Part shown: piece after piece, positions 1-64,000 of the stretch
Position numbering within the stretch: position 1 is the stretch's first letter
Layout: each line of letters opens with the position of its first letter
Source of the DNA: a virus
Taxonomy: Duplodnaviria > Caudoviricetes
Direction: 5' to 3' (one strand)
IMG/VR virus record: IMGVR_UViG_3300017912_001009
Coordinates: 1 to 64,000 of that record
Length of the DNA: 64,000 nt
Notes under the pieces: model-generated
What the model was told of the DNA's origin: nothing
Seen by the model: only the letters and a program-made list of their open reading frames with translations
Database searches by the model: none
Position numbers and translations under genes: made by a program

Positions 1-3000
1 ACATACGCCTTGATGGATTGTTGGGTAGCGAGATGTGTTGCTGAGTTAGAAGCCATATTGTCTTCGTCTTTTACTGGAACTACGAAGTCTATGTTGCCAT
101 CAGTATCATCATACGATACGCTGATGAAAGTCTCAGTTCCATCAAGCATACCTCCAACGAAGTCTTCAACTTGTTCTTGAGACAGTTGTGTGTTAGTATC
201 GGTAGAACTGAAATTCAACTTACCATTGGTATCATCGTAAGTTACAGAGATGTTTGTTTCCGTATTACTACTCACCATTGCTCCTACAATATCCTCTACC
301 TGCTCTGTTGACAACTGAGTGTTAGTGTTGGTGGATGCTATTGTTAGAGTTCCACTTGCATCATCATATGTCTTTGTTACATTGCTTCCTGCGACTACTA
401 AGTTAGCAACAATGTCTTCAATCTCCTCTTGTGTCTTTCCACTAGAAGCGATGGTTAGAGTACCTGCTGAATCATCGTATGTCTTGGTTATATTTGTTCC
501 AGCAACAATCAAACCATTAACGAAGTCTTCTACTTGCTCTTGAGTTAGTTGGGTATTGGTATCAGTGCTTGCAAAGTTTAGTTTTCCACCTGTGTCGTCA
601 TATGTCACCGAGATGTTTGTCTCAGTATTGCTACTTACCATTGCCCCTACTATGTCCTGTACTTGTTCTGTTGAGAGTTGCGTATTAGTGTCGGTAGATG
701 CGATTGTAACCGCTCCTCCACTCTCGGATATCGTTATATTAGAGCCAGCAGTAAAAGCAAGAGTCTCACTGTTTGCTAAGGTGTTTCCACCTGCTGTGAC
801 ACTTCTAGGTGCGGTTAGGTATGCATCTAAATCACTTATCTGTGATTCAGTGATTGATAATGCTGCTTGGTGTTGAGTTACGCTTCCCTCGGATATCCTT
901 GCATTTGCAAATGTTCCTGAAGTGATTTTACTCGCAGCAAGGCTTGGTATTCTTGCTGTGCCTAACGTACCGCTAGTTATCTTGGAAGCAGCGAGGCTCG
1001 GTATGTCACTTGCAGATAGCCCGTCATCTAGGATGTTTATCTCCGCTAGGCTTGCAGTTATTCCCAAGTTCGTTATTGCGTTGCCCTGTTGCGTAGCAGT
1101 TAGTCCCTGACTGTTAGTGTCTACTCTTAGCCTGTTACCTAGTGCTGTTGAAGTAGTGGTAGCAAAGTTAGCGTCATCTCCTAAAGCAGCAGCCAACTCA
1201 TTCAGCGTGTCTAAAGCCGCAGGTGCAGACGCTACAACTGCTGCAACTTCTGTATCAACGTAAGCCTTGATTGATTGTTGACTGGCAACCTTAGTTGCTG
1301 AGTTTGAAGACATATCATCCTCATCTAGCAAGTCAGATGAGATTGAGTAGTTGTTAGCACTAGCAGCGATACCATCTAGTTTAGTGTGGTCTGCATCTGT
1401 GAATACATTGGAGTCTGAAGCAGATTCTACTAATGTTCGTATCTCAGATGCAGTTTGGTCTGCTGTTGCACCAGCCTCAATAGCATTCAACTTAGTATGG
1501 TCAGCATCAGTAAATACGTTTGAGTCAGAGGCAGACTCAACTAGTGTTCTAATTTCTGCCGCAGTTTGGTCAGCAGTAGCGGCAGTTTCAATTCCTGCTA
1601 GTTTGTCAAACTGGTCATCAGTCATCAACCCATGAGCAGATGTTGTTGCATCAGGTAATGTGGCCGTAAATGTTGTATTATCTAATTTAGTGAATGTAAG
1701 AGTTCCTTCACTAAATGCTGCGGAAGTAACTGGTTGAGATGCAGAATCAATTATGATTCTCTCGTTAATTCTAGAAACAGTAACGTTAGAACTACCCTCA
1801 AAGTTTACAGAAGTAAAACTTCCATCAGTTCCTGTTAGTTTTAATCTCTTTGTGTTAGCACTTCCAGTATCCTCTACACTGAATGTGTATTGTGTGTCGT
1901 TTGCATCAAATGAAACTAAATCGACATAACTCTTCACAGCCTTAGCAGATGGGATAGTATCATGGCTACCACTTACGGCAGTGATATCTGTGTCTAATGC
2001 TGTTATTCCAGATAGGTCTGAAATAGTAGAGGAGGTAGTTAGATAGTTACCAGCCGCTTGCTTTGCATTTAGTTGAGTCTGTATTGAAGATGTTACTCCA
2101 TCTAGATGACTAATCTCAGCAGCAGATACCCCTGTCACTCCATCTAGGATGTTTAATTCAGCAGCAGATGCAGTGATACTCAAGTCACTTAGGCTACCTA
2201 CCTTTCCACTCAAAGCAGATACTAATCCAGTGACCTTGCTCTGTGCTATATCTAGGAGTTTGTCATTTGGAATAGAACCTGCTAACTGTGCATTGCTTAT
2301 ACCACCGGATTTTATGCTCACTGCCCCGCTAGTGATATCAAAGTCAGCAGCAGCAAATGAAGCAACACCCTTGTTTGTTGCTGTGGCATCTTCTGCATCT
2401 ATTGTCAGAGTTCCTCCACCATCGTTGTATGTTGTAGTGATTCCCTCTCCATCGACAATCAGAGCATTTACCCTGTCATCTACTCTTTCATCTGTATAGT
2501 ATAGATTCGCTCCTTCTGCTACGTTCGCAGTTGTCAGAGTGATACTTCCACCGAGAGCAACAGTGCTACCGTTCACAGTTACTGAAGAGTTTGCAAGTTT
2601 GCTGTTTGCTATGCTTCCTGCAAGTTGAGCATTTGTAACTGAGATATTGGATACGTTGCTTGCGAAATCTGCACCAGCAGTTGCTCCCGTTGCTATACCT
2701 GCTAACTTGCTGTTCAACGCTGAAGTGAAGTTGACATCAGACTGTGTATCAGCAGAGAGAACCCCTGTGGTGTTGTTTATAGATAGATTAGTTCCTACTT
2801 TGATTCCACCAAGAACAGAGTCCGTTGCCTTTTGTAAAACAAAGTGATTAGCATTGCCTTCTATTCCGTCTAGTTTGCTTTTCAGTGCGTTAGTGAAGTT
2901 GTTTTGTGTTAGTCCTCCATCCCCAACACTGTATTGTGTATCTGTTACTGTTTCAGTAGCAGATGCTATCCCTATGATATGGCCGTTTGAATCTAGAGTT

Positions 3001-5588
3001 ATGTCCTGTATGTAGGTTCTTCCTGAGTTATTGACAGAGGATGCTGCGTTGCTTATCGTAGGATGTGCAGTTAGGAATCCTGAGTTACTGTTGCTATAAT
3101 TAGCCAAATCGGTATCTACGTTTAGTGTGTCTCCTGATAACGAGATGTTTGTTCCTGCTACTAGATTGGTATCATCACTGATGTCTATTTCTCCTAGTGT
3201 TATGACTTGACCACTTATCGTGAGATAGTTTCGACTTCCTGCTAGAGTGACATTCGTGGAGTTGTCTGTTCCTGATGGGTCTACGTTTAGAAGAGTCCTT
3301 CCCTGAGCAGCAGTTAGAGTTTCCACTGAGCCAGCATTACTAGTTGTTCTTCCTAGTAAAACGTTGGAACTAACGTTCTGTATCTTGTCAAAGGTGATTG
3401 CATCATCTGCTATTCTAGATGTACCGAATGTTCCACTGGTGATTTTGCTAGTTGCTATGTTTGGTATTCTAGCGGTGGCGAATGTTCCACCAGTAATTGC
3501 ACTAGCACTTAGGTTAGGTATGTCTCCTGCTACTAGTTTATCAAAGAGGTTAGCGAGTGTCGTCTTCTTCAGACTACTACTGCTATTGTCGTGATACACC
3601 AAGAAATCTTGTGTTAGGTCTATACCATTCTCAGTGGTTAGGTCGTCAATTTTAACCTTCAAGGTTGAGCCTGTTCTGTCCAAACCACTTCCTATTGTTA
3701 GACTAGGCTCTTTTCCACTCAATGCTGATGTTAGTCCTGTAATCTTACTCTGTGCAATACTGCCTGACAGTTTGGCATTCGTTACGGCACTGTCGGCTAT
3801 TGCAGCAGTTTGGATTGAGTTATCAGCCATTAGAGCAGCCGTGATTTGGTCATCCTGTATCATAGCAGTTACGATAGCATCGTCTGCAATTTTAGCAGAG
3901 GTCACAGCATCATTCGCTAGTTTAGCAGTGGTGATATCAGAATCTGCAATCTTTCCAGTAGTCACACTTAGGTTTGCTAATTGAGTAGTTCCAACACTTC
4001 CACTTTGTATCTCAGTTGCACCTACTGTGTTTTCTCCAATAGCAGTGGATAGTGTGACATTTCCTGAGCCATCAAAAGATACTGCACTAGATGTCACATC
4101 TCCTGACAGTTGAAAGTTCCTAGCGTTTGCTAGAGCAGTAGCAGATGATACAGTTCCTGTTACATTTCCAATGAATGTACCTGCAACGAATGTCTCAGAA
4201 CCAACTGTCCACCTATCGTTAGTCTCATCCCAAATCAACGTCTTATTGGTTTGGTTTCCTCTCTCTACCTCTATACCAGCGTTTTCCGATGGCGCACCTG
4301 TTTCATCTGAGTTTAGAGTGATTATACTGTCTCCTATATTGACAGTGTTTGAGAGTACAGTAGTTGTAGTACCGCTAACAGTCAGGTTGCCACCGATAGA
4401 CAAGTTCCCTACACTAATAGTATCATTTGAATCACCAAGGCTGAAAGTTCCTAGATTCGCATTGTGAAGAGCAGCCCTTACGTTTGTTGTATCTGTGACA
4501 TCTGCATTTGCCTCTATACCAAGCATGGTCACTAGATTAGCAGGAGTTATCTCCTCTATGTTTCCTGCACCGGAGGAGTCTCTTCCTAGTATTCTGTTTG
4601 TAGCAGATACATTCTGCATCTTGGCATATGTGATTGCATCGTCAGCGACATCTCCTGTTGCTATTGTTCCATCTGTTATCATTGCAGAGGTGATTTGAAC
4701 CTCCTCCACAGTTCCAGTGGAAGCCTTGCCCAATACCCTGTTTGCAGTACCTATGTCTTGTATCTTGTCATAGGTCACTGCATCACTTGCAATCTTAGCA
4801 GTTGTAACATTCCCATCTGCAATCTTATCAGTAGTTACATTTGAGTCTACGATACTTGCTTCTACAACAGCGTTTGATGCTAACTTAGCCGCAGTTACTG
4901 CATCGTCTGCTAAACTAGAAGTTCCTAGACTTGTAATTTGATTATCAGTTACTAGAGTCCTGTTACTACTACCAACAGCAGGTAGTGATATTTTTCCAGT
5001 GTTTCCTGACTTCTCAAAAGTCCCATCAGCGTTTATCCTCATTGTCTCTGAGCCTGAGTTTAATGCTGAGAACTCCCTGCTTGCTTGAGGATAGAACAGA
5101 TACTGGTGCAATCTGCTAGTGGCATTATTTGCCTCTGCTGTATCTATCTTTACCAGTATGAGCGGTATGTCTCCACCCTTTAGTTCTGCAACAGTAGCAG
5201 AGCCAGTAGTTGCTTTACCTGTGACAGCACCGAATCTCCACTTCAAGGTGTTAGCAGTCTCACCACTCTCTGTTCCATCACAAGCGACAATCAAACCATA
5301 CCAGTCATTTGAATTAGCAGCGATAGTAGCAACAGTGGTAGTGAGCGTGGCAGTTGGAACTGTGAATAGTTTTCCTTGTCTGAGTATCTTACCTTCAGCA
5401 ACTTGAAAATGAGTTCTACTGTTAGTTGTGCCTTGAGTCAATGCAAACCCGCTTATTCCCCTGTCTTCACCACTAGCGACATTCAGTGCCTTGATTATTC
5501 CTGAGTGTATGTTATCTGTCCCATCCTTCAGTTGTGTGCTAGAAGGGTTGGTTGCTAGTGTTGAGATAATACCCGGATTTGATGTCAT
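1..5588 (-). CDS. Giant tail fibre / receptor-binding protein, 3'-truncated at the window edge (>1860 aa; absent from the ORF track)
   Basis: ATG at 5588 overlaps the TAA of the upstream gene (TAATG). My hand translation stayed open from MTSNPGIISTLATN to ...ASNSATHLATQQSIKAYV at position 1. It contains IADDAVTxAKI repeats, QEQVEDxV...TYDD repeats and ALDTLNELAAALGDD, motifs typical of phage fibre proteins. Confidence 0.85.
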   Translation of the reverse strand, partial: MTSNPGIISTLATNPSSTQLKDGTDNIHSGIIKALNVASGEDRGISGFALTQGTTNSRTHFQVAEGKILRQGKLFTVPTATLTTTVATIAANSNDWYGLIVACDGTESGETANTLKWRFGAVTGKATTGSATVAELKGGDIPLILVKIDTAEANNATSRLHQYLFYPQASREFSALNSGSETMRINADGTFEKSGNTGKISLPAVGSSNRTLVTDNQITSLGTSSLADDAVTAAKLASNAVVEASIVDSNVTTDKIADGNVTTAKIASDAVTYDKIQDIGTANRVLGKASTGTVEEVQITSAMITDGTIATGDVADDAITYAKMQNVSATNRILGRDSSGAGNIEEITPANLVTMLGIEANADVTDTTNVRAALHNANLGTFSLGDSNDTISVGNLSIGGNLTVSGTTTTVLSNTVNIGDSIITLNSDETGAPSENAGIEVERGNQTNKTLIWDETNDRWTVGSETFVAGTFIGNVTGTVSSATALANARNFQLSGDVTSSAVSFDGSGNVTLSTAIGENTVGATEIQSGSVGTTQLANLSVTTGKIADSDITTAKLANDAVTSAKIADDAIVTAMIQDDQITAALMADNSIQTAAIADSAVTNAKLSGSIAQSKITGLTSALSGKEPSLTIGSGLDRTGSTLKVKIDDLTTENGIDLTQDFLVYHDNSSSSLKKTTLANLFDKLVAGDIPNLSASAITGGTFATARIPNIATSKITSGTFGTSRIADDAITFDKIQNVSSNVLLGRTTSNAGSVETLTAAQGRTLLNVDPSGTDNSTNVTLAGSRNYLTISGQVITLGEIDISDDTNLVAGTNISLSGDTLNVDTDLANYSNSNSGFLTAHPTISNAASSVNNSGRTYIQDITLDSNGHIIGIASATETVTDTQYSVGDGGLTQNNFTNALKSKLDGIEGNANHFVLQKATDSVLGGIKVGTNLSINNTTGVLSADTQSDVNFTSALNSKLAGIATGATAGADFASNVSNISVTNAQLAGSIANSKLANSSVTVNGSTVALGGSITLTTANVAEGANLYYTDERVDDRVNALIVDGEGITTTYNDGGGTLTIDAEDATATNKGVASFAAADFDITSGAVSIKSGGISNAQLAGSIPNDKLLDIAQSKVTGLVSALSGKVGSLSDLSITASAAELNILDGVTGVSAAEISHLDGVTSSIQTQLNAKQAAGNYLTTSSTISDLSGITALDTDITAVSGSHDTIPSAKAVKSYVDLVSFDANDTQYTFSVEDTGSANTKRLKLTGTDGSFTSVNFEGSSNVTVSRINERIIIDSASQPVTSAAFSEGTLTFTKLDNTTFTATLPDATTSAHGLMTDDQFDKLAGIETAATADQTAAEIRTLVESASDSNVFTDADHTKLNAIEAGATADQTASEIRTLVESASDSNVFTDADHTKLDGIAASANNYSISSDLLDEDDMSSNSATKVASQQSIKAYVDTEVAAVVASAPAALDTLNELAAALGDDANFATTTSTALGNRLRVDTNSQGLTATQQGNAITNLGITASLAEINILDDGLSASDIPSLAASKITSGTLGTARIPSLAASKITSGTFANARISEGSVTQHQAALSITESQISDLDAYLTAPRSVTAGGNTLANSETLAFTAGSNITISESGGAVTIASTDTNTQLSTEQVQDIVGAMVSSNTETNISVTYDDTGGKLNFASTDTNTQLTQEQVEDFVNGLIVAGTNITKTYDDSAGTLTIASSGKTQEEIEDIVANLVVAGSNVTKTYDDASGTLTIASTNTNTQLSTEQVEDIVGAMVSSNTETNISVTYDDTNGKLNFSSTDTNTQLSQEQVEDFVGGMLDGTETFISVSYDDTDGNIDFVVPVKDEDNMASNSATHLATQQSIKAY
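120..700 (-). repeat. Intragenic tandem repeats (~35-40 aa; LSTEQVQDIVGAMVSSNTETNISVTYDD / QEQVEDFVNGLIVAGTNITKTYDD)
   Basis: About five related units with synonymous divergence are visible in the translation. Confidence 0.75.
1380..1600 (-). repeat. Two tandem ~37-aa repeats (ATADQTAxEIRTLVESASDSNVFTDADHTKL)
   Basis: Near-identical peptides with many synonymous nucleotide differences. Confidence 0.8.
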
Positions 5589-5950
5589 TAGTTATCCACC
5601 TCTACTCTTATTGTAAACGAAACAGTGTCACCGCTTGCAACAACACCAGTATTCGTGAAGGTGACTCGGCTCAATAACGTGCCGTTTCCATTCGTAGTTC
5701 CGTTCTTGAAAATGCCTATTTCTGAGACTCCTGACGCTGGTATCTGCGCTCCTGTAAAATCGACATTGTAAATCAAAGTAGAACCCACAATAGTAGGTAC
5801 TTGTCCAGTCTTTTGAAATGTGAAGTTATTCAACCCTGTTTGACTGGCAGAGGTTGTATCTCTTCCATCACCAATCGCTACCACTTGGTAGTTCGTCTTT
5901 ATCAAATCCGCAATATCTGCTGCTCCTTCATTCACTACTGTCATCTTCAA
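5588..5950 (-). CDS. Small tail/baseplate structural protein (120 aa)
   Basis: Beta-rich (SEIGIF...LLSRVTF...GDTVSFTIRVEV), translationally coupled between two giant tail genes. Confidence 0.6.
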   Translation of the reverse strand: MKMTVVNEGAADIADLIKTNYQVVAIGDGRDTTSASQTGLNNFTFQKTGQVPTIVGSTLIYNVDFTGAQIPASGVSEIGIFKNGTTNGNGTLLSRVTFTNTGVVASGDTVSFTIRVEVDN

Positions 5951-8900
5951 TCCTCACTTGTATAATACCCTATTACCTGACTTCCTGTATTCTCAAATCC
6001 TACTTCCTCAGTGAATCCTACAAGGTCATCGAAGCCCATGTTTGAACTCTCCCCACTACCAGTGATTGTATACTGAACGAGTGTAGTCTTTAACGATATA
6101 GAATCTGTAAGAGATAGACCAGTGGAAACACTTTCTGCGTTTCTACTGAAAAGAGTCGAACTGCTAGAGCGTTGTTGCGAGCCAAGTTCTGCTAGTCTCT
6201 CAGCAATCGTCTTATCAAAAGTCCCAACTGTCATGGATAACTGACTCGATAGGACATTCTCTATCTCAAAAATCATGTAGTCACCCGCAGGTATACCATG
6301 CTGTGTCATGTTGAGATAAACTATGTCTCCTGCCTCTAGAGTCTCCAACCCCTTCTTCTCAAGGCTCAAGGTTATTTTTCTAGAGTCTTGATTATACAAC
6401 TCTAGCAATTCATTCGCCTTTATTTTTACATCAGATATGTTCCTCAGAGTGGGGTCAACAAATGTGATATGCGTTCCCTTTCCTTTGACATTTCTTTCAA
6501 CGGTTGTAGAGATTTTATCACCTACAACTGTCACTTTATTTGCCTTTGCAAACAATGAACTGTTTTTCTTTACAGAGAAGATTCTATGTGTTCCATAGGA
6601 AATTGTCTGTTTTCTCGTTAAGGCTTTTGATTTTAAGTCACGAAATACCACTTTTTTGTTTCTAACTTTAAAATCCAATCCTTTCTTTCCTGCCATTTCA
6701 TTCAAAGTTTCATATGCTGGCTTGTTACTGAAATTATTGGTTGCGATGAAAGTCTTCTTATTTCTCTTAATTATCTCATCATTAAGAACAGGGATGAACC
6801 ATAAATCCACATCTCCATCTGTATGAACATCAGTAACTGTGATGTCGCTTCCTGACACAGAACCAACAACTCCAATCGGATAACCCTCATGTGTGTAGAT
6901 TACATCCCCTGCTTCTAGATTCTCTACTGTTGCCTTACAGGTAATGACGTTATTATTCACAGACTGCACTATATTTCCTGTGAAATCCGATTGCGTCTGT
7001 ATCAAGTCCGAGGTCATTCCTGCATCCCTGATTATCTTATCCATGTGAGTCTCTATTTCTTCTCCGATAATCATGCTTGTTCCAATATGGCAAGTCGTTA
7101 TGTTTTGCAGACTTGGTTTTCTTCTGAGTTCTATATTGATTATCTCCCCGAATGAAACAACACCCTTGCCGTTTAGAACACCATCGTATGTGAGCCTAAA
7201 CTTATTTCTTCTTATCCCTCCTGTTGTGCTATTCAGAGTCAAATCAACAGTCATTGTCTTCACATCTTTAGTCTCACCATCAGATACCATCACCTCAAAT
7301 GTATCTCCGTCATTGTATGGTAGCATCTCTACTGATTCTCGGAATGACCTACTGAAAGCAGACTGACAGGCATGACCACCTTCAATGACAGTAGGGGATG
7401 GGGCAGAGTCTAGATTCAATAACACATACGCACTAAATACCCCTTCATTCGTGTGTTGATGATTCTCACCGAAGCCTAGATAGTTAGGATTACCGAGAGT
7501 GCCTGTTCTATACCCACTTGAGGTTTCTGTGTAGTCCAAACCTGTGCTGAATAACTGGTTCAAGACTATCTCGTTCGGTGTGTCTCTGAATGTTGTCTCT
7601 GCTAATCTCATTAGGCGGAAGAATGGCAGTTCACTGCTAGAAATTGGTTCATCTAGGATTATAGTGTGAACTCTACTTGTATCACTGACAGTGCTTGTTG
7701 TATGTGTGTGACTTACTATCTTCCCCATGTAGGCGATGTTCAATGTGTCGTTGGATGATATGCCTAGCGTATCCTTGTTGCTTCCTGTTACATCATTAGA
7801 ACCAAGACTAGTCTCGTTGCTGGACTCTATGCCTCTGTTGCCTACGAGATAGTATCCTGTTAGATTAGGAGCGAATTCCAACCAACTGTGTGCAGAATCA
7901 GTGTCATCCAAGTCTATCGTCAGCGTTCTATTGCCATTACTGAGTACGACATTTCCATCTGCGGTATTGATTAGGGGTTTGATTAGCATCCTTGCTGAGT
8001 AGACTCCACCACCGTCATTGGATGCTAGGTCAACGTGATTCTGCACCCTGCTTGTAGAGACCGTATCTCCTTTCTTCTTGTCCATGAAATAAGTGGGAGA
8101 CCCTTCTGTAACAGCATTAGCGTTTGCTCCTAGAGCATCACCCATTGAGGATTTTGTCTCCAACGTGTGCGTTCCAGTTACTGCCTTGTAACTAGCAGAA
8201 ATAGACTCATACACCATAGTATTAGGCGTGTGCTGGTCAAAGTCATTCGGTGTGGTAAAAGTGCCTCCTTGGTAATCGTCAAAAGCGTCTACAAACTGTC
8301 TAGTTCCCAAGAAGCAACTAGTCTGAAACATGTCTTCAGGAACATCAGGGCCGACTGAACTTATCTTCTTGATATCACGGAATACAGCAATGCAGTTTTC
8401 ATAGGGATGCACATTGTCTGCATAGCCCATCTTGGAAGTGGTTGTCAGTGTAGTGCTTCCCTTGAAGTTCTGCATGAGTCCTGCTAAAACTCTAGATAGG
8501 TGAAGGTAAGGAGGGTTAGAAAATAGGCTATTGCTCCACTGCTGGCTATCGTGATATGGAGATTTCCTTGCGTTCAAAAGTTCAGAAGCAGTATCTGCCG
8601 AATTGTACTCTGCATTGAATATGAATGGCAATAGAACACCCGGAGGGTTGTAGACATCAGGACTGCCATCACCGTTTGTCAATCTAGCATATCTGAATGG
8701 GAATGAGGCATCATTACTCTTGTAGCCGGGTCTCATCAGGAGAACCCTACTCATATCCATTGTATCAGAACTGTTTGTTGTCTTTAGTGTATCAAATCCA
8801 TCTACTGTGAAAGATGGTGTTGTCTTTGAATTACCATACTCAGGAATTAGATATGCCTCCACATCTGTCGCATCTGTCGTATCATGCATAGTTGCAGTGA

Positions 8901-11900
8901 CAGTTCCCGTTGAACTAACTGTTTGTGATGAGCCACCAGTAGTAGCAATCAAAGCACCATTAGTTGCATTGAAGATTGTGCTGTATGCGGGTATGGTAAG
9001 TGTGCCACCATTAGTCCAAGATAGGGACACATTGTTACTCGCAACTGAGAACTTCAAGTTGTCCTTGCTTGCCTCTCTGCTTCTTAATAACGCATATGCC
9101 CCATAGTTCTCCTTATACGCAGAGGTGTTCTCCAAAGAATCTGCATCAACTGGATTGAAATGCCAATCGAATGTGGCTTCAACTAGTCTTGCAATACCGA
9201 ATCTCTTGATTTGATTAGTCGTCTTGTTTGCTGCCTTTATCGAAGCCCTCTCAAAGTTATTGTCTGTCTTATCCATTGATTTACTCTTTCCATCGTATTC
9301 AGAATGTGTCGTTTCAGTAGCAGATATACCTCCTTCGCTTTCCAATAGACAGGCAAGGTCATCGTAGTTGAGTGTCTGACTTCCTATGTTGTTGTATCTC
9401 AACTTTGAGTATGGATACAAGTCTCCTGTAGCAAACAACTCATACGCCTGTGCTTTCCCATCTAGATTTTCCCAATCTATCAATGGCTCAAATTTAGTTA
9501 GACTTGTTTTGGAAGTAGGTATTCTAGTTGGAGGCACTAGGGTTGACACACCAGTTGTAGCATCAAATATGCTCCCTGCTGTATTCACATGTGTAAAGTT
9601 GCTGTTCACCATATTGCTTCCGAATATTGGCCTCGATGATTCGGTAAGTGTGGTGGAAGAAGGTGCATCACCAGTGCCAAGTATTGGATACGCTACTGCA
9701 TAGCCTCTGATGTTCTGTTGCTTGGAACTCCTGTTGTATATTCCACCTGATGTCTTCTTTATTGTACCGCTACTAAACTTCTGCAAGTCCCAATATCTGA
9801 ATGTCTCTCTTGGAGTGTAGATATCATCAGAAGCAATCAAGTCTAGATTAGTGGAAGTAGTATGTCCTGTGTCAAATCTATGTAGGAAACCACCGTCATT
9901 GATGCCGTTGTTTACCAAGTAGAAGGAGAAGCCTGTACGAGTATCCGATGTGTTATTCTCGACCCTGCCCATTACAACGGGACAAGTGGGTGCTATTCTC
10001 ATTCTAGCACCGCCGTCATCCTTCTCTATGATGTCCAAGACGTTGAATCTCTCTGATGCGAAAGTCATCATGCTTACATCTGTCGTAGATGTTCCAAGTT
10101 CATTTGACAACTGAAAGGCAAAGACTGAATCTTCAGTGGAAACACCACTATCTAAGATATCGATGCTTATTGGCTTTTGAATGTCATATCCTAGAGTCCG
10201 GTTCTCAAGGAAAGAACCACTGTTTGAAGTTCCCTCTAATTTCGTCTTGTTGAGGCTAACATCGAACGAGAAACTATCTTGAAGAATAACCCCTTTGTCA
10301 CTCACACCCCTAAAGTCAGTTGTAGATGTAATAGCAGGATTGCTTCCTAATGCCTTAGTTCCCGATAAGAACGTCACTTCGGTAAATGGATTGTAATACC
10401 AAATGTTGGTTGTTGTAGACATATGTGCTAGTGGTTTGTGTGTCAGTGTTATTTCTGTGGCTGTTGCAGATGCCACCTCACCAATGAAGACCCCTGTGTT
10501 TCTAGTGAAGAGAAGCATCTTGGCAGTAGGTGTGAAGCCATCTCCTGAAGCATGGGTAATCACCTTCCCACTCACACTAACGCTAGTCAGTGTCTCAGTG
10601 TTAGAAAGAGGCATCACTGGATTCAATGTGCTATGTATCATATCCTCGGTGAAGAGAAGATTCTGATTCACTTGGGTATTCAATAACGAGGAGGAGTTGT
10701 CTCTGCCTTCCAGTGTTAACAGTGTAAGTCCATTCTCTGTCTCTGTCTCACTCAATTCAACTGTGCCGTCAAAAGCCTCTTCTTGTAGACTGTATGTTCC
10801 TTCATAATAGTAGAACCTAGAGTTACTGGTGTTCTGATAGAACTTTCTATCACCATCTTGAAACTTGACATACTCCATATCCTTATCCACATAGTCAACA
10901 GTATTCTGATGTGTAGATACTCTAGGAAATACTATTTTCGTATTATACAACTTGCTGTCTTCTTTGTTTATTGTAGTCCCTGAAACTGTCAATCTGTTTG
11001 CATCTGCATAATGCACTTGTGTATCAGAGTCAAAGTCCTCTGTATTCAACACCTCAGTCCAAGGTGCTATCTGAACTGTCGCATTTGAGAACTCATGAAC
11101 TGAAGTAGAAACGGTGAATGTGTTTGCGTGTAGGGTTTTGTTTGCTTTGACAGTTAGACTCTGTGTTGTTCCGCTTTTCGTATTTACAGTATTGACGACA
11201 TAATAGTAGTCATCAACTAGTATGATAGAGTTTGTTGGTAGTTTCTCAGATAGTTTGTAGTCATGTGAATCATCCATATCAGCAAACTGTATTGTTGTGC
11301 TGCTCGCTCTGCTGGCTTTGAAAGGAAGCGTCTTGAATGACATATTATCTGAGAATAGATTCTTCATCACCTTCAGAGTCTGACCTTCCTTATACTTCTC
11401 AGGGAGTATTCCTGAGTTATTCATCGCCTTGAATTTGCACATCTTACTCATCTTATTCTGTGGGCTATTGACAATTACATCGGTGACAAGAGGAACGATG
11501 TCGTTTCTCCTCGGCCTTGGGTCGGATGTGATGTATCGTGAAGGGCCATTCCTATTGCCATCAAGGGTCGAAGCAGTAGCACTGGTGCTATCTGATTCGT
11601 GTCTCTTCATATTCGGGAATGCCTTGTGCCAAAACATCGGGTCGAAACTCCCATCAGCATCATCTGTGGTTCTGAGATGGTCAACGAGAGTGGCATCCAA
11701 TCTTGTTCTACTGATGCTTTCTATTGTGCCTTTCAACTTGGCATGAGTTCTGAATACTATGTTCTGTATTCCCTTTCCTATCTTCACGGTGAAGTTGCTC
11801 GTTGTTGCACTCTTTGCTTTGTATGCAACCTCTAGATGTATGTCATTTCCAGTTATCTCCTTGATGTTCCCATACCATTCATCTGTTCCACTGTCAAAGA

Positions 11901-12876
11901 GTGACATTCCCTCGCATAACTTGTCAGTGTCACCTGAACTGTTTGTTGTGAATTTTACAGTGCTGCTACCCTCTGAGTATAGTGCTATCTCTGTGTTGGA
12001 TGTCATTGTCACAGTGTCAGAGTAATCATACCATCTAAGCCTAGTCAGAGTGTATTTTTCCATGTAGTCTAATTGGTCATCCTGCTCTAACCTGTCATTG
12101 TAGAAGTAGAACGTAGGTGTGGCAACTAGATTCAGGACATCGTAGTTGTCTGTTGATGCTTGGTTATCACCACGAAGACCATAACTAACCGCCATGACAT
12201 CAGTTGCTGTTTTTGCTGGCCCTTTGAATACCTCAAAGTTAGTTCCCTTGGGTATTGGTGTAGGATACTTGGGGCTAAACTCTAGACCATCTCCAAAGTC
12301 AGCAAACGTGACAATTGATGTTATCTTAGCAAAGTGTGGTCTTGCTGTGTCTGATTGTGTAGTAGAGTCGTATATCTCAGGGTTGAGTAGAATAAAGTAG
12401 TCATAGTTCTCTATATCTAGAGCAAGGGTATCAGTGGCAGGTGCAGATGAACTGTTAGTTACTGTTGAGTATACGAATTTTCTATTTGTCTCTCCTTCGC
12501 TTGCGTTTTCATCGAATACCTTGACTTTGTATGGTGGAGTTATCTCCTTGTTTGTCGCATATGATGTGAGGGTCTTGTTATGTGGAAGTATCCTATTTCC
12601 TATCATATCTGCTCTATCATTAGATATCGAAGTTCCACATGGCCCTTTTCTAATCTCAGTGAAGATAGCAGATGCAACGACATCAGATGTAGCACTACCA
12701 GTTCCGTTCTGCTCTGCCTCTACGAATGTCGCTTTCAACTTTGGATTCACAGATACATCCTTGAATGCCTTTCCAGTGGAAAACTCAGTAGTCATACTGG
12801 CATAGGCTTCATTGGCATCATCTTCGTTAACCTCTATTGACAGAGGATAAACCATAGTACCGTTTGCCTTTGCCAT
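5947..12876 (-). CDS. Very large tail tip/hub-type structural protein (~2310 aa)
   Basis: ATG at 12876 follows GGTGATTAAG; S/T-rich, beta-rich composition; lies in the distal tail block; the C-terminal region resembles phage tail hub proteins. Confidence 0.6.
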   Translation of the reverse strand: MAKANGTMVYPLSIEVNEDDANEAYASMTTEFSTGKAFKDVSVNPKLKATFVEAEQNGTGSATSDVVASAIFTEIRKGPCGTSISNDRADMIGNRILPHNKTLTSYATNKEITPPYKVKVFDENASEGETNRKFVYSTVTNSSSAPATDTLALDIENYDYFILLNPEIYDSTTQSDTARPHFAKITSIVTFADFGDGLEFSPKYPTPIPKGTNFEVFKGPAKTATDVMAVSYGLRGDNQASTDNYDVLNLVATPTFYFYNDRLEQDDQLDYMEKYTLTRLRWYDYSDTVTMTSNTEIALYSEGSSTVKFTTNSSGDTDKLCEGMSLFDSGTDEWYGNIKEITGNDIHLEVAYKAKSATTSNFTVKIGKGIQNIVFRTHAKLKGTIESISRTRLDATLVDHLRTTDDADGSFDPMFWHKAFPNMKRHESDSTSATASTLDGNRNGPSRYITSDPRPRRNDIVPLVTDVIVNSPQNKMSKMCKFKAMNNSGILPEKYKEGQTLKVMKNLFSDNMSFKTLPFKASRASSTTIQFADMDDSHDYKLSEKLPTNSIILVDDYYYVVNTVNTKSGTTQSLTVKANKTLHANTFTVSTSVHEFSNATVQIAPWTEVLNTEDFDSDTQVHYADANRLTVSGTTINKEDSKLYNTKIVFPRVSTHQNTVDYVDKDMEYVKFQDGDRKFYQNTSNSRFYYYEGTYSLQEEAFDGTVELSETETENGLTLLTLEGRDNSSSLLNTQVNQNLLFTEDMIHSTLNPVMPLSNTETLTSVSVSGKVITHASGDGFTPTAKMLLFTRNTGVFIGEVASATATEITLTHKPLAHMSTTTNIWYYNPFTEVTFLSGTKALGSNPAITSTTDFRGVSDKGVILQDSFSFDVSLNKTKLEGTSNSGSFLENRTLGYDIQKPISIDILDSGVSTEDSVFAFQLSNELGTSTTDVSMMTFASERFNVLDIIEKDDGGARMRIAPTCPVVMGRVENNTSDTRTGFSFYLVNNGINDGGFLHRFDTGHTTSTNLDLIASDDIYTPRETFRYWDLQKFSSGTIKKTSGGIYNRSSKQQNIRGYAVAYPILGTGDAPSSTTLTESSRPIFGSNMVNSNFTHVNTAGSIFDATTGVSTLVPPTRIPTSKTSLTKFEPLIDWENLDGKAQAYELFATGDLYPYSKLRYNNIGSQTLNYDDLACLLESEGGISATETTHSEYDGKSKSMDKTDNNFERASIKAANKTTNQIKRFGIARLVEATFDWHFNPVDADSLENTSAYKENYGAYALLRSREASKDNLKFSVASNNVSLSWTNGGTLTIPAYSTIFNATNGALIATTGGSSQTVSSTGTVTATMHDTTDATDVEAYLIPEYGNSKTTPSFTVDGFDTLKTTNSSDTMDMSRVLLMRPGYKSNDASFPFRYARLTNGDGSPDVYNPPGVLLPFIFNAEYNSADTASELLNARKSPYHDSQQWSNSLFSNPPYLHLSRVLAGLMQNFKGSTTLTTTSKMGYADNVHPYENCIAVFRDIKKISSVGPDVPEDMFQTSCFLGTRQFVDAFDDYQGGTFTTPNDFDQHTPNTMVYESISASYKAVTGTHTLETKSSMGDALGANANAVTEGSPTYFMDKKKGDTVSTSRVQNHVDLASNDGGGVYSARMLIKPLINTADGNVVLSNGNRTLTIDLDDTDSAHSWLEFAPNLTGYYLVGNRGIESSNETSLGSNDVTGSNKDTLGISSNDTLNIAYMGKIVSHTHTTSTVSDTSRVHTIILDEPISSSELPFFRLMRLAETTFRDTPNEIVLNQLFSTGLDYTETSSGYRTGTLGNPNYLGFGENHQHTNEGVFSAYVLLNLDSAPSPTVIEGGHACQSAFSRSFRESVEMLPYNDGDTFEVMVSDGETKDVKTMTVDLTLNSTTGGIRRNKFRLTYDGVLNGKGVVSFGEIINIELRRKPSLQNITTCHIGTSMIIGEEIETHMDKIIRDAGMTSDLIQTQSDFTGNIVQSVNNNVITCKATVENLEAGDVIYTHEGYPIGVVGSVSGSDITVTDVHTDGDVDLWFIPVLNDEIIKRNKKTFIATNNFSNKPAYETLNEMAGKKGLDFKVRNKKVVFRDLKSKALTRKQTISYGTHRIFSVKKNSSLFAKANKVTVVGDKISTTVERNVKGKGTHITFVDPTLRNISDVKIKANELLELYNQDSRKITLSLEKKGLETLEAGDIVYLNMTQHGIPAGDYMIFEIENVLSSQLSMTVGTFDKTIAERLAELGSQQRSSSSTLFSRNAESVSTGLSLTDSISLKTTLVQYTITGSGESSNMGFDDLVGFTEEVGFENTGSQVIGYYTSED

Positions 12877-12877
12877 C

Positions 12878-15379
12878 TTAATCACCAAACGTATAGTACA
12901 ACAGTGTATCACTGAAGTTAGGAGTTAGAGTCGTGATAGATGCACAGGGATTAGCAGATTTGTGAAACGCTATTTCATACAACTCTCCCATGAATTGAGT
13001 GGCCTTTCGATTTGCTGCGTTAAGACTGCCATCTTGACCGATATAACAATCACTAGTTCCTAGTCTGAACTTGCCTATGTTCACCTTCACCCTTTTCACA
13101 GGTTGATTGTTTAGATAGAAGGTAAGGGTGTTCTTATTGAAAGAGATACCCACCTTCGCTATCTGCTCAAGATACAATGCCTCTCTCTGCTGGTCTCTGT
13201 ATATGGTGGATGTGACTGTTGCAGCAGGGTCTGCTGCAAGAGTTATAGAATTACCACTGACACTAGAAACAGTTCCTATCAATGTACCAGCGTTATCGTA
13301 TATGCTATTACCAGCACCAATGCCATCTGCTTCTCCTGAACCAACAGTTATCGTTCTGATATTCGTGCTGAATGCCCCTAACGTTAGTCCTGAACTTATT
13401 CCTGTACTGCTGATTGCTTGGTCTCCTGCTGACGCTGCTACAATAGTAACGGTGCTTCCAACTCTAGATACTGTGAGAGTGCCGTTATGACCTGAAGAAC
13501 CTGCGATAACTGCTCTTAGATTATCAGCAGTAGTTGCAGTATCACCTACGACATTCGTGAAGAAAACAACATCGTTACTTCCCTCTGTTGCAGTAGAGCC
13601 ATTGCTCTCACTGTTAGCACCCTTCGTTGGTTTGTATTTCTTGATTGTGCCACTACTGTCTTCCAATGTAATGAATGCAGTGGGGGTAACTGCGGGTGTT
13701 GATGCTACGAAGTTATCAAACGGATTAGAGCCAATCGTCACGATGCTATCACTGGTATACTCTGTTGTCCTAGCAAAGACCTGATTGTTTTGATTCGTAG
13801 TCACAGCGTTTGGTGATGTGAGTGTTATGACATTACTATTGTGTGTTGCATTCGTATCTGAAAAGCCTGTCAGATTACCAAAACCGTTGGCATGTCTTAT
13901 TGCAAGTTTCAAAGCATTGGCACAGCCAGCAAGAGTGGATGCTTTATGCACTCTTACAACGCTTGTACCATCCTGTGTTGTTCCTACGCTGTTAGCAGTA
14001 GCATTGGCACTTGGTACAAATTTGAATCTCTTCGTTGTTAGAGTTCCTGACTGATTAGCCAATGTGATTGTGAGATACTCATTTATGTTGCTACCAGTAA
14101 CTGCCGCAGCACCACCTGAGAAGGTACTGATGGACATTTTGTTACCTGAGTCAAGTGAACCTCCTTCAAATGGCCCTACTCCACTACTAGTGCCATTATG
14201 GTTTCCAGCAGTTCCAGCAGTATCCTTTGTTAAAGTGATAGAGGTTGCAGGACTTCCTGCATATACAGCAGTACAGTTCATACCTGCATTTGTGGAATTT
14301 ATTGCTGCTGCCAACTCACTAAGAAAGGCCGTGTTCGCTGTTTCTGATGTTGCAACGGCAATGTCATCATTGTTATACCCATAGTCATTCCCAACAGTTT
14401 GACCACCACCCTCTGCTTGAAAGCCACTAGTTGACCTTATTCTATCACCAGTGCTGACACCGGGAAAGTCAGAGGTATCCATGAAGAAGAATCTTTTCTT
14501 ATCCCCGGTTCCTCCACCATTGCTATTGCGAATCGTTACTGCAATAGCGTCTGTTGCAGATGTGGTATTAGTTACCAAGAAAGGAGAAAAACCACTACTA
14601 ATGGTGATTGTCGAAGTAGCCTGAACAGCAGCAGTAGTAGTTGTATCCAAAGCACCATTGCTAGTAGTGGGTAGAGTAGCAACGGTTATTGTAGCAGTAC
14701 CCAATGTTGCTGGAACAGCAGCAGTATTAGTGAAACTATCCAAGTTACCCGTTATTTCTGCTGTTGCGGTTGGTAGAGAGCCTGTTGCACTTGATGCTAT
14801 CTTAGTCTTATCTGTGGTGATACCATTGTAGAAACCATCAGCATCATAGTATCCAGTTAGAGATTTCTTAGAGGTAAAAACAGCAGCATCTGTATCAATT
14901 GTGTGTGTTATCGGTGTTCCAACAGAATCTGTTATCTCCACTACCATCTTGTACTCTGCGGGTTGATTGAAGTTAGAAGATGTGGTATTCTGCAAGTAGA
15001 ACTTTAGATACGAGTTAGAGAAAAGCATCATCTTGTGTGTGCTTCTACCTGCTCCGAAATAACTGACACTCTCATAGTTGGATGTCGTATCTTCTTGGTC
15101 GTCTAGTGATAGGTTCGGACTAGGGGGAGTCTTGGTGCTATCGAGCCTTCCTTGTCCTGATGTTCTATGACCAATCCCATTCACATCATAAGGGGTGATT
15201 ATGGCTTCAATGCTGAATGGGCCTCCATAGTCCCAAAGAGGATGCTTTGACGTATCTATCGTATTACTACCAACCAAGTCATTACTGTTGTAGTCATCAT
15301 ACTCTATCTTTAGATGCCCATCGCATAATACAGGAAATACCAATGCCCTTGTATCTCCTACATGTGTGCTTGTTGCCAT
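12878..15379 (-). CDS. Tail protein with an interrupted LamG/concanavalin-like domain (833 aa)
   Basis: N-terminal FSIEAIITP and C-terminal LTFYLNN..YIGQ..FMGELYEIAF match the LamG pattern; a ~550-aa T/A/G/S-rich insert separates them. Confidence 0.55.
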   Translation of the reverse strand: MATSTHVGDTRALVFPVLCDGHLKIEYDDYNSNDLVGSNTIDTSKHPLWDYGGPFSIEAIITPYDVNGIGHRTSGQGRLDSTKTPPSPNLSLDDQEDTTSNYESVSYFGAGRSTHKMMLFSNSYLKFYLQNTTSSNFNQPAEYKMVVEITDSVGTPITHTIDTDAAVFTSKKSLTGYYDADGFYNGITTDKTKIASSATGSLPTATAEITGNLDSFTNTAAVPATLGTATITVATLPTTSNGALDTTTTAAVQATSTITISSGFSPFLVTNTTSATDAIAVTIRNSNGGGTGDKKRFFFMDTSDFPGVSTGDRIRSTSGFQAEGGGQTVGNDYGYNNDDIAVATSETANTAFLSELAAAINSTNAGMNCTAVYAGSPATSITLTKDTAGTAGNHNGTSSGVGPFEGGSLDSGNKMSISTFSGGAAAVTGSNINEYLTITLANQSGTLTTKRFKFVPSANATANSVGTTQDGTSVVRVHKASTLAGCANALKLAIRHANGFGNLTGFSDTNATHNSNVITLTSPNAVTTNQNNQVFARTTEYTSDSIVTIGSNPFDNFVASTPAVTPTAFITLEDSSGTIKKYKPTKGANSESNGSTATEGSNDVVFFTNVVGDTATTADNLRAVIAGSSGHNGTLTVSRVGSTVTIVAASAGDQAISSTGISSGLTLGAFSTNIRTITVGSGEADGIGAGNSIYDNAGTLIGTVSSVSGNSITLAADPAATVTSTIYRDQQREALYLEQIAKVGISFNKNTLTFYLNNQPVKRVKVNIGKFRLGTSDCYIGQDGSLNAANRKATQFMGELYEIAFHKSANPCASITTLTPNFSDTLLYYTFGD

Positions 15380-15387
15380 TCTTTCAC

Positions 15388-16173
15388 CTACAAGTTGTTG
15401 ATTGGATTCTCTGCGAGAACCTTAGCAACTTCAAACTCTAAGGTGAATTGTACGCTGTTAGGCTGCTCTCCTGAAAAAGTAGTATTGAAAGAACGAATGA
15501 ATCCGAACATTCCCGGTAATTCATCTGCCTCTGATATATCTGTAAAGGAACTGGCTGATACTTCATCAATCAAATCTGAGATACCAGTATTCGACTCTAT
15601 GAAATCATTAGTGGCTCTCTTGAATCTCTCATCGTATCTCCTGTTGTCAAACGTGAATGGTATCAACGGCAGTTCATCCATGTCCAGTGTTTCAGAGCCT
15701 TCAGGTGCGCTAGGATTACCGGGATTATGACTCGTATGATACTCAAAGTTAGTATCAATTCTACTAGGAATCAATATGATTATCTTATTCATAGACTGGT
15801 CATCTTGTGCGGCACTGCTATCTACATAGGAGTGTATCAATTGTGCCATCTCAAATGGTGTGAGTATCCTGTCCTTTGCTGAATTACTATTTTCCCCTGT
15901 GTCTTTGGAAACTCTCTGATTTAGTAGTATACCATTCAGAGATACGTTCTTGCTCGCTATACCCATATCGAAGGCTAGTGTCTCAGACTTTCCTGTTGCT
16001 ATTGAACCGAATGGAATAGGAAGTGTGGGAACAGTCTTCTGAGTTCCAATCGATATCTCATTGACGAATAGGGGTATTCTATTCATTGCCCTATCGCCAC
16101 CAATCTCTTGCCTTCTTTGTAGTTCCAACCAAACCCGAAAGTTAGTCGCTGTGTATGCTTCGCTCGTTGCCAT
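15388..16173 (-). CDS. Putative distal tail protein (261 aa)
   Basis: Immediately downstream of the tape measure gene; ends with VQFTLEFEV. Confidence 0.45.
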   Translation of the reverse strand: MATSEAYTATNFRVWLELQRRQEIGGDRAMNRIPLFVNEISIGTQKTVPTLPIPFGSIATGKSETLAFDMGIASKNVSLNGILLNQRVSKDTGENSNSAKDRILTPFEMAQLIHSYVDSSAAQDDQSMNKIIILIPSRIDTNFEYHTSHNPGNPSAPEGSETLDMDELPLIPFTFDNRRYDERFKRATNDFIESNTGISDLIDEVSASSFTDISEADELPGMFGFIRSFNTTFSGEQPNSVQFTLEFEVAKVLAENPINNL

Positions 16174-18173
16174 TAGAATTTCACCACCGATGTTGATGTC
16201 CTATTCATTCTTGAGTTTATTTCTCTCGCTACCTTGTTTGCGATGTCTCGTATCTCAGTATCAGAAGCACCGACTCTTCCTGTTACTTGCACTGTTATGT
16301 GGTTAGTGACCGAAGAGGCCATTGCCTTTGATGCTGAGTTAGAATGTACTTGCGCTCCTCTTGGTAGTTGCACTAGTTCAGGCCCACGCTCACCAACAAC
16401 AGCAAGACCGCTTTGACTTATCCTTCCGCCTTCTGCTAACCCAATGAAGTTCCTAGCACTACTTACCGCTCCTCCGACTTTATCCTTGACCTTGCCGCCA
16501 ACATCAGTTACTTCCTTTAACTTATCACCGATACCATCAACGATACCAGTAATTAGGTCGGATACGAAAGTGCTGACTGAATTCCAAATGTCCGAGAGGA
16601 AGTTCTTCACATCACTTAGGAAACCAGTTATCTTATCTGCGTGTGGAGCAATCCTCTCTGCTAGTTTGCCAAGCAGGAATATTCCGAATGCGATTAATGC
16701 TAGAGCAAAACCACCACTAAAGAAGGCAACAAGGAACAATATTCCGGCAAGCAACTTGAAAATAACACCAGTGACTCTCAACGATGCTGCTAATACTGCT
16801 GCTTTGACATTACCAGCGAACTCGTCAAGAGCCTCTGTCTTCAATCTTGTATAGAGTTCTGAGAGGTATGTTCCTATGCCAGCAAGCACCGCACCTAATG
16901 TGGCGACTAGTAAACCACCTAGTATCTTGAGACCTGCAAGCAATAAATTACCCACACCCGTAAATATTCCCATTACATCAGTGTTTTGAAAGGCAGTAAA
17001 TATCTCTTGAAGAGCCGCTTTAGCCTCTCCTACGCCTTCTGATACAATCGCCATACCTATTGAGAAGACCTCTTTTATTTTTGCAAACCCTGCTGCTAGT
17101 TCCTCCTTTGTCTCTTCAAATACACCCCTCAAGATAGTCAAACCCAACATCAGGATTAACAGATATCCTGCTGCCATTGCCATGAATCTGACAATCTTGA
17201 GTATCCCTCCTCCTAATCTAACCATCTGCTTTGCTATATTGGTGAGTGGCGTAGCAGCGAACTTGAAGAAGCCAGCAGTTTTTCGTAGCAGTTTCTTTCT
17301 CGTTCTTCTGCTTTCCTCTGCCAACATTACCAGTTCGTTGAACTCCTTTATCTGCTCTTCACTAGCAAACTTGTTTCCTATCTTTCCGGGTGTCTTCCCC
17401 TCTTTGTGTCGCACGTTATCTTTGTCACTCTCACTGCGACCCATTGCCTCAAATCTCGCAGCAATCTCCTCTTCGCTGAGTCCAAAGAATCCCTCCTTAG
17501 CCTCAGTAGCAGCCTCTGCGATATTGCTTAGTTTAGTGTTGGCGATTCCCTTTGTGCTACCAAAGACACTCTTCATCTTTTTCTCTAATCCAGTAATAAT
17601 CTTAAATGTCAATGAATTAGTAATCAATCCTTCTTTTCTTCTTCTTGCTGTTTTCGTAGCAATCTTTTCCAGTTTCTCCATGTCCTTAGTTTGTCTATTC
17701 ATCAACTGGCCCATTTCCTTGAGGGCTTTGTTGGAGTCCTGATATTGAAACAGAAGTCCACCGAATATCTGAGATTGGCCTTTCAAAGCCTCAATTGCGT
17801 CTTCTCTTGCTTTACCAGTGCTTTTCTCTGCTTTCTCTATGTTTGCTTGTATCGCTTGTATCTCTTCGGACTGCTCTGCAATCTCTGCATAGACCTTTAG
17901 TTGCTTTACTTCCTCTAGTCTTCTTCTCTCTGTCGAACTAGCCATCTCGTTGAGTAGTATGACAGTAGCCTTGATTCTGTTCTGTACTCTCCAAAGACCT
18001 GTTCCTGAAATAAATCGGGAGAATACCTCCCAATTCTTTGAACCCATTATTGCATTTGTTTTGCTTAGTGTTGCTTGGAGACTTCGCATGTTCTTTGCGC
18101 CATCGATAATGGCTCGGTCAATACCCTGAAACTCCTCACGGATATTCTGAATATCATCCTCTATTCCAGCCAT
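16173..18173 (-). CDS. Tail tape measure protein (~666 aa)
   Basis: Long helical Ala/Gly-rich protein with the C-terminal GLAEGGRI...VVGERGPELV motif typical of TMPs; follows the tail chaperone. Confidence 0.85.
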   Translation of the reverse strand: MAGIEDDIQNIREEFQGIDRAIIDGAKNMRSLQATLSKTNAIMGSKNWEVFSRFISGTGLWRVQNRIKATVILLNEMASSTERRRLEEVKQLKVYAEIAEQSEEIQAIQANIEKAEKSTGKAREDAIEALKGQSQIFGGLLFQYQDSNKALKEMGQLMNRQTKDMEKLEKIATKTARRRKEGLITNSLTFKIITGLEKKMKSVFGSTKGIANTKLSNIAEAATEAKEGFFGLSEEEIAARFEAMGRSESDKDNVRHKEGKTPGKIGNKFASEEQIKEFNELVMLAEESRRTRKKLLRKTAGFFKFAATPLTNIAKQMVRLGGGILKIVRFMAMAAGYLLILMLGLTILRGVFEETKEELAAGFAKIKEVFSIGMAIVSEGVGEAKAALQEIFTAFQNTDVMGIFTGVGNLLLAGLKILGGLLVATLGAVLAGIGTYLSELYTRLKTEALDEFAGNVKAAVLAASLRVTGVIFKLLAGILFLVAFFSGGFALALIAFGIFLLGKLAERIAPHADKITGFLSDVKNFLSDIWNSVSTFVSDLITGIVDGIGDKLKEVTDVGGKVKDKVGGAVSSARNFIGLAEGGRISQSGLAVVGERGPELVQLPRGAQVHSNSASKAMASSVTNHITVQVTGRVGASDTEIRDIANKVAREINSRMNRTSTSVVKF

Positions 18174-18179
18174 CACCAA

Positions 18180-18395
18180 TCACTTCTTTGTACCTTTTTC
18201 CATTGCCTCCGATTCCAGTCTCTTTATCTCTCCATGTATCTCCAACATTTCCTTAATTACCGTCACTGGTGTATCATAAGCCTCCAAAGGGTTGATTGAG
18301 AAAGCAGTGCAGTAAGTGTATAGCATAATCTTCATTGCCACCTCACTGCTTACGCTTCCACCTTTCAGACCTCTTCGGATTAGTTTTCGTTTCCC
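18180..18395 (-). CDS. -1 frame extension of the tail assembly chaperone (gpT-like, ~70 aa)
   Basis: The -1 frame is open from the slippery site: GKRKLIRRGLKGG...AMEKGTKK*, ending in TGA at 18180-18182 just before the TMP start. Confidence 0.75.
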   Translation of the reverse strand, partial: GKRKLIRRGLKGGSVSSEVAMKIMLYTYCTAFSINPLEAYDTPVTVIKEMLEIHGEIKRLESEAMEKGTKK

Positions 18396-18760
18396 GTATC
18401 ATCCCCCATAACATCCGTAAACGGATTTGGGAGAATGTCTTTTAGTTGTGAACCAATATAGGGATTGAGTCTAATTAAGTCAGTAGTAGATAGTTGAGGT
18501 TCTGTCTTCTCTACGAAGTTCTCAACCATGTATCTATACATCTTGTTCAGATTGATGCCCATTGTCTGACCTTGTGCATCCATATCCATAACAGACGACA
18601 ACGCCTGTTCTACCTGTAGCCAAGTTGGCTCTTTAATCCAAACTTGTAGGTACTCATCAGAATCAGGGGCTACCCTAATCTGATGGCATTCGGTTGCTGT
18701 TCTTGCGAACAGCCTAGTCTTATCGCTTACAATTTTTCTTTCTGTCATTTTTCTTTCCAC
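18380..18760 (-). CDS. Tail assembly chaperone (gpG-like, 126 aa)
   Basis: Lies between tail tube and TMP; ends ...ACG GGA AAC GAA AAC TAA, containing the G GGA AAC heptamer. Confidence 0.75.
   Translation of the reverse strand: MERKMTERKIVSDKTRLFARTATECHQIRVAPDSDEYLQVWIKEPTWLQVEQALSSVMDMDAQGQTMGINLNKMYRYMVENFVEKTEPQLSTTDLIRLNPYIGSQLKDILPNPFTDVMGDDTGNEN
18389..18395 (-). promoter_or_regulatory. Programmed -1 ribosomal frameshift site GGGAAAC
   Basis: X XXY YYZ heptamer in the correct phase near the end of the chaperone ORF, with an open -1 frame beyond it. Confidence 0.75.
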
Positions 18761-18799
18761 CTAACTAATATACCAACAAACAAACGTGTTGGTGGAATC

Positions 18800-18836
18800 G
18801 AAAAAAAGGATAGCGTTACCTAACTTGGTCACGCCT
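18800..18836 (-). terminator. Hairpin plus oligo-T downstream of the tail tube gene
   Basis: Minus strand reads GCGTGACC-AAGTTA-GGTAACGC followed by ATCCTTTTTTT. Confidence 0.5.
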
Positions 18837-18837
18837 C

Positions 18838-20412
18838 CTAATTACCTGTTGCACTACCGCCAAGAGTCATGATTGCCCACTTACCCTTGTAAGTAGCAGT
18901 CGTCAGAGTCCTTGCTGTTATAGATGCCTCTACTTCTACTGGCCCTTTGTCTTCAGGGAAAGGCACTGTAACTGAGTTGATTAGATAATCAGCGAGTTGA
19001 ATGTCTATCTCTTCACCTGAGTCTTTAGTGAACTTCAATCTCAAAGCACCAGTTGATTCGTTGTCGTTTCTCAATTCATCCCACAGTTTCGTATCTGTTA
19101 TGAGCATGGTTAGAGTCAATTCGTATGTTCTCTGTCCGGGTAGATGTGCAGATACAATCTCTCTGTTGTAGTTACCAATGAACCTCTGTGGGAGTATGTT
19201 ATTGTTGATGACAAGAGAGCCACCTTTCACCCTAGCCAATGATTGACCAAATAGTGTTATTGTTCCATCAGAGAAAAGGAATGGGTAGTTGTCTGTTAGA
19301 GTAGAACTGTAATTGACGAAGCCTCTTCCGCCATCAGTGTTGTCTAGGGCAGTTAGGGAAGCGTTACCACCGAGAGGCAAGTATCCATCAGGAGCATCAA
19401 AGGCTCTTCTTGTTACTAAGTCCATTGAACACTTGAGTTCTTGACCCTCTTCAAAATTAAGAGTAAGAGTGTTGACTTGGCAACCTGTGAATATTCTTGA
19501 GTACATATTCTCATTTGGCGTGTTGCTGTCTACGACAGTGGTAGCAGTGTGACCCGCCTTTCGATATACAACATCAAGAGCGAAGGATGGTAGAACATCA
19601 TCATCTGCTTCACTAAAGGTGTAGTTGAACATATCATTTCCTGCAAGGAAGTTGAAGTGTGTCTCTGCTAAGTCTACATTGCTGTTGTTAACTTCAGGGA
19701 AGTTGTTAGCATCGACAATCCTCACTATTCTCTCAGTGCTAACATTGAATCCAACACCATTCTGAGAACCAGTGCCAACACCGGATGAACTGCTTCCAGT
19801 CATTGCACCTAGAGCAACCTTACCTAGTGCGTAGTACAACCAAGAAGCATTGTTGAGTGAGATATCTAGAGAGCCACCTGATACGGTTTCTGCTCCCTTG
19901 TATTGGTAATCGAAGTTCCTACCACCAGCAGCAGCGAGATTCAGTTGCTTCATCTCAACCTCTACGTTTGGTGGGGTAAATGTGTTTACTAGACCTAGCC
20001 AGTTATCAGATAGAATAGTTCCAGTGGATGACTTGATTGGCCCATAGGCTGGTGCGCCAAAAGAGAGTATTGTGAACTCTATCGTTCCTGATGAAACAGC
20101 ACTTCCATTGCTATCGGTTGGAGCAGAGTCTAGAGTGAAGGCAGTTGCAGTGTTAGCAGTGACTGTCCTGTATGTGGTTGCTACGTTTGACTGAGTTGTA
20201 ATCTTAGCAGTGCAGCCAACATAGAGATTTGGAATTAGTTTGGTAACTGCTTGTTGACCACCACTTGAGATATCCCCACCAGTGTCACCACTAGATGACA
20301 TAGTGACTGTCAGACCACTGTTGCTCAATACTGCTTGGTCAAAGAAAAGGTCTAGTTCAGGGCATAAACCCACTTGTGCATTTGCTCCTACGAATACTTC
20401 ATTACTCACCAT
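18838..20412 (-). CDS. Major tail (tube) protein (524 aa)
   Basis: Position upstream of chaperone and TMP; tube-like segments (FTGCQVNTLTLNFEEG, RTYELTLTM, YLINSVTVP). Confidence 0.75.
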   Translation of the reverse strand: MVSNEVFVGANAQVGLCPELDLFFDQAVLSNSGLTVTMSSSGDTGGDISSGGQQAVTKLIPNLYVGCTAKITTQSNVATTYRTVTANTATAFTLDSAPTDSNGSAVSSGTIEFTILSFGAPAYGPIKSSTGTILSDNWLGLVNTFTPPNVEVEMKQLNLAAAGGRNFDYQYKGAETVSGGSLDISLNNASWLYYALGKVALGAMTGSSSSGVGTGSQNGVGFNVSTERIVRIVDANNFPEVNNSNVDLAETHFNFLAGNDMFNYTFSEADDDVLPSFALDVVYRKAGHTATTVVDSNTPNENMYSRIFTGCQVNTLTLNFEEGQELKCSMDLVTRRAFDAPDGYLPLGGNASLTALDNTDGGRGFVNYSSTLTDNYPFLFSDGTITLFGQSLARVKGGSLVINNNILPQRFIGNYNREIVSAHLPGQRTYELTLTMLITDTKLWDELRNDNESTGALRLKFTKDSGEEIDIQLADYLINSVTVPFPEDKGPVEVEASITARTLTTATYKGKWAIMTLGGSATGN

Positions 20413-20423
20413 TTTTCATTCCC

Positions 20424-20954
20424 TCATGTCGCTCTTGCAAACCGCTTTAGTTCTACTCCAATCTTATATCCCAATAGTCTTTTCCCTCTATCATTAGCCT
20501 CATTTCTCGATGTTAATCTTACTAAATCTGCATCTCCCAAAGCCGCCGAACTGCTATCGGCGGGTGTTGCATAGACAGTTGGCCTAAAAGCATTGTTTTC
20601 AAAGATGTATCTGACTATCTTGTAGAGAGCCTCTAATCTGTCTCTAGAAAACGTATTACTAGTCATATCTCTTCGATGCAGAACTCTTAGATGAAGAGTG
20701 AATGAGAAGTCTTCATTTCTAGCAGCATAATCTATGGTTGGATAGGATGTAGCAGAACTATCCTCAAAGACGATGATAACAGATTCTGAATCTATGTCTA
20801 CCCTTCTTCCCTCTTGAGGTTCTATCGAGCGTATGTCAATGAACTTAGGAGTGGCATTGTGACTGGCAGATATTGTACCAGCACTGACCAAAGCCGCCGC
20901 CGATGATGACCAGTTATCTTGCAGAAGCCTGATGATTAATGTTACTTCATCCAT
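20424..20954 (-). CDS. Putative tail terminator/completion protein (176 aa)
   Basis: Position between head-tail adaptor and tail tube; size and alpha/beta pattern fit. Confidence 0.5.
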   Translation of the reverse strand: MDEVTLIIRLLQDNWSSSAAALVSAGTISASHNATPKFIDIRSIEPQEGRRVDIDSESVIIVFEDSSATSYPTIDYAARNEDFSFTLHLRVLHRRDMTSNTFSRDRLEALYKIVRYIFENNAFRPTVYATPADSSSAALGDADLVRLTSRNEANDRGKRLLGYKIGVELKRFARAT

Positions 20955-21137
20955 ATTTTCATCTTCTCCTGAAGTTCCTTTTCATATGCTTTAGTAAATG
21001 CATCTCTAGCGTTTCTCATAACCATCTCATCAGAGAAACTAACATCGAATCCTATGATATCCTCCATGTCTTTCAGAAGTTCATTTCTTTCTTGTTCCTT
21101 CTTTAGAATCTCAAGAAACTTCCTTTCTGCACTCATA
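20942..21137 (-). CDS. Hypothetical protein (~64 aa)
   Basis: Likely start MSAERKFL after GTGA; packed within the operon. Confidence 0.5.
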
Positions 21138-21143
21138 GTATCA

Positions 21144-22229
21144 CTAATCAATGAAATGTATGATATCCTTCTTTCCATTTAGTATCTTATTAGCCTCTTC
21201 AAGAAGTATATCGTGCTTAGTTTTCAGGTCTATGTTAGAGCCTGTCTCAGCAATGAGTATTGAGTTGTCATCATGTCTTATGACCTCGGCTGCAACCAGT
21301 TTTGTAGCAGCATCATGTATCGTAGCAGGTACTCTCTTTTCCCCACTGACATATGTGACACGAACAGAATGCGAATGTAGGAATGGGTAGTTCTTCAAGA
21401 AGAATATCTTGCCATCTTTGTCAATTGTCCAATAGTCTCCCAACCTCTTTTGATTTTGATTATCTGTAAACTGAGTTACTGTGCCAACTGTTGATGATAT
21501 CGTACAAGCAGAACCATCCTCTCCCATCAAGAGTGAGGAAATTACAACTGTGTCTCCCGCTTCACTGTCGGTTGTGGCATAGAAGAAATCAGACACATTC
21601 ACAGTAGGCGCACCATTTGCAGTGACAGTCTTGGCAGAAGTCTCACCAGTAAACTTCGCAGTCTTGTGTGGAAAGACCTCATTGATTGCATCTGCTATTT
21701 GACTAGCAGTTGTCTTTGGGCCATAGTTGTCGAAGAAATCAGTTCCCTTCGTAATATTGAATGTGTATGCTCCTACACCTAGAGCAATAACCCAAGAGCC
21801 TCCTGTGGGACTTGATGGAACTTTTATCTTAGCAGAGGCAGATGCCAAGTCAACATACTCAGTTCCCTGCCATACCTCTAGCCTTACAATCTTCTGAACA
21901 TCAGGTCTTTCTAGTTGAACAAAGCCAATGTAATCCTTGAATCTATTTACTGGATAAGCACCCATCTTGAAAGCCTCAAAGCCATGAAACTCATGATGGT
22001 AGATTACTGGTCGGTAAGAATGTCCTACGACATCATCTACTCTCTCCTCTGCTTTCTTGATTAGGTTTCCAACCTCTGCGATAGAAGGAGTAGTAGATGA
22101 ACTGAATGCTGCTATCTGCAATAACTGTGACACATCACTATGCGTAGTATAGAATCCTCTTCCTTGCGAGTAGTTTGGATTGATATTCGTAAAGTCACTT
22201 GGGGAGGATAGTTTTGCCATTTTACTCAA
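21144..22229 (-). CDS. Head-tail adaptor (gp6/gp15-like) with an inserted domain (361 aa)
   Basis: N-terminal YTT..DV..LL...I..AEERVD and C-terminal VRVTYVSG..VPATIHDAATKLVA are typical adaptor motifs. Confidence 0.65.
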   Translation of the reverse strand: MSKMAKLSSPSDFTNINPNYSQGRGFYTTHSDVSQLLQIAAFSSSTTPSIAEVGNLIKKAEERVDDVVGHSYRPVIYHHEFHGFEAFKMGAYPVNRFKDYIGFVQLERPDVQKIVRLEVWQGTEYVDLASASAKIKVPSSPTGGSWVIALGVGAYTFNITKGTDFFDNYGPKTTASQIADAINEVFPHKTAKFTGETSAKTVTANGAPTVNVSDFFYATTDSEAGDTVVISSLLMGEDGSACTISSTVGTVTQFTDNQNQKRLGDYWTIDKDGKIFFLKNYPFLHSHSVRVTYVSGEKRVPATIHDAATKLVAAEVIRHDDNSILIAETGSNIDLKTKHDILLEEANKILNGKKDIIHFID

Positions 22230-23629
22230 CTCCTAAATCTTCGGGTCTTAGCCATGAAGGTCTTAACCCCCTTGACTATATCAGATATACTCTGTGCCTT
22301 TTCCTTTTCAGTGATGGCAAAAGCACCTTCTTCCGCTAATCTTAATTCTCCTGTTTTATCAAGAATCATCCCATAAACAGTGATTTCTCTTTTTTCTGAC
22401 TCACCCTCTTTTAAGTCCGGCAGTGATATTGTTCCTTTCTTAAGCGATTGATATCCATATACAGCGATAACAAACGTCACCTTTCCTACATCTAGGTCTA
22501 GGTAGTTTCTAGTGAGTTCAGAAAGAGTTGGCTCTTTTCCTTCACCTACTCCTCTCAATGCCTTGTCCCTATCTCGTACTCTTCTTGCTTTCATGAAGTT
22601 AGACTTTTCTAGAATCTCTTTAGAAACTTTATCCACTTGACTATCTTCTAGTCTTATCATACTGGTAAGGAAAGAAGCAGCCTTATCCCTGCCCTTTTGT
22701 GTCTTGGCATCAAACTCATTGTTTCCTATTCTATACACGGTAGGAACAACATCTTTCATCTCCTTAACGTATCCTCTCTCTATCTCTATCTTATCGGAAG
22801 ACATTCCTAGAAGTCTGTCAAATCTAGTTTTATTCAGAGTAACAGTTTCTTCCTTTTCGTTATTGGGGATGAAACGAAGATGCTCACTGTCAAAATCATC
22901 GAATCCATCATCTTTCAATAATGCCTTTAGATATGCCTCTAAATTCCATGTGTAAGAGATTCTACCTTTTGTCTTCTCATCACTTTTATCTTCTGTGAGA
23001 TAGTCTTTGATTTTACTTGCATCAAAGAGGCTTTGGTCTTTATCGATGGTTTCCATGACTTTAGACATCTTACCATTCTTCGCAGTCCCTTCGTATGTCT
23101 GACCTAGATAGGCGGGTAACAGCAGTTGCTCAAAAGTCACTTCCTTTTCTTTTATGACTTTAGCCACAGGGCTTGGTTTACCTTTTACTGATTCTAAGTA
23201 TTTCTCATATGCCTCATCCGAGTCGAAATCACTTCTTTCCTTTGCACCACTGCCAAACAACTCAAACATTGCAGCACCTTTCTTACCGGGCAAGTTGTCA
23301 TCTATCTGATTGATAGTCTCATATACAGGAAGAGCCAGTGCCTTCTTCACAAGTTTTCCCATGTAATCCTCATACTTTTGAAAATCTTCTTCTGTCTTGA
23401 AATCAGAATCAGTAAGTGACATCAATATTCTGAAGTCTCTCTTAACACTATCAGGTGTGAATCTCCTACTTGATTTCATTTGCTTCTGAAGCATCTTAAG
23501 AACGAAGGTGCGTAGAATAACAGACGCATCATTTGTTGGTTCAACAGTCGCACTGTTAACGGATGCATCATCTAGGCTGAATGTATCTTTGAGTTCGCTA
23601 TCATTGCTACTATCGATAGTTAAACTCAT
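22226..23629 (-). CDS. Hypothetical protein (467 aa)
   Basis: Long ORF in the operon, K/E/D-rich, no motif recognised. Confidence 0.7.
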   Translation of the reverse strand: MSLTIDSSNDSELKDTFSLDDASVNSATVEPTNDASVILRTFVLKMLQKQMKSSRRFTPDSVKRDFRILMSLTDSDFKTEEDFQKYEDYMGKLVKKALALPVYETINQIDDNLPGKKGAAMFELFGSGAKERSDFDSDEAYEKYLESVKGKPSPVAKVIKEKEVTFEQLLLPAYLGQTYEGTAKNGKMSKVMETIDKDQSLFDASKIKDYLTEDKSDEKTKGRISYTWNLEAYLKALLKDDGFDDFDSEHLRFIPNNEKEETVTLNKTRFDRLLGMSSDKIEIERGYVKEMKDVVPTVYRIGNNEFDAKTQKGRDKAASFLTSMIRLEDSQVDKVSKEILEKSNFMKARRVRDRDKALRGVGEGKEPTLSELTRNYLDLDVGKVTFVIAVYGYQSLKKGTISLPDLKEGESEKREITVYGMILDKTGELRLAEEGAFAITEKEKAQSISDIVKGVKTFMAKTRRFRS

Positions 23630-23643
23630 ACATTAAATTCCAC

Positions 23644-24345
23644 CTATGCCAACCACTTTGCCCAAGCAACCCCTTTACTCAAAGCACCAGCGAGTCCAAG
23701 ACCACTAGTTGGTGGGGTGTATGATGGTTGACCAGTATTGGGGTCTATCCAATACGGGTTATTGTATTGGTCATATCCAGCAGGTGGAATAGGATATCCT
23801 GATTGATTGTTAAAAGCCATCTGCTGTTGCATCATCTGCTGGTTCATTCCTCCCATAGCAGGTGCGCCCTGTATGTTAGTAGGTGTGGCCTGTGGCATTC
23901 CTTGCTGTTGCATACCACCCATCTGTGATTCTTGTGATGGTGAAGCAAAGCCTTGTGACTCTAGGTACTGTTGCTTTGCCATTCTTCTCTGCATGATGAC
24001 TTCCGAGTTAACAGCAGTCGATAGTAGATTCACAATATCCAAGTCTATGTTCTCTTGCGTGATGGTGGTAAACTCCGATAGTGAATCGGGGTGTATTTCC
24101 AAGTCACCGTTGGTGTTGGAAACGAATTTCATTTTGACTAGCATCTGACTGACAACTCTAGTCACTACATCTTCCAGCATTTTTTCAAACGCAGTTAGGA
24201 ATGGTTCTCCATGATACTGAAAGAATTCTTCCACATGATTCTCTTGCAAAGTTAAGAGATTGTTAGTCATTTTAAAGTTGGCTTGCCCCATTGTATTAAT
24301 TTGGGAAGACAAGGCCGAGTTGCTCGTTCCGAATACACCCATCAC
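23644..24345 (-). CDS. Hypothetical protein with Q/M/G-rich low-complexity region and amphipathic C-terminus (233 aa)
   Basis: Contains QMGGMQQQGMPQ...QQMMQQQM; ends GLAGALSKGVAWAKWLA. Confidence 0.7.
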   Translation of the reverse strand: MMGVFGTSNSALSSQINTMGQANFKMTNNLLTLQENHVEEFFQYHGEPFLTAFEKMLEDVVTRVVSQMLVKMKFVSNTNGDLEIHPDSLSEFTTITQENIDLDIVNLLSTAVNSEVIMQRRMAKQQYLESQGFASPSQESQMGGMQQQGMPQATPTNIQGAPAMGGMNQQMMQQQMAFNNQSGYPIPPAGYDQYNNPYWIDPNTGQPSYTPPTSGLGLAGALSKGVAWAKWLA

Positions 24346-25022
24346 TCGCCACCTTCCTGTGCCTCAATCTTAACGCCTTCGGTCAATAAAGATTTAATCT
24401 TAGCAGACATGGCAGTATTCTGTATCATCAGAGCATAGAGTTGCTCTTCCTTCGATGAGTTCTCACTAACTGGTGGCTCTACTGTCCATCCTAGAGATGT
24501 AAGAGAATTAATATCCTCTTGCTTCAGTTGTGTTATCGGCCCTGACTTTACTAGGTTTACTGGATTCAGACTCCTAGCAGAAGGAATATAAGCACTGAAT
24601 GAAAGTCCATGTTCCTCTGCTAGTATTTGCTGTTCTAGCATCTCATACTGCATATGTATTGCTGCATGTTTCTCACAGTATGTTCCTCTCATTGGATATC
24701 CCTTGCGAACCTTGTGCAGTGGAAGCGGTGGTCTTCTAGTGTCGTCTGCTGTCCAAAACTTCTGTGTTCCACATATCACACATCTATCTTTGTAGTTGTA
24801 CTTGAAGGAGTAAGGTATCTTGAGAAATGTTTTCTTCTCAGGTTTCAATACCTTCACTATTTCTTTCAACTGTTTCTTTGGTTTCAATGCCTTATACTCA
24901 TAAGCCATTATTGGCCCTGCTGCTCTTGCAGCAGTCAACCTATCCATGAATGGATTAGGGCCAGCATTCACTGTTGCGTTCGTTGCTCCTATCAAACTAG
25001 GGGGGTTAAATTGCATGGACAT
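24342..25022 (-). CDS. Putative zinc-binding protein (226 aa)
   Basis: CVIC...YCEKH ligand set. Confidence 0.6.
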   Translation of the reverse strand: MSMQFNPPSLIGATNATVNAGPNPFMDRLTAARAAGPIMAYEYKALKPKKQLKEIVKVLKPEKKTFLKIPYSFKYNYKDRCVICGTQKFWTADDTRRPPLPLHKVRKGYPMRGTYCEKHAAIHMQYEMLEQQILAEEHGLSFSAYIPSARSLNPVNLVKSGPITQLKQEDINSLTSLGWTVEPPVSENSSKEEQLYALMIQNTAMSAKIKSLLTEGVKIEAQEGGE

Positions 25023-25082
25023 TTTCTGTTTCTCCTACCAATCTAGGTCTACCCTGCGGTAAGACCTGACTAATCTGACGCA

Positions 25083-25754
25083 TCAGTAGTCTTTTATCAT
25101 TGTTAATATTCCACGATAAACCATTTCAGAGTCTGACTTAGCACTCACTATGTACTTATGACAAGGTATTCCAGTTTCATTCAACTTCTGCAATCCCGGT
25201 CTGAAAGATTCAAAAATAGGATGATTCTCTATTTTTCCATCATAGGGATACTTGTCTTTCCATAAGTCATACTTGTTTGCCCAAAGACCGACAGCCAAGG
25301 GATAGTCGTGGTCTTGCTTCTTCTTCTTTCTACCACCAATTGTCCAATATGGATTGCAGATAGTATCAACTAGAAATGTCCAAGATAACTGCTGCTCTAT
25401 GTCATAGTGCTTGCTTAGATGTCTGTCATCAAACATGAAGATGATGTATTTTACATGCCTTCCTCGCATGTCTCTAACCCATTCTTCCCAATAGACAGTC
25501 TGCCCACCTATGTCAGCAGTCTTTACAGTATGAGCATCTCCATCTAGTTTGACGAACTTGCGAGTAGCCCTGTGTCTGCCTACTGTACGTTTCTGTATTT
25601 CAGGCACTTCTCCTCTAGTCATCAGTTGTTTATGCAGTGTAGTCTTACCTGCTTGACTTGCACCATAGATGCCGAAATTGATAGCGTGAAGCCGATTATA
25701 CAACTTGTTCATTGCTTCTACAATCAGTATTGCAAAACCTGCCATTACCGACAC
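25083..25754 (-). CDS. Small Ras-superfamily (Arf/Sar1-like) GTPase (223 aa)
   Basis: G1 GASQAGKT, G2 RTVG, G3 DIGGQ, strand IIFMFD, G4 ANKYD, G5 SAK; hydrophobic/amphipathic N-terminal helix. Confidence 0.85.
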   Translation of the reverse strand: MSVMAGFAILIVEAMNKLYNRLHAINFGIYGASQAGKTTLHKQLMTRGEVPEIQKRTVGRHRATRKFVKLDGDAHTVKTADIGGQTVYWEEWVRDMRGRHVKYIIFMFDDRHLSKHYDIEQQLSWTFLVDTICNPYWTIGGRKKKKQDHDYPLAVGLWANKYDLWKDKYPYDGKIENHPIFESFRPGLQKLNETGIPCHKYIVSAKSDSEMVYRGILTMIKDY

Positions 25755-25808
25755 ACTATCACCTCGTCAGTGAGTCGGATGTCGCAGAGCATTAAAATGG
25801 TTGAGAAG

Positions 25809-26030
25809 TCAATGACCGCCCCAAAGAGAACTGAGTACATGCCATCCAACTTCATACAAATTGATTCCCCAAAGAGAGATGGCATGACCTACGAAGAAAC
25901 TTGCAATAGATGCGAATGTTCCCCAAAGCCAAAACCTCGCTCTTAGAAACCACACATCAGCAGAGTGCGCTCTTTGTAAGTCATAGGCTAGAGTAGATTC
26001 ATCCATTCCAAATAGGATTTCACTTACCAT
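25809..26030 (-). CDS. Small membrane protein (73 aa)
   Basis: Hydrophobic, Trp-rich segment FWLWGTFASIASFFVGHAISLWGI. Confidence 0.65.
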   Translation of the reverse strand: MVSEILFGMDESTLAYDLQRAHSADVWFLRARFWLWGTFASIASFFVGHAISLWGINLYEVGWHVLSSLWGGH

Positions 26031-26035
26031 CTAAA

Positions 26036-26464
26036 TCACTCATTGAAACCTGTTAGGAAGGTAGGACTGACCGTTTGCACTTCCTGTGATGGCTGCATCA
26101 CTGGAAGGTTTTGGTCTCCGTATACTGTTGGTGTTGTACCAAACTGCTGTTGGAAGCCTCTGAATGACTCCCTAACTCTCTTACGGTTCTCCTCATCTCT
26201 TGCCTTTCTGTTCCAATAAGCGTTGATTTGTCGCTGAAGTAGAAAGTCCTCTATGTAGTCATTAATCATCAAATCGAACAATGCTTTCAATATGACAATG
26301 CCACCTACTGTGAGGACACCGAATATCATAGCCACTGGATAAGGGCCATAGGCATTTACGAATGTAGAACCGTATTGTGAGAAGAAGTACACATTGACTC
26401 CACTAACTGCTCCAACAAAAAGAACAGTCATTATTAGTCTAGTATCTGTATCTATGCTTGGCAT
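26036..26464 (-). CDS. Two-TM membrane protein with charged/Gln-rich tail (~142 aa)
   Basis: Hydrophobic segments LIMTVLFVGAVSGVNVYFF and VAMIFGVLTVGGIVILKALF; ATG at 26464 follows GAGGTGA. Confidence 0.7.
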   Translation of the reverse strand: MPSIDTDTRLIMTVLFVGAVSGVNVYFFSQYGSTFVNAYGPYPVAMIFGVLTVGGIVILKALFDLMINDYIEDFLLQRQINAYWNRKARDEENRKRVRESFRGFQQQFGTTPTVYGDQNLPVMQPSQEVQTVSPTFLTGFNE

Positions 26465-26474
26465 ATTAATCACC

Positions 26475-26771
26475 TCAAGCAAAGTTCACAGAGACAGTTC
26501 CTGTGCCAGTAATCTGAACATATATTCCGTTGGCTACAAGAACGCCATGTAGGTCTTGCTCAATGGTTTGAGCAGTGCCTCCTGCATGTAGAACTATTCG
26601 GGCAACCTCCTTCTTGCCTGATGTTGTAGAGTTGTCACTGTCCCATATCTTGACAGTCATTAGAGCGTTAGCCGTTGATGTGGCATGAACGCTCATTATC
26701 TTAGCATGATGCTTTACTGCTACTGTGCTAGTAGAAAGAACTCCTGTGCTGTTGCAGGTGGGAGTTGACAT
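26475..26771 (-). CDS. Small beta-rich virion protein (~98 aa)
   Basis: Ends GIYVQITGTGTVSVNFA; lies close to the capsid genes. Confidence 0.5.
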   Translation of the reverse strand: MSTPTCNSTGVLSTSTVAVKHHAKIMSVHATSTANALMTVKIWDSDNSTTSGKKEVARIVLHAGGTAQTIEQDLHGVLVANGIYVQITGTGTVSVNFA

Positions 26772-27235
26772 CACTCTGCCCCCGACATTCTCTCCACTAG
26801 GTCGGCTTTCTTGCCATCAGTAGATAGTCCCTTTTCCTCAAGCATTTCTTTTAGTTGCTTCACTGTATATTTTGAGTAGTCAACAGCCTCTTCTTCAACC
26901 TCTTCAGGCTCTTCTTCTACGGGAGTCTCCTTAATCAGATTTGGAATGAAAGACTTCTTCTCAGAGGGGAATAGTGCAGTCCTTACTGCCTTTGCATCTC
27001 CCTCAAGGTTGAACTCTTTTTTGAGTAGGTTTAGGAGATACTCGTTGAGTCCGAGTATATCACCTGAGTCTGTTGAATCTAACTCAACAGTTAATCCGCT
27101 ATCTCCTAGCATTCCTATTGCTATTCCTAACGGAACTTTTGTTTCTTCTTGCGCTGTTAATGCGTATGTTTGACCGCCTCTTCTCAAGATGAGAGGGCCA
27201 GTCGGTCTATGTCTAACTAACTTTACTTTTGCCAT
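26771..27235 (-). CDS. Protein with C-terminal SAP/HeH DNA-binding motif (154 aa)
   Basis: YSKYTVKQLKEMLEEKGLSTDGKKADLVERM matches the SAP consensus. Confidence 0.7.
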   Translation of the reverse strand: MAKVKLVRHRPTGPLILRRGGQTYALTAQEETKVPLGIAIGMLGDSGLTVELDSTDSGDILGLNEYLLNLLKKEFNLEGDAKAVRTALFPSEKKSFIPNLIKETPVEEEPEEVEEEAVDYSKYTVKQLKEMLEEKGLSTDGKKADLVERMSGAE

Positions 27236-27259
27236 AATAACACCTTATTTTTTTTGTTG

Positions 27260-27297
27260 GTAGTAACCCCTGCCCTGTTACGGGCAGAGGCTACTAC
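27260..27297 (-). other. 16-bp intergenic RNA stem-loop
   Basis: Minus strand reads GTAGTAGCCTCTGCCC-GTAACA-GGGCAGGGGTTACTAC; fully paired with two G-U pairs on this strand only. Confidence 0.65.
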
Positions 27298-27325
27298 TTT
27301 ACGTTATCACTTAATCATTGTTATT

Positions 27326-27661
27326 TCAAAGATTACCATAGACACGGACTCTCACCATGCCTTCATCCCCTGTACCTGATTGTTGTGCAGAACCAGTAGA
27401 CAGGATAAGTTTGGCACTTGTTCCTGACTCGTATGCCCCTGCTGTACTGATGACGGCTCTTGCACTGTGTCCAATCTCCTCTACACCTGTTACTAGAACG
27501 CAGTGTAGGGAAGACAGACCCAATTCAGCAGCAGTCAGAGTTATTCCACCCTGAACGTATGCAGTTATGTTGACTATTGCATCAACCACATACTCGTCAC
27601 CTGCAACCTTTGGGGCAGTTACGCCCTTATGGTCAGCAACTAGAGTAACTGTGTGTGCCAA
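27326..27661 (-). CDS. Putative capsid decoration protein (111 aa)
   Basis: Directly downstream of MCP; small and beta-rich (Y..GGI.LTAAELGLSSL..V). Confidence 0.55.
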   Translation of the reverse strand: MAHTVTLVADHKGVTAPKVAGDEYVVDAIVNITAYVQGGITLTAAELGLSSLHCVLVTGVEEIGHSARAVISTAGAYESGTSAKLILSTGSAQQSGTGDEGMVRVRVYGNL

Positions 27662-27672
27662 CTCTAATCACC

Positions 27673-29034
27673 TCAAGCACTCTTGATGTTGGTTATCTTT
27701 CCTTGTCCCTTGAAGAACGAACATCCGGTTTCACCCATCGTTCGGTACATTCCTTGGTTCCCAAGTTTGCCAACACCGAATGGGTTTCCGCTAGTGATAC
27801 CATCCTCAAAGTATTGAGTAGGCTTCATCACCGATAGCCACAGATGGTCTGTGTCTAGGATGAGTATGTCACTCAACTCGTTGGTTGTGTTGCTACCAGT
27901 AGATGGCATGTCCTTGGTTGGGATAATTGGGATGTCGTAGTATGTTGCAACTCTGAATCCAACTTCCTGTCCCTTAACTCCACGAACTCCGTTGTGGGTT
28001 GGAACAATCTCCTTCCTGTCCATGAACCTCTCTTGGCTTTGTAGCAAGTCAGCAAGGTGCTGAACAGTGTCGTAGCCAGTCAAGATAACTTTCGGGTTTC
28101 CGCCGTTCTGCCTGATTCTCCTAATCATGTCGTTAAGCATGGTTAGAGTTAGAACTCTAGCATCGCCAGCAGCATATCCTGCACCGAAGTCAACCTCTGC
28201 ATCCAAGAAGGAAGCAGTTCCAGTTGCAGCGTTGCTGCTGACGGAAACAGTTCGGGAAGTACCGAATAGTCTTACTACATCAGCGACTACTGCGGAGTTG
28301 TCTCCGTTGTTAGCACCAGTGTCCAATAGGTTTGCGTTATACATAGCAGCAATCTCACCAGCAGAGGAAACTATCTTCATTAGAGATGTGTAGTTTCGCT
28401 CGATGGTTGTTGCAGTTCCGTCATCATACCTCTCAAGAGGCATAACTAGCATCTTGCTCTGAGTCTCTGCGTGTAGTTTACCCATGTCCTCTCTAACGAT
28501 TGCACGAATGTCACCAACACCGTCATCAATAGCAGCAAGTTCCATACCAAGTTCCGAGAACTCAAACAAGTGAGCAATCGTCTTTGGACTGACGTATAGT
28601 TTCTCATACTGAGGTGCAATTGGTGGGATATCGTTTCCAGTTCCTAGAGTTGCGTTCTCACCAACACCACCAATCTTGTCTGCTCTTGGTGTGTCTGAAC
28701 CTTCAGCACCAGTTCCGATTCCGAATGCAGAACCTGAGCCACCCTGCGCTCTGCTCTTTAGGACTCTCCATCCACTGGATGTGTAGGGTCTCTTTGCAAG
28801 CATAGCAAGAGGGTTAACCTCTTGGTTTAGCATAGACCATACTTTCTGTCCGTAGAGAACGTTGTATAGGTCTCCCAATCCACTAGCAGCAGAAAACGGG
28901 TTGCTTGCTGCATCGTGGGGCGTTCCGAAACCACCGACAACACCAGCAGCCTTTAGCAGAGCATTGCCCTGTGCGCCAGCATAGCCGTAGGTGGCTGCTT
29001 CTAAGTCTTTTACTGTGTTAATATATCCACTCAT
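27673..29034 (-). CDS. Major capsid protein, HK97 fold (453 aa)
   Basis: Follows the prohead protease; C-terminal VATYYDIPIIPTKDMP...ILILDTDHLWLSV pattern. Confidence 0.85.
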   Translation of the reverse strand: MSGYINTVKDLEAATYGYAGAQGNALLKAAGVVGGFGTPHDAASNPFSAASGLGDLYNVLYGQKVWSMLNQEVNPLAMLAKRPYTSSGWRVLKSRAQGGSGSAFGIGTGAEGSDTPRADKIGGVGENATLGTGNDIPPIAPQYEKLYVSPKTIAHLFEFSELGMELAAIDDGVGDIRAIVREDMGKLHAETQSKMLVMPLERYDDGTATTIERNYTSLMKIVSSAGEIAAMYNANLLDTGANNGDNSAVVADVVRLFGTSRTVSVSSNAATGTASFLDAEVDFGAGYAAGDARVLTLTMLNDMIRRIRQNGGNPKVILTGYDTVQHLADLLQSQERFMDRKEIVPTHNGVRGVKGQEVGFRVATYYDIPIIPTKDMPSTGSNTTNELSDILILDTDHLWLSVMKPTQYFEDGITSGNPFGVGKLGNQGMYRTMGETGCSFFKGQGKITNIKSA

Positions 29035-29035
29035 T

Positions 29036-30277
29036 TTAGTTCACCTTCCTTGCGAGGTTGTGTATGTCTCCCCATGACATCTCAGCAACTGCATCAGCAG
29101 TTGTTGGGAATCCTTCAGGTAGAGAGAAAGCGACTTCTGTTGCTTTCCTTATCTCATCATCCTTTGCAGTAAGGGACTTGCGTAGTTCTGCAAACTCCTC
29201 TTTGAGAGCGGCTACTTCTGACGAAGCATCGTACTCTGCTCTCTCTGCGGCTGATTTCTTGACTTCAAGTTCAGCAGCGAATCTCTCAGCAAATTGCTTC
29301 GATAGGTTATCGTAAGCCATTGCCTCTAGTTGCTCTGCCTTGTAAGCCTCGTAAGCCTTCTCTACGTTCTCGGCACTAAGGTCGAGAGTTGTGAAGTCAG
29401 AACCCTCAAGACCCTTAGAGACTGATAGAGCAGCAGGTGCTGCAACTGGCTTTCCGTTTACTACAACGTTCTCGCCAGCCTCATAGTCTCTAGTTGAGTC
29501 TTCATCAAGAGCCTTCTCTTCCATATCCATGCTCTCAACTTCGTCTTCCTTCATAGACATTTTATCTTCATCCATGTCCATGCTCTCAACCTCTTCTTTT
29601 TCGGTCATCATTTTTGCATCTTCTTTCATTTCCATTGTTTCCAATTCATCTTCTTTTGCGACTGTTTCACCAGTGACTTCACGAACCTGCGTTAACAGAC
29701 CGTTGAGTTCTTCCAATGCTTTCGTCAATTTTTCCGTCATTTCTTTACCTCCTTTCGCTTTCAAAATGTCGAATTTCGCTTCAGGGTTTATTCCTTTTTC
29801 ACATATAGTAACTTCATGCAACTCCAAGTTGTCAATCTCGTTGTATTCCCCGTATTCCTCCGATTTTCTTTCTCTCTTTGATATCGCTTGTCCACCGATA
29901 CTGAAGGAACGTAGTGTGCCTTTTCTGATTCCTCTGTTTATTTCCTTTGCCTTCTCTATGTCATCTCTCATCTTGATAACTACATAGAATCCGACACCAT
30001 CTACACCTGTCTTGTGTAATGTACCATTGGAATCACGGTATTGCTCTATCACCTCTCCTACCTGAACGTTGGAATGATTTGACATGACGTTTCTGTAAGA
30101 CTTCTCACTCATGAAATCTTTAACGGCTTTTTCTAATGCTTCTAGTGTAATCAAGTCATTCTGCTTATCTACTATTTCGATGGATGCATATCCTCCGATT
30201 ACTAGATTATCTGACTTGAGAATAGTGAAATCACTAGAACTCTCTTGTCTAATCAATACCTCCTGTTCAGCAAACAC
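29036..30277 (-). CDS. Prohead protease fused to a scaffold-like region (413 aa)
   Basis: IGGYASIEIVDKQND, VMSNH, LRSFSIGG, LHEVTICEKGINPEAKF; acidic M/E-rich C-terminal half. Confidence 0.85.
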   Translation of the reverse strand: MFAEQEVLIRQESSSDFTILKSDNLVIGGYASIEIVDKQNDLITLEALEKAVKDFMSEKSYRNVMSNHSNVQVGEVIEQYRDSNGTLHKTGVDGVGFYVVIKMRDDIEKAKEINRGIRKGTLRSFSIGGQAISKRERKSEEYGEYNEIDNLELHEVTICEKGINPEAKFDILKAKGGKEMTEKLTKALEELNGLLTQVREVTGETVAKEDELETMEMKEDAKMMTEKEEVESMDMDEDKMSMKEDEVESMDMEEKALDEDSTRDYEAGENVVVNGKPVAAPAALSVSKGLEGSDFTTLDLSAENVEKAYEAYKAEQLEAMAYDNLSKQFAERFAAELEVKKSAAERAEYDASSEVAALKEEFAELRKSLTAKDDEIRKATEVAFSLPEGFPTTADAVAEMSWGDIHNLARKVN

Positions 30278-30315
30278 TCACAGCACCTATTCCTTTTACT
30301 ATAAGAAGTAGGCGG

Positions 30316-32880
30316 TTATTCAGGTAGTTCTAAATTGCTAAACTTGTCCTTTGTAATATCGATGATACCTTCATCAGAAGAATCTTCTAACATGTCTTGC
30401 TTCTTACCAGTAAAGACAATCCAAGACTTCTTTTCATCCAAAGGCACAACTCTGAAATGTATTCTAGTTTGGAACTTGTCTCCTTCCATTCTATATTCGT
30501 GATAGCCATCTCTTTGAACACCGAAGATAAGTTGACCACTATCTATTATCTTTGAACTGTCTATCTTCTCTGACACCTTTGCAGGATACTTACCTGACTT
30601 ACCAAACAAGTCAAAGATGTCTTCAGGCTTCTCTATGTCAATTAACCAAGCCATTCTATTCTTATCTGTCTCAATCACAAAATCTAGATTACCATCTTCA
30701 CGCTGTCTGACTTCAAACTCCCCTGCCAGTTCTTCATCCTCATCTTTTTCTATACTCTCAGGAGATATATCGAACTTGTTAGGAGAAAGGAAAACAAAAG
30801 CGTCTTGATTCTTCATCCAAGATAGTAGATTCTTTGGTTTACCTTCAAAGATTTCATCATAAGCATCCTCTTCCGTAGCCCTAAGTTTCTCCTCTAGGTC
30901 ATCAAACTCCATTGCTTTTTGATTCTCTTCTATTATCTTTCTAATCGCAACTCTGAGTTTGGACTTCCTTGACTTCATTAGTTTCTCTAGTTGTCCCTTC
31001 CACTCATCCATATTGTAGAGAGCATTCTTTTGCATTAGTGAATCGCCATCGAAACCATAGATTGTGAATCCCTCTAGTTCATGCTTGCAGATTATCTCTG
31101 CTTCACCATGAACATAGTCTGTGACAAGATACTTTCTTATCTTCTTCTTGTTCTTTTTTTCTCTCTGTAATTCTGCAATGACAGTCAGGGGGTTTGCTAA
31201 GTCTGATGGTTTGAGGAAGGGATGCCTTGGCACTAGGGCTTTCTTCGTCTTAGTGGCTAGTTGCTCTAATGTCTCCAACTTATCTGACTCCTCTACTTCA
31301 GGCAACTCTATGACCTTAGCAGAGTAGAGGCTGAATCCCTTACCCTTCTTAGTAACCTCATCAACCTTGACACGAATGATATCTCCGATGTCAACCTCTA
31401 CTTTGGTATTCAATGCCTTACCAACAGGGAGGTAGTTCTTATCATCAAGTTCAATTGTCTTCATCTCTCTTGTTTGTTCGGCAGTCAATGGGCCTATGCC
31501 CATAGTGTATGAATGCAAACCGCTTTTGGTCTTCTTGTCCTCTAGAACTATAACATCCAAGTCTACGAACTTCTTCCACTTAATCCACTTAGGGTTCTTC
31601 TTCCTGCCCATGTAGTATGTGGATTCAATGTCCTTGACAACAACTCCCTCTGAGGTTGGCATCTCCATTATCTTCTCTGCATACTCCCCAACTTCCTCCA
31701 TAGAATCAGCGATTCTTGTATCCTTCTTGGAAGGGAAAGCCAACTCTTCAGAGGAATGCTGAGAGTATTGGTAGAACATTATGTTGATTCTTTCCCTCAG
31801 TGGTTCATCCATCAAGTCCTTCCCCTCATGCTTCATGACATCAAAGACATGCGCTCTGAGTTTCGTATCAGGTATTTTCTTCTTGAAGATGTGAGTTATC
31901 ACACTTGCTCGATGAAGGGCATCCTTTCCTTGGAATAGGAGAAGTTCACCATCCAGTATGCAATCACCTATTCCTTTCTTCTCCATTCTTTCTACAATCT
32001 CAGGACACTTATCGGTAATATCCTTCTGATTGTAAGAGTATATCTTGATGTTATCCCCTGTCTTGTGAATCTGTATTCTCATTCCATCATACTTCTCTTG
32101 AACGACAAACTCCCCACTCAATCCCTTGATGTCCTTCATGTCATCGAGTTCAAATATTCGATACATCGGCTTGTTCGGTATGATGAAATCTATCTCCTCT
32201 TTCTGCTCTTCTGACTTGGCAATGTCAATCTCCTTCAGAGATTCCCATTTGTCCTCCGAGTAACTCTCATCGTATACTTCCTCTAGTAATTGCAGTGCTT
32301 CCTTGAACTTTCCTTGCACTCTCCTAGAGTCCTTATCATCACCGTAATGCTCGATGATATAGAGAGGTATGTCCTTCTCCTCTAAATCCAAACCCATGTA
32401 TCCCTGTGTTATCTCATCAGGTTTGAGTTTCGCCTCCTCCCATGCTTTCTTAGGCACAGGATTAGAATGGCTTCTCAATGCATAATGAACGAAGGCTGCA
32501 AATGTCGCCTTGTCATCTAGTAGAACATCAAGAACCTTATCGCCTAGTTGCTCAGAGAATGGGTCTGCTGCTCCCTTTGATTCAAATCGCATTTTCTTTA
32601 CGTCTTCGTACACCCTTCTTGCAAGAAGACTCTCTGCATCGAACACCTTGTCATCGAAGAGTTCCTTCTCTGTGATATGCTCTTTCAGTTGAGATGCAAA
32701 CTCGCCTAGACCATCGTACTCTTCACGGATGGACTTGACGGTTTCCTTCCACTTCTTACCGTATTCCTTCGGGTTCTCCTTTGCAGATAGGTATGCATAA
32801 CGCACCCTCTCAAAGAAATCTAGAACTCTTTTTGATAGAGCCTTAGTTTCCTTCTCAAAGGATACGCCTGATGTTGTCAT
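30316..32880 (-). CDS. lig: ATP-dependent DNA ligase with N- and C-terminal extensions (854 aa)
   Basis: Motif I QEKYDGMR, III LDGE, IIIa FDVM, IV EGVVVK, V WIKWK, followed by an OB-fold region. Confidence 0.9.
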   Translation of the reverse strand: MTTSGVSFEKETKALSKRVLDFFERVRYAYLSAKENPKEYGKKWKETVKSIREEYDGLGEFASQLKEHITEKELFDDKVFDAESLLARRVYEDVKKMRFESKGAADPFSEQLGDKVLDVLLDDKATFAAFVHYALRSHSNPVPKKAWEEAKLKPDEITQGYMGLDLEEKDIPLYIIEHYGDDKDSRRVQGKFKEALQLLEEVYDESYSEDKWESLKEIDIAKSEEQKEEIDFIIPNKPMYRIFELDDMKDIKGLSGEFVVQEKYDGMRIQIHKTGDNIKIYSYNQKDITDKCPEIVERMEKKGIGDCILDGELLLFQGKDALHRASVITHIFKKKIPDTKLRAHVFDVMKHEGKDLMDEPLRERINIMFYQYSQHSSEELAFPSKKDTRIADSMEEVGEYAEKIMEMPTSEGVVVKDIESTYYMGRKKNPKWIKWKKFVDLDVIVLEDKKTKSGLHSYTMGIGPLTAEQTREMKTIELDDKNYLPVGKALNTKVEVDIGDIIRVKVDEVTKKGKGFSLYSAKVIELPEVEESDKLETLEQLATKTKKALVPRHPFLKPSDLANPLTVIAELQREKKNKKKIRKYLVTDYVHGEAEIICKHELEGFTIYGFDGDSLMQKNALYNMDEWKGQLEKLMKSRKSKLRVAIRKIIEENQKAMEFDDLEEKLRATEEDAYDEIFEGKPKNLLSWMKNQDAFVFLSPNKFDISPESIEKDEDEELAGEFEVRQREDGNLDFVIETDKNRMAWLIDIEKPEDIFDLFGKSGKYPAKVSEKIDSSKIIDSGQLIFGVQRDGYHEYRMEGDKFQTRIHFRVVPLDEKKSWIVFTGKKQDMLEDSSDEGIIDITKDKFSNLELPE

Positions 32881-32886
32881 CCACCA

Positions 32887-33372
32887 TCAAAACCTTCGTG
32901 CCATAGGGGGTCTCTCAATATCTTTAGAGGGCAGTCCACTTGCTGTTAACGCATTGATTTTCTCAAGTTCTCTTGCTATGTTAGCAGAGATTCTCTTTGC
33001 CTCCGACCCTTCTTTTCCTCTGAGTGCGTCTGCTAATTCACTGAGGTTCTTATAGGATGCATTCAACTCCCCGCTCATCATATCTCTTGATTCTTGCTCT
33101 GCCATCACTTTTAGCACGTTATCAACAGCAGCCAAAATGGATTTCTTCATAGTTCCATCATTGGTCTTATCCTCCTTGCCATCGATGTTGCTCAATTGAG
33201 GCATCTTCTCCTCAGAAGGATTCTTCTTGGGTTTCTTGACTTTTATCTCCTCTCCCATGACATCCTCATCAAGTTTCAATCTTCCAAGATGTCCTGCCTC
33301 TTGTAGAATTTCTTTGGCTTTCAGTATTGCTAGTTCAACTATTTTCTCTTCTTTCGTAACTCTCTCAGGCAT
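32887..33372 (-). CDS. Hypothetical protein (161 aa)
   Basis: GGTGG RBS; charged helical protein; contains AILKA. Confidence 0.65.
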   Translation of the reverse strand: MPERVTKEEKIVELAILKAKEILQEAGHLGRLKLDEDVMGEEIKVKKPKKNPSEEKMPQLSNIDGKEDKTNDGTMKKSILAAVDNVLKVMAEQESRDMMSGELNASYKNLSELADALRGKEGSEAKRISANIARELEKINALTASGLPSKDIERPPMARRF

Positions 33373-33377
33373 TCATC

Positions 33378-33602
33378 TCACCCCATTTTCTCCGTCATCT
33401 TGCGAATCTCATCCCAAGACATTTGACCACCATCAGGGACTTGTGTATTGCCCATTGCTGGTGTTGGAGTCTCACGAACAACGAAACCTGACTTCATCAG
33501 TATGTTGTCCTTGTTGTATACTGCTTGTTCCAAGGCGTTGACCTTGTTCACAAGTTCTTTCATTAATAGTAACATTTCATCTTTTTCTTCTTTTTTGCTC
33601 AT
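33378..33602 (-). CDS. Hypothetical protein (74 aa)
   Basis: Coupled start/stop; coiled coil followed by ILMKS. Confidence 0.65.
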   Translation of the reverse strand: MSKKEEKDEMLLLMKELVNKVNALEQAVYNKDNILMKSGFVVRETPTPAMGNTQVPDGGQMSWDEIRKMTEKMG

Positions 33603-34075
33603 ACTTTTCCTTCTCCTTTTAATTTGAATACAAGTAAACCATCGTCTGCGAATATTGCTGCGTAGCCCATACCACCATATAGTTCCCTTGCCATTTCTTG
33701 TGCCTTCTTTTCTGTCATTTTCAAGTCAGTAAGTTTGACATCTGCATAATCCTCTTTCTTCTTACCTGCTTCTCTTATGATTGGGTCTATCTTTTCTCTG
33801 AATAGGTCAACGTACTCATCCCTCGATAAATCATCATTAGCGTTATCCTTGAACTCTGACTCTCTAGGATTCCTTATTGGAGGTGCTTTCCTAATTGGTG
33901 CATCTAGGTATATTTTACTCATCTCCCTAGATTTCTTATTTCTAGCCCTAATCTGTGCTAGTAAGTCTGCCTCTTTATCCTCAGTCCTCTTAGCCGCTTC
34001 TTCGTCTTGTCCGGTAGAGGCTGTCGTTGTGACTCTTGCCATCTCATCTGACTTCAATGTATCAAACCAACTCAT
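33599..34075 (-). CDS. W-motif protein (MSWFDTLKS; ~158 aa)
   Basis: ATG at 34075 follows GGTGATTGAA. Confidence 0.7.
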   Translation of the reverse strand: MSWFDTLKSDEMARVTTTASTGQDEEAAKRTEDKEADLLAQIRARNKKSREMSKIYLDAPIRKAPPIRNPRESEFKDNANDDLSRDEYVDLFREKIDPIIREAGKKKEDYADVKLTDLKMTEKKAQEMARELYGGMGYAAIFADDGLLVFKLKGEGKV

Positions 34076-34080
34076 TTCAA

Positions 34081-34419
34081 TCACCTTGGTCTATTGCCTA
34101 TTTTACCGCCTAGAATTGTTTTGCCTTTGACTTTATTTAACAAAAGAGAAACAATACCTAATTTATCAGCCAACTCGTCTATCTTTTGTGTTTTCATATC
34201 ACTAAGGGTATCATATAATTCGTCTAATGATTCATCTTGACTTGCTGTAGATAAAATTCGTAGGGGTTTCATAGCAAGTGCAAGTTCATCTCTAAGATTA
34301 ATCATCGCGCTTTCTCTTCTATCGTCATCTTGAAACTCCATTTGTAATCTAGTTTCTTCATCACTTGCGCTTTGAGGGATATACCCCTCTCCGTATTTCA
34401 CTATATCTTCCCAACTCAT
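34081..34419 (-). CDS. W-motif protein (MSWEDIVKY; 112 aa)
   Basis: GGTGA RBS upstream. Confidence 0.7.
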   Translation of the reverse strand: MSWEDIVKYGEGYIPQSASDEETRLQMEFQDDDRRESAMINLRDELALAMKPLRILSTASQDESLDELYDTLSDMKTQKIDELADKLGIVSLLLNKVKGKTILGGKIGNRPR

Positions 34420-34486
34420 TCTAAATCACCTAACATTGGAAGGCTCATACCCTTATGCCACTCTACATCTTCAACGATTCTAAGTT

Positions 34487-34816
34487 TCATTCCTTCTCCT
34501 CCTTGTCACCCTTTGGGTATGCTACGCTCCTGATTTGGTCATAAAGCGTTTGATAGTCTTTGCGAAGTTCAGCAGCACTTGCGAGTATGTCTAGGTTCTT
34601 CTCACGGAAGGACTTCATCTTCTTGGTGAGCAATTTATCTGTCTTGACTAAATCGAGGTCTTCCATCTCTTTGATGACTTCCTCTAACTTCGTCATTTCC
34701 TGTCCCATGTACTCAGTTGGTTGAGTTGACTGAAGAAGTTTCTTTATCTTCTTCTTCTGTTTTGGCTCTAGTTTCTCTAGAAACTCGGAGGCTTTCAGTA
34801 TCTCCTGCCATGTCAT
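34487..34816 (-). CDS. W-motif protein (MTWQEILKA; 109 aa)
   Basis: GGAGG RBS upstream; coiled coil. Confidence 0.7.
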   Translation of the reverse strand: MTWQEILKASEFLEKLEPKQKKKIKKLLQSTQPTEYMGQEMTKLEEVIKEMEDLDLVKTDKLLTKKMKSFREKNLDILASAAELRKDYQTLYDQIRSVAYPKGDKEEKE

Positions 34817-34837
34817 GTAGTTGCCTCCTGTGTATGC

Positions 34838-35935
34838 TCAGTTAATTTTAATTGCCCTCTTTTTGTCTTTTCCAAGGTCAAATTGATAGTTACCTACTGT
34901 GACTTTAACAAGTTGCTTCATCTTCTTTCTTGTTTTCTCCAACTCAATTACTTTGTCATCTTCTACTGCATTGTTTCTTAGATTTACAACATGCTCTAAT
35001 ATTTCTTCAATTTTATCGATTAAGGCAGGTATCTGTCCTGTTATCTTACGATAACTATCAAAGGCATCTAATTGCTCTTCATAGATTTCTTTGCCCTCTA
35101 ACGTATCTTCCATTTCTTCAGTAGTACCAAATATTGGAAACTCATCGCCAGCAACTTCTTCTCTCACTGTGAGTTGCCAGTTTTTATCTTCTTCATCAAG
35201 AGATTTATTCAGCGTGTTTTCCTGCTCGTCTTTTATTCTGTCTAAGGTGAGAAGAAGTTCTCTGAATTGCCTTAGCAACATGTTAGGGTCTTCACCTAAT
35301 TCATCCACATCTATTCTCTCACTATCTCTCAACATTTCTACCAATCTATTCAGTTTGCCTCTCGTCATCTTCTTTCCGGTAAGTAGATTCCTTGGCATAT
35401 CAGCAGCAGCCTCAAAGAATTCTCTTATTATCTCAAGAGACTCTTTGCCATTGTATTCCTTTTCTTCTTGACGATACTCGGCTGTATCTTCACTCATCTG
35501 TCTGAACTGTGATAGCAAACCCTCCTCGTCTTGCTCCATTGTGTCATACCCCTTGAAGAATAGAGCCAATATTTCATCAGGTGCAGTTTGCTTTAGAAGA
35601 CTCTGATAGAAGTTGTCTATTTTTTGCTTGCTTGTGCTTCTAGGAAACAAGTACGATTTGACGAACTCTCTCATTGTTCCTCTCATATCTGAATCTGTGA
35701 CATCACCTGTTCGGCTGAATGTCTCTAGAATCTCCTTCCACATCCTGACTGTCTTGGCGGTAGCAGTACGGCGTTTCTCATCTGCCTCTGCTACTTTCTT
35801 TCCTTCTTCGGCTTCTTGTTCTTTCTTTCTTTTCTTCTCTTCAACAAGTTGTATTCCAGTCGTGCCTTCCTCTTCTGAGGGGTCTATATCATCTTCTTTC
35901 TTAATACGCAAGATATCCATGAAATCCTGCGCCAT
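34838..35935 (-). CDS. Acidic helical protein (~365 aa) with variant N-terminal motif DFMDILRIKK
   Basis: Long ORF in the operon. Confidence 0.7.
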   Translation of the reverse strand: MAQDFMDILRIKKEDDIDPSEEEGTTGIQLVEEKKRKKEQEAEEGKKVAEADEKRRTATAKTVRMWKEILETFSRTGDVTDSDMRGTMREFVKSYLFPRSTSKQKIDNFYQSLLKQTAPDEILALFFKGYDTMEQDEEGLLSQFRQMSEDTAEYRQEEKEYNGKESLEIIREFFEAAADMPRNLLTGKKMTRGKLNRLVEMLRDSERIDVDELGEDPNMLLRQFRELLLTLDRIKDEQENTLNKSLDEEDKNWQLTVREEVAGDEFPIFGTTEEMEDTLEGKEIYEEQLDAFDSYRKITGQIPALIDKIEEILEHVVNLRNNAVEDDKVIELEKTRKKMKQLVKVTVGNYQFDLGKDKKRAIKIN

Positions 35936-35940
35936 CTGAA

Positions 35941-36171
35941 TCATCCCCAAGGGTTGTTTGGTGTTCTTGACCGCTTTTTCTTAGGTAGTAGGATTGCATC
36001 GGGAACATCTGCTGTATCGGGTCTCTCCTTCTTCACAGCATTAGGGTCAACACCCCCAACAGAGAAGTCCCTGTTCTTCGTCACACTTCTACTGTGGTGA
36101 GCATATTGCTCTGCTCTTGCTTTCGCTAGTTCTCTTTCCAGTTCTCTTACTCCTTTCTTTTCTTCTGTCAT
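35941..36171 (-). CDS. Hypothetical protein (76 aa)
   Basis: Coupled ATGA overlap with the upstream gene. Confidence 0.6.
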   Translation of the reverse strand: MTEEKKGVRELERELAKARAEQYAHHSRSVTKNRDFSVGGVDPNAVKKERPDTADVPDAILLPKKKRSRTPNNPWG

Positions 36172-36422
36172 TTCTTTTCCTCCCTTAGTTGTCTCAAATC
36201 CTTTTCATCGATATCTCCATCTTTGTCTTTATCGAGTTTCTTCTGACCACCGTATAGTGTCTTTTCCATCTCCTCTTCTGCAACAGCCGGGTCAACCGGA
36301 TGCTCTCTTGCTTCATACATGTCCTTAGCAGGTTTGATTTTACCCTCTTCTGTATCCATCATATCACCACCAGCATCAGGCATCTCCATATCAGTTTGCT
36401 TAATTATGCTCCACCATTCCAT
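36168..36422 (-). CDS. W-motif protein (MEWWSIIKQ; 84 aa) with an EF-hand-like DKDKDGDID segment
   Basis: GGTGA RBS; LDKDKDGDIDEKDL. Confidence 0.65.
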   Translation of the reverse strand: MEWWSIIKQTDMEMPDAGGDMMDTEEGKIKPAKDMYEAREHPVDPAVAEEEMEKTLYGGQKKLDKDKDGDIDEKDLRQLREEKK

Positions 36423-36426
36423 TTTA

Positions 36427-36849
36427 TCACCATTTTACTTTGTTAGCCCAATACGCAGCAGAGGTCTTCCCACGCTTGATGTTCTTAGCATGACGAGCCT
36501 TGAACGAGGCTTGCTTCTTTTTTCTCTTTCCCTTTGGATTCTTCTCGGTTACTGTATCTGCACCTTGTTGTCCAAAGCGAATAGTCTTGACTTTCTTACC
36601 ATCCTTGACAACCACTATATGCGATTTAGTAGGATGCTTAGGAGTTCTCTTTGGTTTACTGAAACCACTCACACCTGCTCTCTTCAAAGCAGGGTGTTTC
36701 TCCCTCTTTAGTGTGTCAAACCAATCCATAGATTTCTTGTATCCTGAAGCATAAGCGGCGGCTGCTTGTCTCTCAGCATCCTTGCGATTGCGATAGACCT
36801 TGCCCTTCTTGCCCCATTTGTATCCTCCTTTGACTTTACGAATCGGCAT
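36427..36849 (-). CDS. Highly basic two-module protein with an internal W motif (~140 aa)
   Basis: MPIRKVKGGYKWG...AYASGY, then DWFDTLK, then KPKRTPKHPTKSH...IRFGQQG...FKARH...YWANKVKW. Both modules resemble small basic phage proteins. Confidence 0.7.
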   Translation of the reverse strand: MPIRKVKGGYKWGKKGKVYRNRKDAERQAAAAYASGYKKSMDWFDTLKREKHPALKRAGVSGFSKPKRTPKHPTKSHIVVVKDGKKVKTIRFGQQGADTVTEKNPKGKRKKKQASFKARHAKNIKRGKTSAAYWANKVKW

Positions 36850-36854
36850 GATAA

Positions 36855-37127
36855 TCACTTCTGAGAGAACTTCCTTCCTGTTGGGACATGTTGCTTTCCT
36901 TTCTTACGACCCTTTCTTTTCTTTCTGTCTTGATAGTCCAATGTCTTCTTCGGGGTTCTTTTGTATGTGGCCTTTGGCATGTATCTCCCCTTTGTCTTGG
37001 AAGGTACTTTCTTCCCCTTCTCCTTTGCACGATGTTGCTCTTGGCTTCCCCACTCCTCATCTGTCCAAGTAGCCAAGTCCTGTTGTGTCTTCTTCTTGGC
37101 CTTGAGAGTTGCAAACCAATCAGTCAC
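36855..37127 (-). CDS. Highly basic W-motif protein (MTDWFATLKA; ~90 aa)
   Basis: GTG at 37127 follows GGTGGTGG and is in frame with the tracked ORF; K/R-rich. Confidence 0.7.
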   Translation of the reverse strand: MTDWFATLKAKKKTQQDLATWTDEEWGSQEQHRAKEKGKKVPSKTKGRYMPKATYKRTPKKTLDYQDRKKRKGRKKGKQHVPTGRKFSQK

Positions 37128-37920
37128 GGTAGCCACCACCTGCTTTCTTGTATCTCTGAGCAAGCAACTGTGCCTTCCTCGCTGACCACTTACCAGCAGG
37201 GCCACCTTTGCTACCTGCTTTGATTCTCTGAAACATCCTCTTTCTCATACCGGGCTTTGTGTAGTTTCCTGCTTGATTTACTTTGGACTTGCTTTTCCTT
37301 TTCTTGTGCAGGATGTCTTGCCACTTCTCAATCTTAGATTCAGATAGATATGCATCAGCAATCAGAAGCCCTGCTTTCTTTCCTACCTCTATATCGCTTG
37401 GATAGTGATTTCCCATTTTCACCCTAGATAGTGATATCTTCTCTGCCATCTTGTTCAACTCCTCTTGCTTGTCGGGATACTGCTTTCCTAGAATTCTTGC
37501 TAAAGCATAAGCCTCTATTGCATGACCACTTGGGAAAGATGGACTGTCATCCGTATCGGTTGTGGATTCTATCTCATCAGAAATCTCGTAAGGTCTTGGT
37601 CTGCCGTACTTGACTTTCAGTTTGATGGTGTGGATATCGATATCCTCAATCAAATCCTCCCTGTCTTCCTTCTCTTCACCGACAATTTCCAACATCATCT
37701 CGATGTTATTTTGGTCTAAGTCCTCAATCTCATCCTCGTCAATCTTATTGTCCTTCATCATGGCGAGAACCTTTGGCAGTTCCTCTTCGTTATCAGGATG
37801 CTCGTATTCAGGGAAGTCTACCTTGAAGGATGGCTCAGACTCAAACAGTCTTCTCTTCTCCTCGGATAGATTCTCAGGAGTGAACTTTGATTCCTCTTTG
37901 ATTGCGTCAAACCAACTCAC
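37120..37920 (-). CDS. PAP2-superfamily phosphatase with N-terminal W motif and basic C-terminal module (266 aa)
   Basis: PAP2 triad K-x-x-Y-G-R-P-R-P, SFPSGH, SR-x5-H-x3-D; starts MSWFDAIKE; internal KWQDILHK precedes NYTKPGMRKR...GGGY. Confidence 0.8.
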   Translation of the reverse strand: MSWFDAIKEESKFTPENLSEEKRRLFESEPSFKVDFPEYEHPDNEEELPKVLAMMKDNKIDEDEIEDLDQNNIEMMLEIVGEEKEDREDLIEDIDIHTIKLKVKYGRPRPYEISDEIESTTDTDDSPSFPSGHAIEAYALARILGKQYPDKQEELNKMAEKISLSRVKMGNHYPSDIEVGKKAGLLIADAYLSESKIEKWQDILHKKRKSKSKVNQAGNYTKPGMRKRMFQRIKAGSKGGPAGKWSARKAQLLAQRYKKAGGGYRD

Positions 37921-38021
37921 TTCTCTCCCTCCAAGTATTTCCTTATTCTTTCATCTGTTTCTGCATTGAGTTTGTCTATCTCTTCCTTCCACTTCCTGAC
38001 AAACTCAAGTATATCGCTCAA
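37917..38021 (-). CDS. Small coiled-coil peptide (34 aa; not in track)
   Basis: TTG start overlapping the portal stop; MSDILEFVRKWKEEIDKLNAETDERIRKYLEGEK; stop overlaps the next GTG. Confidence 0.45.
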   Translation of the reverse strand: MSDILEFVRKWKEEIDKLNAETDERIRKYLEGEK

Positions 38022-39649
38022 CCTACTCTCCTCTCTGTCCGTGAATCAACATTCTGATTACCTGCTTCTGCTGGTAATCCTGTGAATCTCTTATCAGGGC
38101 CAGTTTCCATAGATGGTTTGTTTCTAGTTTCCCCACCGCCTTGACCACCCATCAAAGCCTGTTCTTGTAATTGTCCTAATTGACTTGCATCAATATCAGT
38201 TCCTGCGTATGGGTCAGTTTCGACCTCTTCTTCTGCTCCTTCCTGTGGTGGTGCTTCGGGTTTAGGGTCAGGCTTCTTGAAGGTGAATCTTCCCTCATCA
38301 TCCATATCAACCTCAAACCCTAGATTCTTGATTGACGCTGCTACGTTAACCTCAATCTCTCTCTTTCGTAGTTTGGCAATCTCATCCTCTTCTTCTGAAG
38401 GTGGTAGTTTCAGTTGCCAGTCTGTGATTCCAAACTCCATAGTCATGAACGGGAAGACGTACTCATTCCAAATCGTCTGTGCCATTTCGACTGCTCTGTT
38501 GGTTACGAGTATCTGCATACCCTCGTTATTGAGACCACCACTTGCAGAGTTATCTGCCATGAAGATTTTACTTACTCCGTAGAAGGCAGCGATTCTATCT
38601 CTCAAGTCTTCCTTGACTTGTATGTAGTCCATTTCCTTGAGACTATCCATGAACTTGACCCATTCAACTGCTCCTGTTTTTCCTTCACCCTCTATACCCA
38701 TTACTGGAATGAAGTGAGGGTCTTGTTCCATCTTCTCTTTGACACCACGCCAAAAGGACTTCATCGATTCCATGTTTCTAGTTTGAACTGCTAGTATTCC
38801 TCTTGGCATTCTAGCCTTGGTATATGACGAGTTGACATAGTTTTCCATAGCAATGAGTGTGGTGATGTGATTCCACAGAGTCATTATCGGAGACTGGCCG
38901 TAGAGTCTTGATGGTGCATACTTGCTGAAGTGTAAAACTTCTCCATCGATGAAATACTGCTCCTTTCCATTTGCCCTGTTGACATAATGCACAGGATGCA
39001 ACTCAGAGCCACACATCTCACAGGAGTCAGTCATTGACTTGCTGATGAAGTTTCTATGATTCAAGCAAGTGAATCCCTCACTTCCTCTTTCACCATTCTC
39101 ATCAGCGTATATGTGCATACTAACAGGGTCTCCACGATAGACTTCTTTGATTCGATGCATACGAATGTCGCCATTACCATCGACATAGTATTCCTTTACC
39201 ATGATTAGATATGCATCATCCATTATATTGAGGTCGTCTTCCATCTCCTTGAGAACATCAACGAACATCTGTTCTCCCTTGTTGACATACCCATCGAGTA
39301 ATTTCTTGATGTACTTCAACTGATTTCTATCGGGTTTGAGTAGATTAGTGCTTCCACATTCAACGCACTCTGTTACTGCTTGTTTGTGTTCCTTTCCACA
39401 GTCACCACAGCGAGCGGTGAATTTCTCTTCCCAAACATACCCTCTTCTGAATATCTCGTTCTTCAACTGTGTGATGCATGTCCTAGCAATCACTGATTGA
39501 TATGTGACATGGTATATTATCGGGGCTGTTATGAGATAGGATGTGTCTTTCTCTTGTATTCCCGGATTGTATATCGTTCTGTCTTGGGGCTTCGGTGTTG
39601 TTCTGCGTGTTAATCGCTGAAACAACGAGGGTCTTTTTTCTTCTACCAT
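38018..39649 (-). CDS. Portal protein with zinc-ribbon-like insertions (543 aa)
   Basis: EVLHFSKYAPSRLYGQSP, MPRGILAV, IAAFYGVS are portal-like; insertions CGDC..CVEC and CLNH..CEMC. Confidence 0.85.
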   Translation of the reverse strand: MVEEKRPSLFQRLTRRTTPKPQDRTIYNPGIQEKDTSYLITAPIIYHVTYQSVIARTCITQLKNEIFRRGYVWEEKFTARCGDCGKEHKQAVTECVECGSTNLLKPDRNQLKYIKKLLDGYVNKGEQMFVDVLKEMEDDLNIMDDAYLIMVKEYYVDGNGDIRMHRIKEVYRGDPVSMHIYADENGERGSEGFTCLNHRNFISKSMTDSCEMCGSELHPVHYVNRANGKEQYFIDGEVLHFSKYAPSRLYGQSPIMTLWNHITTLIAMENYVNSSYTKARMPRGILAVQTRNMESMKSFWRGVKEKMEQDPHFIPVMGIEGEGKTGAVEWVKFMDSLKEMDYIQVKEDLRDRIAAFYGVSKIFMADNSASGGLNNEGMQILVTNRAVEMAQTIWNEYVFPFMTMEFGITDWQLKLPPSEEEDEIAKLRKREIEVNVAASIKNLGFEVDMDDEGRFTFKKPDPKPEAPPQEGAEEEVETDPYAGTDIDASQLGQLQEQALMGGQGGGETRNKPSMETGPDKRFTGLPAEAGNQNVDSRTERRVG

Positions 39650-39650
39650 T

Positions 39651-40988
39651 TTATTCTACCTCGTTCTTTACTATGGATTCCAACTTGTCCATTTCTATTG
39701 TCTTGTCATTGTCATAATACTTCGCAACAGTGTCAATATCAATGTTGTATTTTGCGAAGTCGTAGTTCTTATCGTCTTTATGATTCTCATACTTCATGAG
39801 TTTGAAGAGTTCTTCCTTGCGAGCGTTATACCAAGATGCCTTTTTGTGGCTCTTCTTCATACGAAGCAACTCGACCAATATCTCTGCGTTCTTCTTCTTG
39901 AGTTTGAAGTAGGGCATACACTTGCTTAGTATTTCATTAACGTCATTGCGAGAGTAGAAGTTCAATCTGTTGATTGGTTTGGTGTCCTGTGGTGATTTTT
40001 GGTCGAGGTGTAGTCTACCACAACCTAGTGACTTATGCATCTCTATCATGAAGGCTTTACCTCTGTCTCCGGTGGCGACCAAACCAACTCTAGGATTGTG
40101 GTTCTTGTCCATTGTGATATACCCATCTGAGTCGATGAAGGCAGCAGTGTAGGCATATATGTCCTTCTTTATCTCATCGCTCATCTTGTATAATGCACCA
40201 TCTACGACTGTCACATTAGCAGAACGTGCCATCTTGGATATCATAGATGGAGATGTCTTTCTGAAGAGATTGTTTGGTAGTCTCTCATGAACTTGCCTAG
40301 CAGAGATTCCTTGTTCCTCACTAACTAGTTTTACGATGTGTCTCTTAATGAGTTCCTTTGGCCCTATGTTGACTACATATTTTTTAATTGTAGAGTTTAC
40401 TTCTCTCTTTGTGCTTGCCATCTCCTTTGTCAACCTAGCATACTCTTCACCATAGGCCATCCCATCTCTGTCTAGCCTTGCTTCCCAATATTTGCATAGG
40501 GTGTCAATTATATCCCTACGAGTCTGCTCATCATGAATCAAAGACAGTTTGATTATATTCTCCTCTGATAGAGTTAAGTCTTTCAACGCAGGTTTGTATT
40601 TTCTAATCCAATATATCTTGTTTATATTTTCATCTAAGTGATTAGAGTATGCGTTGATTAGATTGTCTATTGATTTCGTGACTGCTATCTTTGGCTCTCC
40701 CTTCAGGGTTCTACGATAGGTTCTCAACTCCTTTATCATGAGCGGGATGTCCCTTCCTTCTATCTCATATTTCTTCAATGAGTTGCTCATTGCCTTTCTA
40801 GCCTCTGATAGACCAACGTTGTATTCCTTTGCAAATTTCTTCTCTATCTCAAAATGACTAGTTAGTGGTTGATTATCTAACCATTCACTTTTGAGTGACT
40901 CTGTGATTTCCTTCTGTCTCTCTTGGAGTTCCTCTTCTTGGTCAGCGAGTGCAGCCGCTTCCCTGAGTTTATCTCCTTTTTCTCCCAC
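39651..40988 (-). CDS. Protein with HTH and C-terminal LAGLIDADG endonuclease-like domain (445 aa)
   Basis: AYTAAFIDSDGYI motif, downstream LSKCMPYFKLKKKNAE; HTH-like ISARQVHERLP. Confidence 0.7.
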   Translation of the reverse strand: MGEKGDKLREAAALADQEEELQERQKEITESLKSEWLDNQPLTSHFEIEKKFAKEYNVGLSEARKAMSNSLKKYEIEGRDIPLMIKELRTYRRTLKGEPKIAVTKSIDNLINAYSNHLDENINKIYWIRKYKPALKDLTLSEENIIKLSLIHDEQTRRDIIDTLCKYWEARLDRDGMAYGEEYARLTKEMASTKREVNSTIKKYVVNIGPKELIKRHIVKLVSEEQGISARQVHERLPNNLFRKTSPSMISKMARSANVTVVDGALYKMSDEIKKDIYAYTAAFIDSDGYITMDKNHNPRVGLVATGDRGKAFMIEMHKSLGCGRLHLDQKSPQDTKPINRLNFYSRNDVNEILSKCMPYFKLKKKNAEILVELLRMKKSHKKASWYNARKEELFKLMKYENHKDDKNYDFAKYNIDIDTVAKYYDNDKTIEMDKLESIVKNEVE

Positions 40989-40997
40989 ATCTTCACC

Positions 40998-42434
40998 TCA
41001 AAAGTTGATACCCATCACACCGGATACACTACGCCGAGTAGTGGTAGGTTCATCAAAGATGTCCAAGTCATCCAACAAAACAAACTGTTCTCCTGTTCCC
41101 TGAGCAGCAGCATTTGCCAATGCTAAACTCATCACTAAATCGTCATGTGCGCCGACTCCCTCAAACTTACCACTTGCAGTTATTGAGAACATCGATAGTT
41201 CCTCAATCAAAGCACCAGTCAGTCTTCTACTTGCATTGTCACCATAAGGCATGATTATCTTCTGATTCTCTATGTTCATCTGAAGATTTAGAATTATCTC
41301 CTGTTTCTTCTTTCTAGTTGTGTTGAAGTCTCTGACATTCAAATCTGTCATATTCTTGAGTTCCTGTGTGAATGCCTTTGCGAATGTGTTAGTCTCAAAT
41401 AGAATCTCTTCCGGCTCAAACACCTTGCCAATCAAACGTATCTTCTCTATGTTCTCTCTGAACTCTATGTTCTTGGCTCTGTCAACATGAACGATTGCCT
41501 TGTTCTTATTCTCATCCACCTCTAAAACTGTGATTACGTTATAGTCACCATCGGTTGAGATAGCAGGGTCAACACCGACATAGTATTTGTAGCCCTTGTC
41601 TTTTCTATTTCCTAGTTTCAAAATGTAGTCCTTGTTCTTACACTTCTCGATAAACTCAGGATTGAAGAGAGCAGTTCCAGTGGAGATTGGAACACACAGA
41701 TACTCTCTTGTAAACTTCAGAGAACCTATCTCTGCCTTCCTCTGCATTAATGCATCGAAGTCCCAACGGTCAGGCCAAAGCGGTTCATTCAATGCATTAA
41801 GACATGGGTATTTCGTTACAGTGTATGCCTCGTTCTCTTCCAATTGTGCGAAGATATCAGTGTAGGTAAACGGTGTTCCAATCATCCTTAGTTTGGAAGT
41901 GTGATGCAAAGTCGGAATCATGTCACCGAAGAACCAATCTGTTACTCTCTGAATACCAGCGAGACTGAACTCCTTCAAGGGGTCGTCAATGATAATCTCC
42001 TGTGGGTGAAGACCACGAATCTGAGAACCAACGGAACGCTCTAGAATCGCATTGCCGTTGGTAAGTTGAATGTTCCCGATTGCCCATCCACGACTAGGCT
42101 TGAATTGTTTCAACGCTGGATGGTTGAAGTATCTATCAATCTCCCTCATGTGAACAAGTGTCTGCTTTTGATTCGATGATATGTATAGCATCTGAAATGG
42201 AGGCTCTTGGAATATGAGATTCCATACAACCCAACAATGCATGAAGACTGATTTTCCGTGGTCTCTGCTACAAACGATAACTGTCCTGTCTGTCTTCTCC
42301 ATAGACTCTAGCCACTCTTTCATGTATTCAGGATACATCATACCCAATACGTTCTGAAAGAAATATGGAAATGAGTTTCTAGATAATTCCATATCCATGC
42401 TAGATACGAAATCTAAGTTGTCTAGTTCAGGCAC
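40998..42434 (-). CDS. terL: Terminase large subunit (~478 aa)
   Basis: Walker A SRDHGKS, Walker B IIIDD, nuclease GVDPA and HDDLVMSLA; probable GTG start at 42434 after GAGGTG. Confidence 0.92.
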   Translation of the reverse strand: MPELDNLDFVSSMDMELSRNSFPYFFQNVLGMMYPEYMKEWLESMEKTDRTVIVCSRDHGKSVFMHCWVVWNLIFQEPPFQMLYISSNQKQTLVHMREIDRYFNHPALKQFKPSRGWAIGNIQLTNGNAILERSVGSQIRGLHPQEIIIDDPLKEFSLAGIQRVTDWFFGDMIPTLHHTSKLRMIGTPFTYTDIFAQLEENEAYTVTKYPCLNALNEPLWPDRWDFDALMQRKAEIGSLKFTREYLCVPISTGTALFNPEFIEKCKNKDYILKLGNRKDKGYKYYVGVDPAISTDGDYNVITVLEVDENKNKAIVHVDRAKNIEFRENIEKIRLIGKVFEPEEILFETNTFAKAFTQELKNMTDLNVRDFNTTRKKKQEIILNLQMNIENQKIIMPYGDNASRRLTGALIEELSMFSITASGKFEGVGAHDDLVMSLALANAAAQGTGEQFVLLDDLDIFDEPTTTRRSVSGVMGINF

Positions 42435-42920
42435 TAGAAAACACCTCTCATTAGAATGAACCTCCAACCCAAGTTCTTCTTGATGCCCCAATCATCACCA
42501 TACCTCTGTCGAAACTTATCGACTAACTCTTCAGGTATTCCCATTAAGTCATCAGTTTGAAACTTCAGATTTCTATGCAAACCAACCCATGTTTGCTGTG
42601 GTATCTTCGTAGACCGAAGCCCTAGAATCTTAGGTTTACCTGCTAACTTGTCCATCCTATACTGCAAGAGTGCCTTCCAGTTTCCACCGCCTTTCGGTGC
42701 TTTTCTGTCTCTCGCCTTCAACCCGCCTAAGATACCATAGTCTCCCTTGTCACTGTATCCAGCAATACCAACAACCTCACCATCGTTTGTTCTGACAACC
42801 CAATTATCCAAGTCATACCAAGAAGGAGCGTTTCTCACAAATGGGTCATCAGGGTTGTCCCTGTTCCACATGAAGATAGCATCTTGTTGGGATACTTCCT
42901 TGATTTGTATGTCTGCCATT
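42434..42920 (-). CDS. GNAT-fold acetyltransferase-like protein (~161 aa)
   Basis: WVVRTNDGEVVGIAGY...ILGGLKAR...GGGNWKALL resembles GNAT strands and motif A; ATG at 42920 follows GGTGAGG. Confidence 0.5.
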
Positions 42921-42923
42921 TCC

Positions 42924-45803
42924 TCACCTGAAGTTCGCTTTGAGGAAATAGACCCCCTCTTGTGGAATACCGTACTTAGTCCCAATATTACTCATTGAGT
43001 CTAGTTCCTTGACAACCTTCTCTACTTCCATAGCAGACATGTCTACATTGTACTTGTCGTTCATCAGGTCTATCGCCTCTGAAACCGCATCGTAGTTTTC
43101 TATATTGGACATGCCATAGTAAATCGGCTTTCCTAGCATCTTCCTGATTTCATCGTGAGCCTTGAGAATCAATGTCTGTTCCTCGGACTTCGTTATCTTC
43201 AAGTCCGTTTCTGCTTGTACTATGTTTCCAATCAGCCGTTCTGAACCCTTGACCTTATCCTTGTATGTCTCCTTATTGGATATGAGATGATTGAGAACTG
43301 CCTCAAATGGATATACCTTGCTTGCCTCATAATCCTTAGCCCACTCGCTCGTTGGTTTCTTACTTCCTCCTAGCCCGAACTCTTTGGCATCCAAGCCTGA
43401 CTCATCGAATATATTGTGCAAGAAGTTTCCAAACTCCACATTGACTGCATTGGTTATCTCACCGTCATAGATGTCATCTATCTCATCTGCTAGTTTCTTG
43501 GTTGTCTGCAATAACTCATTTTGCTTTGACCCTACATTCAGGCCAGTCAGCAGTTGGGAGAAGTCTCGTATATTCTCTATTTGACCTAGACTCAGACTGA
43601 ACTCATTGCTCTCCATCCTTAGAAGTGCTATAAGAGGACTCACCTCTGCATTAGTCTCCATCGCTATGTTTTCAATAGGGCGACTACCAACCTTCTCAAT
43701 AAACTCAAGTGGTATGTCTGATGGTTTGAACTTACTCCTACTAGGCTCTATGTAGAAATTTACTATCGCTTTTATTAGGTCTTCAAACTTATCACCTATA
43801 TTCAGTCTGTTCAGTTCCTTGATGTGAGTAAGCCCTGCTCCTGCTCTACCGAATGAGGCTCTAGGAGAACGTGCTTCTCTCATAGTCTCACCTTCCTTCG
43901 TTTTCCTCTCCTGTTGTCCAAGACCAACACTGCCAGCCTTTGAGCGTCTTTCAAAATCAGTGCCGAACTCTATGAACTCGTTGACTGTTTCCAAATACTT
44001 CTGAATTCTTTCGTGAACCTTAGCATCATCATCTGAAGTTCTACCTAGTTCCTTCATCACTGGAAGATACAATTCCCTTACCGAACCAACTTCCATTTGC
44101 TGCAAGTCCTTTATGTGACTCTCCAAGCGAGGTATCAAGTCACCCATATCGATGATAACAAGACCAGTCTTCATCCTTCTTTCGATTTCACGCAACTGCT
44201 TCTTTAACGATGCTCCTGCGACTAACGCTCCTGTGTCATCCCTCTCTGCTGCGTAGGCATATAGAGGGTCTACCTTTATCTTTGAGAATGAGTTTATCTT
44301 ATCCTTCAACTCATCTTCACTATCTAAGTTCTCTAATTCGTCAACCATTGCACCATAGTCACTCATTGGTATTTCGTCTATGGTCTTCTTGTCTTCGTCA
44401 AGCATTGTGATATCTGCTTTTGGTAATTGTGCATTCTCTTTCAAGAACTCCATTAGAAGTGAGATGGCCTTGTCTTCTATGTTGGCTATGTCTTCAATCT
44501 CCACTCTTTCGTAAAGGGCAATGTAATTCAACTCCTCAACCTTGAAAGCAACAAACTCATCAAAGACCTTCTTCAACTCAGAAGAATACTCATCGCTGAT
44601 TTGGTCAATGGCATCCTTGAAGGCATTGTGTGCTTCCTTGAAATCCTCAAACTCAGAGTTTATTTTCTTCCAATAGTTGTAGATTTCTTGTCTTCTCTTT
44701 CTGTCCTTGGTATCTACTCTGCCCATTATCTCAGAAGCCCTTAGTGTGGAGATGCTATACCTTCCCTTGCCCTCTGTCTTCTTCTGCCCTAATTCCTTAA
44801 GCATCGTTTTGAATGGATACATGATAGGAATCAGATACTCAGGTATCGAAGTATCCAGAATCTTAATTGCTCTGTCGGTGTCCATTTTGTCGAAGCCCAA
44901 TCTGATATTCTTCTTGACATAGTTCTCCCATGCTCTATTCCTAGTTAGTGTCCTTTTCGGACTGCGAAACTTATCGAAGTAAAACTTGACTATCTTCTCA
45001 TCCAAGGGTTCTCCCCTTAGTCTGAACAACCCTAGTATGTCTAGCAAGTCCTTGTCCTGCTTGACATTGTTCACCACTTCAGAGGCAGTCATCTTGACTC
45101 TCTCTGAGTCACCTGCTTCCGACACTGCCTCAAACCCTAGAGTCATTACCTCCTCTAGAAGCGGCTTTCTCTTTCTTGCTGGAATCTGCTTGAAACTTGG
45201 GAACTTCTTTTCTACCTCATCTGTGACATCCTCTAGAACTGCTCTAGGTTTCTTCGTTGTTCCATCTGCATTTAGAATGAGCCTACCTTGAAGGTTCTTC
45301 CCCCTCATTATCGCAATGTCGCTAGAGCCTCTAGAGTTTGACTTACTCTGCAAGTAGACGTAAAGCACATCATCGGGGAAGGCTTTCATGTCACGCAGTT
45401 TCAACTTCTCGGTGACTTTTCCTTTAGGTGCAGGGGCTTCTCCTATCTCCTGCTTGAGCCTAGCAATCGCCTCCTCCTTGTTGAACTTAGCAGGTACTGG
45501 CTCTTCTATCTCGACTTCTTTTTCTTCAAACTCTCTAGTTTCAGGGTTATACTCGCTTCTCTTGACTTTCTTTTTCTTTTGAGTGTATTTCTCAACTCCC
45601 CTTCTCTTCAGTTCTGCTATGACTTCCTTATACGTCATCTCATCAGGATTCAGTCGCTCTGCAATTGTCGAGTCAGTAGTCTTAGGATTACCTTGCTCAT
45701 CGAAGTGTTCAGCGTTCAACCTATCCATGTATGCTTCAAGAGCATCCTCGCCACCTTCCATGAGGAAAGAAAACGCCCTGTTCAAATCGACTTCGGGCTT
45801 CAT
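42924..45803 (-). CDS. Very large charged helical protein (~959 aa)
   Basis: ATG at 45803 overlaps the upstream TGA; SAP/HeH-like MTYKEVIAELKRRGV near the N-terminus. Confidence 0.75.
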   Translation of the reverse strand: MKPEVDLNRAFSFLMEGGEDALEAYMDRLNAEHFDEQGNPKTTDSTIAERLNPDEMTYKEVIAELKRRGVEKYTQKKKKVKRSEYNPETREFEEKEVEIEEPVPAKFNKEEAIARLKQEIGEAPAPKGKVTEKLKLRDMKAFPDDVLYVYLQSKSNSRGSSDIAIMRGKNLQGRLILNADGTTKKPRAVLEDVTDEVEKKFPSFKQIPARKRKPLLEEVMTLGFEAVSEAGDSERVKMTASEVVNNVKQDKDLLDILGLFRLRGEPLDEKIVKFYFDKFRSPKRTLTRNRAWENYVKKNIRLGFDKMDTDRAIKILDTSIPEYLIPIMYPFKTMLKELGQKKTEGKGRYSISTLRASEIMGRVDTKDRKRRQEIYNYWKKINSEFEDFKEAHNAFKDAIDQISDEYSSELKKVFDEFVAFKVEELNYIALYERVEIEDIANIEDKAISLLMEFLKENAQLPKADITMLDEDKKTIDEIPMSDYGAMVDELENLDSEDELKDKINSFSKIKVDPLYAYAAERDDTGALVAGASLKKQLREIERRMKTGLVIIDMGDLIPRLESHIKDLQQMEVGSVRELYLPVMKELGRTSDDDAKVHERIQKYLETVNEFIEFGTDFERRSKAGSVGLGQQERKTKEGETMREARSPRASFGRAGAGLTHIKELNRLNIGDKFEDLIKAIVNFYIEPSRSKFKPSDIPLEFIEKVGSRPIENIAMETNAEVSPLIALLRMESNEFSLSLGQIENIRDFSQLLTGLNVGSKQNELLQTTKKLADEIDDIYDGEITNAVNVEFGNFLHNIFDESGLDAKEFGLGGSKKPTSEWAKDYEASKVYPFEAVLNHLISNKETYKDKVKGSERLIGNIVQAETDLKITKSEEQTLILKAHDEIRKMLGKPIYYGMSNIENYDAVSEAIDLMNDKYNVDMSAMEVEKVVKELDSMSNIGTKYGIPQEGVYFLKANFR

Positions 45804-47656
45804 TGACCTACCCCCTGTGATATCTGAATCCAAATCGCAGGTTCTACAAAGCCGCCATCGGGACTAGGTATCTTAGTACCCATGACCTTGCCCTCTGCAC
45901 TGATGTCCTTCATTCTATTCTTTACGTTGTCAAGGAATGCTCTCCTTACTTTAGGATACATTTCGATAACTAACTTCTTGAAATCTTCACTGCTTATACT
46001 TCCTTCTTTCAAATCCTCTTCATCTATCTCAGTCTCATACTCACCGAAGAACTCACTCAATCTCTTCAGTGTGATGATAATCTTATCCAGTGTCCCATCG
46101 TTTGCTGGATTCTTAGATGGGGTTAGATTGTCACTTATCGTATCTTCAAGAATAGACCAAGCATCAGAGTTCTTCTCCTCCACGAAATATCTGAGTTTGG
46201 GTTTGTCTAAATCGAGAGATTGCATTCTGTTTGTCTTTCTATTGAGTCTCATATTTTCTAAAGCACCAATAACATCATCGATGTCTCCGACCTCTTCCTC
46301 AATATCATCCATATTCTCAAACTTATCATTGATTCCTAGTTTCTTTATGGCTGCTGTGAAGTTCTTTGCGGAGTCATCCTCTAGTGCTTCGACCAACTCA
46401 TTCCTTATCTCTTCGGTCATAGCGTTGCTTGTGTCACCCGATACCTCTGCCATCACTTCTTTGAATGCGGCATTCGCATCCTCGTCTGCCTTGATATCTG
46501 CAAACATTCTTCTCTTTGCTTGGTTGCCCTTTCTTGAGAGACTGTCATACTTGTTTCTGTTGTCTTCCCTGAGTTTGATTCTCTTTTCTTTCTCCTCATC
46601 GGACTCGCCTTTAGGCCCAAACCAATTCTCTATGTCTTCCTTGTACTTATCGTAAATGACGCTTATGCTTGGCTCGTCTATTATTTCGTCTATTATCTTC
46701 CGCAAGGCTCTTTCCTCTACGTTACTGCGCTTCTTGTAGGATGTCGGAATTGCAGATTGATTCAACTCTTCGTTTTCTAGTATGAATTCCAAGGCAGGTG
46801 ACAGCACCCTAGTCCCGAACAATATCAGAGTCCCGGAGTCTGTGTTATCAGTGATGAACGCCCTCTTCTTATCTCTGACTGACGAGATGTTCATTATCTT
46901 CTTGATGTAGTCAATCGCTATATCGTCACTGATGCTAGTCCCAATCTCTACTTGAGGCACACCACCTATCTTGAGAATCTTCTTGATTTCAACTAGTTCA
47001 GGATACTTGTCCTCTGCATCGCTTAGAATTGCTCTTCTCAGAGTCTTGTTCGTCTGTATGAATCTCCTCACTCTTTGGTTACTCGCATCTAACTTAGCAG
47101 CATACTTCTTCTTTCCTCTTCCTTGTAGGACTTTCAGGAGTTCTTCGTACTTCTTATTCTTGATGAAACTCTTTACATCAGCATCGAGATTGCCCCTGAT
47201 GTTTCCTTGGCTGGTCTTCTTTGGTTTTATATCATTCAATCGAGCAATGACCTTATCGACATCATCCACAACTTCATCTTGTAACTTGAAATCTGTTCCT
47301 CCGATGTTCACGACTTCCCCTTGGAGGAGTTTCTTGGCTTTCTGAACATTCCTAATTGTGTAATTATCTAAACCGTCTTTCGTAAACTCCGCCCAAGTAT
47401 CATCATTAGACGCTGCTTGCCAAATCTCAAACGTTGGTGTGCCTCGCTTTACTGGAAAGTCCTTCACTTCCTGTTTGCCGAAATCGAAGAGATTCGCATT
47501 CTTCGTCTTTGCAGACTCCTTCTGTCTCTCTAACTTTCTTTTTCGGTCTCTGTGAAACTTCGCTCTCTTACCTGACTTGTCCCACGTTCCCATTACTGGC
47601 TTTTCAACTGGTTTAGGGCCAGTTTTCTTTTCCTTGAGAACGTCTTGCCAACTCAT
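45800..47656 (-). CDS. Large W-motif protein (MSWQDVLKE; ~618 aa)
   Basis: ATG at 47656 overlaps the upstream TAA; basic N-terminus, acidic C-terminus. Confidence 0.75.
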   Translation of the reverse strand: MSWQDVLKEKKTGPKPVEKPVMGTWDKSGKRAKFHRDRKRKLERQKESAKTKNANLFDFGKQEVKDFPVKRGTPTFEIWQAASNDDTWAEFTKDGLDNYTIRNVQKAKKLLQGEVVNIGGTDFKLQDEVVDDVDKVIARLNDIKPKKTSQGNIRGNLDADVKSFIKNKKYEELLKVLQGRGKKKYAAKLDASNQRVRRFIQTNKTLRRAILSDAEDKYPELVEIKKILKIGGVPQVEIGTSISDDIAIDYIKKIMNISSVRDKKRAFITDNTDSGTLILFGTRVLSPALEFILENEELNQSAIPTSYKKRSNVEERALRKIIDEIIDEPSISVIYDKYKEDIENWFGPKGESDEEKEKRIKLREDNRNKYDSLSRKGNQAKRRMFADIKADEDANAAFKEVMAEVSGDTSNAMTEEIRNELVEALEDDSAKNFTAAIKKLGINDKFENMDDIEEEVGDIDDVIGALENMRLNRKTNRMQSLDLDKPKLRYFVEEKNSDAWSILEDTISDNLTPSKNPANDGTLDKIIITLKRLSEFFGEYETEIDEEDLKEGSISSEDFKKLVIEMYPKVRRAFLDNVKNRMKDISAEGKVMGTKIPSPDGGFVEPAIWIQISQGVGQ

Positions 47657-48309
47657 TGTAACTTCTCCTGCATCTTGTCCCTTACATCCAACCAAACTTC
47701 AGGATGGTTCTGTGCTAGAACCTCCTTGATGACCTGCATCTGATGAACGATGATAGTGTCTTGCCTCTTATGCACCAGTTTGCCCTTGAATTCTAGCAAA
47801 TACTTCAGAGACTCACGAACTTCCTTCGCTAATTTCGTCAAAGAGTCGATATATTTCGGGTCTGTTGAGTCTTCAGCAAAAAGTGTATCAATTTTTTGCT
47901 CCAATCTCTGAACATTCACACTCAGAGTCTCGATTTCGTCAACTTCTCTAGTTGCAATCAGGTTTGCAGCAGATTGTTGGACAATTGGCTGAAGATGTTT
48001 ATCCATATGTCGCATAACTTGAGCCTCAGAGCAGTTTAGCATCTTCCCGACTGCCGAAGGAGTCACTTCTCCGGCATGAAGTTCCGCTTCTATCTCATGT
48101 CTCATGGGACTTGTGCAGATATTGCAACTAGGATTGGCAGATTCCACATATCCGCCCATGTGATTCCTCTGATGCTTCGCTGTTGTGCCGCTTTTCCAGT
48201 TCATTTGTTGGTCGAGAGCGTCTGCTGTGTAATTCATGGCTTCCAAATCAGCCTCAAGTTGACTTCTATCCTCATGCATACACAAAGGACAACGCTTTCT
48301 CGTAATCAT
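47653..48309 (-). CDS. Tandem CxxC-HTH-HxxxH protein, candidate terminase small subunit (~218 aa)
   Basis: Two repeats (CPLC...KHQRNH; CNIC...RHMDKH) followed by a coiled coil; upstream of terL. Confidence 0.5.
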   Translation of the reverse strand: MITRKRCPLCMHEDRSQLEADLEAMNYTADALDQQMNWKSGTTAKHQRNHMGGYVESANPSCNICTSPMRHEIEAELHAGEVTPSAVGKMLNCSEAQVMRHMDKHLQPIVQQSAANLIATREVDEIETLSVNVQRLEQKIDTLFAEDSTDPKYIDSLTKLAKEVRESLKYLLEFKGKLVHKRQDTIIVHQMQVIKEVLAQNHPEVWLDVRDKMQEKLQ

Positions 48310-48408
48310 ACCCACTCAAATCCAACAATTGGTGAAGCAATACGGGCAACAAGTACCCACTGCCATGTTCTCGACATTCACCTTTCTTATTCCTCTACAC
48401 TTCATCTA

Positions 48409-49512
48409 TTACACCGCCTTGATAATTTCTCTCCAATCCGAAAAATCCTGCTTTTCTACCTTCTCTTCTGTTTTCTTGTTCTTGAAACCAGCGATTTCTG
48501 CCATGTTCCTAAGTTGCCTTCTTGAAATCGAGAGATAGACATTATCCAAATCTAATTTTACCTTAGACCCTAACCATGCCAGTAGTTTCTCAGACTCAGC
48601 ATCTGATAACTTGAATGATATCTTCGCTGTTTTGCTTTTTTCATCTATGAGTTCTTTGTGAACCTTCCTGTCAAGGAAGTTACCGCTTCTCTCAAACGTA
48701 TAGGCCGGGTCTCTCACTTTGCTATCGAACCAACTTTTGAATGCACTAAGATTCTCGTAGACCCATTTTGCCGCAACTCCCCTCTTTGCTCCTCTCTCTA
48801 GTTTCTCTAGGCGAAGAGGCTTCTGAGGAGTATTGATGAACTCTGCCTTTGGAATTGCCTCAGTGAACTCCTTGCACAATTGAAGCAAACTAGGATGCTT
48901 GAAATCTAAACCTCCATCACCGAACAATGCTTGCCAAACAGGGGGTTTTGCCTTTCCTGCTTTCGTGTTGTAATAATGAGAGGGAACACGCTCAACTGTC
49001 CTGTCTTTATGCCTTCTCTGAAACTTCACATACTTAGGTGTCCTGAAATCACCGAAGATATCCCTTCTTCCTAGAATCTTTCCCTGTTGGTCATAAGATG
49101 TGATATCGTTGAATTTTATATTGGCTGGATTAACCTTGGAGGTTGGGCTATTCATTGCGTCTTGCAAGTAAGTCTGCAAATCTGCAACTGCTTGAATCTG
49201 TGCTGGTGTGAAGAACCCCTTCTTACCTGCGTTTTTCGCCTTAGCGAGATACTGTTGTAGAGGAGACTCTGCTGGTTTCTTGCTACCATCGGCTTGCGCT
49301 CTTCCAACCTTGCCCATGTTGCCGATGAACTCCAAGATGTTAGTGCTTGTCCTACCAGTATTCAACTTGAACTTTCCAGCCGCTCTCTCCCAAGCCACAT
49401 ACTCGTCAGAGAAATTAGGTAGTGCGTCAGGGTTTTTAGGCTCTACCACCAATTCGGGGGTAATTTCTACTTGGGAAGTCTTCTTTTTTACGTTTCTTTT
49501 TCCCTTTACCAC
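48409..49512 (-). CDS. Basic hypothetical protein with C-terminal W motif (DWREIIKA; 367 aa)
   Basis: Long ORF in the operon. Confidence 0.7.
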   Translation of the reverse strand: MVKGKRNVKKKTSQVEITPELVVEPKNPDALPNFSDEYVAWERAAGKFKLNTGRTSTNILEFIGNMGKVGRAQADGSKKPAESPLQQYLAKAKNAGKKGFFTPAQIQAVADLQTYLQDAMNSPTSKVNPANIKFNDITSYDQQGKILGRRDIFGDFRTPKYVKFQRRHKDRTVERVPSHYYNTKAGKAKPPVWQALFGDGGLDFKHPSLLQLCKEFTEAIPKAEFINTPQKPLRLEKLERGAKRGVAAKWVYENLSAFKSWFDSKVRDPAYTFERSGNFLDRKVHKELIDEKSKTAKISFKLSDAESEKLLAWLGSKVKLDLDNVYLSISRRQLRNMAEIAGFKNKKTEEKVEKQDFSDWREIIKAV

Positions 49513-49630
49513 GCTTCTTTCCTCCCCCGTAACTTATGTTGAACAACGCCTGTGTCCCGGAGGAGGTTGATGTAACTGCGCCCTCCGCTCGCAGGATATT
49601 AAACCAAGAAGATTCGTATGGTGATGACAC
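49436..49630 (-). CDS. Small W-motif protein (SWFNILRA; up to 64 aa)
   Basis: Carries the motif; overlaps the downstream gene. Confidence 0.5.
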   Translation of the reverse strand: MSSPYESSWFNILRAEGAVTSTSSGTQALFNISYGGGKKRGKGKKKRKKEDFPSRNYPRIGGRA

Positions 49631-49695
49631 AACCTGAACCTCCTGAATATACTGTGGACAATAAACATTGTTCTAAAATCGTTTGGTTGACGAAT

Positions 49696-50232
49696 TTAGA
49701 ATTGGCCTTGTACGACACTCGACTGAGGCTTGTCTTCAATGAACCGTCTTGCTCTGTTATCCTTGAATCTAGTCATTGGATTGACTCTCCTAAGTGCGTT
49801 CATGAAACCGCCTCTTTGTTGCCTTGCTTGGAATTGTCTTGGGTCAGTCATTTTCTTTCCTTCAAATCTTGCAGTCTTAGGAATGCGAACAGTCATGTCC
49901 TTACCCATGAAAGAGCCTTTTGCCTCATAACCTGCCTTTCTGAAAACCTGCTGCAACTTTGCCTTGATTCTATTTGGGTCTCCTCCTAATCTTCTGATTT
50001 GGTCTCGACCAACAACAAACGTGTCTCCTTGAGGGCCACTGTTAGCAGCATTGTTGTCAACTCTCAACTTGAACACTGGAAGTTGACCCATTTTTAGATT
50101 GCTTACTATGTTCGTAACGAATGGATTTATCTGCTTCTCTTGGAACTCCTCTATCTGAGCATTTATGGCTGCCTCATTTCCTTCTACACCAAACTTAGGC
50201 ACTACCTTCAGAACCTCTGTCCAATCACTCAT
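49696..50232 (-). CDS. W-motif protein (MSDWTEVLKV; ~178 aa)
   Basis: ATG at 50232 follows GGGGGT. Confidence 0.7.
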   Translation of the reverse strand: MSDWTEVLKVVPKFGVEGNEAAINAQIEEFQEKQINPFVTNIVSNLKMGQLPVFKLRVDNNAANSGPQGDTFVVGRDQIRRLGGDPNRIKAKLQQVFRKAGYEAKGSFMGKDMTVRIPKTARFEGKKMTDPRQFQARQQRGGFMNALRRVNPMTRFKDNRARRFIEDKPQSSVVQGQF

Positions 50233-50258
50233 CGTTAATCCCATACCCCCTAAGTTAA

Positions 50259-50489
50259 TTATGATGTCGCTGCTGCATCAGAATAAAATCGCTTTTTGCA
50301 CAAAGCACAAATCTCCCTTCCTTCAGGGTCTAAATCGCCTCTCATGAAATTCTTAGAGCCACACTTAGCACAAACCTTCTCTGCTTCTGCCTCTGTCTTA
50401 GGAACTTCAGGAGTTCTGCTTGCCATCCTGTCTCGCATTCGCATGTTGTATTCCAAAGGGTCGAGTTTTAGAACATCGAACCAACTCAT
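50259..50489 (-). CDS. W-motif zinc-finger protein (MSWFDVLKL; ~76 aa)
   Basis: CAKC...CALC; ATG follows GTGATTGAG. Confidence 0.7.
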   Translation of the reverse strand: MSWFDVLKLDPLEYNMRMRDRMASRTPEVPKTEAEAEKVCAKCGSKNFMRGDLDPEGREICALCKKRFYSDAAATS

Positions 50490-50494
50490 CTCAA

Positions 50495-50701
50495 TCACTT
50501 CGGTTCATGTGTGTAGATGTCTCCATCCTTGTGCATGAATATCTTGCCTTCCTTCTCCATGCTAGATAGAGCCTCTTTCAATTCATCCTCGTCAGCAAAC
50601 TGCTTTAGGTTCTTCATTCCCAAAGCACCACCTTCTTTCTCAATCTCCCGTAGAATTTTCGACTCAAGGGAATCTTCCTTTAGAATGTCTTTCCAACTCA
50701 T
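50495..50701 (-). CDS. W-motif winged-helix-like protein (MSWKDILKE; 68 aa)
   Basis: KILREIEKEGG...ELKEALSSMEKEGKI...IY fits a wHTH pattern. Confidence 0.65.
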   Translation of the reverse strand: MSWKDILKEDSLESKILREIEKEGGALGMKNLKQFADEDELKEALSSMEKEGKIFMHKDGDIYTHEPK

Positions 50702-50762
50702 TTTCGATACACCTCTCCCTGATTGTATAACACATCGAAATCAAAAGAAGTGGTGTAAATCA

Positions 50763-51236
50763 TCAGTCGCATCTCCATAGTTCCTCATCTGAGATTAACT
50801 CATACTCGGACTCTAGCATGACATCCGACACATCGGCATACGATAATACTTCTGAATATCCAAGGGTCAGCAGGAAGCCAATTAACTCAGTTAGGTCTGT
50901 CTCTTCTATCGGTCTTAGAATCGCAATCTTAGGATAATGAGACAATCGTTGGTTTCTTCTATGTACCATCTCCTTCAGAATGCCATTCTTCCTATGTTTT
51001 GGTTTCACATAGTTGTTGCCTATGAAATACCAAGTTCCCATATCAGCAAATGAGGTGTGGGCCACAACTTCGTTATCTACGAACTTTCCAATAACGAATA
51101 GTCTCTCACAGATATGCTCAGGATAACCCTTCTCCAAAGCAGTCAGGAATCCATCTCCCCACCGGGCCTGAATTTCGCTTTCTTTCAAAAAACCTGAGAA
51201 CCATTCGCCCTTATCATTGGTTTTAACAGGTAGCAA
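50763..51236 (-). CDS. GNAT acetyltransferase with variant W motif (EWFSGFLKE; 157 aa)
   Basis: Motif A NYVKPKHRKNGILKEM; later FLLTLGY. Confidence 0.7.
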   Translation of the reverse strand: MLPVKTNDKGEWFSGFLKESEIQARWGDGFLTALEKGYPEHICERLFVIGKFVDNEVVAHTSFADMGTWYFIGNNYVKPKHRKNGILKEMVHRRNQRLSHYPKIAILRPIEETDLTELIGFLLTLGYSEVLSYADVSDVMLESEYELISDEELWRCD

Positions 51237-51337
51237 TATGTTTATCCCCTTCTTTTTTCAAAAAATGGGCTGGAATTTTTTTGGCACTAGCAAATTATTT
51301 TTCCTCCTTTTCTTTCCATTCCCAAGATAAGACTTTA

Positions 51338-51559
51338 TCATTCGTCAGTTGTATAGTCTGTAAGCGTTGTTTGTCTGTATATCTTCTTATTTATTTCTTT
51401 AATTAACTCTGTAACGCCCGATTTTATTAATTTCATTTTAATGTGTAAATCCTTTGGCAGCGTACCCGAATTTTGTAAATTGTCTATCTCTTTCACAATC
51501 TCTCTTTGTAACTTACCTGCTTTTTCCAACATTTCTTTTAGGTGTTCATCATTGACCAT
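51338..51559 (-). CDS. Hypothetical protein (73 aa)
   Basis: Helical/coiled-coil ORF with GAGGGG upstream. Confidence 0.55.
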   Translation of the reverse strand: MVNDEHLKEMLEKAGKLQREIVKEIDNLQNSGTLPKDLHIKMKLIKSGVTELIKEINKKIYRQTTLTDYTTDE

Positions 51560-51634
51560 AGCAGATAATCCGATAACCCCTCAGTAAATGAATATTAACT
51601 TTGAAGATTAAAAAACAACAGGAAAAAAATTTTG

Positions 51635-51710
51635 GCATATGGTTGGATAAAAAATTGTTAGCATATGGTAGTATAACTTTGTAAAGCGTAGCGATGCTAC
51701 CTCAATAACT
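51635..51710. promoter_or_regulatory. Two imperfect operator copies GCATATGGT (51635, 51661); the second continues like an inverted copy of the repeated cassette
   Basis: CATATGGT-AGTAT-AACTTT...CTACCTC matches the reverse complement of the cassette at 52853-52906. Confidence 0.55.
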
Positions 51711-51917
51711 GAGGAGTCAGGACAGTGACAGTTGTTGCATACTAGTTGCATTCATATCCGATTCATTGCGTAGAGTATATTCCGGCTTCATCTACGACTT
51801 ATGACGCTGTGCGAAGTAGTTATGTCGAACTAACTGTTTGTCCATCATCCCCAATTGTTCCCTTAAGGGGTGGAGTGTGAATGAGCAGTTTTAATTCCTG
51901 CTCAGGAACTTCTACGT

Positions 51918-52661
51918 TCACTCTTCTTCTGAAGAGGCTTTGTCTCTTGCTTCTCTCAGCATCTCAATGACTGAGGGCTTACATTCTGATGAGTGTTTAG
52001 CAACAACATCGAAGTTGCAAGAGATGATTGGTTCTTCTTCTGATGATTTATCGAATGTCTCCGAGTAGAATACACTCTCAAAGACAGATTGTATCTTCCC
52101 CATCAGTGGTGTGGGTAAGTCAACCAAATGCTGTTCAATAACATCAGCCTTCTGAACTCTCTCAGTTGTCCATTCAGCAGTAAATGTCAACTTACAAGTG
52201 TATGAGTATGCTGTAAAATCAACGAATAGTTTGACGTTTGCCTCTCCTACATCATTCTCAGAAACGATGTGGAACTTCTGAGAGTAAGAACCAAGATGAT
52301 ATGGAGCATCCAAGTAAAGGATTGTGCTTCCACGCCATTGTGGGTCAACAACTACTTCTGAGACTATCTCACTGACATCAGGCTCTTCATTAACTTCAAT
52401 GCCTTGTGCTACTAGTTGGTTTATGACTGCTTGAGCATCGCTTCGATAGTTGAAGACCAATTCACCGTTATACATCACAACAGTATATTTGCTGTCAGTT
52501 TTTTCAACAGTCTCAGATTCATAGGATGGTATCTCAATATCCCAATTGTCCAAGTTGATTATGTTGTGCTTGAACAACTCAAGGTTAAGGAGTTCCTTCT
52601 CACTGCTGTTAAACCCGAATGGGTAAGATATCTCCACTGTTCTCTTGTGCCTCTGACTCAT
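51918..52661 (-). CDS. Acidic hypothetical protein (247 aa)
   Basis: Long ORF coupled to the upstream gene. Confidence 0.7.
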   Translation of the reverse strand: MSQRHKRTVEISYPFGFNSSEKELLNLELFKHNIINLDNWDIEIPSYESETVEKTDSKYTVVMYNGELVFNYRSDAQAVINQLVAQGIEVNEEPDVSEIVSEVVVDPQWRGSTILYLDAPYHLGSYSQKFHIVSENDVGEANVKLFVDFTAYSYTCKLTFTAEWTTERVQKADVIEQHLVDLPTPLMGKIQSVFESVFYSETFDKSSEEEPIISCNFDVVAKHSSECKPSVIEMLREARDKASSEEE

Positions 52662-52858
52662 TCAATCAACTCCTGTATGTTTGAGAGTCCTGCTCTCAAC
52701 TCTGCTATCGCTAGGGATAAGTCATCACCACGAACCTTGAGGCTCTTGATGATAAGAACATGGTCAGAGCCTGATTTGGCATGACCAAGTTCCACTTCAT
52801 AGGCGGGCATTTGTATGGGTACTTGTTGGGCTTCCATGCCCTTACAGATTATCATCAC
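52658..52858 (-). CDS. Hypothetical protein (up to 66 aa)
   Basis: Directly downstream of cassette copy 1. Confidence 0.6.
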   Translation of the reverse strand: MMIICKGMEAQQVPIQMPAYEVELGHAKSGSDHVLIIKSLKVRGDDLSLAIAELRAGLSNIQELIE

Positions 52859-52906
52859 CTTATGAGGTAGTGACGCTGCGCTACGAAAGTTCCACTACCA
52901 TATGGT
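52853..52906 (-). promoter_or_regulatory. Repeated regulatory cassette, copy 1
   Basis: CATCACCTTAT at 52853-52863 and palindrome ACCATATGGT at 52897-52906. Confidence 0.7.
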
Positions 52907-52936
52907 TGTCATACTTTGGAATCTCGGACTACCTCA

Positions 52937-52956
52937 AAGACCGCAAAAAGCGGTCT
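52937..52956. terminator. Hairpin AGACCGC-AAAAA-GCGGTCT (coordinates approximate)
   Basis: Perfect 7-bp stem downstream of minus-strand gene 52993-53460. Confidence 0.45.
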
Positions 52957-52992
52957 AAGAGTGCAGTCGCAGAGGTGCAGAGGGTCACTTAA

Positions 52993-53460
52993 TCAGTTAT
53001 CCCCCTTGTGAGCCGATACGAAGCCCGACTCAAGTTTGTTGATGAGAACATTCCTAATCATGTTCTCGTTGCTTCCCCATGTAGTGATAGGGACACCATC
53101 TTCCTTCTTTCCTGCGAAGGTTGTATGGTAGTTGTATGCGTCTTCATGGAAAGCACTCAATAGTACATCCATGTCAACCATTGAAGCCCAAAGTGCTTGG
53201 TCTTCAGCAGACAGTCTCGCAACGCCGGATGCTCGGCTTCCGCCTCTCCTTCCGTTTAGTGGGCTGTCTGAGTAATCTGCTAGTAAATCCTTGATGCTCT
53301 TGGATAGCCTAACTTGGTCTCTAGGGCTGTTAGTCCCTTTTGCAATCCATTTCTTTGCCATGTTCGCAGTGAACATGTCATCGGGGTCTTCCGATGCAGT
53401 CAATTGTTCAACGTAGTTAACTACGGTCTCGCTAAATTCATTCCAGTTTTCCAATGCCAT
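52993..53460 (-). CDS. Hypothetical protein (155 aa)
   Basis: GGAGATG RBS; downstream of cassette copy 2. Confidence 0.7.
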   Translation of the reverse strand: MALENWNEFSETVVNYVEQLTASEDPDDMFTANMAKKWIAKGTNSPRDQVRLSKSIKDLLADYSDSPLNGRRGGSRASGVARLSAEDQALWASMVDMDVLLSAFHEDAYNYHTTFAGKKEDGVPITTWGSNENMIRNVLINKLESGFVSAHKGDN

Positions 53461-53518
53461 TCTTTTTCATCTCCATTCAAGTGTGTCGCACCTCTACGAC
53501 TACAACCTTACCCTTATT

Positions 53519-53565
53519 CATCACCTTATAGGGTAGCCGTGACGAAAGTTTGTCTACCATATGGT
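53519..53565 (-). promoter_or_regulatory. Repeated regulatory cassette, copy 2
   Basis: CATCACCTTAT at 53519-53529; ACCATATGGT at 53556-53565. Confidence 0.7.
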
Positions 53566-53712
53566 GTGAACTTTGTCTGAGACACCTCAAGGGGTAGAGA
53601 GGACAGCCCCGAAGGACTGCCCCCTCATTCAAATAACTCAATAATGAGAGGCTTCTTTCTAATCTGCCGTTCTTAACCTGCCCATTATACTCAATTATTG
53701 AGCCTGTTGAGT

Positions 53713-54006
53713 TTAAAAATCTTGAATTATTATTGAGTTGTCGCATTCAATGACTTGTGTGTAATCTCTGAGGTCTTCAAGGTCTTCAAGGTCTTTACCG
53801 TATTCCTCGTTTATCTCCTTGAGGTCTTTGTATTCTGAGAAGTCACAACATAGAGCGATAACGTCAAACTCGATTTCTTCACCTATATCATCCTCTAACT
53901 CAATAAGATAATCATAGAGACATTGAAGGCCGTTCCTGCTGAAGTTATCGGGGCGTATCTTCATGAATCCATCTATAAAATCGTATTCGGTTACATTCTG
54001 CTTCAT
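53713..54006 (-). CDS. Small acidic protein (97 aa)
   Basis: RPDNFS.NGL..LYDYL...EFDVIALCCDFSEY resembles a recurrent marine-virus hypothetical family (from recall, not searched). Confidence 0.75.
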   Translation of the reverse strand: MKQNVTEYDFIDGFMKIRPDNFSRNGLQCLYDYLIELEDDIGEEIEFDVIALCCDFSEYKDLKEINEEYGKDLEDLEDLRDYTQVIECDNSIIIQDF

Positions 54007-54021
54007 GACCTTATGGTTTCA

Positions 54022-54067
54022 CATCACCTTATGAGGTATGCTTCCGAAAGTATGCCTACCATATGGT
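54022..54067 (-). promoter_or_regulatory. Repeated regulatory cassette, copy 3
   Basis: CATCACCTTAT at 54022-54032; ACCATATGGT at 54058-54067. Confidence 0.7.
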
Positions 54068-54110
54068 GGGAACTTTGTAGCGTAGCGCACACCCCGAAGG
54101 GTGGCTTACG

Positions 54111-54434
54111 TCAATCATCTAGAACATGAGGGTCATCAATTCCTTCGATGTATTCATCTACATTGATGGATACCCATCTAGACTTATTGCATTCATAACA
54201 AGTGAAATTAGCCTGAACATCATAGTATTCAGAAACCAATGTATCTCCTGCTTTCTTGGGTATGGCAAAAGCACCAAAGGCACCCTTTGGGATTGAGACA
54301 ACAACTCTTGAGTTTTCTATGAAAATCTCTCCATGTAGACAACTGGCTTGTCTCTCTTCTGTTGCTAAATCAGAATAGTAATCTGCTAACATTTCAGCAT
54401 CCTTCTCTGCTCGGTGGTCGAAGTCATCGCTCAT
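54111..54434 (-). CDS. Small acidic protein with CxxC (107 aa)
   Basis: GAGGA RBS; CYEC. Confidence 0.7.
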   Translation of the reverse strand: MSDDFDHRAEKDAEMLADYYSDLATEERQASCLHGEIFIENSRVVVSIPKGAFGAFAIPKKAGDTLVSEYYDVQANFTCYECNKSRWVSINVDEYIEGIDDPHVLDD

Positions 54435-54694
54435 TCCTCTTCCTCCAGAAAATTGAAGTCATCATCTTGCCAACGCAGGTTCATGTGACCATTCTTCCAA
54501 TTTACGCTTTCCAAATCAGTCTCATTATCGAATTCGTGAACCGTGCCGTCCTTCATCTCGATGCACAAAGTAGCCCACTTGACCCACCAATCAACGATGT
54601 CCTCGCGGTTGATGTCATTGTCTATCCAAATCGTGTGATACAATGTGTATTCCATCGTGAGTGTTGTCGCATCTTTTGGTATTTTGCTAGTCAT
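54431..54694 (-). CDS. Small acidic protein (87 aa)
   Basis: Coupled ATGA overlaps on both sides. Confidence 0.7.
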   Translation of the reverse strand: MTSKIPKDATTLTMEYTLYHTIWIDNDINREDIVDWWVKWATLCIEMKDGTVHEFDNETDLESVNWKNGHMNLRWQDDDFNFLEEEE

Positions 54695-55125
54695 GCTTCA
54701 TCCCCCATTATTTCCTGTCTCATTGCTTTTGAAACTCTGCTAACGACATCCTCTTGACCACGCCTGAAAGACCAATCGTTGATGGGTATGACATCACAGT
54801 AAGAGTCTCCACTCATCATTATTGATATAGTCTGTGAATTGCCATCCTTCTTGAAATCCATATTGGAATGCTCATGGTTCAATGCTTCGTATGCCATAGT
54901 CTCGTAATCGTCAATCGCTATACCGCCTTGAATGAGACAGTTATCTCTTCCATCCCAGTATGGAAATAGAGAACCTATTGTAAAACCCTCTTCCTCAACC
55001 ATTCTCCTGATGAATTCCTTCAAGTTTCCACCAAACCTTGGATTGTAGTAAGGTCTGTCTTCATCATCCATTTCGTATTTAGCCCACTTGTGTCTATCAC
55101 TCATACCCTTCCCATTTTTCATCAC
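54691..55125 (-). CDS. Acidic hypothetical protein (up to 144 aa)
   Basis: Directly downstream of cassette copy 4. Confidence 0.7.
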   Translation of the reverse strand: MMKNGKGMSDRHKWAKYEMDDEDRPYYNPRFGGNLKEFIRRMVEEEGFTIGSLFPYWDGRDNCLIQGGIAIDDYETMAYEALNHEHSNMDFKKDGNSQTISIMMSGDSYCDVIPINDWSFRRGQEDVVSRVSKAMRQEIMGDEA

Positions 55126-55166
55126 CTTATGAGGTTAGAGCGAGCAAAGTTGTCTAACCATATGGT
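55120..55166 (-). promoter_or_regulatory. Repeated regulatory cassette, copy 4
   Basis: CATCACCTTAT at 55120-55130; ACCATATGGT at 55157-55166. Confidence 0.7.
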
Positions 55167-55379
55167 TGTGTTAAAATCAGACTTTACGCATAACAGTAGT
55201 TTTTGCGGTGGTCAGTATGGGTGGTGGACAGTTTATAAGGTGATGAATGCGGATAGGGTTGATTTGATTCAGTTGTGGTTTTTCATTGGCTGAGTCTTAT
55301 TTGTGCAGTAGTTTCTATACCCGCTTTTATTCGACAATCGCTAGTTGTCCTTACTAATTACTACCGTAAACTACTATCA

Positions 55380-55770
55380 CATCAAAGGGTATCAATCACA
55401 TTCCCTATATGTATATTATATCATATATGTCATATGGATATCTTATGACGTATGATGATATCACATATCGTAGTGTAATTACAACATTTCCTATATTCTC
55501 ATATTTTATCGTATTTTATCATCGAGTGAGAAAATTGAAATGTGCGAAAACGTGCTGGAAATGTTGATTTTATTGAATATTATCATTTTATCATTATTAT
55601 CATCATCTATACTACTACTACTATGTTACATACTCTACTCTCTCTCTCCTATGGAGAGCGTGATAAAATTGAGAAAATGATAAAATAGGCGAAAAGTGCA
55701 ACACTGCTCTAAAGTTGTATTTTCTCATTGGCTGATAATATATGATAATAAATGATAAAAACACAAACAG
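55380..55770. other. AT-rich non-coding strand-switch region with converging TTATCA/TGATAA repeats (candidate origin)
   Basis: TTATCA at 55516, 55580, 55588, 55597; TGATAA at 55661, 55678, 55733, 55743, 55753; gene orientation flips here. Confidence 0.55.
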
Positions 55771-55782
55771 GTTGGAAATAAC

Positions 55783-56103
55783 ATGACAGAAGAAAAGAGT
55801 AATTGGGGTGCGAAGACACCAAGCAAAACAGAAGACGAAATGACAGACTCTCAGCGAAGGATTGCTGAAGTTTGCGAAGAAATGAAGACGATGCTTCTTC
55901 AGAAGAACAGACAGTATGGAGATTCAGTGTTGAATCCCAAGAGGTTCTTCTCACAGGCATCGCAAGATGAGCAAATCAAAGTCAGAATCGATGACAAGTT
56001 GAACAGGCTTGTTCTCGGTAATGACTCACTAGAATCAGATGATGATATCATCAAGGACTTGATAGGATATCTGACTCTGCTCCTTGTTTACAGGAGTCAA
56101 TAG
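55783..56103 (+). CDS. Nucleotide-modification-associated domain 1 (DUF1599-like) protein (106 aa)
   Basis: KNRQYGDS...VRIDDKLNRL...DLIGY pattern. Confidence 0.7.
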   Translation: MTEEKSNWGAKTPSKTEDEMTDSQRRIAEVCEEMKTMLLQKNRQYGDSVLNPKRFFSQASQDEQIKVRIDDKLNRLVLGNDSLESDDDIIKDLIGYLTLLLVYRSQ

Positions 56104-56109
56104 TAAACA

Positions 56110-56665
56110 TAACACACTCCATCAACGTTCGTAGAACCAAGAAACTCTTAGCGGGGTTTCGGTGAACGTGGAGACTTCAGGGGTTTCCGAAGTAAAAAAC
56201 GAGAAAGATACTAGGGTTATGATAGAAGCAAAGAACGTCAAATCTAGCGATGAGATTAGTAGTTGTGGAAAACGGGTTCGTTCGATGAGACTTGGTTCAC
56301 AGTTCCAAGTCGTGGAACAATCGAGTGGCTTTGCGCTATAAAAAATAAAGCAGGTTAATCCGGTCTAGTAAATAATATTGGCAATGTGTTCTACCATATT
56401 GCAGTTCCCTACCCGTTGGTACAGGCACAGGACTGACTCGTTTCCCCTTTACATTCAAACATCGGTTTACTGCGGTAAAAAAAGCGAATCAATAGCAGTG
56501 ATGGGATTCATCTCCCCCATGCTTTTATCCGATATCACGCTCCAAGTCGGTTTGAGTCCGACAAGAGCAGAGTTTTACTACGAGTAAAAAAGACAAACGT
56601 GCTTGGCTAATCAGTCGTGTGGTTGTAGTTGAGGCTGTGGCGGTCTCTGTCTTTCTCTGCGATTA
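56110..56665 (+). ncRNA. Putative large structured non-coding RNA (~560 nt)
   Basis: No convincing ORF; more than 10 hairpins and nested long-range helices, some with G-U pairs favouring the + strand. Confidence 0.5.
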
Positions 56666-56688
56666 CATTCAATTAACAATAGGAGGAA

Positions 56689-57267
56689 ATGAAAATGAAT
56701 ATATTTACTTTAGATGAAAGCCCAAGAAAGAGTGCAGAACTAATGTTGGATAAGCATGTAGTCAAGATGCCAACTGAGAGTTTGCAGATGTTGTTTACGA
56801 TAGTTGACCATCTAGGTTTGGAAGCAGGTTGGAGACCTGTGATGTTGAATCATCCATCTACCATTTGGGCTAGAGAGACACGACAGAACTTCCAGTGGTT
56901 GCGTGAGCATACCTATGCATTGTGTCATGAGTATACTCACAGGTATGGTAGGATTCACAAGGTCGAAGTCCTGATGAATCAGTATTCGACACAGATGGAT
57001 GAGGCAGAGATGCTTCTTCCTGATGATGGTCTTACACCGTTCGCTATTGCTATCTCTCCTCACATGGAGTGTAGGAAGGCAGATGGTTTTGATGAGATGA
57101 CAACTATCGAGAAGTATCGACAATACTATCTTGATGACAAGTGGCGATTCGCTGCTTGGACTAAGAGAAAAGAACCGGAGTGGTGGCCGGAAGACCACTA
57201 CCTAAACAAGTCCTTTGAATATGAACAAGAGGCAAATGCCTTGCTAACGAGGTTGGGATTAATATGA
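56689..57267 (+). CDS. Pyrimidine-dimer DNA glycosylase / endonuclease V-like protein (192 aa)
   Basis: MNIFTLD..P..SA....DKHVVKMPTESLQML, NHPSTIW, ALCHEYTHRYGRIHK. Confidence 0.8.
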   Translation: MKMNIFTLDESPRKSAELMLDKHVVKMPTESLQMLFTIVDHLGLEAGWRPVMLNHPSTIWARETRQNFQWLREHTYALCHEYTHRYGRIHKVEVLMNQYSTQMDEAEMLLPDDGLTPFAIAISPHMECRKADGFDEMTTIEKYRQYYLDDKWRFAAWTKRKEPEWWPEDHYLNKSFEYEQEANALLTRLGLI

Positions 57268-57434
57268 GTATAATTAGGGTAATGAGAGGAAAGGAAGATT
57301 GTGGTGTTTGTCACGGAACTGGAACGGCAGTTTTACAAACCGCAGATGGGGAGAAAGAACCTGTCCCTTGTCTGTGTAGGTGTGAGCCTGACTATGGTGA
57401 GTGGCTGGCAATGCATGGAATTGAAGAAGAATGA
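57264..57434 (+). CDS. Small zinc-finger protein with DnaJ-type CxxCxGxG (56 aa; not in track)
   Basis: Hand translation MSIIRVMRGKEDCGVCHGTGTA...PCLCRCE; overlaps both neighbours. Confidence 0.6.
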   Translation: MSIIRVMRGKEDCGVCHGTGTAVLQTADGEKEPVPCLCRCEPDYGEWLAMHGIEEE

Positions 57435-57721
57435 AAGGGCATATCAGATTCACTAATGGTATTGTATCTGTTCAAGAGATGCAAGCGTTTACTTGGCGAC
57501 CATTAGATGAGGATGACCCTTTGATGGATAGATTCAGGAATAAGGAACACGGTCATATTGAGCGTTTCTTTAGCATCCTGATATTCCTTCGTGGTGGTCA
57601 GAAGTTTATGACTGCCACAACACAGAACAACTTGAATGATATGATAAAGAGGTTCAAGCATTTGAATAAAGGTGTAATGTATGAATATAATAATGAAAAT
57701 ATGGGGGCGGAAAGCCCTTGA
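57431..57721 (+). CDS. Hypothetical protein (96 aa)
   Basis: ATGA coupling. Confidence 0.6.
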   Translation: MKGHIRFTNGIVSVQEMQAFTWRPLDEDDPLMDRFRNKEHGHIERFFSILIFLRGGQKFMTATTQNNLNDMIKRFKHLNKGVMYEYNNENMGAESP

Positions 57722-57995
57722 AGACGAGTATAATGATTTGACCAACTGTACTCTCGATGTCACTAAGATGTATTATGGTGAAACATATGAGAGTATCATA
57801 GACTTGGCAGGAACGCCAAGCATTAACTTTCTTCTGAGAAAGGAACGTATCTACGAAGAGATACTGAAGAAGAAGAGAGTAGAAAGAATCTTGATGGCAA
57901 TCGTCAATCTAATTGGTAAAACTACCATGTCGATTGGTGGTTTCCTTCAAGCGTTGATTCCCAAAGACGAATTTGATGGGAGGTATAGTAAATGA
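57681..57995 (+). CDS. Hypothetical protein (104 aa)
   Basis: ORF on the coding strand of the operon. Confidence 0.55.
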   Translation: MNIIMKIWGRKALEDEYNDLTNCTLDVTKMYYGETYESIIDLAGTPSINFLLRKERIYEEILKKKRVERILMAIVNLIGKTTMSIGGFLQALIPKDEFDGRYSK

Positions 57996-58164
57996 AAGAA
58001 GTAATGGAAATAATGAAGATAAAAATGAAAGATATGAAAGACGCAGTGTTCGGTAAGAGGCCGGACATCATGAAAGACCCTGCACACTGGCGAAGAGTGT
58101 TTTGGAGGGCTAGTCATGAGAAGTCTCTACGAATGTTAGAAGAGACCGAAAGACAAGGATATGA

Positions 58165-58422
58165 GTGGTGATGAAAATGGATACAGTAGAATTTAGATTA
58201 GTGAATGACCCGACAATGCCACCGATAATCATAACGATGGATGAGAACGATATGCCGAAAGTGGTTCTGAATGCAGAACACAGAGTTTGGCTATCACTGC
58301 ATCGTAAGACCATTGGTGGTTGTGCAGAAGCACTGTTTGGAAAGATAAACGAACTTCTCTCTGCCTTACTAGCAGAACAGAGAGGTTATGAATTAATGGA
58401 TAGAACTGATGAGCATGAGTAA
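58165..58422 (+). CDS. Hypothetical protein (85 aa)
   Basis: GGTGA RBS. Confidence 0.6.
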   Translation: MVMKMDTVEFRLVNDPTMPPIIITMDENDMPKVVLNAEHRVWLSLHRKTIGGCAEALFGKINELLSALLAEQRGYELMDRTDEHE

Positions 58423-58534
58423 AGAGATTGGAAGATGTGCAGGTTGTGGAAGGATGGGAGTTCTGTGGAAGTCCTTCACTGGAAGGGGTGTCTTCTGCAA
58501 AGCATGTTCCAAGAAAGAGTATGTAGGTGAGTGA
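58415..58534 (+). CDS. Small zinc-finger peptide (~39 aa; not in track)
   Basis: MSKEIGRCAGCG...FCKACSKKEYVGE. Confidence 0.5.
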   Translation: MSKEIGRCAGCGRMGVLWKSFTGRGVFCKACSKKEYVGE

Positions 58535-58536
58535 AA

Positions 58537-59685
58537 ATGGATATACCAAGAGAAGCAATAGAATTGACAATGGAAAGAGAAGACTACGTTACAGCGAAGA
58601 GAGAACTAGGAAATGGTAGGTGGGATAGGAAACTGAGGGAGAACATGGTTGCTCTTTCAGTTGCTGATAACTACGATGAAGCAAAGCATGAGTGGATTGC
58701 AACAGGGGAAGTTTGGTGGCAAGGGATTGGGACTCCAAGACCTGATTGGGCATTGGACCATCCTAACAAGTGCTTGTGTGAGCATCACATAGTTTACCAC
58801 TTTGAGATTCACAATACCGAGACTGATGTTAGAGAGTGTGTTGGTTCAGACCACATCAACTCGTACATGATTCTCAGGGCTATTGTTGAAGAGACAGGCA
58901 TGAGTGAAGATGCGATTACTGAAGACATGATTCAAGAATGGATTGATGTTAGGGTAGCCGCTCTAATCAAGGATGCTTGGTGGAGACATAATGGTGAAGA
59001 CTTTGAGAAGGCATTCAACGAGGTTAAGGAACTTGATTTGAGAATTAACGTTCGTAGAACTGGCAAGAAGGTGTATGACCAATCTCTAGGGATTGCGGTT
59101 GATGAGACCAAGATTCGCAAGAAAGGTAGAGGCACTCCCGGCACAAGAGAGTACGAGATGGCTTCTATCGTTTGGAGATGGAATCATCCTGATAACCCGA
59201 AGGCTCAGATTAACACAAGGGGATATCCCAACGACAAACTGCTGACAGACTTGGATATCTTTCACATATTGATAGACAGACACAAGGCTACTGTCGCAGC
59301 AGAGGATGAAGCGATGGAGTCTCAGAAGTTGAAGAACGAAGAGTATCGAAAGCAGATTTCAATCAGGAACAGTGTCCTTCGTGAGAAGAAGGAACATGAG
59401 TTCCGTGAGTCCTGTGAGTATTTCGACATTCCAGTATTCTCCTCTGACATGGGTATCAATCAATGGGAGAAGAGGTTCTTGACTGACATGGAAAGCAGAG
59501 TAATCAGGCGGAGAGAACTGTCACCACGACAAGTTTCTAAATTGAAGACCATAATCAGTCGCTACAATGATAAGCCAACTGAACGTCAGGTGAATTACCT
59601 GCGCTCATTGGGCTACGAAGGTAATACTGAGGGGTTGACGAAGGGAGAGGTCTCTAAGTTGATTGATGAACAAAAGGAGGTATGA
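58537..59685 (+). CDS. Conserved-looking viral protein with C/H zinc motif and C-terminal PTERQ..YL..L...LTKGEVS.LID motif (~382 aa)
   Basis: CLCEHHI...CVGSDHI; ATG follows GGTGAG. Confidence 0.65.
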   Translation: MDIPREAIELTMEREDYVTAKRELGNGRWDRKLRENMVALSVADNYDEAKHEWIATGEVWWQGIGTPRPDWALDHPNKCLCEHHIVYHFEIHNTETDVRECVGSDHINSYMILRAIVEETGMSEDAITEDMIQEWIDVRVAALIKDAWWRHNGEDFEKAFNEVKELDLRINVRRTGKKVYDQSLGIAVDETKIRKKGRGTPGTREYEMASIVWRWNHPDNPKAQINTRGYPNDKLLTDLDIFHILIDRHKATVAAEDEAMESQKLKNEEYRKQISIRNSVLREKKEHEFRESCEYFDIPVFSSDMGINQWEKRFLTDMESRVIRRRELSPRQVSKLKTIISRYNDKPTERQVNYLRSLGYEGNTEGLTKGEVSKLIDEQKEV

Positions 59686-59885
59686 AAATGACAAAGAAAA
59701 GTGAAAAGAAAGAAACGAAAGAAGAAACGCCTGTGGTTGATGAGAAGGATGCAAGAATTGCAGACCTCACCACTCAACTACAACAGGTGATGCAGGTAGC
59801 AAACAACCATATTGCTCTCTGCAAAGAATATGAAAAGACAATCGCTATTCTGTCCGGTAGAATCCGGGCTTTGAATGGTGATTAA
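59682..59885 (+). CDS. Coiled-coil protein (67 aa)
   Basis: GGAGG RBS. Confidence 0.6.
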   Translation: MKMTKKSEKKETKEETPVVDEKDARIADLTTQLQQVMQVANNHIALCKEYEKTIAILSGRIRALNGD

Positions 59886-59911
59886 AACTGAATGAAAAAA
59901 ACAAAGGAGAA

Positions 59912-60118
59912 ATGAAAATGAAATTGATAATACAGAATGAAACAGGCCATACAACAATGGAAGTGAACGCATCAGGCGTTATCGAGCAGATAAACGACCA
60001 CCCTACACATTGGGTGATTGTTGATGACGTTATGGTGATGAGGGAGAACATCCCTGATGTTGATTGGGAAACCGTCAATGAAGTTAGGCTGATGGAAGAA
60101 GTCGTAGGCGGCTACTGA
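59912..60118 (+). CDS. Hypothetical protein (68 aa)
   Basis: GGAGA RBS. Confidence 0.6.
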   Translation: MKMKLIIQNETGHTTMEVNASGVIEQINDHPTHWVIVDDVMVMRENIPDVDWETVNEVRLMEEVVGGY

Positions 60119-60202
60119 ATCGGTCTTAGATAGTCTTAGCAGTAGTTAGATTGACTGCCGAGTGGGTGCAATGCCCATCTTAAACTCAAAGGAGATGAAC
60201 AT

Positions 60203-62104
60203 ATGGAAATACAACAAGAAATACTATCAGATATCACTGTGCATATGAAGTATGCAAAGTGGAAAGAAGCAGAACAAAGAAAAGAAACATGGGAGGAGAT
60301 TTGCAACAGAAACAGGCAAATGCACCTCGACACAATAGCAAGGAGAGAACTTACACAATCAAGCAATGCTCTTGGGAAGGATGTACTCATTGAGAGAATC
60401 AATGATGTCTATGACAACTACGTTATCCCGAAGAAGGTACTACCTTCAATGAGGTCAATGCAGTTTGCAGGAAAGCCAATTGAACTATCGCCTAATCGTG
60501 TTTACAATTGTGCTTACATGCCTATTGACCACTATCTGTCGTTCTCAGAAGCAATGTTCCTATTGCTAGGAGGCACAGGTGTTGGCTACTCGGTTCAAAG
60601 ACATCATGTAGAGAAGTTGCCTGAGATTAGACTACCTAACCCAAAGAGAACTTACAGACATCTAGTTGCTGATTCCATCGAAGGATGGGCAGATGCAGTC
60701 AAGGTTTTGTTTGAGTCTTACATTGGTAAGAGAGCAACAACAGTCAGATTCGACTATTCAGACATCAGACCAAAAGGTGCGTTGTTGAAGACTAGTGGTG
60801 GTAAAGCACCCGGCCCTCAACCACTTAGAGAATGTCTAGTTAAGGTGGAAGGTATTCTTGCTAACAAAGACAATGGAGACAAACTAACTACACTGGAAGC
60901 ACACGATATTGTTTGTTATATTGCAGACGCAGTATTAGCAGGTGGCATTCGTAGAGCAGCACTAATTAGTTTGTTCAGTGCTGATGATGATGACATGATA
61001 ACATCGAAGTCAGGACACTTTTGGGAGAAGAATCCACAGAGAGCAAGAGCAAACAACTCAGTGGTTCTACTACGTCACAGAATCAAGAGGGACTTCTTCA
61101 ACAATCTATGGAAGAGAGTTCAAGACTCAGGTTCAGGAGAACCGGGTTTCTACTTCACGAATGACAAGGATTGGGGAACTAACCCTTGTTGTGAGATAGC
61201 ACTTAGACCATATCAGTTCTGTAACTTGACAGAAGTGAATGTGTCTGATGTTAGGACACAGAAGGAACTCAATGCTAGAGTTAACGCTGCAACCTTCTTA
61301 GGAACACTACAAGCATCCTATACAGACTTCCACTATCTAAGGGAAGTTTGGAAGAAGACATCTGAGAAAGATGCCCTGTTAGGGGTTTCAATGACAGGCA
61401 TTGCAAGTGGAGCAGTATTGAATCTAGACTTAGAGGCGGCTGCTGAGAAAGCAAGAAGCGTGAATGGAGTGATTTCAAATGCTCTAGGTATTAACACAGC
61501 AGCGAGAATTACTTGTGTCAAACCTGCTGGAACTACTAGTCTAGTTATGGGAACATCATCAGGCATTCATGCTTGGTGGTCTCAATACTACATCAGGAGA
61601 ATCAGAGTGTTGAAGACTGAATCAATCTACAACTATCTGATAACCAAGTTCCCTGATTTGGTTGAGGATGACTATCACAATCCTAATCAGGCCATTATCT
61701 CAATTCCTCAGAAGACTCCCGATGGAACTTCAATAACGAGAGAGGAAACAGCATTAGAGATGTTGGAGCGAGTTAAGAGAGTATCAGTTGATTGGGTTGT
61801 AACAGGACACAATAGAGGAGTTAACACTCACAACGTTTCTGCAACAGTCAACATCCGTGAGGATGAATGGGATGATGTGAGAAACTGGATGTGGAAGAAC
61901 AGAGACTTCTACAATGGTCTTTCTGTTCTACCGTTCGATGGTGGTGTCTACAAGCAAGCACCACACGAACCGATAAGCAAGAAGCAATACGAAACTATGC
62001 TCAAACTTCTGACTGAAATTGATTTGACTGAAGTTATTGAGTTAGAGGACAACACCGACTTGCAAGGAGAACTTGCTTGTGCAGGTGGAGTCTGTGAAAT
62101 ATGA
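60203..62104 (+). CDS. nrdJ: Class II (B12-dependent, monomeric-type) ribonucleotide reductase (633 aa)
   Basis: VYNCAY, GTGVG, AGGIRRAA, TNPCCEI, CNLTE, CVKPAGTTS, C-terminal CAGGVCEI. Confidence 0.9.
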   Translation: MEIQQEILSDITVHMKYAKWKEAEQRKETWEEICNRNRQMHLDTIARRELTQSSNALGKDVLIERINDVYDNYVIPKKVLPSMRSMQFAGKPIELSPNRVYNCAYMPIDHYLSFSEAMFLLLGGTGVGYSVQRHHVEKLPEIRLPNPKRTYRHLVADSIEGWADAVKVLFESYIGKRATTVRFDYSDIRPKGALLKTSGGKAPGPQPLRECLVKVEGILANKDNGDKLTTLEAHDIVCYIADAVLAGGIRRAALISLFSADDDDMITSKSGHFWEKNPQRARANNSVVLLRHRIKRDFFNNLWKRVQDSGSGEPGFYFTNDKDWGTNPCCEIALRPYQFCNLTEVNVSDVRTQKELNARVNAATFLGTLQASYTDFHYLREVWKKTSEKDALLGVSMTGIASGAVLNLDLEAAAEKARSVNGVISNALGINTAARITCVKPAGTTSLVMGTSSGIHAWWSQYYIRRIRVLKTESIYNYLITKFPDLVEDDYHNPNQAIISIPQKTPDGTSITREETALEMLERVKRVSVDWVVTGHNRGVNTHNVSATVNIREDEWDDVRNWMWKNRDFYNGLSVLPFDGGVYKQAPHEPISKKQYETMLKLLTEIDLTEVIELEDNTDLQGELACAGGVCEI

Positions 62105-62382
62105 ATAGAGAACAAATTCTAGCAATAGAAGATGAGGTCATCGATGGGATGACTAACGCTGGTGCTAAAGAGAGTCTCTCTGCTCTATACAAGAGGACTA
62201 GGAAAGATGGGAGAAGATATCCATCAACCCTAGTTCTCAACAGAATCAGATACTATATGCGTTTAGGATATAGTAATTTAACAACAGAGGAATTGGAATC
62301 CCTGTATGATAAGAAAATGTATTATGAAAGAAATGGTGATATAAATGAAAATAAAGATGATTTTACCCACAGTAAGAAGTGA
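62101..62382 (+). CDS. Hypothetical protein (93 aa)
   Basis: ATGA coupling. Confidence 0.55.
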   Translation: MNREQILAIEDEVIDGMTNAGAKESLSALYKRTRKDGRRYPSTLVLNRIRYYMRLGYSNLTTEELESLYDKKMYYERNGDINENKDDFTHSKK

Positions 62383-63568
62383 CAGAGAAAGAGTAACACA
62401 GAGTAGTTCATTCTTGTGTAAAACAAATAGAGTGTTTAGGGGCTTCAATAGAAGCCGAAATCAATTCGGTGAGATTGAGATGAACATGGGCTATTCTTCA
62501 AACAGTAAGAGAAAGTTCCATGAGAATGTGTATTGGAACACGTTCGCACAGAACATGTATTCTGTATTTGTTCAGAATCATAGTGTCAGTAAGTCAAACG
62601 AGATGACTTGGATTACCTTCCGATATTACAACGGTGATTCAAGCATTATGCTGAGAAAGGATGGTAATTCTCTATACATGAATGGTGTCAAGAAGAATCA
62701 AGTCGATGTTGCTATGGCTCTTGCCAAGATAATAGGATTCGGTGCTATCAATCGATGTGCTGATGCTATGGATAACTACATCGATAGAAATGTCACATAC
62801 TCGTCAAACATACTCTACTCATTGGAGAACAGAACACCGTATTGGTTGTTTGAAGATGGAAGAAAGGTGCAAGTCAAGATAAACACATCTCTGATAGGTA
62901 GAGATGAAGTTGCCTTTGAGATATCTGAGAACATTTGGGGTTCTCTTTCTCTCGATGAGGCAAACACCTTCATTGACTGTTACAGAAACAAGGCAAAGAG
63001 GTCAAAGAAGTGGGCAAATATCAGTCCATCCAATCTTTGGTTCAATATGTTTGGCACACATGCTACTGATTCACAGGAGCAGTTGATGAAAGCATGGTTG
63101 ATGCAGAACAGAACAGATTGGATTGTTGAGGAAAGAGCATTCAAACTATTGAAGGAAATGGATGAGAAAGACCAGTATACTCTTGTGGACACAAGGAAGT
63201 TGTTGAAACATGCAGATGGTGGTATTGAATTGAATGGACTATCAACACAACATAACTTTGCCATGCATGTTAGAGGAGAGTTGGGAGACTGGTTAGTTTA
63301 CCCCAACAACAGAACAACTGGTTCACAGAGATGCAGTGTTGTCTTCTTCAAGAAGATGAATTCGATTGACGGCCCTTTCTGTATTGATGATGTCAATGGA
63401 AAGAACGTCATGGGAGACCAAATTGCAACAAGAGCAACATTGGTATTCAATGACAGGGTGGGAACAAAGATAGTGAGAACATTGCACTCTGTCAGCCCAA
63501 CTGGTTTCAGAGTACCAAATAACATCTTGAGAAACAGTAGATTCACGGAGGAGATAACATGGAAGTAG
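62345..63568 (+). CDS. Hypothetical protein (407 aa)
   Basis: GGTGA RBS; long ORF. Confidence 0.7.
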   Translation: MKIKMILPTVRSDRERVTQSSSFLCKTNRVFRGFNRSRNQFGEIEMNMGYSSNSKRKFHENVYWNTFAQNMYSVFVQNHSVSKSNEMTWITFRYYNGDSSIMLRKDGNSLYMNGVKKNQVDVAMALAKIIGFGAINRCADAMDNYIDRNVTYSSNILYSLENRTPYWLFEDGRKVQVKINTSLIGRDEVAFEISENIWGSLSLDEANTFIDCYRNKAKRSKKWANISPSNLWFNMFGTHATDSQEQLMKAWLMQNRTDWIVEERAFKLLKEMDEKDQYTLVDTRKLLKHADGGIELNGLSTQHNFAMHVRGELGDWLVYPNNRTTGSQRCSVVFFKKMNSIDGPFCIDDVNGKNVMGDQIATRATLVFNDRVGTKIVRTLHSVSPTGFRVPNNILRNSRFTEEITWK

Positions 63569-64000
63569 CGATGAAATGTCCTGAATGCTCTGAGTATGAC
63601 TGGTCATTCGATGACTCCTTGGGAGAGAACGTTTGTGACCACTGTGGGTTAGTTCATGTTGTAAGACCGTTTGAGGAGACAACTAGAAAGGCAGACACTT
63701 ACGAAGTGTCATCACATCTAGGCTCTATGATTATCGAGAGGAACTCAAACTACAAAACAGGACAACTGCATAGAATGAAGAAACATCACATGTTTGCAGC
63801 GATGTTATCTGAAACTGATAGGAGAACGATTACTCTATGTAACATGATTCTATCTAATTACAGTGTAAGCAAATCAATTAGAAACAATGTAGGTGTGTAT
63901 CTAAGGTCATTAAATGCAGAGCATGTATTCAGAGGATGTAGTGTAGAACACAGGGCTGCTGCACTCTCCTTCTATATTCTAAAAGAGAGTAACATACCAA
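63559..64000 (+). CDS. tfb: Virus-encoded transcription factor B (TFB/TFIIB) homologue, partial (not in track)
   Basis: Hand translation is open to the window edge: Zn ribbon CPEC...GENVCDHCGLV and cyclin-repeat FRGCSVEHRAAALSFYI; GGAGG RBS. Confidence 0.75.
   Translation, partial: MEVAMKCPECSEYDWSFDDSLGENVCDHCGLVHVVRPFEETTRKADTYEVSSHLGSMIIERNSNYKTGQLHRMKKHHMFAAMLSETDRRTITLCNMILSNYSVSKSIRNNVGVYLRSLNAEHVFRGCSVEHRAAALSFYILKESNIP

Follow-up and report, generated by a model that had tools for sequence, protein, structure and literature searches.

In Haloferax, vesicle budding is driven by the Arf-like GTPase ArvA, which has an N-terminal helix and acts alongside a Zn-ribbon partner (PMC10927574). 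For Asgard archaea, the ArfR protein GerdArfR1 is available as a solved structure (PDB 8OUN/8OUM; bioRxiv 10.1101/2024.02.28.582541). SRbeta and Sar1 (with Sec12) are Arf-clade GTPases which function at membranes in concert with a membrane-anchored partner. Among viruses, the Ras, Rab and Ran genes of giant viruses are recent captures from eukaryotes and are found in viruses of eukaryotes. In bacteriophages, the classic sites of lysis cassettes are the start of the late operon, as in lambda, and the gap between head and tail genes, as in P2, and we know of no lysis cassette that contains a GTPase. For archaeal viruses, a review from 2024 lists pyramids, budding and undefined membrane disruption as ways of exit, with no known lysis mechanism for the tailed ones (PMC10791045).

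The window analysed here, a stretch of 64,000 nt, is part of a magrovirus genome, the IMG/VR record of which has 89.8 kb. The host group of this virus is Marine Group II, abundant archaea of the ocean, and in surface waters magroviruses belong to the most abundant viruses. At positions 23644-26464 the window harbours a cassette of five genes, all on the minus strand; the five co-oriented genes claimed in the initial annotation were all found there as ORFs. The first gene, TM148 (26036..26464), encodes a membrane protein with two TM segments and 142 aa, its start being the ATG at 26464 within an ORF that opens with TTG at 26482. It is followed by W73 (25809..26030) for a Trp-rich, single-TM peptide of 73 aa, and by the gene of the small GTPase (25083..25754; 223 aa), whose GTG start is preceded by GAGGTGAT. 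Then come Zn226 (24342..25022; 226 aa), with a CxxC...CxxH motif, and QMG233 (23644..24342), a Q/M/G-rich protein of 232 aa counted from the ATG at 24342. According to the coordinates, the genes are tightly packed: 5, 54 and 60 nt separate the first four, and the ATG of QMG233 overlaps the stop of Zn226 by 1 nt. The GTPase gene is thus located directly after the genes for the 2-TM and the 1-TM protein and before those for the CxxC...CxxH and the Q-rich protein.

The 223-aa protein had been described as having all five G motifs intact, and this was confirmed. In 28 homologues from the magrovirus lineage of the window (lineage 1), G-x4-GKT of G1, Thr57 of G2, D81-x-G-G of G3, N160-K-x-D of G4 and S204-A-K of G5 are invariant; the SAK of G5 is what we take to be Ras/Rab wording, unlike Arf. 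G1 and G4 are kept in 62/62 lineage-1 GTPases, the corresponding numbers for lineage 2 being 70/71 and 71/71, and the DxxG of G3 is kept in both lineages. The mean pairwise identity of the GTPase is 0.82, compared to 0.79 for the capsid protein, 0.72 for the protease and 0.42-0.53 for flanking small genes, which makes it the most conserved among the genes of the region. In addition, it was present in 12/12 contigs that had been selected solely by their capsid gene. The nucleotide-binding motifs of the GTPase are under strong purifying selection.

The position of Gln61 of Ras behaves differently. In lineage 1, switch II has the form DxGG[Q/E], with Q in 39/62 and E in 23/62 sequences. The Arf-like DIGGQ pointed out in the initial annotation is lineage-specific and not family-wide, lineage 2 having mostly Dx[A/G]G[Q/D] and other branches H or A at this position. 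Since Q, E, D, H and A all occur, it is uncertain whether GTP is hydrolysed by the usual intrinsic or GAP-assisted route, and the viral protein may act as a slow switch or as a nucleotide sensor.

The AF2 model of the GTPase (pLDDT 67, with residues 35-65 below 50) matched G-alpha Ras domains, RhoA, KRas, Rab, Gtr1 and Arl8b with Foldseek E values from 1e-6 to 3e-8 and probability 1.00. The protein is a genuine member of the Ras-like small GTPase superfamily (TRAFAC class P-loop GTPases). The model has a predicted helix at residues 2-22, before strand 1, where Arf, Sar1, ArfR and ArvA have their membrane helix. This helix begins with a plainly hydrophobic half and continues with an amphipathic one (muH 0.38-0.52), and it is kept in both lineages. 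In line with the earlier description as an Arf/Sar1-like amphipathic helix, it aligns with that of GerdArfR1, but its beginning is more uniformly hydrophobic than in the classic Arf helix. The N-terminus was also considered as a TM anchor, and this was rejected because the run of about 10-12 hydrophobic residues ends at Glu13 and is too short for a span.

Among all solved structures, ArfR and Arl8 were the top matches of the GTPase family profile. The best was GerdArfR1 (PDB 8OUN; E 2e-7) with the N-terminal helices aligned, followed by Arl8 (about 4e-4) and Ras/Rab (about 1e-3), and the neighbours according to a protein language model are Arf-annotated clusters. The GTPase of the window scored 16.4 bits with Pfam Arf (PF00025), below the cut-off of 22.3 bits, and no other Pfam GTPase family reached its cut-off. 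Pfam matches of family members scatter over MMR_HSR1, Roc, SRPRB, Ras and Arf; at E<=0.01, the counts among 31 members were 12 for MMR_HSR1, 8 for Roc and 4 for Arf, and 6 of the 31 had sub-threshold SRPRB matches. The nearest relatives of the protein are Arf-type, but the initial 'Arf/Sar1-like' describes a resemblance and not a membership. In line with the Arf family, a helix precedes a Ras-like G domain, which in lineage 1 has D-x-G-G-Q ... W at G3. Unlike in Arf proteins, the GG doublet and the catalytic Gln occur in part of the family only, there is an additional polybasic loop (RKKKK) between G3 and G4 and an HPIF-x-x-FR block between G4 and G5, and the gene belongs to a prokaryotic virus. 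Judged by sequence, this is a very conserved yet very divergent Arf-like family.

The family comprises 356 protein clusters in metagenomes and was found in 554 + 280 IMG/VR stretches. The gene order of the cassette is kept in 81/81 and 68/70 loci of lineage 1 and in 70/71 and 56/59 loci of the second magrovirus lineage, in which the order is equivalent and the GTPase about 30% identical. This conservation excludes a chance origin of the cassette, and the co-conservation of the five genes is borne out across deep divergence. The order recurs in an unclassified element of 59 kb (L005), whose Zn-like gene clusters with lineage 2. The L005-type GTPase had no match in IMG/VR, and PHROG and Pfam left the L005 element and the lineage-2 neighbours nameless except for DNA methylases and GP88. 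In the phage collection searched, no homologue of the GTPase was found. The sole matches in genome contigs were on two contigs of a 'Maricaulis sp.' MAG, which we took as mis-binned magrovirus DNA and not as a bacterial homologue. In the literature on magroviruses and archaeal tailed viruses that was searched, no GTPase is mentioned and the cassette is not described.

In lineage 1, the cassette has capsid-proximal genes on one side and the connector and tail genes on the other, as the initial annotation had it. This location is, however, lineage-specific and not a property of the cassette, because in lineage 2 the cassette is found about 21 kb upstream of the capsid gene, two to three genes before the homologue of the window gene at 47653-48315. 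In that lineage, a stretch of about 5 kb contains the capsid gene, the connector homologue and the tube gene, with no cassette between them. In both lineages the cassette is co-oriented with the structural genes, and according to hhalign its other neighbours are not related between the lineages. The cassette behaves as a movable late-operon unit, which shifts as a whole between genome positions and between elements.

The partner proteins differ in how well they can be followed across lineages. TM148 has hydrophobic segments at residues 15-35 and 46-74 and a long, charged, Q-rich C-terminal tail, and from the positive-inside rule we infer a probable N-in/C-in topology. Its orthologues are 46-52% identical and are encoded directly upstream in 81/81 lineage-1 loci. 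In lineage 2, L005 and L177, a 2-TM protein of 138-198 aa occupies this position, but the profile similarity to TM148 was not significant (hhalign P 0.04). Of the 73 residues of W73, 6 are Trp, and one segment of the peptide is moderately hydrophobic; its Trp-rich C-terminus ends with …GINLYEVGWHVLSSLWGGH, and orthologues are 39-65% identical. At its position, lineage 2, L005, L007 and L177 have a 1-TM protein of 70-80 aa with a C-terminal end of the VW-x-W type, again with no significant profile similarity.

In Zn226, the residues of the motif C81-x2-C84 ... C116-x2-H119 are at least 90% conserved (35 sequences of two lineages), and a basic KPKKQLKEIVKVLKPEKK stretch is present. QMG233 starts with an invariant Met-Gly (MG[LVW]F[GS]), followed by a conserved core of about 100 aa, a disordered middle part rich in Q, M, G, N and P, and a hydrophobic, G/A/W-rich C-terminal tail (GLGLAGALSKGVAWAKWLA). 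Zn226 is homologous to the gene of about 325 aa that follows the GTPase gene in lineage 2 (hhalign probability 95.6%, E 1e-8, 122 columns) and QMG233 to a lineage-2 gene of about 212 aa in the equivalent position (91.9%, E 7e-7, 99 columns); 18 control pairs reached at most 32% probability. HMMs built from five sequences did not link the partner genes to L005, and the deeper profile-profile comparison linked the Zn and the Q-rich proteins only. Based on these profiles, homology across the lineages holds for the Zn and the Q-rich partner, and the TM partners are conserved in position and architecture only. Thus, in part, the concept of a module rests on position and architecture.

Zn226 had no match in Pfam, PHROG, NCBIfam or PDB sequences, and its AF2 model (pLDDT 62) gave a best Z of 4.4 and no clear fold in a search over 48,161 chains. 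For QMG233 there was no family or PDB-sequence match and no usable match in a protein atlas. The best match of the two profiles to PDB sequences, the botulinum neurotoxin A chain 6mhj_A, had E 0.39 and was treated as chance. Since the two proteins are without known fold or family, the roles given to them below are guesses.

Taken as a core gene set which is conserved like the capsid protein, the cassette provides five concrete candidate proteins around a membrane-type GTPase switch, and it is a candidate for how magroviruses act on, or exit through, the host membrane. Very probably, it is a membrane-associated GTPase switch module with a role late in infection. That this role is egress or lysis is a possible reading, which we would not yet call probable. 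The cassette would then be a self-contained unit of five genes around a membrane-binding small GTPase and would be expressed together with the late (structural) genes. Late in infection, its two membrane proteins would mark a site on the cytoplasmic membrane, where the GTP-bound GTPase would dock by its N-terminal helix, the charged cytoplasmic tail of the 2-TM protein being the likely contact. The tail-anchored Q-rich protein would be recruited, and the host membrane would be locally remodelled or ruptured, so that assembled tailed virions are released. In short, we imagine a GTP-gated device for egress or lysis of a host without a murein wall. It is tempting to speculate, though this detailed version is doubtful, that magroviruses release their tailed virions by a new machine in which an Arf-like GTPase docks on two membrane proteins and sets off the Zn protein and the Q-rich protein, which then open the archaeal membrane or make it bud. 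If true, tailed archaeal viruses would have their first known egress system, and viruses of prokaryotes their first small-GTPase membrane switch, arisen outside the line of Asgard archaea and eukaryotes.

A comparison with lambda S-R-Rz and P2 Y-K-lysABC is consistent with egress or lysis. Like these, the viral cassette is compact, movable and part of a late operon, and two of its products are small membrane proteins, one with 2 TM segments and a charged C-terminal tail, the other with 1 TM segment. The cassette heads the late genes or is located between head and tail genes, and this part of the argument is an analogy from bacteriophages. In the TM scan of the late block, the only clear small membrane proteins were those of the cassette, and no other small, strongly hydrophobic protein was found. 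Unlike the phage cassettes, the viral one shows no sequence or family relation to holins, endolysins or spanins, and the magrovirus host has no murein. The remark that the window has no recognisable holin, endolysin or spanin was checked in part: none of about 30 window proteins matched these families. No cassette protein matched a lysis family of Pfam or PHROG, a scan that may miss a holin-like function, given the great diversity of holins.

Alternatively, the GTPase could drive vesicle formation or budding in the manner of ArvA, the host shedding vesicles without lysis as decoys, for the spread of viral DNA, or as the envelope of non-tailed relatives. Among prokaryotic small GTPases, a role in shaping membranes has been shown for ArvA alone, which combines an N-terminal helix with a Zn-ribbon partner (PMC10927574). 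The likeness to ArvA (HVO_3014), drawn from its published description, includes more than this. Both are small GTPases of the archaeal world with a loose Arf affinity, both are encoded in an operon with a zinc-binding partner, and Pfam files ArvA under MMR_HSR1, which most of the viral members match too. In L005, moreover, the cassette adjoins glycosyltransferases and many small membrane proteins, and the 36 kb that were read showed no gene for a head or tail. However, when set against the ArvA-ArvB-ArvC system (OapABC, Haloferax volcanii; PMC10927574), the partners of the viral GTPase, a pair of TM proteins, a CCCH protein and a Q-rich protein with a tail anchor, are by the searches made unrelated to ArvB or ArvC. 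OapB (PF09846) had no match in the 89.8-kb record of the window, the control genomes of Haloferax and Methanosarcina being positive, and OapC (PF09845) had none over the cut-off in five magrovirus genomes, with two weak ones outside the cassette. Both are thus absent from the cassette. Further, magroviruses are head-tail viruses and need no envelope, and L005 has a weak tail-fibre PHROG match, so it may be tailed too. Altogether, we consider vesicle formation unlikely.

The location in lineage 1 suggests still another function, in which the cassette would organise assembly or a virus factory at the membrane, tethering the prohead, the packaging or the tail assembly, with GTP as a checkpoint. 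Phage T4 starts its heads on the inner membrane. The lineage-1 cassette lies inside the structural block, the GTPase is conserved on a par with the capsid protein, and co-orientation with late genes holds for both lineages. On the other hand, lineage 2 keeps its capsid, connector and tube genes contiguous at a distance from the cassette, and haloviruses with a homologous capsid protein are without any such GTPase, which makes this explanation rather improbable. Very unlikely is a module for host takeover, superinfection exclusion or conflict, which would alter the host envelope physiology or block secondary infection: it would be in line with a mobile cassette with own membrane proteins in different elements, and a distant GTPase homologue (P0140) shares its contig with Tad2-like and Acb5 anti-defence genes, but accessory conflict genes turn over fast, unlike a GTPase conserved above the capsid protein and present in every contig tested, the cassette is co-oriented with late and not with early genes, and none of the PADLOC defence families matched the 10 cassette proteins of both lineages.

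Independently of its function, the GTPase adds to the Asgard ArfR and the euryarchaeal ArvA a deep, virus-borne family of Arf-like membrane GTPases from viruses infecting Euryarchaeota, and it is relevant wherever such GTPases are taken to mark the road to eukaryotes. The initial annotation had called the fold best known from eukaryotes and Asgard archaea; this is overstated, since small Ras-like GTPases also exist elsewhere, as shown by ArvA of the euryarchaeal Haloferax (PMC10927574). The Ras/Rab GTPases of Nucleocytoviricota are virus-encoded as well, and no other viral proteins had predicted structures that matched the GTPase model. In contrast to them, the magrovirus GTPase is a deep orphan family in archaeal viruses, with partner genes of its own. 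It also differs from SRbeta and Sar1 in that no SRX/longin or Sec12-like partner was detected with it. More distant relatives of the GTPase (e.g. P0176, P0203 and P0206) pass the Pfam Arf cut-off. One distant relative carries the IMG name SRbeta.

The window comes from an 89.8-kb IMG/VR virus record that is 93% complete. From approximately 55 kb down to position 1 all genes are located on the minus strand, including those for the terminase, the portal, an ATP-dependent DNA ligase, an S78 prohead protease, the SU10/HK97-type capsid protein (27673-29034) and the tail tube protein (18838-20412). The capsid protein shares 25-28% identity with its counterparts in the haloarchaeal tailed viruses HVTV-1 and HCTV-1. 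According to Philosof et al. (PMC5434244), the head module of magroviruses contains a ligase, and group B encodes a ribonucleotide reductase. Both features were found in the window, the reductase being encoded at its plus-strand end. We read the virus as a magrovirus resembling group B; magroviruses are tailed viruses that infect Marine Group II archaea (Poseidoniales).

Five minus-strand ORFs between 23644 and 26464 were confirmed to have the properties which the initial annotation ascribed to them. TM148 (26036-26464) encodes a protein with two hydrophobic segments and a long, charged and Q-rich tail, and W73 (25809-26030) a protein with one hydrophobic segment and 6 Trp among its 73 residues. 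They are followed by the gene of a 223-aa GTPase (25083-25754), by Zn226 (24342-25022), the product of which contains a CxxC...CxxH motif, and by QMG233 (23644-24342), encoding a protein with a Q/M/G-rich middle part and a hydrophobic tail. The intergenic gaps in this cassette are 5, 54 and 60 nt, the stop of Zn226 and the start of QMG233 overlap by 1 nt, and GAGGTGAT is present before the start of the GTPase gene.

The GTPase is a real protein under strong constraint. Its motifs are GASQAGKT (G1), the Thr in RTVG (G2), DIGGQ (G3), NKYD (G4) and SAK (G5). Homologues form 356 protein clusters in marine metagenomes; the best 120 of them show 62-95% identity and are located on contigs of up to approximately 100 kb, and all G motifs are invariant in 28 of the listed homologues. 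The gene was also present on 12 of 12 IMG/VR contigs picked by the capsid gene alone. When mean pairwise identity was ranked over 29 loci holding all eleven neighbouring genes, the GTPase was the most conserved (0.82), followed by the capsid protein (0.79), Zn226 (0.74), W73 and the prohead protease (0.72 each), QMG233 (0.71), TM148 (0.68) and three small genes upstream (0.42-0.53). The AlphaFold model (one model, of middling confidence; pLDDT 67, weak at 35-65) predicts a helix at residues 2-22 and then a Ras-like G domain. Its Foldseek matches, with E from 1e-6 to 3e-8, include the Ras domains of G-alpha as well as Rho, Ras, Rab, Gtr1 and Arl8b. In the N-terminal segment VMAGFAILIVEAMNKLYNRL a hydrophobic stretch precedes an amphipathic one, a feature kept in both magrovirus lineages compared below.

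Against Pfam the window protein gave sub-threshold matches only (Roc 23.9 bits, cut-off 27; MMR_HSR1 19.3, cut-off 21.9; Arf 16.4, cut-off 22.3), and against NCBIfam the generic small_GTP domain alone, again under the cut-off. The family is isolated, since no more than 87 matches were obtained when 1.84 billion representative proteins were searched with its profile. Among the most distant full-length matches, several exceed the Pfam cut-off for Arf. With family-wide profiles, the best solved relative was the Asgard protein GerdArfR1 (PDB 8OUN; bioRxiv 10.1101/2024.02.28.582541; E 4e-7 and 2e-7), with which the N-terminal helices align, followed by Arl8 (1e-4 to 4e-4) and then Ras/Rab (approximately 1e-3). 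Language-model neighbours were bacterial and Asgard clusters annotated as Arf, and the sole viral matches in a BFVD structure search were Ras/Rab proteins of giant viruses. The Pfam matches of the single family members are scattered (n=31: MMR_HSR1 12, Roc 8, SRPRB 6, Ras 4, Arf 4). Further, much of the second lineage has A-G in place of the Arf-like GG doublet, the motif often being D-x-A-G (loci L098-L177). Among 62 sequences of the first lineage, the position of Ras Gln61 (after DxxG) is occupied by Q in 39 cases and by E in 23; the second lineage has Q or D there, and other branches have H or A. These residues suggest either that hydrolysis is non-canonical or that the switch is slow. We therefore place the GTPase in the Ras-like superfamily as an orphan family whose nearest affinity is to the Arf/ArfR/SRbeta clade and, given the scattered matches, the replaced doublet and the variable Gln61 equivalent, do not call it an Arf. 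Thus, of the Arf-like character proposed initially, the nearest affinity stands, while Arf membership does not.

A distant homologue of the GTPase (P0140, 264 aa, E 4e-25) is encoded on a 10.9 kb contig (Logan SRR31155651) that also encodes a phage integrase as well as anti-defence functions (Tad2-like, Acb5) and has no small TM genes upstream of the homologue. The family may thus extend to further phages, in which its partners would differ. Two contigs of a bacterial MAG, deposited as 'MAG: Maricaulis sp.' (NZMJ01000101.1 and NZMJ01000024.1; loci L010 and L011), harbor the whole cassette and a magrovirus capsid gene. They almost certainly represent viral DNA binned by mistake rather than bacterial genes.

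Conservation of the cassette was analyzed by gene calling and clustering in 167 loci. The first lineage, to which the window belongs, comprises 554 IMG/VR stretches; the second comprises at least 565 metagenome stretches (among 600 matches listed) and 280 IMG/VR stretches, and its GTPase of approximately 243 aa is about 30% identical to that of the window. Upstream of the GTPase, a 2-TM protein followed by a 1-TM protein is encoded in 81 of 81 loci of the first lineage and in 70 of 71 of the second (approximately 153 and 74 aa). Downstream, Zn226 and QMG233 follow in 68 of 70 loci of the first lineage, and genes for approximately 325 and 212 aa in 56 of 59 loci of the second, which usually has an extra 84-aa 2-TM protein behind this pair; the first lineage has none. 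Profile-profile comparison related Zn226 to the 325-aa protein (probability 95.6%, E 1e-8, 122 columns) and QMG233 to the 212-aa protein (91.9%, E 7e-7, 99 columns), while 18 control pairs reached 32% at maximum. In the joint alignment of the Zn proteins, conservation of the CxxC...CxxH ligands is 90% or higher. In the Q-rich proteins of both lineages an N-terminal Met-Gly is invariant and is followed by [LVW]-F-[GS] (alignment A5). This start resembles an N-myristoylation-type N-terminus, although myristoylation is not known in archaea. For the two membrane proteins the similarity between the lineages was not significant by profile comparison (P 0.04 and 0.016), but they are alike in size, topology, the charged region after the TM segment and the Trp-rich C-terminus.

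The second lineage also consists of magroviruses, as seen from four near-complete genomes with capsid proteins 43-46% identical to that of the window. In these four genomes the cassette is encoded on the strand of the capsid gene, approximately 21 kb upstream of it and 2-3 genes ahead of the homologue of the window gene 47653-48315. The capsid gene, the connector gene (g361 homologue) and the tube gene are confined to approximately 5 kb there, which leaves no space for the cassette. The two contexts have no common neighbour genes except the cassette itself. Since positions differ and neighbours are not common, the cassette is an independent unit relocated within the late, co-oriented gene block. 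The five genes are co-conserved in unchanged order in related viruses; the initially described location inside the virion gene block holds for the first lineage only. In HVTV-1, seven small genes are located between the capsid gene and a gene for approximately 340 aa preceding the tail-assembly chaperones, and no GTPase homologue was found. Upstream of the cassette, loci of the second lineage (e.g. L102:525-5582) carry an array, variable in its make-up, of genes for C5 and N6 DNA methyltransferases and for proteins of the GP88 family (PF17338); some are fused, giving products of up to approximately 790 aa.

The cassette order of magroviruses, plus an inserted acidic protein, was also found on an unclassified 59.4-kb contig (ENA ERZ27315313 k141_745542; loci L005, L013 and L014). 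The inserted protein has 252 aa and a C-terminal run of approximately 30 Asp. The Zn-like gene clusters with the second lineage, and the surroundings encode two glycosyltransferases, a TFIIB-like protein, RNase T, a resolvase (serine recombinase) and numerous small membrane proteins. Reading 36 kb of the contig revealed no head gene (capsid, portal, terminase), and there was one weak tail-fibre match.

The membrane-type N-terminal helix of the GTPase, the membrane segments or hydrophobic tails found in three to four of its partners, the tight coupling of the genes, their co-orientation with the late block, their mobility as a unit, and a conservation of the GTPase exceeding that of the capsid protein together lead us to propose that the cassette is probably a GTPase switch that is associated with the membrane and acts at a late stage of infection. 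Its membrane proteins are the only clear small membrane proteins in the late block, and both of its positions are classic sites of phage lysis cassettes. Moreover, no lysis mechanism is known for tailed archaeal viruses (PMC10791045). For these reasons GTP-gated egress or lysis ranks first as a tentative candidate function. Vesiculation in the manner of ArvA ranks second and seems rather unlikely. In Haloferax, the Arf-like GTPase ArvA drives the formation of vesicles together with ArvB and with ArvC, a Zn-ribbon protein (PMC10927574). It is the closest working archaeal precedent, but OapB and OapC are both absent from the viral cassette, which is therefore an analogue at most. A membrane-tethered role in assembly comes third, with a low probability, and a role in host takeover or exclusion is the least probable; defence families gave no match to the cassette proteins. 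No GTPase is mentioned in the magrovirus literature searched, nor in a survey of archaeal tailed viruses. For an Asgard genome, a mobile-like region harboring Arf GTPases has been reported (PMC11529989).

Three further genes of the minus-strand block were recorded. The gene 26771-27235, located between the capsid-proximal genes and the cassette, is the least conserved in the block (mean identity 0.42); its 154-aa product carries a SAP domain (PF02037, E 7e-11) at the C-terminus. A PAP2-superfamily phosphatase (37120-37920, E 3e-13) is flanked by the portal gene and the ligase gene. Finally, immediately downstream of 47653-48315, the gene whose homologue comes after the cassette in the second lineage, a 631-aa late-block protein (45800-47695) shows a weak N-terminal match to Vps4_C (E 0.003, under the cut-off).

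What the first reader, a model, noticed from the sequence alone, without database searches (positions are those of the whole stretch)
33599..51236. A shared W-x-x-x-[LI]-K tag on ~15 unrelated proteins flanking terminase/portal: candidate capsid-targeting/processing code for a large cargo set
N-terminal copies: MSWFDTLKS (34075), MSWEDIVKY (34419), MTWQEILKA (34816), MEWWSIIKQ (36422), MTDWFATLKA (37127), MSWFDAIKE (37920), MSWQDVLKE (47656), SWFNILRA (49436-49630), MSDWTEVLKV (50232), MSWFDVLKL (50489), MSWKDILKE (50701), EWFSGFLKE (50763-51236). Internal copies at domain junctions: DWFDTLKR (~36706-36726), KWQDILHK (~37303-37326). C-terminal copies: DWREIIKA, and loosely GWRFILMR. Codons vary synonymously (e.g. 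TTG/CTG/CTA/CTC Leu, AAG/AAA Lys), so selection acts on the peptide. The tagged bodies are unrelated (phosphatase, GNAT, wHTH, Zn finger, basic modules, large helical proteins). I did not see the motif at the N-termini of tail or plus-strand genes. Precedent: the T4 internal-protein capsid targeting sequence removed by gp21. A plug-and-play tag on this many cargos in an archaeal virus is not something I know to be described.
Basis: partly seen in the sequence, partly recalled or inferred. Interest (0 to 1): 0.92.

Follow-up and report, generated by a model that had tools for sequence, protein, structure and literature searches.

The report
Shared address tag on magrovirus proteins
In this uncultured ocean virus of archaea (a magrovirus), half of the genes beside the head-assembly genes start with the same eight-residue peptide, which most likely loads a fast-changing set of small proteins into the virus head and is then clipped off by the head protease, as phage T4 does, although packaging has not been shown.

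Summary
The window is a magrovirus (Poseidoniales virus, 89.8 kb). Eleven of 22 genes at 33599-51236 start with M-[STND]-W-x-[DE]-[IV]-[LI]-K, against 1 of 86 elsewhere (p 2e-8). In related loci the tag heads 1,038 proteins of 483 mostly orphan, soluble families under purifying selection. Five complete relatives give 63 hits (control 0), 61 on the head strand.

A profile built from cargo tags alone (Trp positions dropped) ranks the prohead protease's own two flanking Lys sites first and third among the genome's windows. In distant proteases that Lys disappears where nothing follows it. The tag's first half matches the conserved Trp helix ending the scaffold. Lys is kept in 93% of N-terminal but 46% of C-terminal copies.

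Best reading (about 0.6): a docking helix overlapped with a Lys cut site, working like the T4 capsid-targeting sequence but unrelated in sequence. Binding, packaging and cleavage are untested. The first codons are also conserved as DNA, which suggests spread by recombination. I found no paper on the tag; this scan noted it before in other magroviruses.

The parts
33599..51236 (-). Tagged-gene island interleaved with portal (38018-39649), terminase large subunit (40998-42434) and conserved large head-module genes
34052..34075 (-). N-terminal tag of 158-aa gene 33599-34075, a fusion of two genes that are separately tagged in relatives; only a Lys-Ala site is left at the joint
34396..34419 (-). 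N-terminal tag of 112-aa near-orphan gene 34081-34419
34793..34816 (-). N-terminal tag of the conserved 109-aa helical protein 34487-34816; W3 invariant in 53 homologues; modelled as short helical turns; its homologue is the untagged C-terminal part of a 755-aa protein in an outgroup virus
35906..35935 (-).
36399..36422 (-). N-terminal tag of 84-aa acidic gene 36168-36422
36706..36726 (-). Internal tag at the joint of two basic modules in 36427-36849; the downstream module is an untagged stand-alone gene in marine bacterial phages and a tagged stand-alone gene in relatives
37101..37127 (-). N-terminal tag of 90-aa basic gene 36855-37127 (GTG start)
37303..37326 (-). Internal tag joining the PAP2 domain to a basic module that is a separate tagged gene in relatives
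37897..37920 (-). N-terminal tag of PAP2-family phosphatase gene 37120-37920
42446..42469 (-). Loose C-terminal copy on 161-aa gene 42434-42919
47633..47656 (-). N-terminal tag of the 618-aa conserved-position orphan 45800-47656
48418..48438 (-). C-terminal copy on 367-aa gene 48409-49512; Trp helix kept in many homologues at about 25% identity, Lys relaxed
49589..49609 (-). Near-N-terminal tag of 64-aa ORF 49436-49630
50206..50232 (-). N-terminal tag of 178-aa gene 49696-50232
50466..50489 (-). N-terminal tag of 76-aa four-cysteine gene 50259-50489
50678..50701 (-). N-terminal tag of 68-aa gene 50495-50701 (best-scoring copy, 23 bits)
51183..51206 (-). Degenerate copy (one extra residue) on GNAT-like gene 50763-51236; canonical in distant homologues
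29036..30277 (-). Prohead protease (Peptidase_S78, herpes-assemblin/T4 gp21 fold, invariant H68, S126, E155) fused to a helical scaffold
30215..30229 (-). Protease residues 17-21 (FTILK): conserved Lys site just before the protease domain, disordered in the model
29759..29776 (-). Protease residues 168-173 (KFDILK): last strand of the barrel plus the Lys at the protease/scaffold joint; best non-Trp match to the tag in the genome
29039..29080 (-). Scaffold C-terminal Trp helix (M400-S-W-G-D-I-H), conserved far beyond the tagged lineage
28951..28962 (-). Major capsid protein residues 25-28 ending in invariant K28, a likely propeptide cut site (gene 27673-29034, SU10_MCP)
33396..33422 (-). C-terminal Trp helix of the conserved 74-aa head-module protein 33378-33602
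32734..32751 (-). Tag-like internal copy (W44-K49) in the ATP-dependent DNA ligase of the head module; its Lys site is kept in 24/35 homologues

Best explanation
The peptide is a two-part head-sorting signal. Its first half (helix cap S/T/N/D, Trp, acidic residue, Ile) forms a short amphipathic helix like the one ending the scaffold and docks tagged proteins in the assembling prohead (inferred; receptor unknown, capsid inner face or scaffold). Its second half (hydrophobic-hydrophobic-Lys) is a site for the S78 prohead protease, which would remove an N-terminal tag and split fused modules at internal copies (inferred). The released proteins would stay in the mature head and probably enter the next host with the DNA, some as DNA-binding or core proteins, many as a fast-turning counter-defence set (inferred by analogy). 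The shared DNA of the first codons plus ribosome site lets genes be swapped, fused and recruited by recombination (inferred). Shown: motif, module and strand restriction, portability, purifying selection, match to the protease's own flanking sites. Not shown: binding, packaging, cleavage, ejection.
For: Module restriction: 11/22 vs 1/86 genes; 63 hits vs 0 control in five complete relatives, 61 on the head strand. Portability: 1,038 tagged proteins in 483 families, none with a membrane-like segment; one module is untagged in bacterial phages and tagged here exactly at its border; the 109-aa protein is the untagged tail of a large protein in an outgroup. Selection: pN/pS 0.28 in tags and 0.28 pooled in bodies, below 1 in 60/63 families. 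Protease link: tag positions +1..+5 rank the protease's flanking sites 1st and 3rd among non-Trp windows of the 25,646 scanned; most of 150 distant proteases keep F-x-[ILV]-[ILVM]-K after the domain, and about eight that end there lose the Lys; invariant K28 in the capsid protein, also in outgroups and halovirus HVTV-1. Two separable halves: Lys in 596/644 N-terminal vs 24/52 C-terminal copies (p 5e-16), Lys just upstream of 25/52 C-terminal copies (p 0.001); an insertion separates Trp from the Lys site in distant homologues of 34487. Scaffold link: M-S-W-x-D-I shared with the scaffold and 74-aa protein tails, which end in a helix. Precedent: the T4 CTS combines targeting and cleavage residues in 10 aa (PMC9026906).
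Against: No virion proteome, binding or cleavage data. Scaffold tails differ from the tag at +4 (His 100% vs Leu/Ile) and +6, score poorly on the tag profile, and show no evident co-variation with it. The residue after the Lys is free in tags (often Lys, Glu, Asn) but mostly Ser/Ala/Gly at the core sites. The protease's FDIL is also a structural beta strand, so part of its conservation is fold. Generic Lys sites are not significantly enriched in the head module (p 0.10). One tagged gene lies on the replication strand here and in two of five relatives. Only about 10 of 290 cargo families have a Pfam match and none is a known defence inhibitor.
Confidence: 0.6

Rival explanations
1. Packaging label without cleavage: the whole octapeptide, Lys included, is a docking helix (like an encapsulin cargo-loading peptide) and stays on the cargo.
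For: The 74-aa protein tail has Lys at +5 in 58% of homologues; free residue after the Lys; C-terminal copies could not be removed by a downstream cut.
Against: Lys is much less conserved in C-terminal copies, where a docking role should need it equally; the best non-Trp match is the protease's own joint.
Confidence: 0.13
2. Address label for a receptor other than the head (host membrane, vesicles, a viral factory, a chaperonin or a degradation machine).
For: Amphipathic helix with a capping box; cargos include enzymes (PAP2 phosphatase, GNAT-like) with no obvious role in a head; rare tagged genes on the replication strand.
Against: Replication and tail genes are almost never tagged; resemblance to the protease and scaffold peptides; no Poseidoniales record among 13 scattered matches of one DNA pattern in GTDB (a weak test).
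Confidence: 0.14
3. Mainly a DNA/RNA element: a copied gene-start cassette (ribosome site plus first codons) that gives strong late translation or serves as a recombination seed; the peptide is a by-product.
For: First codons far more uniform than control gene starts (AGT 97% vs 45%, ACT 69% vs 21%, GAA 98% vs 78%); gene sets turn over quickly.
Against: Leu/Ile/Lys codons vary freely while the residues are kept; tag pN/pS 0.28; Trp helices persist at C-termini and joints where no translation starts.
Confidence: 0.07
4. Protease substrate mark only: the prohead protease activates or destroys tagged proteins in the infected cell late in infection, without packaging them.
For: Strong match to the protease's flanking sites.
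Against: Trp is invariant in tags but absent from the core Lys sites; prohead proteases of this fold are described as acting inside the assembled prohead (PMC9026906, PMC12749128).
Confidence: 0.06

Closest known systems
Capsid-targeting sequence (CTS) of phage T4 internal proteins IPI-IPIII and the diverse IP genes of T-even phages
   Same: Short N-terminal peptide shared by otherwise unrelated, small, variable proteins; targeting and protease residues in one peptide of about 10 aa; protease of the same fold (5jbl among the matches) (PMC9026906, PMC3012670).
   Different: Different sequence and P1 residue (Lys here, Glu in the L/I-X-E motif of gp21); archaeal host; about a dozen tagged genes per genome and at least 483 families; copies also internal and C-terminal; genes interleaved with portal and terminase; function untested here.
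C-terminal coat-binding helix of scaffolding proteins (P22 gp8 helix-turn-helix)
   Same: This scaffold ends in two short helices, the last with an invariant Trp; P22's terminal domain binds the coat N-arm (bioRxiv 10.1101/2022.12.13.520362).
   Different: No sequence likeness to P22 tested; here a similar helix is reused on non-scaffold proteins and differs at +4 and +6.
Phage P1 DarB capsid-targeting signal
   Same: N-terminal peptide sufficient to load a foreign protein into a head (PMC9024508).
   Different: One protein, no consensus among Dar proteins; here a clear consensus on many.
HK97 gp4 protease C-terminal encapsidation tail and Lys-specific maturation (own knowledge; Duda et al. 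2013 not held)
   Same: S78-family protease, Lys P1 cleavage and a terminal peptide that brings a protein into the prohead.
   Different: Single user in HK97; no cargo family.
Encapsulin cargo-loading peptides
   Same: Short terminal peptide, at either end, that addresses unrelated enzymes to an HK97-fold shell (own knowledge).
   Different: Cellular, not cleaved, different consensus.

Membership tests
T4-type capsid-targeting sequence | Short N-terminal peptide shared by unrelated small proteins | tested here: met
   1,038 proteins, 483 families, median 107 aa
T4-type capsid-targeting sequence | Ends in the gp21 motif L/I-X-E | tested here: not met
   Ends in [IV]-[LI]-K; so it works like a CTS but is not a member by sequence
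T4-type capsid-targeting sequence | Contains the cut motif of the virus's own prohead protease | tested here: inconclusive
   Matches the protease's flanking Lys sites, but those cut sites are themselves inferred
T4-type capsid-targeting sequence | Sufficient to package a foreign protein into the head | not testable with these tools
   Needs a prohead assembly system
T4-type capsid-targeting sequence | Cargo ejected into the host, some inhibiting defence | not testable with these tools
   Cargos almost all orphan
Scaffold C-terminal capsid-binding helix | Conserved terminal amphipathic helix on the scaffold | tested here: met
   W, D, I, H 100% in 67 scaffolds; helix 402-412 in the model; present in distant proteases
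Scaffold C-terminal capsid-binding helix | The tag has the same binding face as the scaffold tail | tested here: inconclusive
   Same at -2, -1, 0, +2, +3; different at +4, +6; no evident co-variation
Scaffold C-terminal capsid-binding helix | Binds the major capsid protein | not testable with these tools
Peptidase S78 prohead protease (gene 29036-30277) | Pfam match above cut-off, assemblin fold, catalytic His/Ser/Glu | tested here: met
   PF04586 36.6 bits; herpes protease and T4 gp21 folds, E about 1e-4 to 7e-4; H68, S126, E155 invariant
Magrovirales (Poseidoniales viruses) | About 90-110 kb, halovirus-like head module with an inserted ligase, opposite-strand replication module | tested here: met
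   against PMC5434244 and PMC12999244; the family within the order was not determined

The most novel reading that the evidence does not exclude
Abundant marine archaeal viruses run an open cargo system: a peptide assembled from the scaffold's docking helix and the protease's own cut site, usable at either end or between modules of a polyprotein, loads each virion with ten to twenty proteins drawn from a pool of hundreds of unknown families that are swapped by recombination at the tag's own DNA. The tag would then be a sequence handle that lists injected effectors, including counter-defence proteins, of uncultured archaeal viruses.
Probability: 0.35. Interest if true: 0.88.

Novelty: new variant of a known kind. 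Interest (0 to 1): 0.74.

Why it matters
Magroviruses are abundant and uncultured, and most of their genes have no known function. If the tag is a head-loading signal, it assigns a location and a time of action to 10-20 orphan genes per genome and gives a mineable catalogue (483 families already in about 270 loci) of candidate injected proteins acting on Poseidoniales. It would extend the T4 internal-protein strategy to archaea at a larger scale, suggest how such signals arise (from the scaffold tail and the protease's own site), offer a reason for the ligase sitting in the head module, and supply an eight-residue loading tag to test in recombinant shells.

Tried and rejected
Complex prediction (capsid protein dimer plus tag) was not available. 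No solved-structure relative by sequence for the capsid protein or the protease-scaffold; no fold match for the 109-aa tagged protein; no Atlas hit for the 618-aa and 367-aa proteins. Pfam and PHROG scans of cargo representatives gave few named families. Enrichment of generic Lys sites in the head module was not significant. Co-variation of tag and scaffold tail could not be resolved because both are nearly constant. Papers with possible experimental cut sites or IP-locus DNA data (HVTV-1 virion study, Rifat 2008, Repoila 1994, Duda 2013) were not held. Keyword look-ups in four magrovirus papers found no mention of the motif. Chance, an ORF-calling artefact and membrane or secretion signals were rejected. 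Caveats: my gene caller is a simple script, so some starts are uncertain; loci L162-L279 were fetched by a tag-shaped DNA pattern, so codon tests used L001-L160 only; family counts depend on BLAST thresholds; the N versus C comparison counts related sequences at 60% clustering, so its p values are optimistic; the loss of Lys in truncated proteases was read by eye, not counted.
Full report
Context. The window is the first 64 kb of an 89,815-base virus record. The minus strand carries tail and head genes, the plus strand replication genes. The capsid protein (27673-29034, SU10_MCP), prohead protease-scaffold (29036-30277, Peptidase_S78), ATP-dependent ligase (30316-32880), portal (38018-39649) and terminase (40998-42434) were identified by Pfam and PHROGs; the nearest cultured relatives are haloviruses HVTV-1 and HCTV-1. 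This layout, including a ligase inside the structural module, is that of magroviruses (PMC5434244; PMC12999244). Keyword look-ups in four magrovirus papers found no description of the motif.

Observation. Every listed copy is present. A profile from 473 cargo families of more distant relatives gives 12 windows of at least 12 bits in the genome (0.23 in shuffles) and N-terminal tags on 11 of 22 genes inside 33599-51236 against 1 of 86 outside (p 2.2e-8). The exception is a plus-strand gene beyond the window (G000 86249), whose homologues lie in the head region of several relatives. In 80 terminase loci 636 of 1,608 genes have Trp in residues 2-6, and 537 of these have Lys five residues later. 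In five complete relatives a tag-shaped DNA pattern hit 63 times (control 0), 61 on the head strand and nearly all in one block of about 20 kb.

The cargos. 1,038 distinct tagged proteins fall into 483 families, 326 of them singletons; median length 107 aa; none has a membrane-like segment, against 83 of 2,224 untagged proteins. Only about ten of 290 representatives match Pfam. They are real genes: pN/pS is below 1 in 60 of 63 families (median 0.29), and 0.28 in the tag itself. Turnover is fast: relatives at about 80% terminase identity share 0-2 of 11 tagged families with the closest locus. The tag is portable. The basic module of 36427-36849 is an untagged stand-alone gene in Celeribacter and Synechococcus phages and gains the tag exactly at its border here. 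Genes 33599, 36427 and 37120 are fusions of units that are separately tagged in relatives, which explains the internal copies. In an outgroup virus the homologue of 34487 is the untagged end of a 755-aa protein.

Link to the protease. The protease has the assemblin/gp21 fold and invariant His, Ser and Glu. It is flanked by conserved Lys sites at residues 17-21 and 168-173, and the capsid protein has an invariant K28 after two leucines. Positions +1..+5 of the tag profile, learned without these proteins, rank the two protease sites first and third among all non-Trp windows. Among 150 distant proteases F-x-[ILV]-[ILVM]-K usually follows the domain, and the Lys is lost in about eight that stop there, as expected for a cut site that only matters when a scaffold follows (read by eye). 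HVTV-1 and three outgroup viruses have such Lys sites but no tag island in the stretches read. Against this: the residue after the Lys is free in tags; FDIL is also the last strand of the barrel; generic Lys sites are not enriched in the head module (p 0.10).

Link to the scaffold. The scaffold and a conserved 74-aa head-module protein both end in M-[SD]-W-x-[DE]-I (W, D, I, H invariant in 67 scaffolds), modelled as a terminal helix with Ser as cap. This tail is older than the tag, being present in outgroups without tagged genes. Terminal scaffold helices bind the coat protein in P22 (bioRxiv 10.1101/2022.12.13.520362). The tag shares five positions with this tail but has Leu/Ile for His at +4 and no hydrophobic +6; co-variation could not be shown. 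The two halves of the tag behave separately: Lys is present in 596 of 644 N-terminal copies but 24 of 52 C-terminal copies, and C-terminal copies often have a Lys just upstream instead (25 of 52); in distant homologues of 34487 an insertion parts the Trp from the Lys site and both persist.

DNA level. The first codons are more uniform than control gene starts (AGT 97% vs 45%; ACT 69% vs 21%; GAA 98% vs 78%), while the Leu/Ile/Lys codons are free. I infer that the tag spreads by copying or recombination of a gene-start cassette and is then held by selection on the peptide.

Mechanism and odds. Most likely (0.6): Trp helix for docking in the prohead, Lys site for release by the prohead protease, cargos delivered with the DNA. 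Rivals: docking without cleavage (0.13), a non-head receptor (0.14), a DNA/RNA cassette only (0.07), cleavage without packaging (0.06). No step beyond sequence comparison is shown; the complex predictor was unavailable and no RNA run was listed.

Comparison. It works like the T4 capsid-targeting sequence, in which 10 residues carry both targeting and gp21 cleavage and head a diverse set of counter-defence proteins (PMC9026906; PMC3012670; IPIII as host-range factor, bioRxiv 10.1101/2022.04.14.488369). It is not a member by sequence (Lys, not L/I-X-E). P1 DarB has a targeting peptide without a shared consensus (PMC9024508). New here: an archaeal virus, the scale, use at both ends and at joints, and the apparent origin from scaffold tail plus protease site. 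Earlier notes of this scan report the same tag in other magrovirus genomes with the same reading; they are not independent evidence. Verdict: real, not found in the papers I could search, a new variant of a known kind; interest 0.74.

Noticed in passing
window 30316-32880: The head-module ligase has a tag-like Trp...Lys copy near its N-terminus and a partly conserved Lys-Ser site (K222, 19/35 homologues) before the ligase domain; it may itself be a processed head protein, which would explain its position.
   Followed up: partly
G000 C1 86249-86563 (+); G003 3687 (-); G005 85840 (-): A single tagged gene sits on the replication strand in three genomes; in this genome it is at the far end, facing the tail-fibre genes.
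   Followed up: partly
L161 13622-17563 (HVTV-1 gp115, annotated zeta toxin, 1313 aa): Seven hydrophobic-x-Lys sites, most followed by Asp or Ala, suggest a polyprotein cut by the halovirus prohead protease.
   Followed up: no
window 39651-40988: Conserved 445-aa gene between terminase and portal with a LAGLIDADG-like segment by eye (as noted for magroviruses in PMC5434244); no Pfam hit at E 0.05.
   Followed up: no
window 42924-45803: Untagged 959-aa conserved-position orphan (about 25% identity among relatives) with clustered Lys sites near a conserved C-terminus; candidate core or ejection protein.
   Followed up: partly
window 47653-48309: Conserved 218-aa Cys/His-rich gene upstream of terminase, never seen tagged; candidate terminase small subunit.
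   Followed up: no
L191, L264: Loci with 20 of 26 and 19 of 27 genes tagged: the island can be much larger than here.
   Followed up: no
window 25083-25754: Small GTPase-like P-loop gene among neck and membrane-protein genes.
   Followed up: no
L295, L296, L298: Isolated gene starts matching the tag in three cellular genomes (Lachnospiraceae, Leuconostoc, Sulfolobaceae), single copies, probably chance.
   Followed up: partly

Follow-up and report, generated by a model that had tools for sequence, protein, structure and literature searches.

An ORF-free stretch occupies positions 56107–56688 (+ strand) of the window, the 64,000-nucleotide piece of viral DNA analysed here, between the stop codon of the preceding ORF at 56103 and the start codon of the following ORF at 56689. 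The preliminary description had drawn attention to a non-coding gap at this place in an otherwise dense genome, and the gap is real, with many stops in all six frames. It is a conserved, highly structured non-coding RNA (ncRNA) locus of an ocean archaeal virus, and its RNA belongs to no known RNA family and is composed of three separately folded pseudoknotted domains, termed D5, Dmid and D3′ (Table 1). The locus is single-copy in each genome, virus-only and syntenic, with a total size of 580–830 nt across relatives, and is found at the head of a rightward nucleotide-metabolism operon beside an AT-rich divergent control region. The source genome is that of a ∼90-kb tailed virus that looks magrovirus-like. 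In a set of 50,697 phage records, the capsid and portal proteins of this virus have counterparts only in archaeal tailed viruses (25–29% identity), and it is from this similarity, the sole basis for the host, that we infer marine archaea to be the host. No tRNA or tmRNA genes were detected in the 64-kb window by ARAGORN.

Homologs of the locus were collected from IMG/VR and marine metagenomes, giving 47 full-length loci (37 unique) with one copy each. The covariance model R1, built from clade A alone, recovers every clade B copy with scores of 97–120 bits and also recovers the distant copies L097, L100, L095, L117 and L116. Searching 50,697 phage records with the stretch by blastn gave no match, the pattern GTTCCCTACCCGTNGGTA returned only five contigs already known, and 185,579 species genomes, scanned with two exact patterns, yielded no true copy; the single match of the second scan, in a Flavobacteriaceae MAG, is a chance match that the covariance model rejects. 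Among the relatives, a minimal core of the locus is delineated by natural deletions and insertions; H8 is missing from the L050 group, and H9/H10 from L117.

The ncRNA begins directly 3′ of the stop codon of the upstream gene. An ORF of 98–133 aa ends at the start of the RNA in 40 of the 47 loci, and in six of the seven others the locus is cut short there. For the phrog_1485-like upstream gene, 126 relatives were confirmed, and L103–L115 likewise have long ORF-free gaps. The AlphaFold model of the upstream protein is a three-helix bundle (pLDDT 67) for which a fold search gave insignificant matches only (E about 3–6), several of them to MazG-like pyrophosphatases, and a PDB sequence profile search with the protein found nothing. 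The downstream protein matches Pfam PF03013 (E=1.5e-8) and phrog_624 (E=1.9e-50), beginning at profile position 1. The ORF that follows the RNA in clade B and in L005 differs from this DenV-like gene, and the genes seen 3′ of D3′ comprise the DenV-like gene, a 142-aa ORF, a 95-aa ORF and another in L095.

We give practically no credence to the idea that the stretch encodes protein or once did, whether as a pseudogene or otherwise decayed gene, as a small ORF, or as an unusual gene that relies on recoding or an alternative genetic code. The window copy does contain open frames of 59 and 69 codons, and the upstream protein spans only positions 9–99 of its 238-position PHROG profile. However, 17 upstream ORFs align as one highly conserved family and all 17 end at the same residue, and the open frames differ in position, strand and length between homologs, the longest among the 37 unique homologs ranging from 49 to 148 codons with varying strand and frame. 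No conserved ORF was found across these homologs, the variable sites per codon position (86/85/93) reveal neither codon periodicity nor a third-position bias, and the indels are not multiples of three (a hairpin insert of 26–27 nt and gaps of 1–2 nt).

Table 1 Positions of the ncRNA features and flanking genes in the window
Feature	Position	Strand	Description
Upstream gene	55783–56103	+	106 aa; phrog_1485 family, PHROG match E=1e-17
Boundary motif copy 1	56111–56119	+	AACACACUC (consensus AUCACACUC); CUC enters helix H1
D5	56117–56447	+	331 nt, own closure
D5 helix H1	56117–20/56170–73
D5 helix H2	56125–30/56164–69		Compensatory changes
D5 helix H3	56141–47/56154–60		Compensatory changes
D5 helix L0	56180–83/56444–47		GGGG/CCCC
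D5 helix L1	56198–203/56437–42		Compensatory changes
D5 helix L2	56214–16/56412–14
D5 helix D3a	56228–32/56262–66		Compensatory changes
D5 helix D3b	56237–39/56254–56		Compensatory changes
D5 helix D3c	56242–44/56249–51		Compensatory changes
D5 helix H7a	56273–78/56357–62		Compensatory changes
D5 helix H7b	56279–86/56320–27		Compensatory changes
D5 helix H8	56289–95/56305–11		Compensatory changes
D5 helix H9	56328–32/56347–51		Compensatory changes
D5 helix H10	56381–88/56395–402		Compensatory changes
PK1 5′ strand	56314–56318	+	GGAAC, in loop enclosed by H7b
PK1 3′ strand	56404–56408	+	GUUCC, pairs with 56314–56318 to form pseudoknot
Dmid	56461–56533	+	73 nt, own closure
Dmid helix Pm0	56461–65/56529–33		AUCGG/CCGAU in clade A; GCAGG/CCUGC or GUAGG/CCUAC in clade B
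Dmid helix Pm1	56467–73/56495–501		Closing pair CG 12, UA 9, UG 7
Dmid helix Pm2	56502–05/56516–19
Dmid pseudoknot PKm	56480–86/56520–26		Pm1 loop with strand 3′ of Pm2
Boundary motif copy 2	56534–56542	+	AUCACGCUC (consensus AUCACACUC); conserved in both clades and distant homologs
Hypervariable linker	56543–56565	+	Window copy: hairpin GUCGG/CCGAC only
D3′	56566–56661	+	96 nt, own closure; H-type pseudoknot Pc × Pb
D3′ helix Pa	56566–72/56655–61		Closes pseudoknot; 96.9% paired, 2 compensatory
D3′ helix Pc	56576–81/56625–30		Crosses Pb; 95.7% paired, 5 compensatory
D3′ helix Pb	56589–95/56648–54		98.5% paired, 4 compensatory
D3′ variable loop	56596–56624		Hypervariable in length and sequence
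D3′ hairpin Pd	56631–37/56641–47		95.3% paired, 3 compensatory
Conserved trailer	56662–56688	+	UUACAUUCAA + AGGAGG; AGGAGG Shine-Dalgarno-like, of next gene
Downstream gene	56689–57267	+	192 aa; related to pyrimidine-dimer DNA glycosylase (DenV-like)

Comparative evidence for the fold

Base pairing was assessed on MAFFT alignments that were not fitted to structure. The clade A model comprises 123 pairs in 21 helices, with 97.5% of 2158 cells paired and 36 compensatory pairs compared with 22±2 in shuffles and 5–8 in slid controls, figures to be read with the structure having been derived from the same sequences that are used to test it and with these falling into few lineages. The homologous 103 pairs of clade B are 98.7% paired, with 27 compensatory pairs compared with 2–6 in slid controls. 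Cells with G·U outnumber those with A·C by 179 to 12 (∼15:1), which indicates that pairing works on one strand only, the + strand, in agreement with the preliminary description. A brute-force search for extra covarying column pairs was swamped by phylogenetic noise, and the candidates of a crude helix scan were discarded as mostly false positives rich in G·U.

Folding energy gave a different picture. The whole stretch gave z-scores of −0.96 and −0.92 on its two strands, and the three domains scored −0.23, −0.91 and −0.82. The energy is thus no better than that of shuffles (z of −0.2 to −1.0), a check proposed at the outset, and this counts against a structured RNA, yet we override it because of the comparative evidence. 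Thermodynamic z-scores missed the locus entirely, and comparative analysis alone resolved the fold.

Seven of the 11 stems proposed in the preliminary description are borne out with covariation evidence and the remainder are not supported. GAAACTC/GGGTTTC corresponds to H3 (compensatory at five of seven pairs), ACGTTC/GAACGT to H2 (two compensatory pairs) and the long-range AAACGAG/CTCGTTT to L1 (compensatory at four of six pairs); GACTTGG/CCAAGTC (H8) and GCAATGTG/CATATTGC (H10) are likewise confirmed with covariation, as are GCAGAG/CTCTGC and AAGACA/TGTCTT, now Pa and Pb. Three of the five positions of AATCT/AGATT pair in only 7–8 of 18 sequences, and GTCGG/CCGAC falls within the hypervariable linker and is absent from homologs. 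TTTAC/GTAAA competes with UUACUGC/GCAGUGA (Pm1), the closing pair of which covaries, and TTTTAC/GTAAAA is displaced by ACUAC/GUAGU (at 56625), which covaries at all five pairs. The long-range helix AACGGGU/ACCCGUU, which had been proposed as AACGGGT/ACCCGTT and also appears in the minimum free energy fold, is rejected by covariation and replaced by CGGGUU/AAUCCG (56357–62), with G to A and C to U compensation. The proposal of one large viral ncRNA holds for its conservation, + strand, multiple helices, long-range helices and lack of an Rfam family, but a single continuous fold of ∼560 nt is not supported: the model contains no inter-domain helix, and L095 carries a protein gene between D5 and Dmid.

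These data also bear on whether the stretch could be a DNA-level element (a replication origin, a packaging site or an array of protein-binding sites) that is conserved for reasons other than RNA structure. The DNA sequence is highly conserved, and the GC-skew minimum falls in a divergent region, AT-rich and rich in repeats, at a distance of ∼330 nt. However, compensatory changes keep helices with strands up to 240 nt apart, the G·U excess restricts pairing to one strand, the stretch contains no iterons or direct repeats beyond a 9-nt motif, and contigs from RNA libraries cover it. The AT-rich region itself (55125–55780) is the better origin candidate, and we regard a DNA-level element as highly improbable.

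Architecture of the three domains

Each domain contains one pseudoknot (PK1, PKm and Pb × Pc) and long invariant unpaired runs, and the loops CGNUAUAAAA, GGUAAAAA, GGCAUAG and UCAUCUC are common to both clades. The helices of D5 are 91.7–100% paired in the clade A MAFFT alignment, and the homologous helices of clade B 90–100%. The two strands of PK1 do not vary among the 28 sequences and are complementary in every one; compensatory variants occur in the distant homologs L097 (GGAAU/AUUCC) and L100 (GGGAU/AUCCC). Several further elements were considered but not adopted. Long-range pairing of the 5′ bulge AUCA(AC) with GUUGGU at 56414, suggested by RNAalifold on a mixed alignment, is complementary in both clades but is broken in the L002 subgroup and overlaps H2, and it was left out of the model. 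C–G/U–A covariation at the internal loop of H2 supports a Watson–Crick pair there rather than a K-turn, and a C/D-box reading of GUGAUGG is not conserved.

Dmid is the most conserved part of the locus in distant homologs. All seven pairs of PKm form in 18 of 18 sequences, with a perfect A–U to U–A swap (7 versus 11); a kissing loop GAAUC/GAUUC was rejected as not conserved. Between Dmid and D3′, the linker holds 0–230 nt of optional stem-closed modules in relatives, a variability read from alignment columns 560–790 (A4) and 470–675 (A5). The pairing figures for D3′ in Table 1 come from 28 sequences of the two clades aligned together with MAFFT, and the structure holds within clade B also. The trailer has ACAUUC and AGGAGG invariant in clade A, and whatever gene comes next has its start codon no more than about 35 nt from the end of Pa, the distance in the window being 27 nt.

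The 9-nt motif AUCACACUC marks the boundaries of the units. In 28 sequences, conservation begins on the 5′ side with an invariant ACUC/CACACUC, and a third copy of the motif is located 3′ of the optional module M1 in L005, L064 and L066. There is no genome-wide enrichment of AUCACACUC, which argues that it is not a general promoter. That it recurs where D5 starts and again behind Dmid and M1 is compatible with a self-processing array, with one or more domains being self-cleaving ribozymes and AUCACACUC providing the cleavage sites that split a polycistronic transcript. Moreover, every unit is pseudoknotted, M1 contains CUGACGAG...GAAAC, and the strand order of D3′ (Pc5′-Pb5′-loop-Pc3′-Pd-Pb3′) resembles the nested double pseudoknot of HDV-like ribozymes with its embedded hairpin, in which Pc would correspond to P1, Pb to P2 and Pd to P4. 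The topology is present, but the P3/L3 equivalent (56596–56624) is hypervariable, Pd abuts Pb with no J4/2 between them to hold a catalytic C, Pa is an extra closing helix, and neither the window nor ten homolog loci give an Rfam ribozyme match. An HDV-like D3′ was rejected on these grounds. A hammerhead in M1 was also rejected: GAAAC is not conserved, being replaced in L065 and in L005 (where it is GAGAAAAC), stem II is not evident, and there were no Rfam hits in L005, L029, L053 or L066. Self-processing by the RNA itself is, in our assessment, quite unlikely.

Presence in RNA libraries and proposed function

Words of the stretch are present in 18 marine RNA runs from 11 studies. Coverage in marine metatranscriptomes, another check proposed at the outset, extends over part of the stretch: contigs from four studies lie on 56117–56446, with a k-mer depth of 2.3–22.8 compared with 0–3.8 for the flanking genes. 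These data are assembled contigs, from which strand, ends and true level are not readable, and the over-representation of D5 may partly reflect word sharing among relatives, since the DNA of D5 is more conserved than the neighbouring genes. Positions 56447–56644 are uncovered in four RNA runs, and contigs end at 56421–56446, which gives nothing firm on transcript ends; in one contig, Illumina adapter sequence immediately follows ...GUUGGUAC (56421), which is no more than a weak hint.

We consider it fairly probable that this is a + strand ncRNA locus of a magrovirus-like virus of marine archaea with three domains that act in trans after processing. The locus would be co-transcribed with its neighbours, as suggested by the lack of a spacer or obvious promoter between them, and the transcript would then be cut or trimmed into one or more stable RNAs, with D5 accumulating most. 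The domains may form a folded RNA or RNA–protein particle that acts in trans during infection, be it as catalyst, as decoy or as scaffold, so that tuning of the downstream gene would not be their sole role, and D3′ may also protect or present the 5′ end of the following mRNA.

The alternative that we take most seriously, while considering it rather unlikely, is that the domains are cis-acting intercistronic or 5′-UTR elements that control translation, stability or processing of the downstream mRNA, for example as a ligand- or protein-sensing leader, and have no trans function. Such a role would fit the end of D3′ always lying no more than about 35 nt from the next start codon, the position of D5 directly 5′ of an ORF in L095, the aptamer-like size and pseudoknots of Dmid and D3′, and the direct abutment of RNA and neighbours. 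However, the total size (580–830 nt) and number of modules are far above those of known leaders, the downstream gene varies by lineage while the RNA is unchanged, there is no Rfam riboswitch or leader match, and the ribosome-binding site (AGGAGG, 56680–85) is outside all conserved helices. We favour a stable trans-acting RNA or ribonucleoprotein.

Large pseudoknot-rich ncRNAs with invariant loops are rare, and earlier cases have proved to be ribozymes, ribonucleoprotein cores and, recently, RNA-only cages. It is conceivable, albeit doubtful, that D5, alone or with Dmid and D3′, represents a hitherto undescribed class of large RNA that is catalytic or assembles itself. If so, it would be a ribozyme, RNA-only particle or ribonucleoprotein particle of the abundant Marine Group II archaeal viruses, and no large ornate RNA would have been known from an archaeal virus before it; a literature search found no such RNA described for archaeal viruses, and the magrovirus papers mention no non-coding RNA. 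More than 40 natural variants are available, the fold is replicated in two clades and the locus is represented in marine RNA libraries, which together make it readily amenable to chemical probing and cryo-EM. Neither host nor virus is in culture, yet both are globally abundant, and the RNA in vitro is one of few tractable handles on these viruses.

Comparison with known RNAs

The 4227 models of Rfam 15 gave no hits at the gathering threshold in the whole window or in ten homolog loci. They include ROOL, GOLLD, OLE, HEARO, raiA, IMES, RNase P, SRP, tmRNA and 6S as well as group I and II introns, riboswitches and ribozymes, and the preliminary description was thus correct in finding no match to ROOL/GOLLD, RNase P, SRP or group I introns. 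At E≤10, the sole match in 55900–56900 is a 17-bit caiA hit over the ribosome-binding site. A group I or II intron was rejected on other grounds also: the upstream gene is complete, the downstream gene matches from the profile start, and the neighbours differ between lineages.

The locus falls among large ornate structured ncRNAs, a descriptive class rather than a homologous family, in being non-coding and longer than 400 nt with covariation-backed helices, and in having pseudoknots and conserved unpaired nucleotides that suggest tertiary structure. IMES-1 to IMES-4 are abundant marine metatranscriptome RNAs in Rfam that are known from marine sequence data only. The present RNA is likewise known only from marine sequence data and is present in marine RNA libraries, but it does not match the IMES models, it is modular and far exceeds them in size, and its place in a viral genome is defined.

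ROOL and GOLLD are large ornate RNAs of phages, prophages and bacteria that form RNA-only multimers by cryo-EM (PMC12286853). The likeness to this class noted in the preliminary description stands for size and ornateness, but not for family membership. Shared features are a viral carrier, a length of several hundred nucleotides, numerous helices and pseudoknots, and extensive unpaired nucleotides that are conserved. However, it has no covariance-model match to them even at E≤10, belongs to an archaeal virus and not a bacterial phage, has no tRNA genes nearby, and consists, as modelled, of three separable domains rather than one closed fold. OLE RNA (∼600 nt) is a membrane-associated ribonucleoprotein RNA of extremophilic Firmicutes (PMC9723947) and is similar in size, ornate structure, invariant loops and an operon position flanked by same-strand protein genes. 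Unlike OLE, the locus is viral and not cellular, gives no model match, and has MazG-like and DenV-like genes as neighbours, with OapA/B/C-like partner genes absent beside it. Lastly, Fremin et al. (2023; PMC10690425) reported 10,006 candidate structured viral RNAs of 29–151 nt from IMG/VR, the same data source, and likewise found covariation in viral intergenic regions. The locus described here, at 580–830 nt with three pseudoknotted domains, is far larger, and single helices or domains of it could be among those candidates.

Genomic setting and conservation of the locus

The locus between a phrog_1485 gene and a DenV-like glycosylase gene is a conserved, strand-specific, pseudoknotted and modular RNA structure with a fixed place at the head of a rightward operon, and what was noticed there is genuine, far exceeding what chance would give. 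The parent IMG/VR record (89,815 bp, CheckV completeness 93%) has genes for a portal, a terminase, an HK97-like capsid protein and a tail tube, together with an ATP-dependent DNA ligase, a class II ribonucleotide reductase and a family-B DNA polymerase. In a comparison with 50,697 phage records, the portal and capsid proteins match only archaeal tailed viruses, at 23–29% identity (the Haloarcula viruses HVTV-1 and HCTV-1/5, and viruses assigned to Methanomassiliicoccales and Methanofastidiosa), and all relatives come from marine samples. These findings fit a magrovirus-like virus with marine Euryarchaeota as putative hosts, in line with the archaeal setting suggested in the preliminary description. 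Two very large ORFs, of 1862 aa (open-ended) and 2321 aa, lie at the window's left end (3–12912, − strand).

Transcription switches strand at ∼55.2–55.8 kb, the cumulative GC skew minimum, and the RNA locus lies on the rightward arm, adjoined by an AT-rich, repeat-rich control region. This divergent intergenic region of ∼650 nt (GC 0.36 over 55001–56000), at the skew minimum, is crowded with short repeats (TATCA(T/C), GATAA, TTTTATC) and is, separately from the RNA locus, a candidate replication origin and/or early promoter region. It is very improbable that the RNA stretch is a DNA-level element; the control region is the better candidate for an origin or promoter. The phrog_1485 gene is strongly conserved in both clades of the RNA described below, with a near-invariant C-terminal half (alignment A6). 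Its product is modelled as a three-helix bundle with uniformly weak fold matches (E 3–6), several of them to MazG-like nucleotide pyrophosphatases.

Features of the locus and its surroundings
Feature	Position	Strand	Remarks
AT-rich control region	55125–55780		divergent intergenic
106-aa gene, phrog_1485	55783–56103		flanks the RNA locus upstream
DenV-like glycosylase gene	56689–57267		flanks the RNA locus downstream
D5	56117–56447	+	5' stem-loop of H1, H2 and H3
Dmid	56461–56533	+	Pm0 encloses Pm1 and Pm2
D3'	56566–56661	+	Pa encloses an H-type pseudoknot, Pc crossing Pb
UUACAUUCAA, first copy	56449–56458		straight after the closing helix of D5
UUACAUUCAA, second copy	56663–56672		straight after the closing helix of D3'
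Module M1	L005:2455–2575		also in L064, L066, L079, L055, L029, L053
Module M2	L001:2800–2930; L095:3775–3865		also in L002, L066, L052, L050

A search with the downstream protein identified ten IMG/VR loci, five of which carry the stretch at 77–92% DNA identity and two more only parts of it. Scans for conserved words added four IMG/VR contigs, as well as 37 loci from marine metagenomes, every one of the latter a true homolog by nhmmer. The 47 full-length copies (37 unique, 28 at <99% identity) form two clades, A and B. Synteny is strict in these copies: the RNA starts at the stop codon of a phrog_1485-like gene and ends at most ∼35 nt from the following start codon. Lineages differ in the gene that comes next: clade A has a DenV-like gene, clade B a 142-aa coiled-coil ORF with a Cys/His motif, and locus L005 a 95-aa ORF. 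A covariance model, R1, trained on clade A alone (span 56310–56545) retrieves all clade B copies with 97–120 bits, as well as distant matches behind more divergent copies of the upstream gene (L097, 142 bits; L100, 112; L095, 99+45; L117, 39; L116, 38). The genomes examined have one copy each, and no true copy turned up when 185,579 prokaryotic species genomes were scanned with two exact patterns. At loci L103–L115, distant phrog_1485-like genes are followed by 366–603 nt without an ORF of at least 70 aa (for example L107:2774–3285 and L114:1385–1987), where R1 gives weak or no matches (L107, E=0.008; L106, E=0.03). Additional, diverged forms of the RNA may lie in these gaps.

Stop codons are numerous in each of the six frames of the stretch, the longest open frame in the 37 unique homologs (49–148 codons) changes strand and frame from one to the next, and variable sites are evenly spread over the three codon positions (86/85/93). 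On these grounds the region remains gene-free, as first described, a conserved small ORF does not explain it, and a coding role is scarcely credible. Its indels include a 26–27-nt insert and gaps of 1–2 nt.

Comparative evidence for RNA structure

Single-sequence folding energies gave no signal, with z-scores of −0.96 (+ strand) and −0.92 (− strand) for the whole stretch and of −0.23, −0.91 and −0.82 for the three domains, whereas comparative analysis did. The model was built by per-clade RNAalifold and inspection of compensatory changes, yielding 22 helices, with the Dmid pseudoknot added afterwards, and pairing was scored on MAFFT alignments made independently of structure. In clade A (18 sequences; 123 pairs in 21 helices) 97.5% of cells are paired and 36 pairs are compensatory, against 90.6±0.4% and 22±2.2 in shuffled controls and 41–49% and 5–8 in slid controls. 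The clade B model was transferred by homology from that of clade A, one helix at a time; over 15 sequences (103 pairs in 19 helices) it gives 98.7% paired cells and 27 compensatory pairs, compared with 13.5±2.2 (shuffled) and 2–6 (slid). When the clades are aligned together the four D3' helices are 95–98.5% paired, with 2–5 compensatory pairs each; the 5' part looks worse because MAFFT misaligns it between clades. A model-fitted alignment of 24 hits, which is biased towards the model, has compensatory changes in 29 of 34 pairs.

There are 179 G·U cells to 12 A·C cells, and therefore pairing works on the + strand only, the strand that G-U pairs had first favoured. The model derives from the same sequences used in its tests, and with few lineages sampled single column pairs covary through descent alone; the argument for the predicted structure rests on entire helices and their replication in clade B. 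Seven of the eleven stems originally proposed were right and the other four were not.

Domain anatomy and modules

D5 is closed by two long-range helices, L0 (GGGG/CCCC) and L1 (AACGAG/CUCGUU; GAAGG/CCUUC and CAGG/CCUG in subgroups, AAGGAU/AUCCUU in clade B). Helix L2, GGG(U)/(A)CCC or GGAG/CUCC in clade B, closes a junction bearing D3a–c, H7a/H7b (with H8 and H9) and H10. Pseudoknot PK1 joins GUUCC, 3' of H10, to an invariant GGAAC within the H7b-enclosed loop; in distant members the two strands read GGAAU/AUUCC and GGGAU/AUCCC. H8 bears an extra hairpin in most members and is missing from the L050 group; in clade B the homologous hairpin precedes H7a instead of lying inside H7b. L117 lacks H9 and H10. 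In Dmid, pseudoknot PKm forms between seven nucleotides of the Pm1 loop and the strand 3' of Pm2; it is paired in 18 of 18 sequences and includes an A-U to U-A swap that is perfectly correlated. D3' has a hairpin, Pd, between Pc-3' and Pb-3', and a hypervariable loop between Pb-5' and Pc-3'.

Relatives have optional, stem-closed modules between Dmid and D3', amounting to 0–230 nt. M1 (∼110 nt) has AAGG(C/U)G...C(A/G)CCUU as its closing stem and contains CUGACGAG; in M2 (∼125 nt) the closing stem is AUAUCAGA...UCUGAUAU. Neither has an Rfam match, and L066 has both. The 9-nt boundary motif AUCACACUC heads D5, recurs behind both Dmid and M1, and is not enriched in the rest of the genome. The word UUACAUUCAA occurs twice, and relatives keep AUUCAA/ACAUUC at both sites.

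No helix in the model joins the domains. At L095 a protein gene (3163–3671) separates the end of D5 from the start of Dmid; its product, a coiled coil with an N-terminal C-x6-DGH-x-C motif, belongs to no Pfam or PHROG family and is a relative of the 142-aa ORF found after the clade B RNA. The contig behind L009 and L112 yields, by nhmmer, only a D3'-like piece, which lies ∼13 kb away from the phrog_1485-like gene; R1 has no match in that record. Hence, a tandem array of independently folding units describes the locus better than the one ornate RNA of ∼560 nt first envisaged; the reading as a new viral non-coding RNA is supported, in three-domain form.

Transcription, function and relation to known RNAs

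Eighteen marine metatranscriptome runs (11 studies) contain 5–12% of the words sampled from a 2-kb stretch around the locus. Contigs from four studies cover 56117–56446, that is D5, at a k-mer depth of 2.3–22.8 (flanking genes, 0–3.8); they carry the 26-nt H8 insert and therefore come from relatives. Such contigs show presence in RNA libraries, strand, ends and level not being readable from them, and word matches are biased towards D5, which is more conserved than its neighbours. They lend modest support to D5 being transcribed and possibly accumulating. In one contig (run X7, contig 12) the Illumina adapter sequence AGATCGGAA directly follows ...CCCGUUGGUAC at window position 56421, which hints that many RNA fragments end at about that point, inside D5 and before the 3' strand of L1, or may be an assembly artefact.

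We consider it rather probable that the RNA is co-transcribed with the neighbouring genes, that the transcript is processed into stable units, and that these would act in trans as folded RNA or RNP. The main rival, in which the RNA acts solely in cis on the message downstream, is appreciably less probable; the constant placement of D3' before a start codon speaks for it.

Rfam 15 yielded no model at threshold for the window or for ten homolog loci, and nothing relevant at E≤10, and ARAGORN found nothing. The locus is not an intron because both neighbouring genes are complete. Self-cleavage of the array is unlikely: D3' has its strands in the order seen in HDV-like ribozymes, yet the conserved P3/L3 and J4/2 of those ribozymes are missing from it. 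A hammerhead-like reading of M1 was rejected, its hammerhead-like words not being conserved. Non-coding RNA goes unmentioned in papers on magroviruses and on viruses of Poseidoniales. An IMG/VR survey of viral structured RNAs reported candidates of 29–151 nt only (PMC10690425), stated lengths that set the locus apart, although single pieces may overlap. The likeness to ROOL and GOLLD (PMC12286853) noted at the outset does not extend to homology, and the locus is likewise not homologous to OLE (PMC9723947); it resembles all three in size, ornateness, pseudoknots and invariant loops, and ROOL and GOLLD also in viral location.
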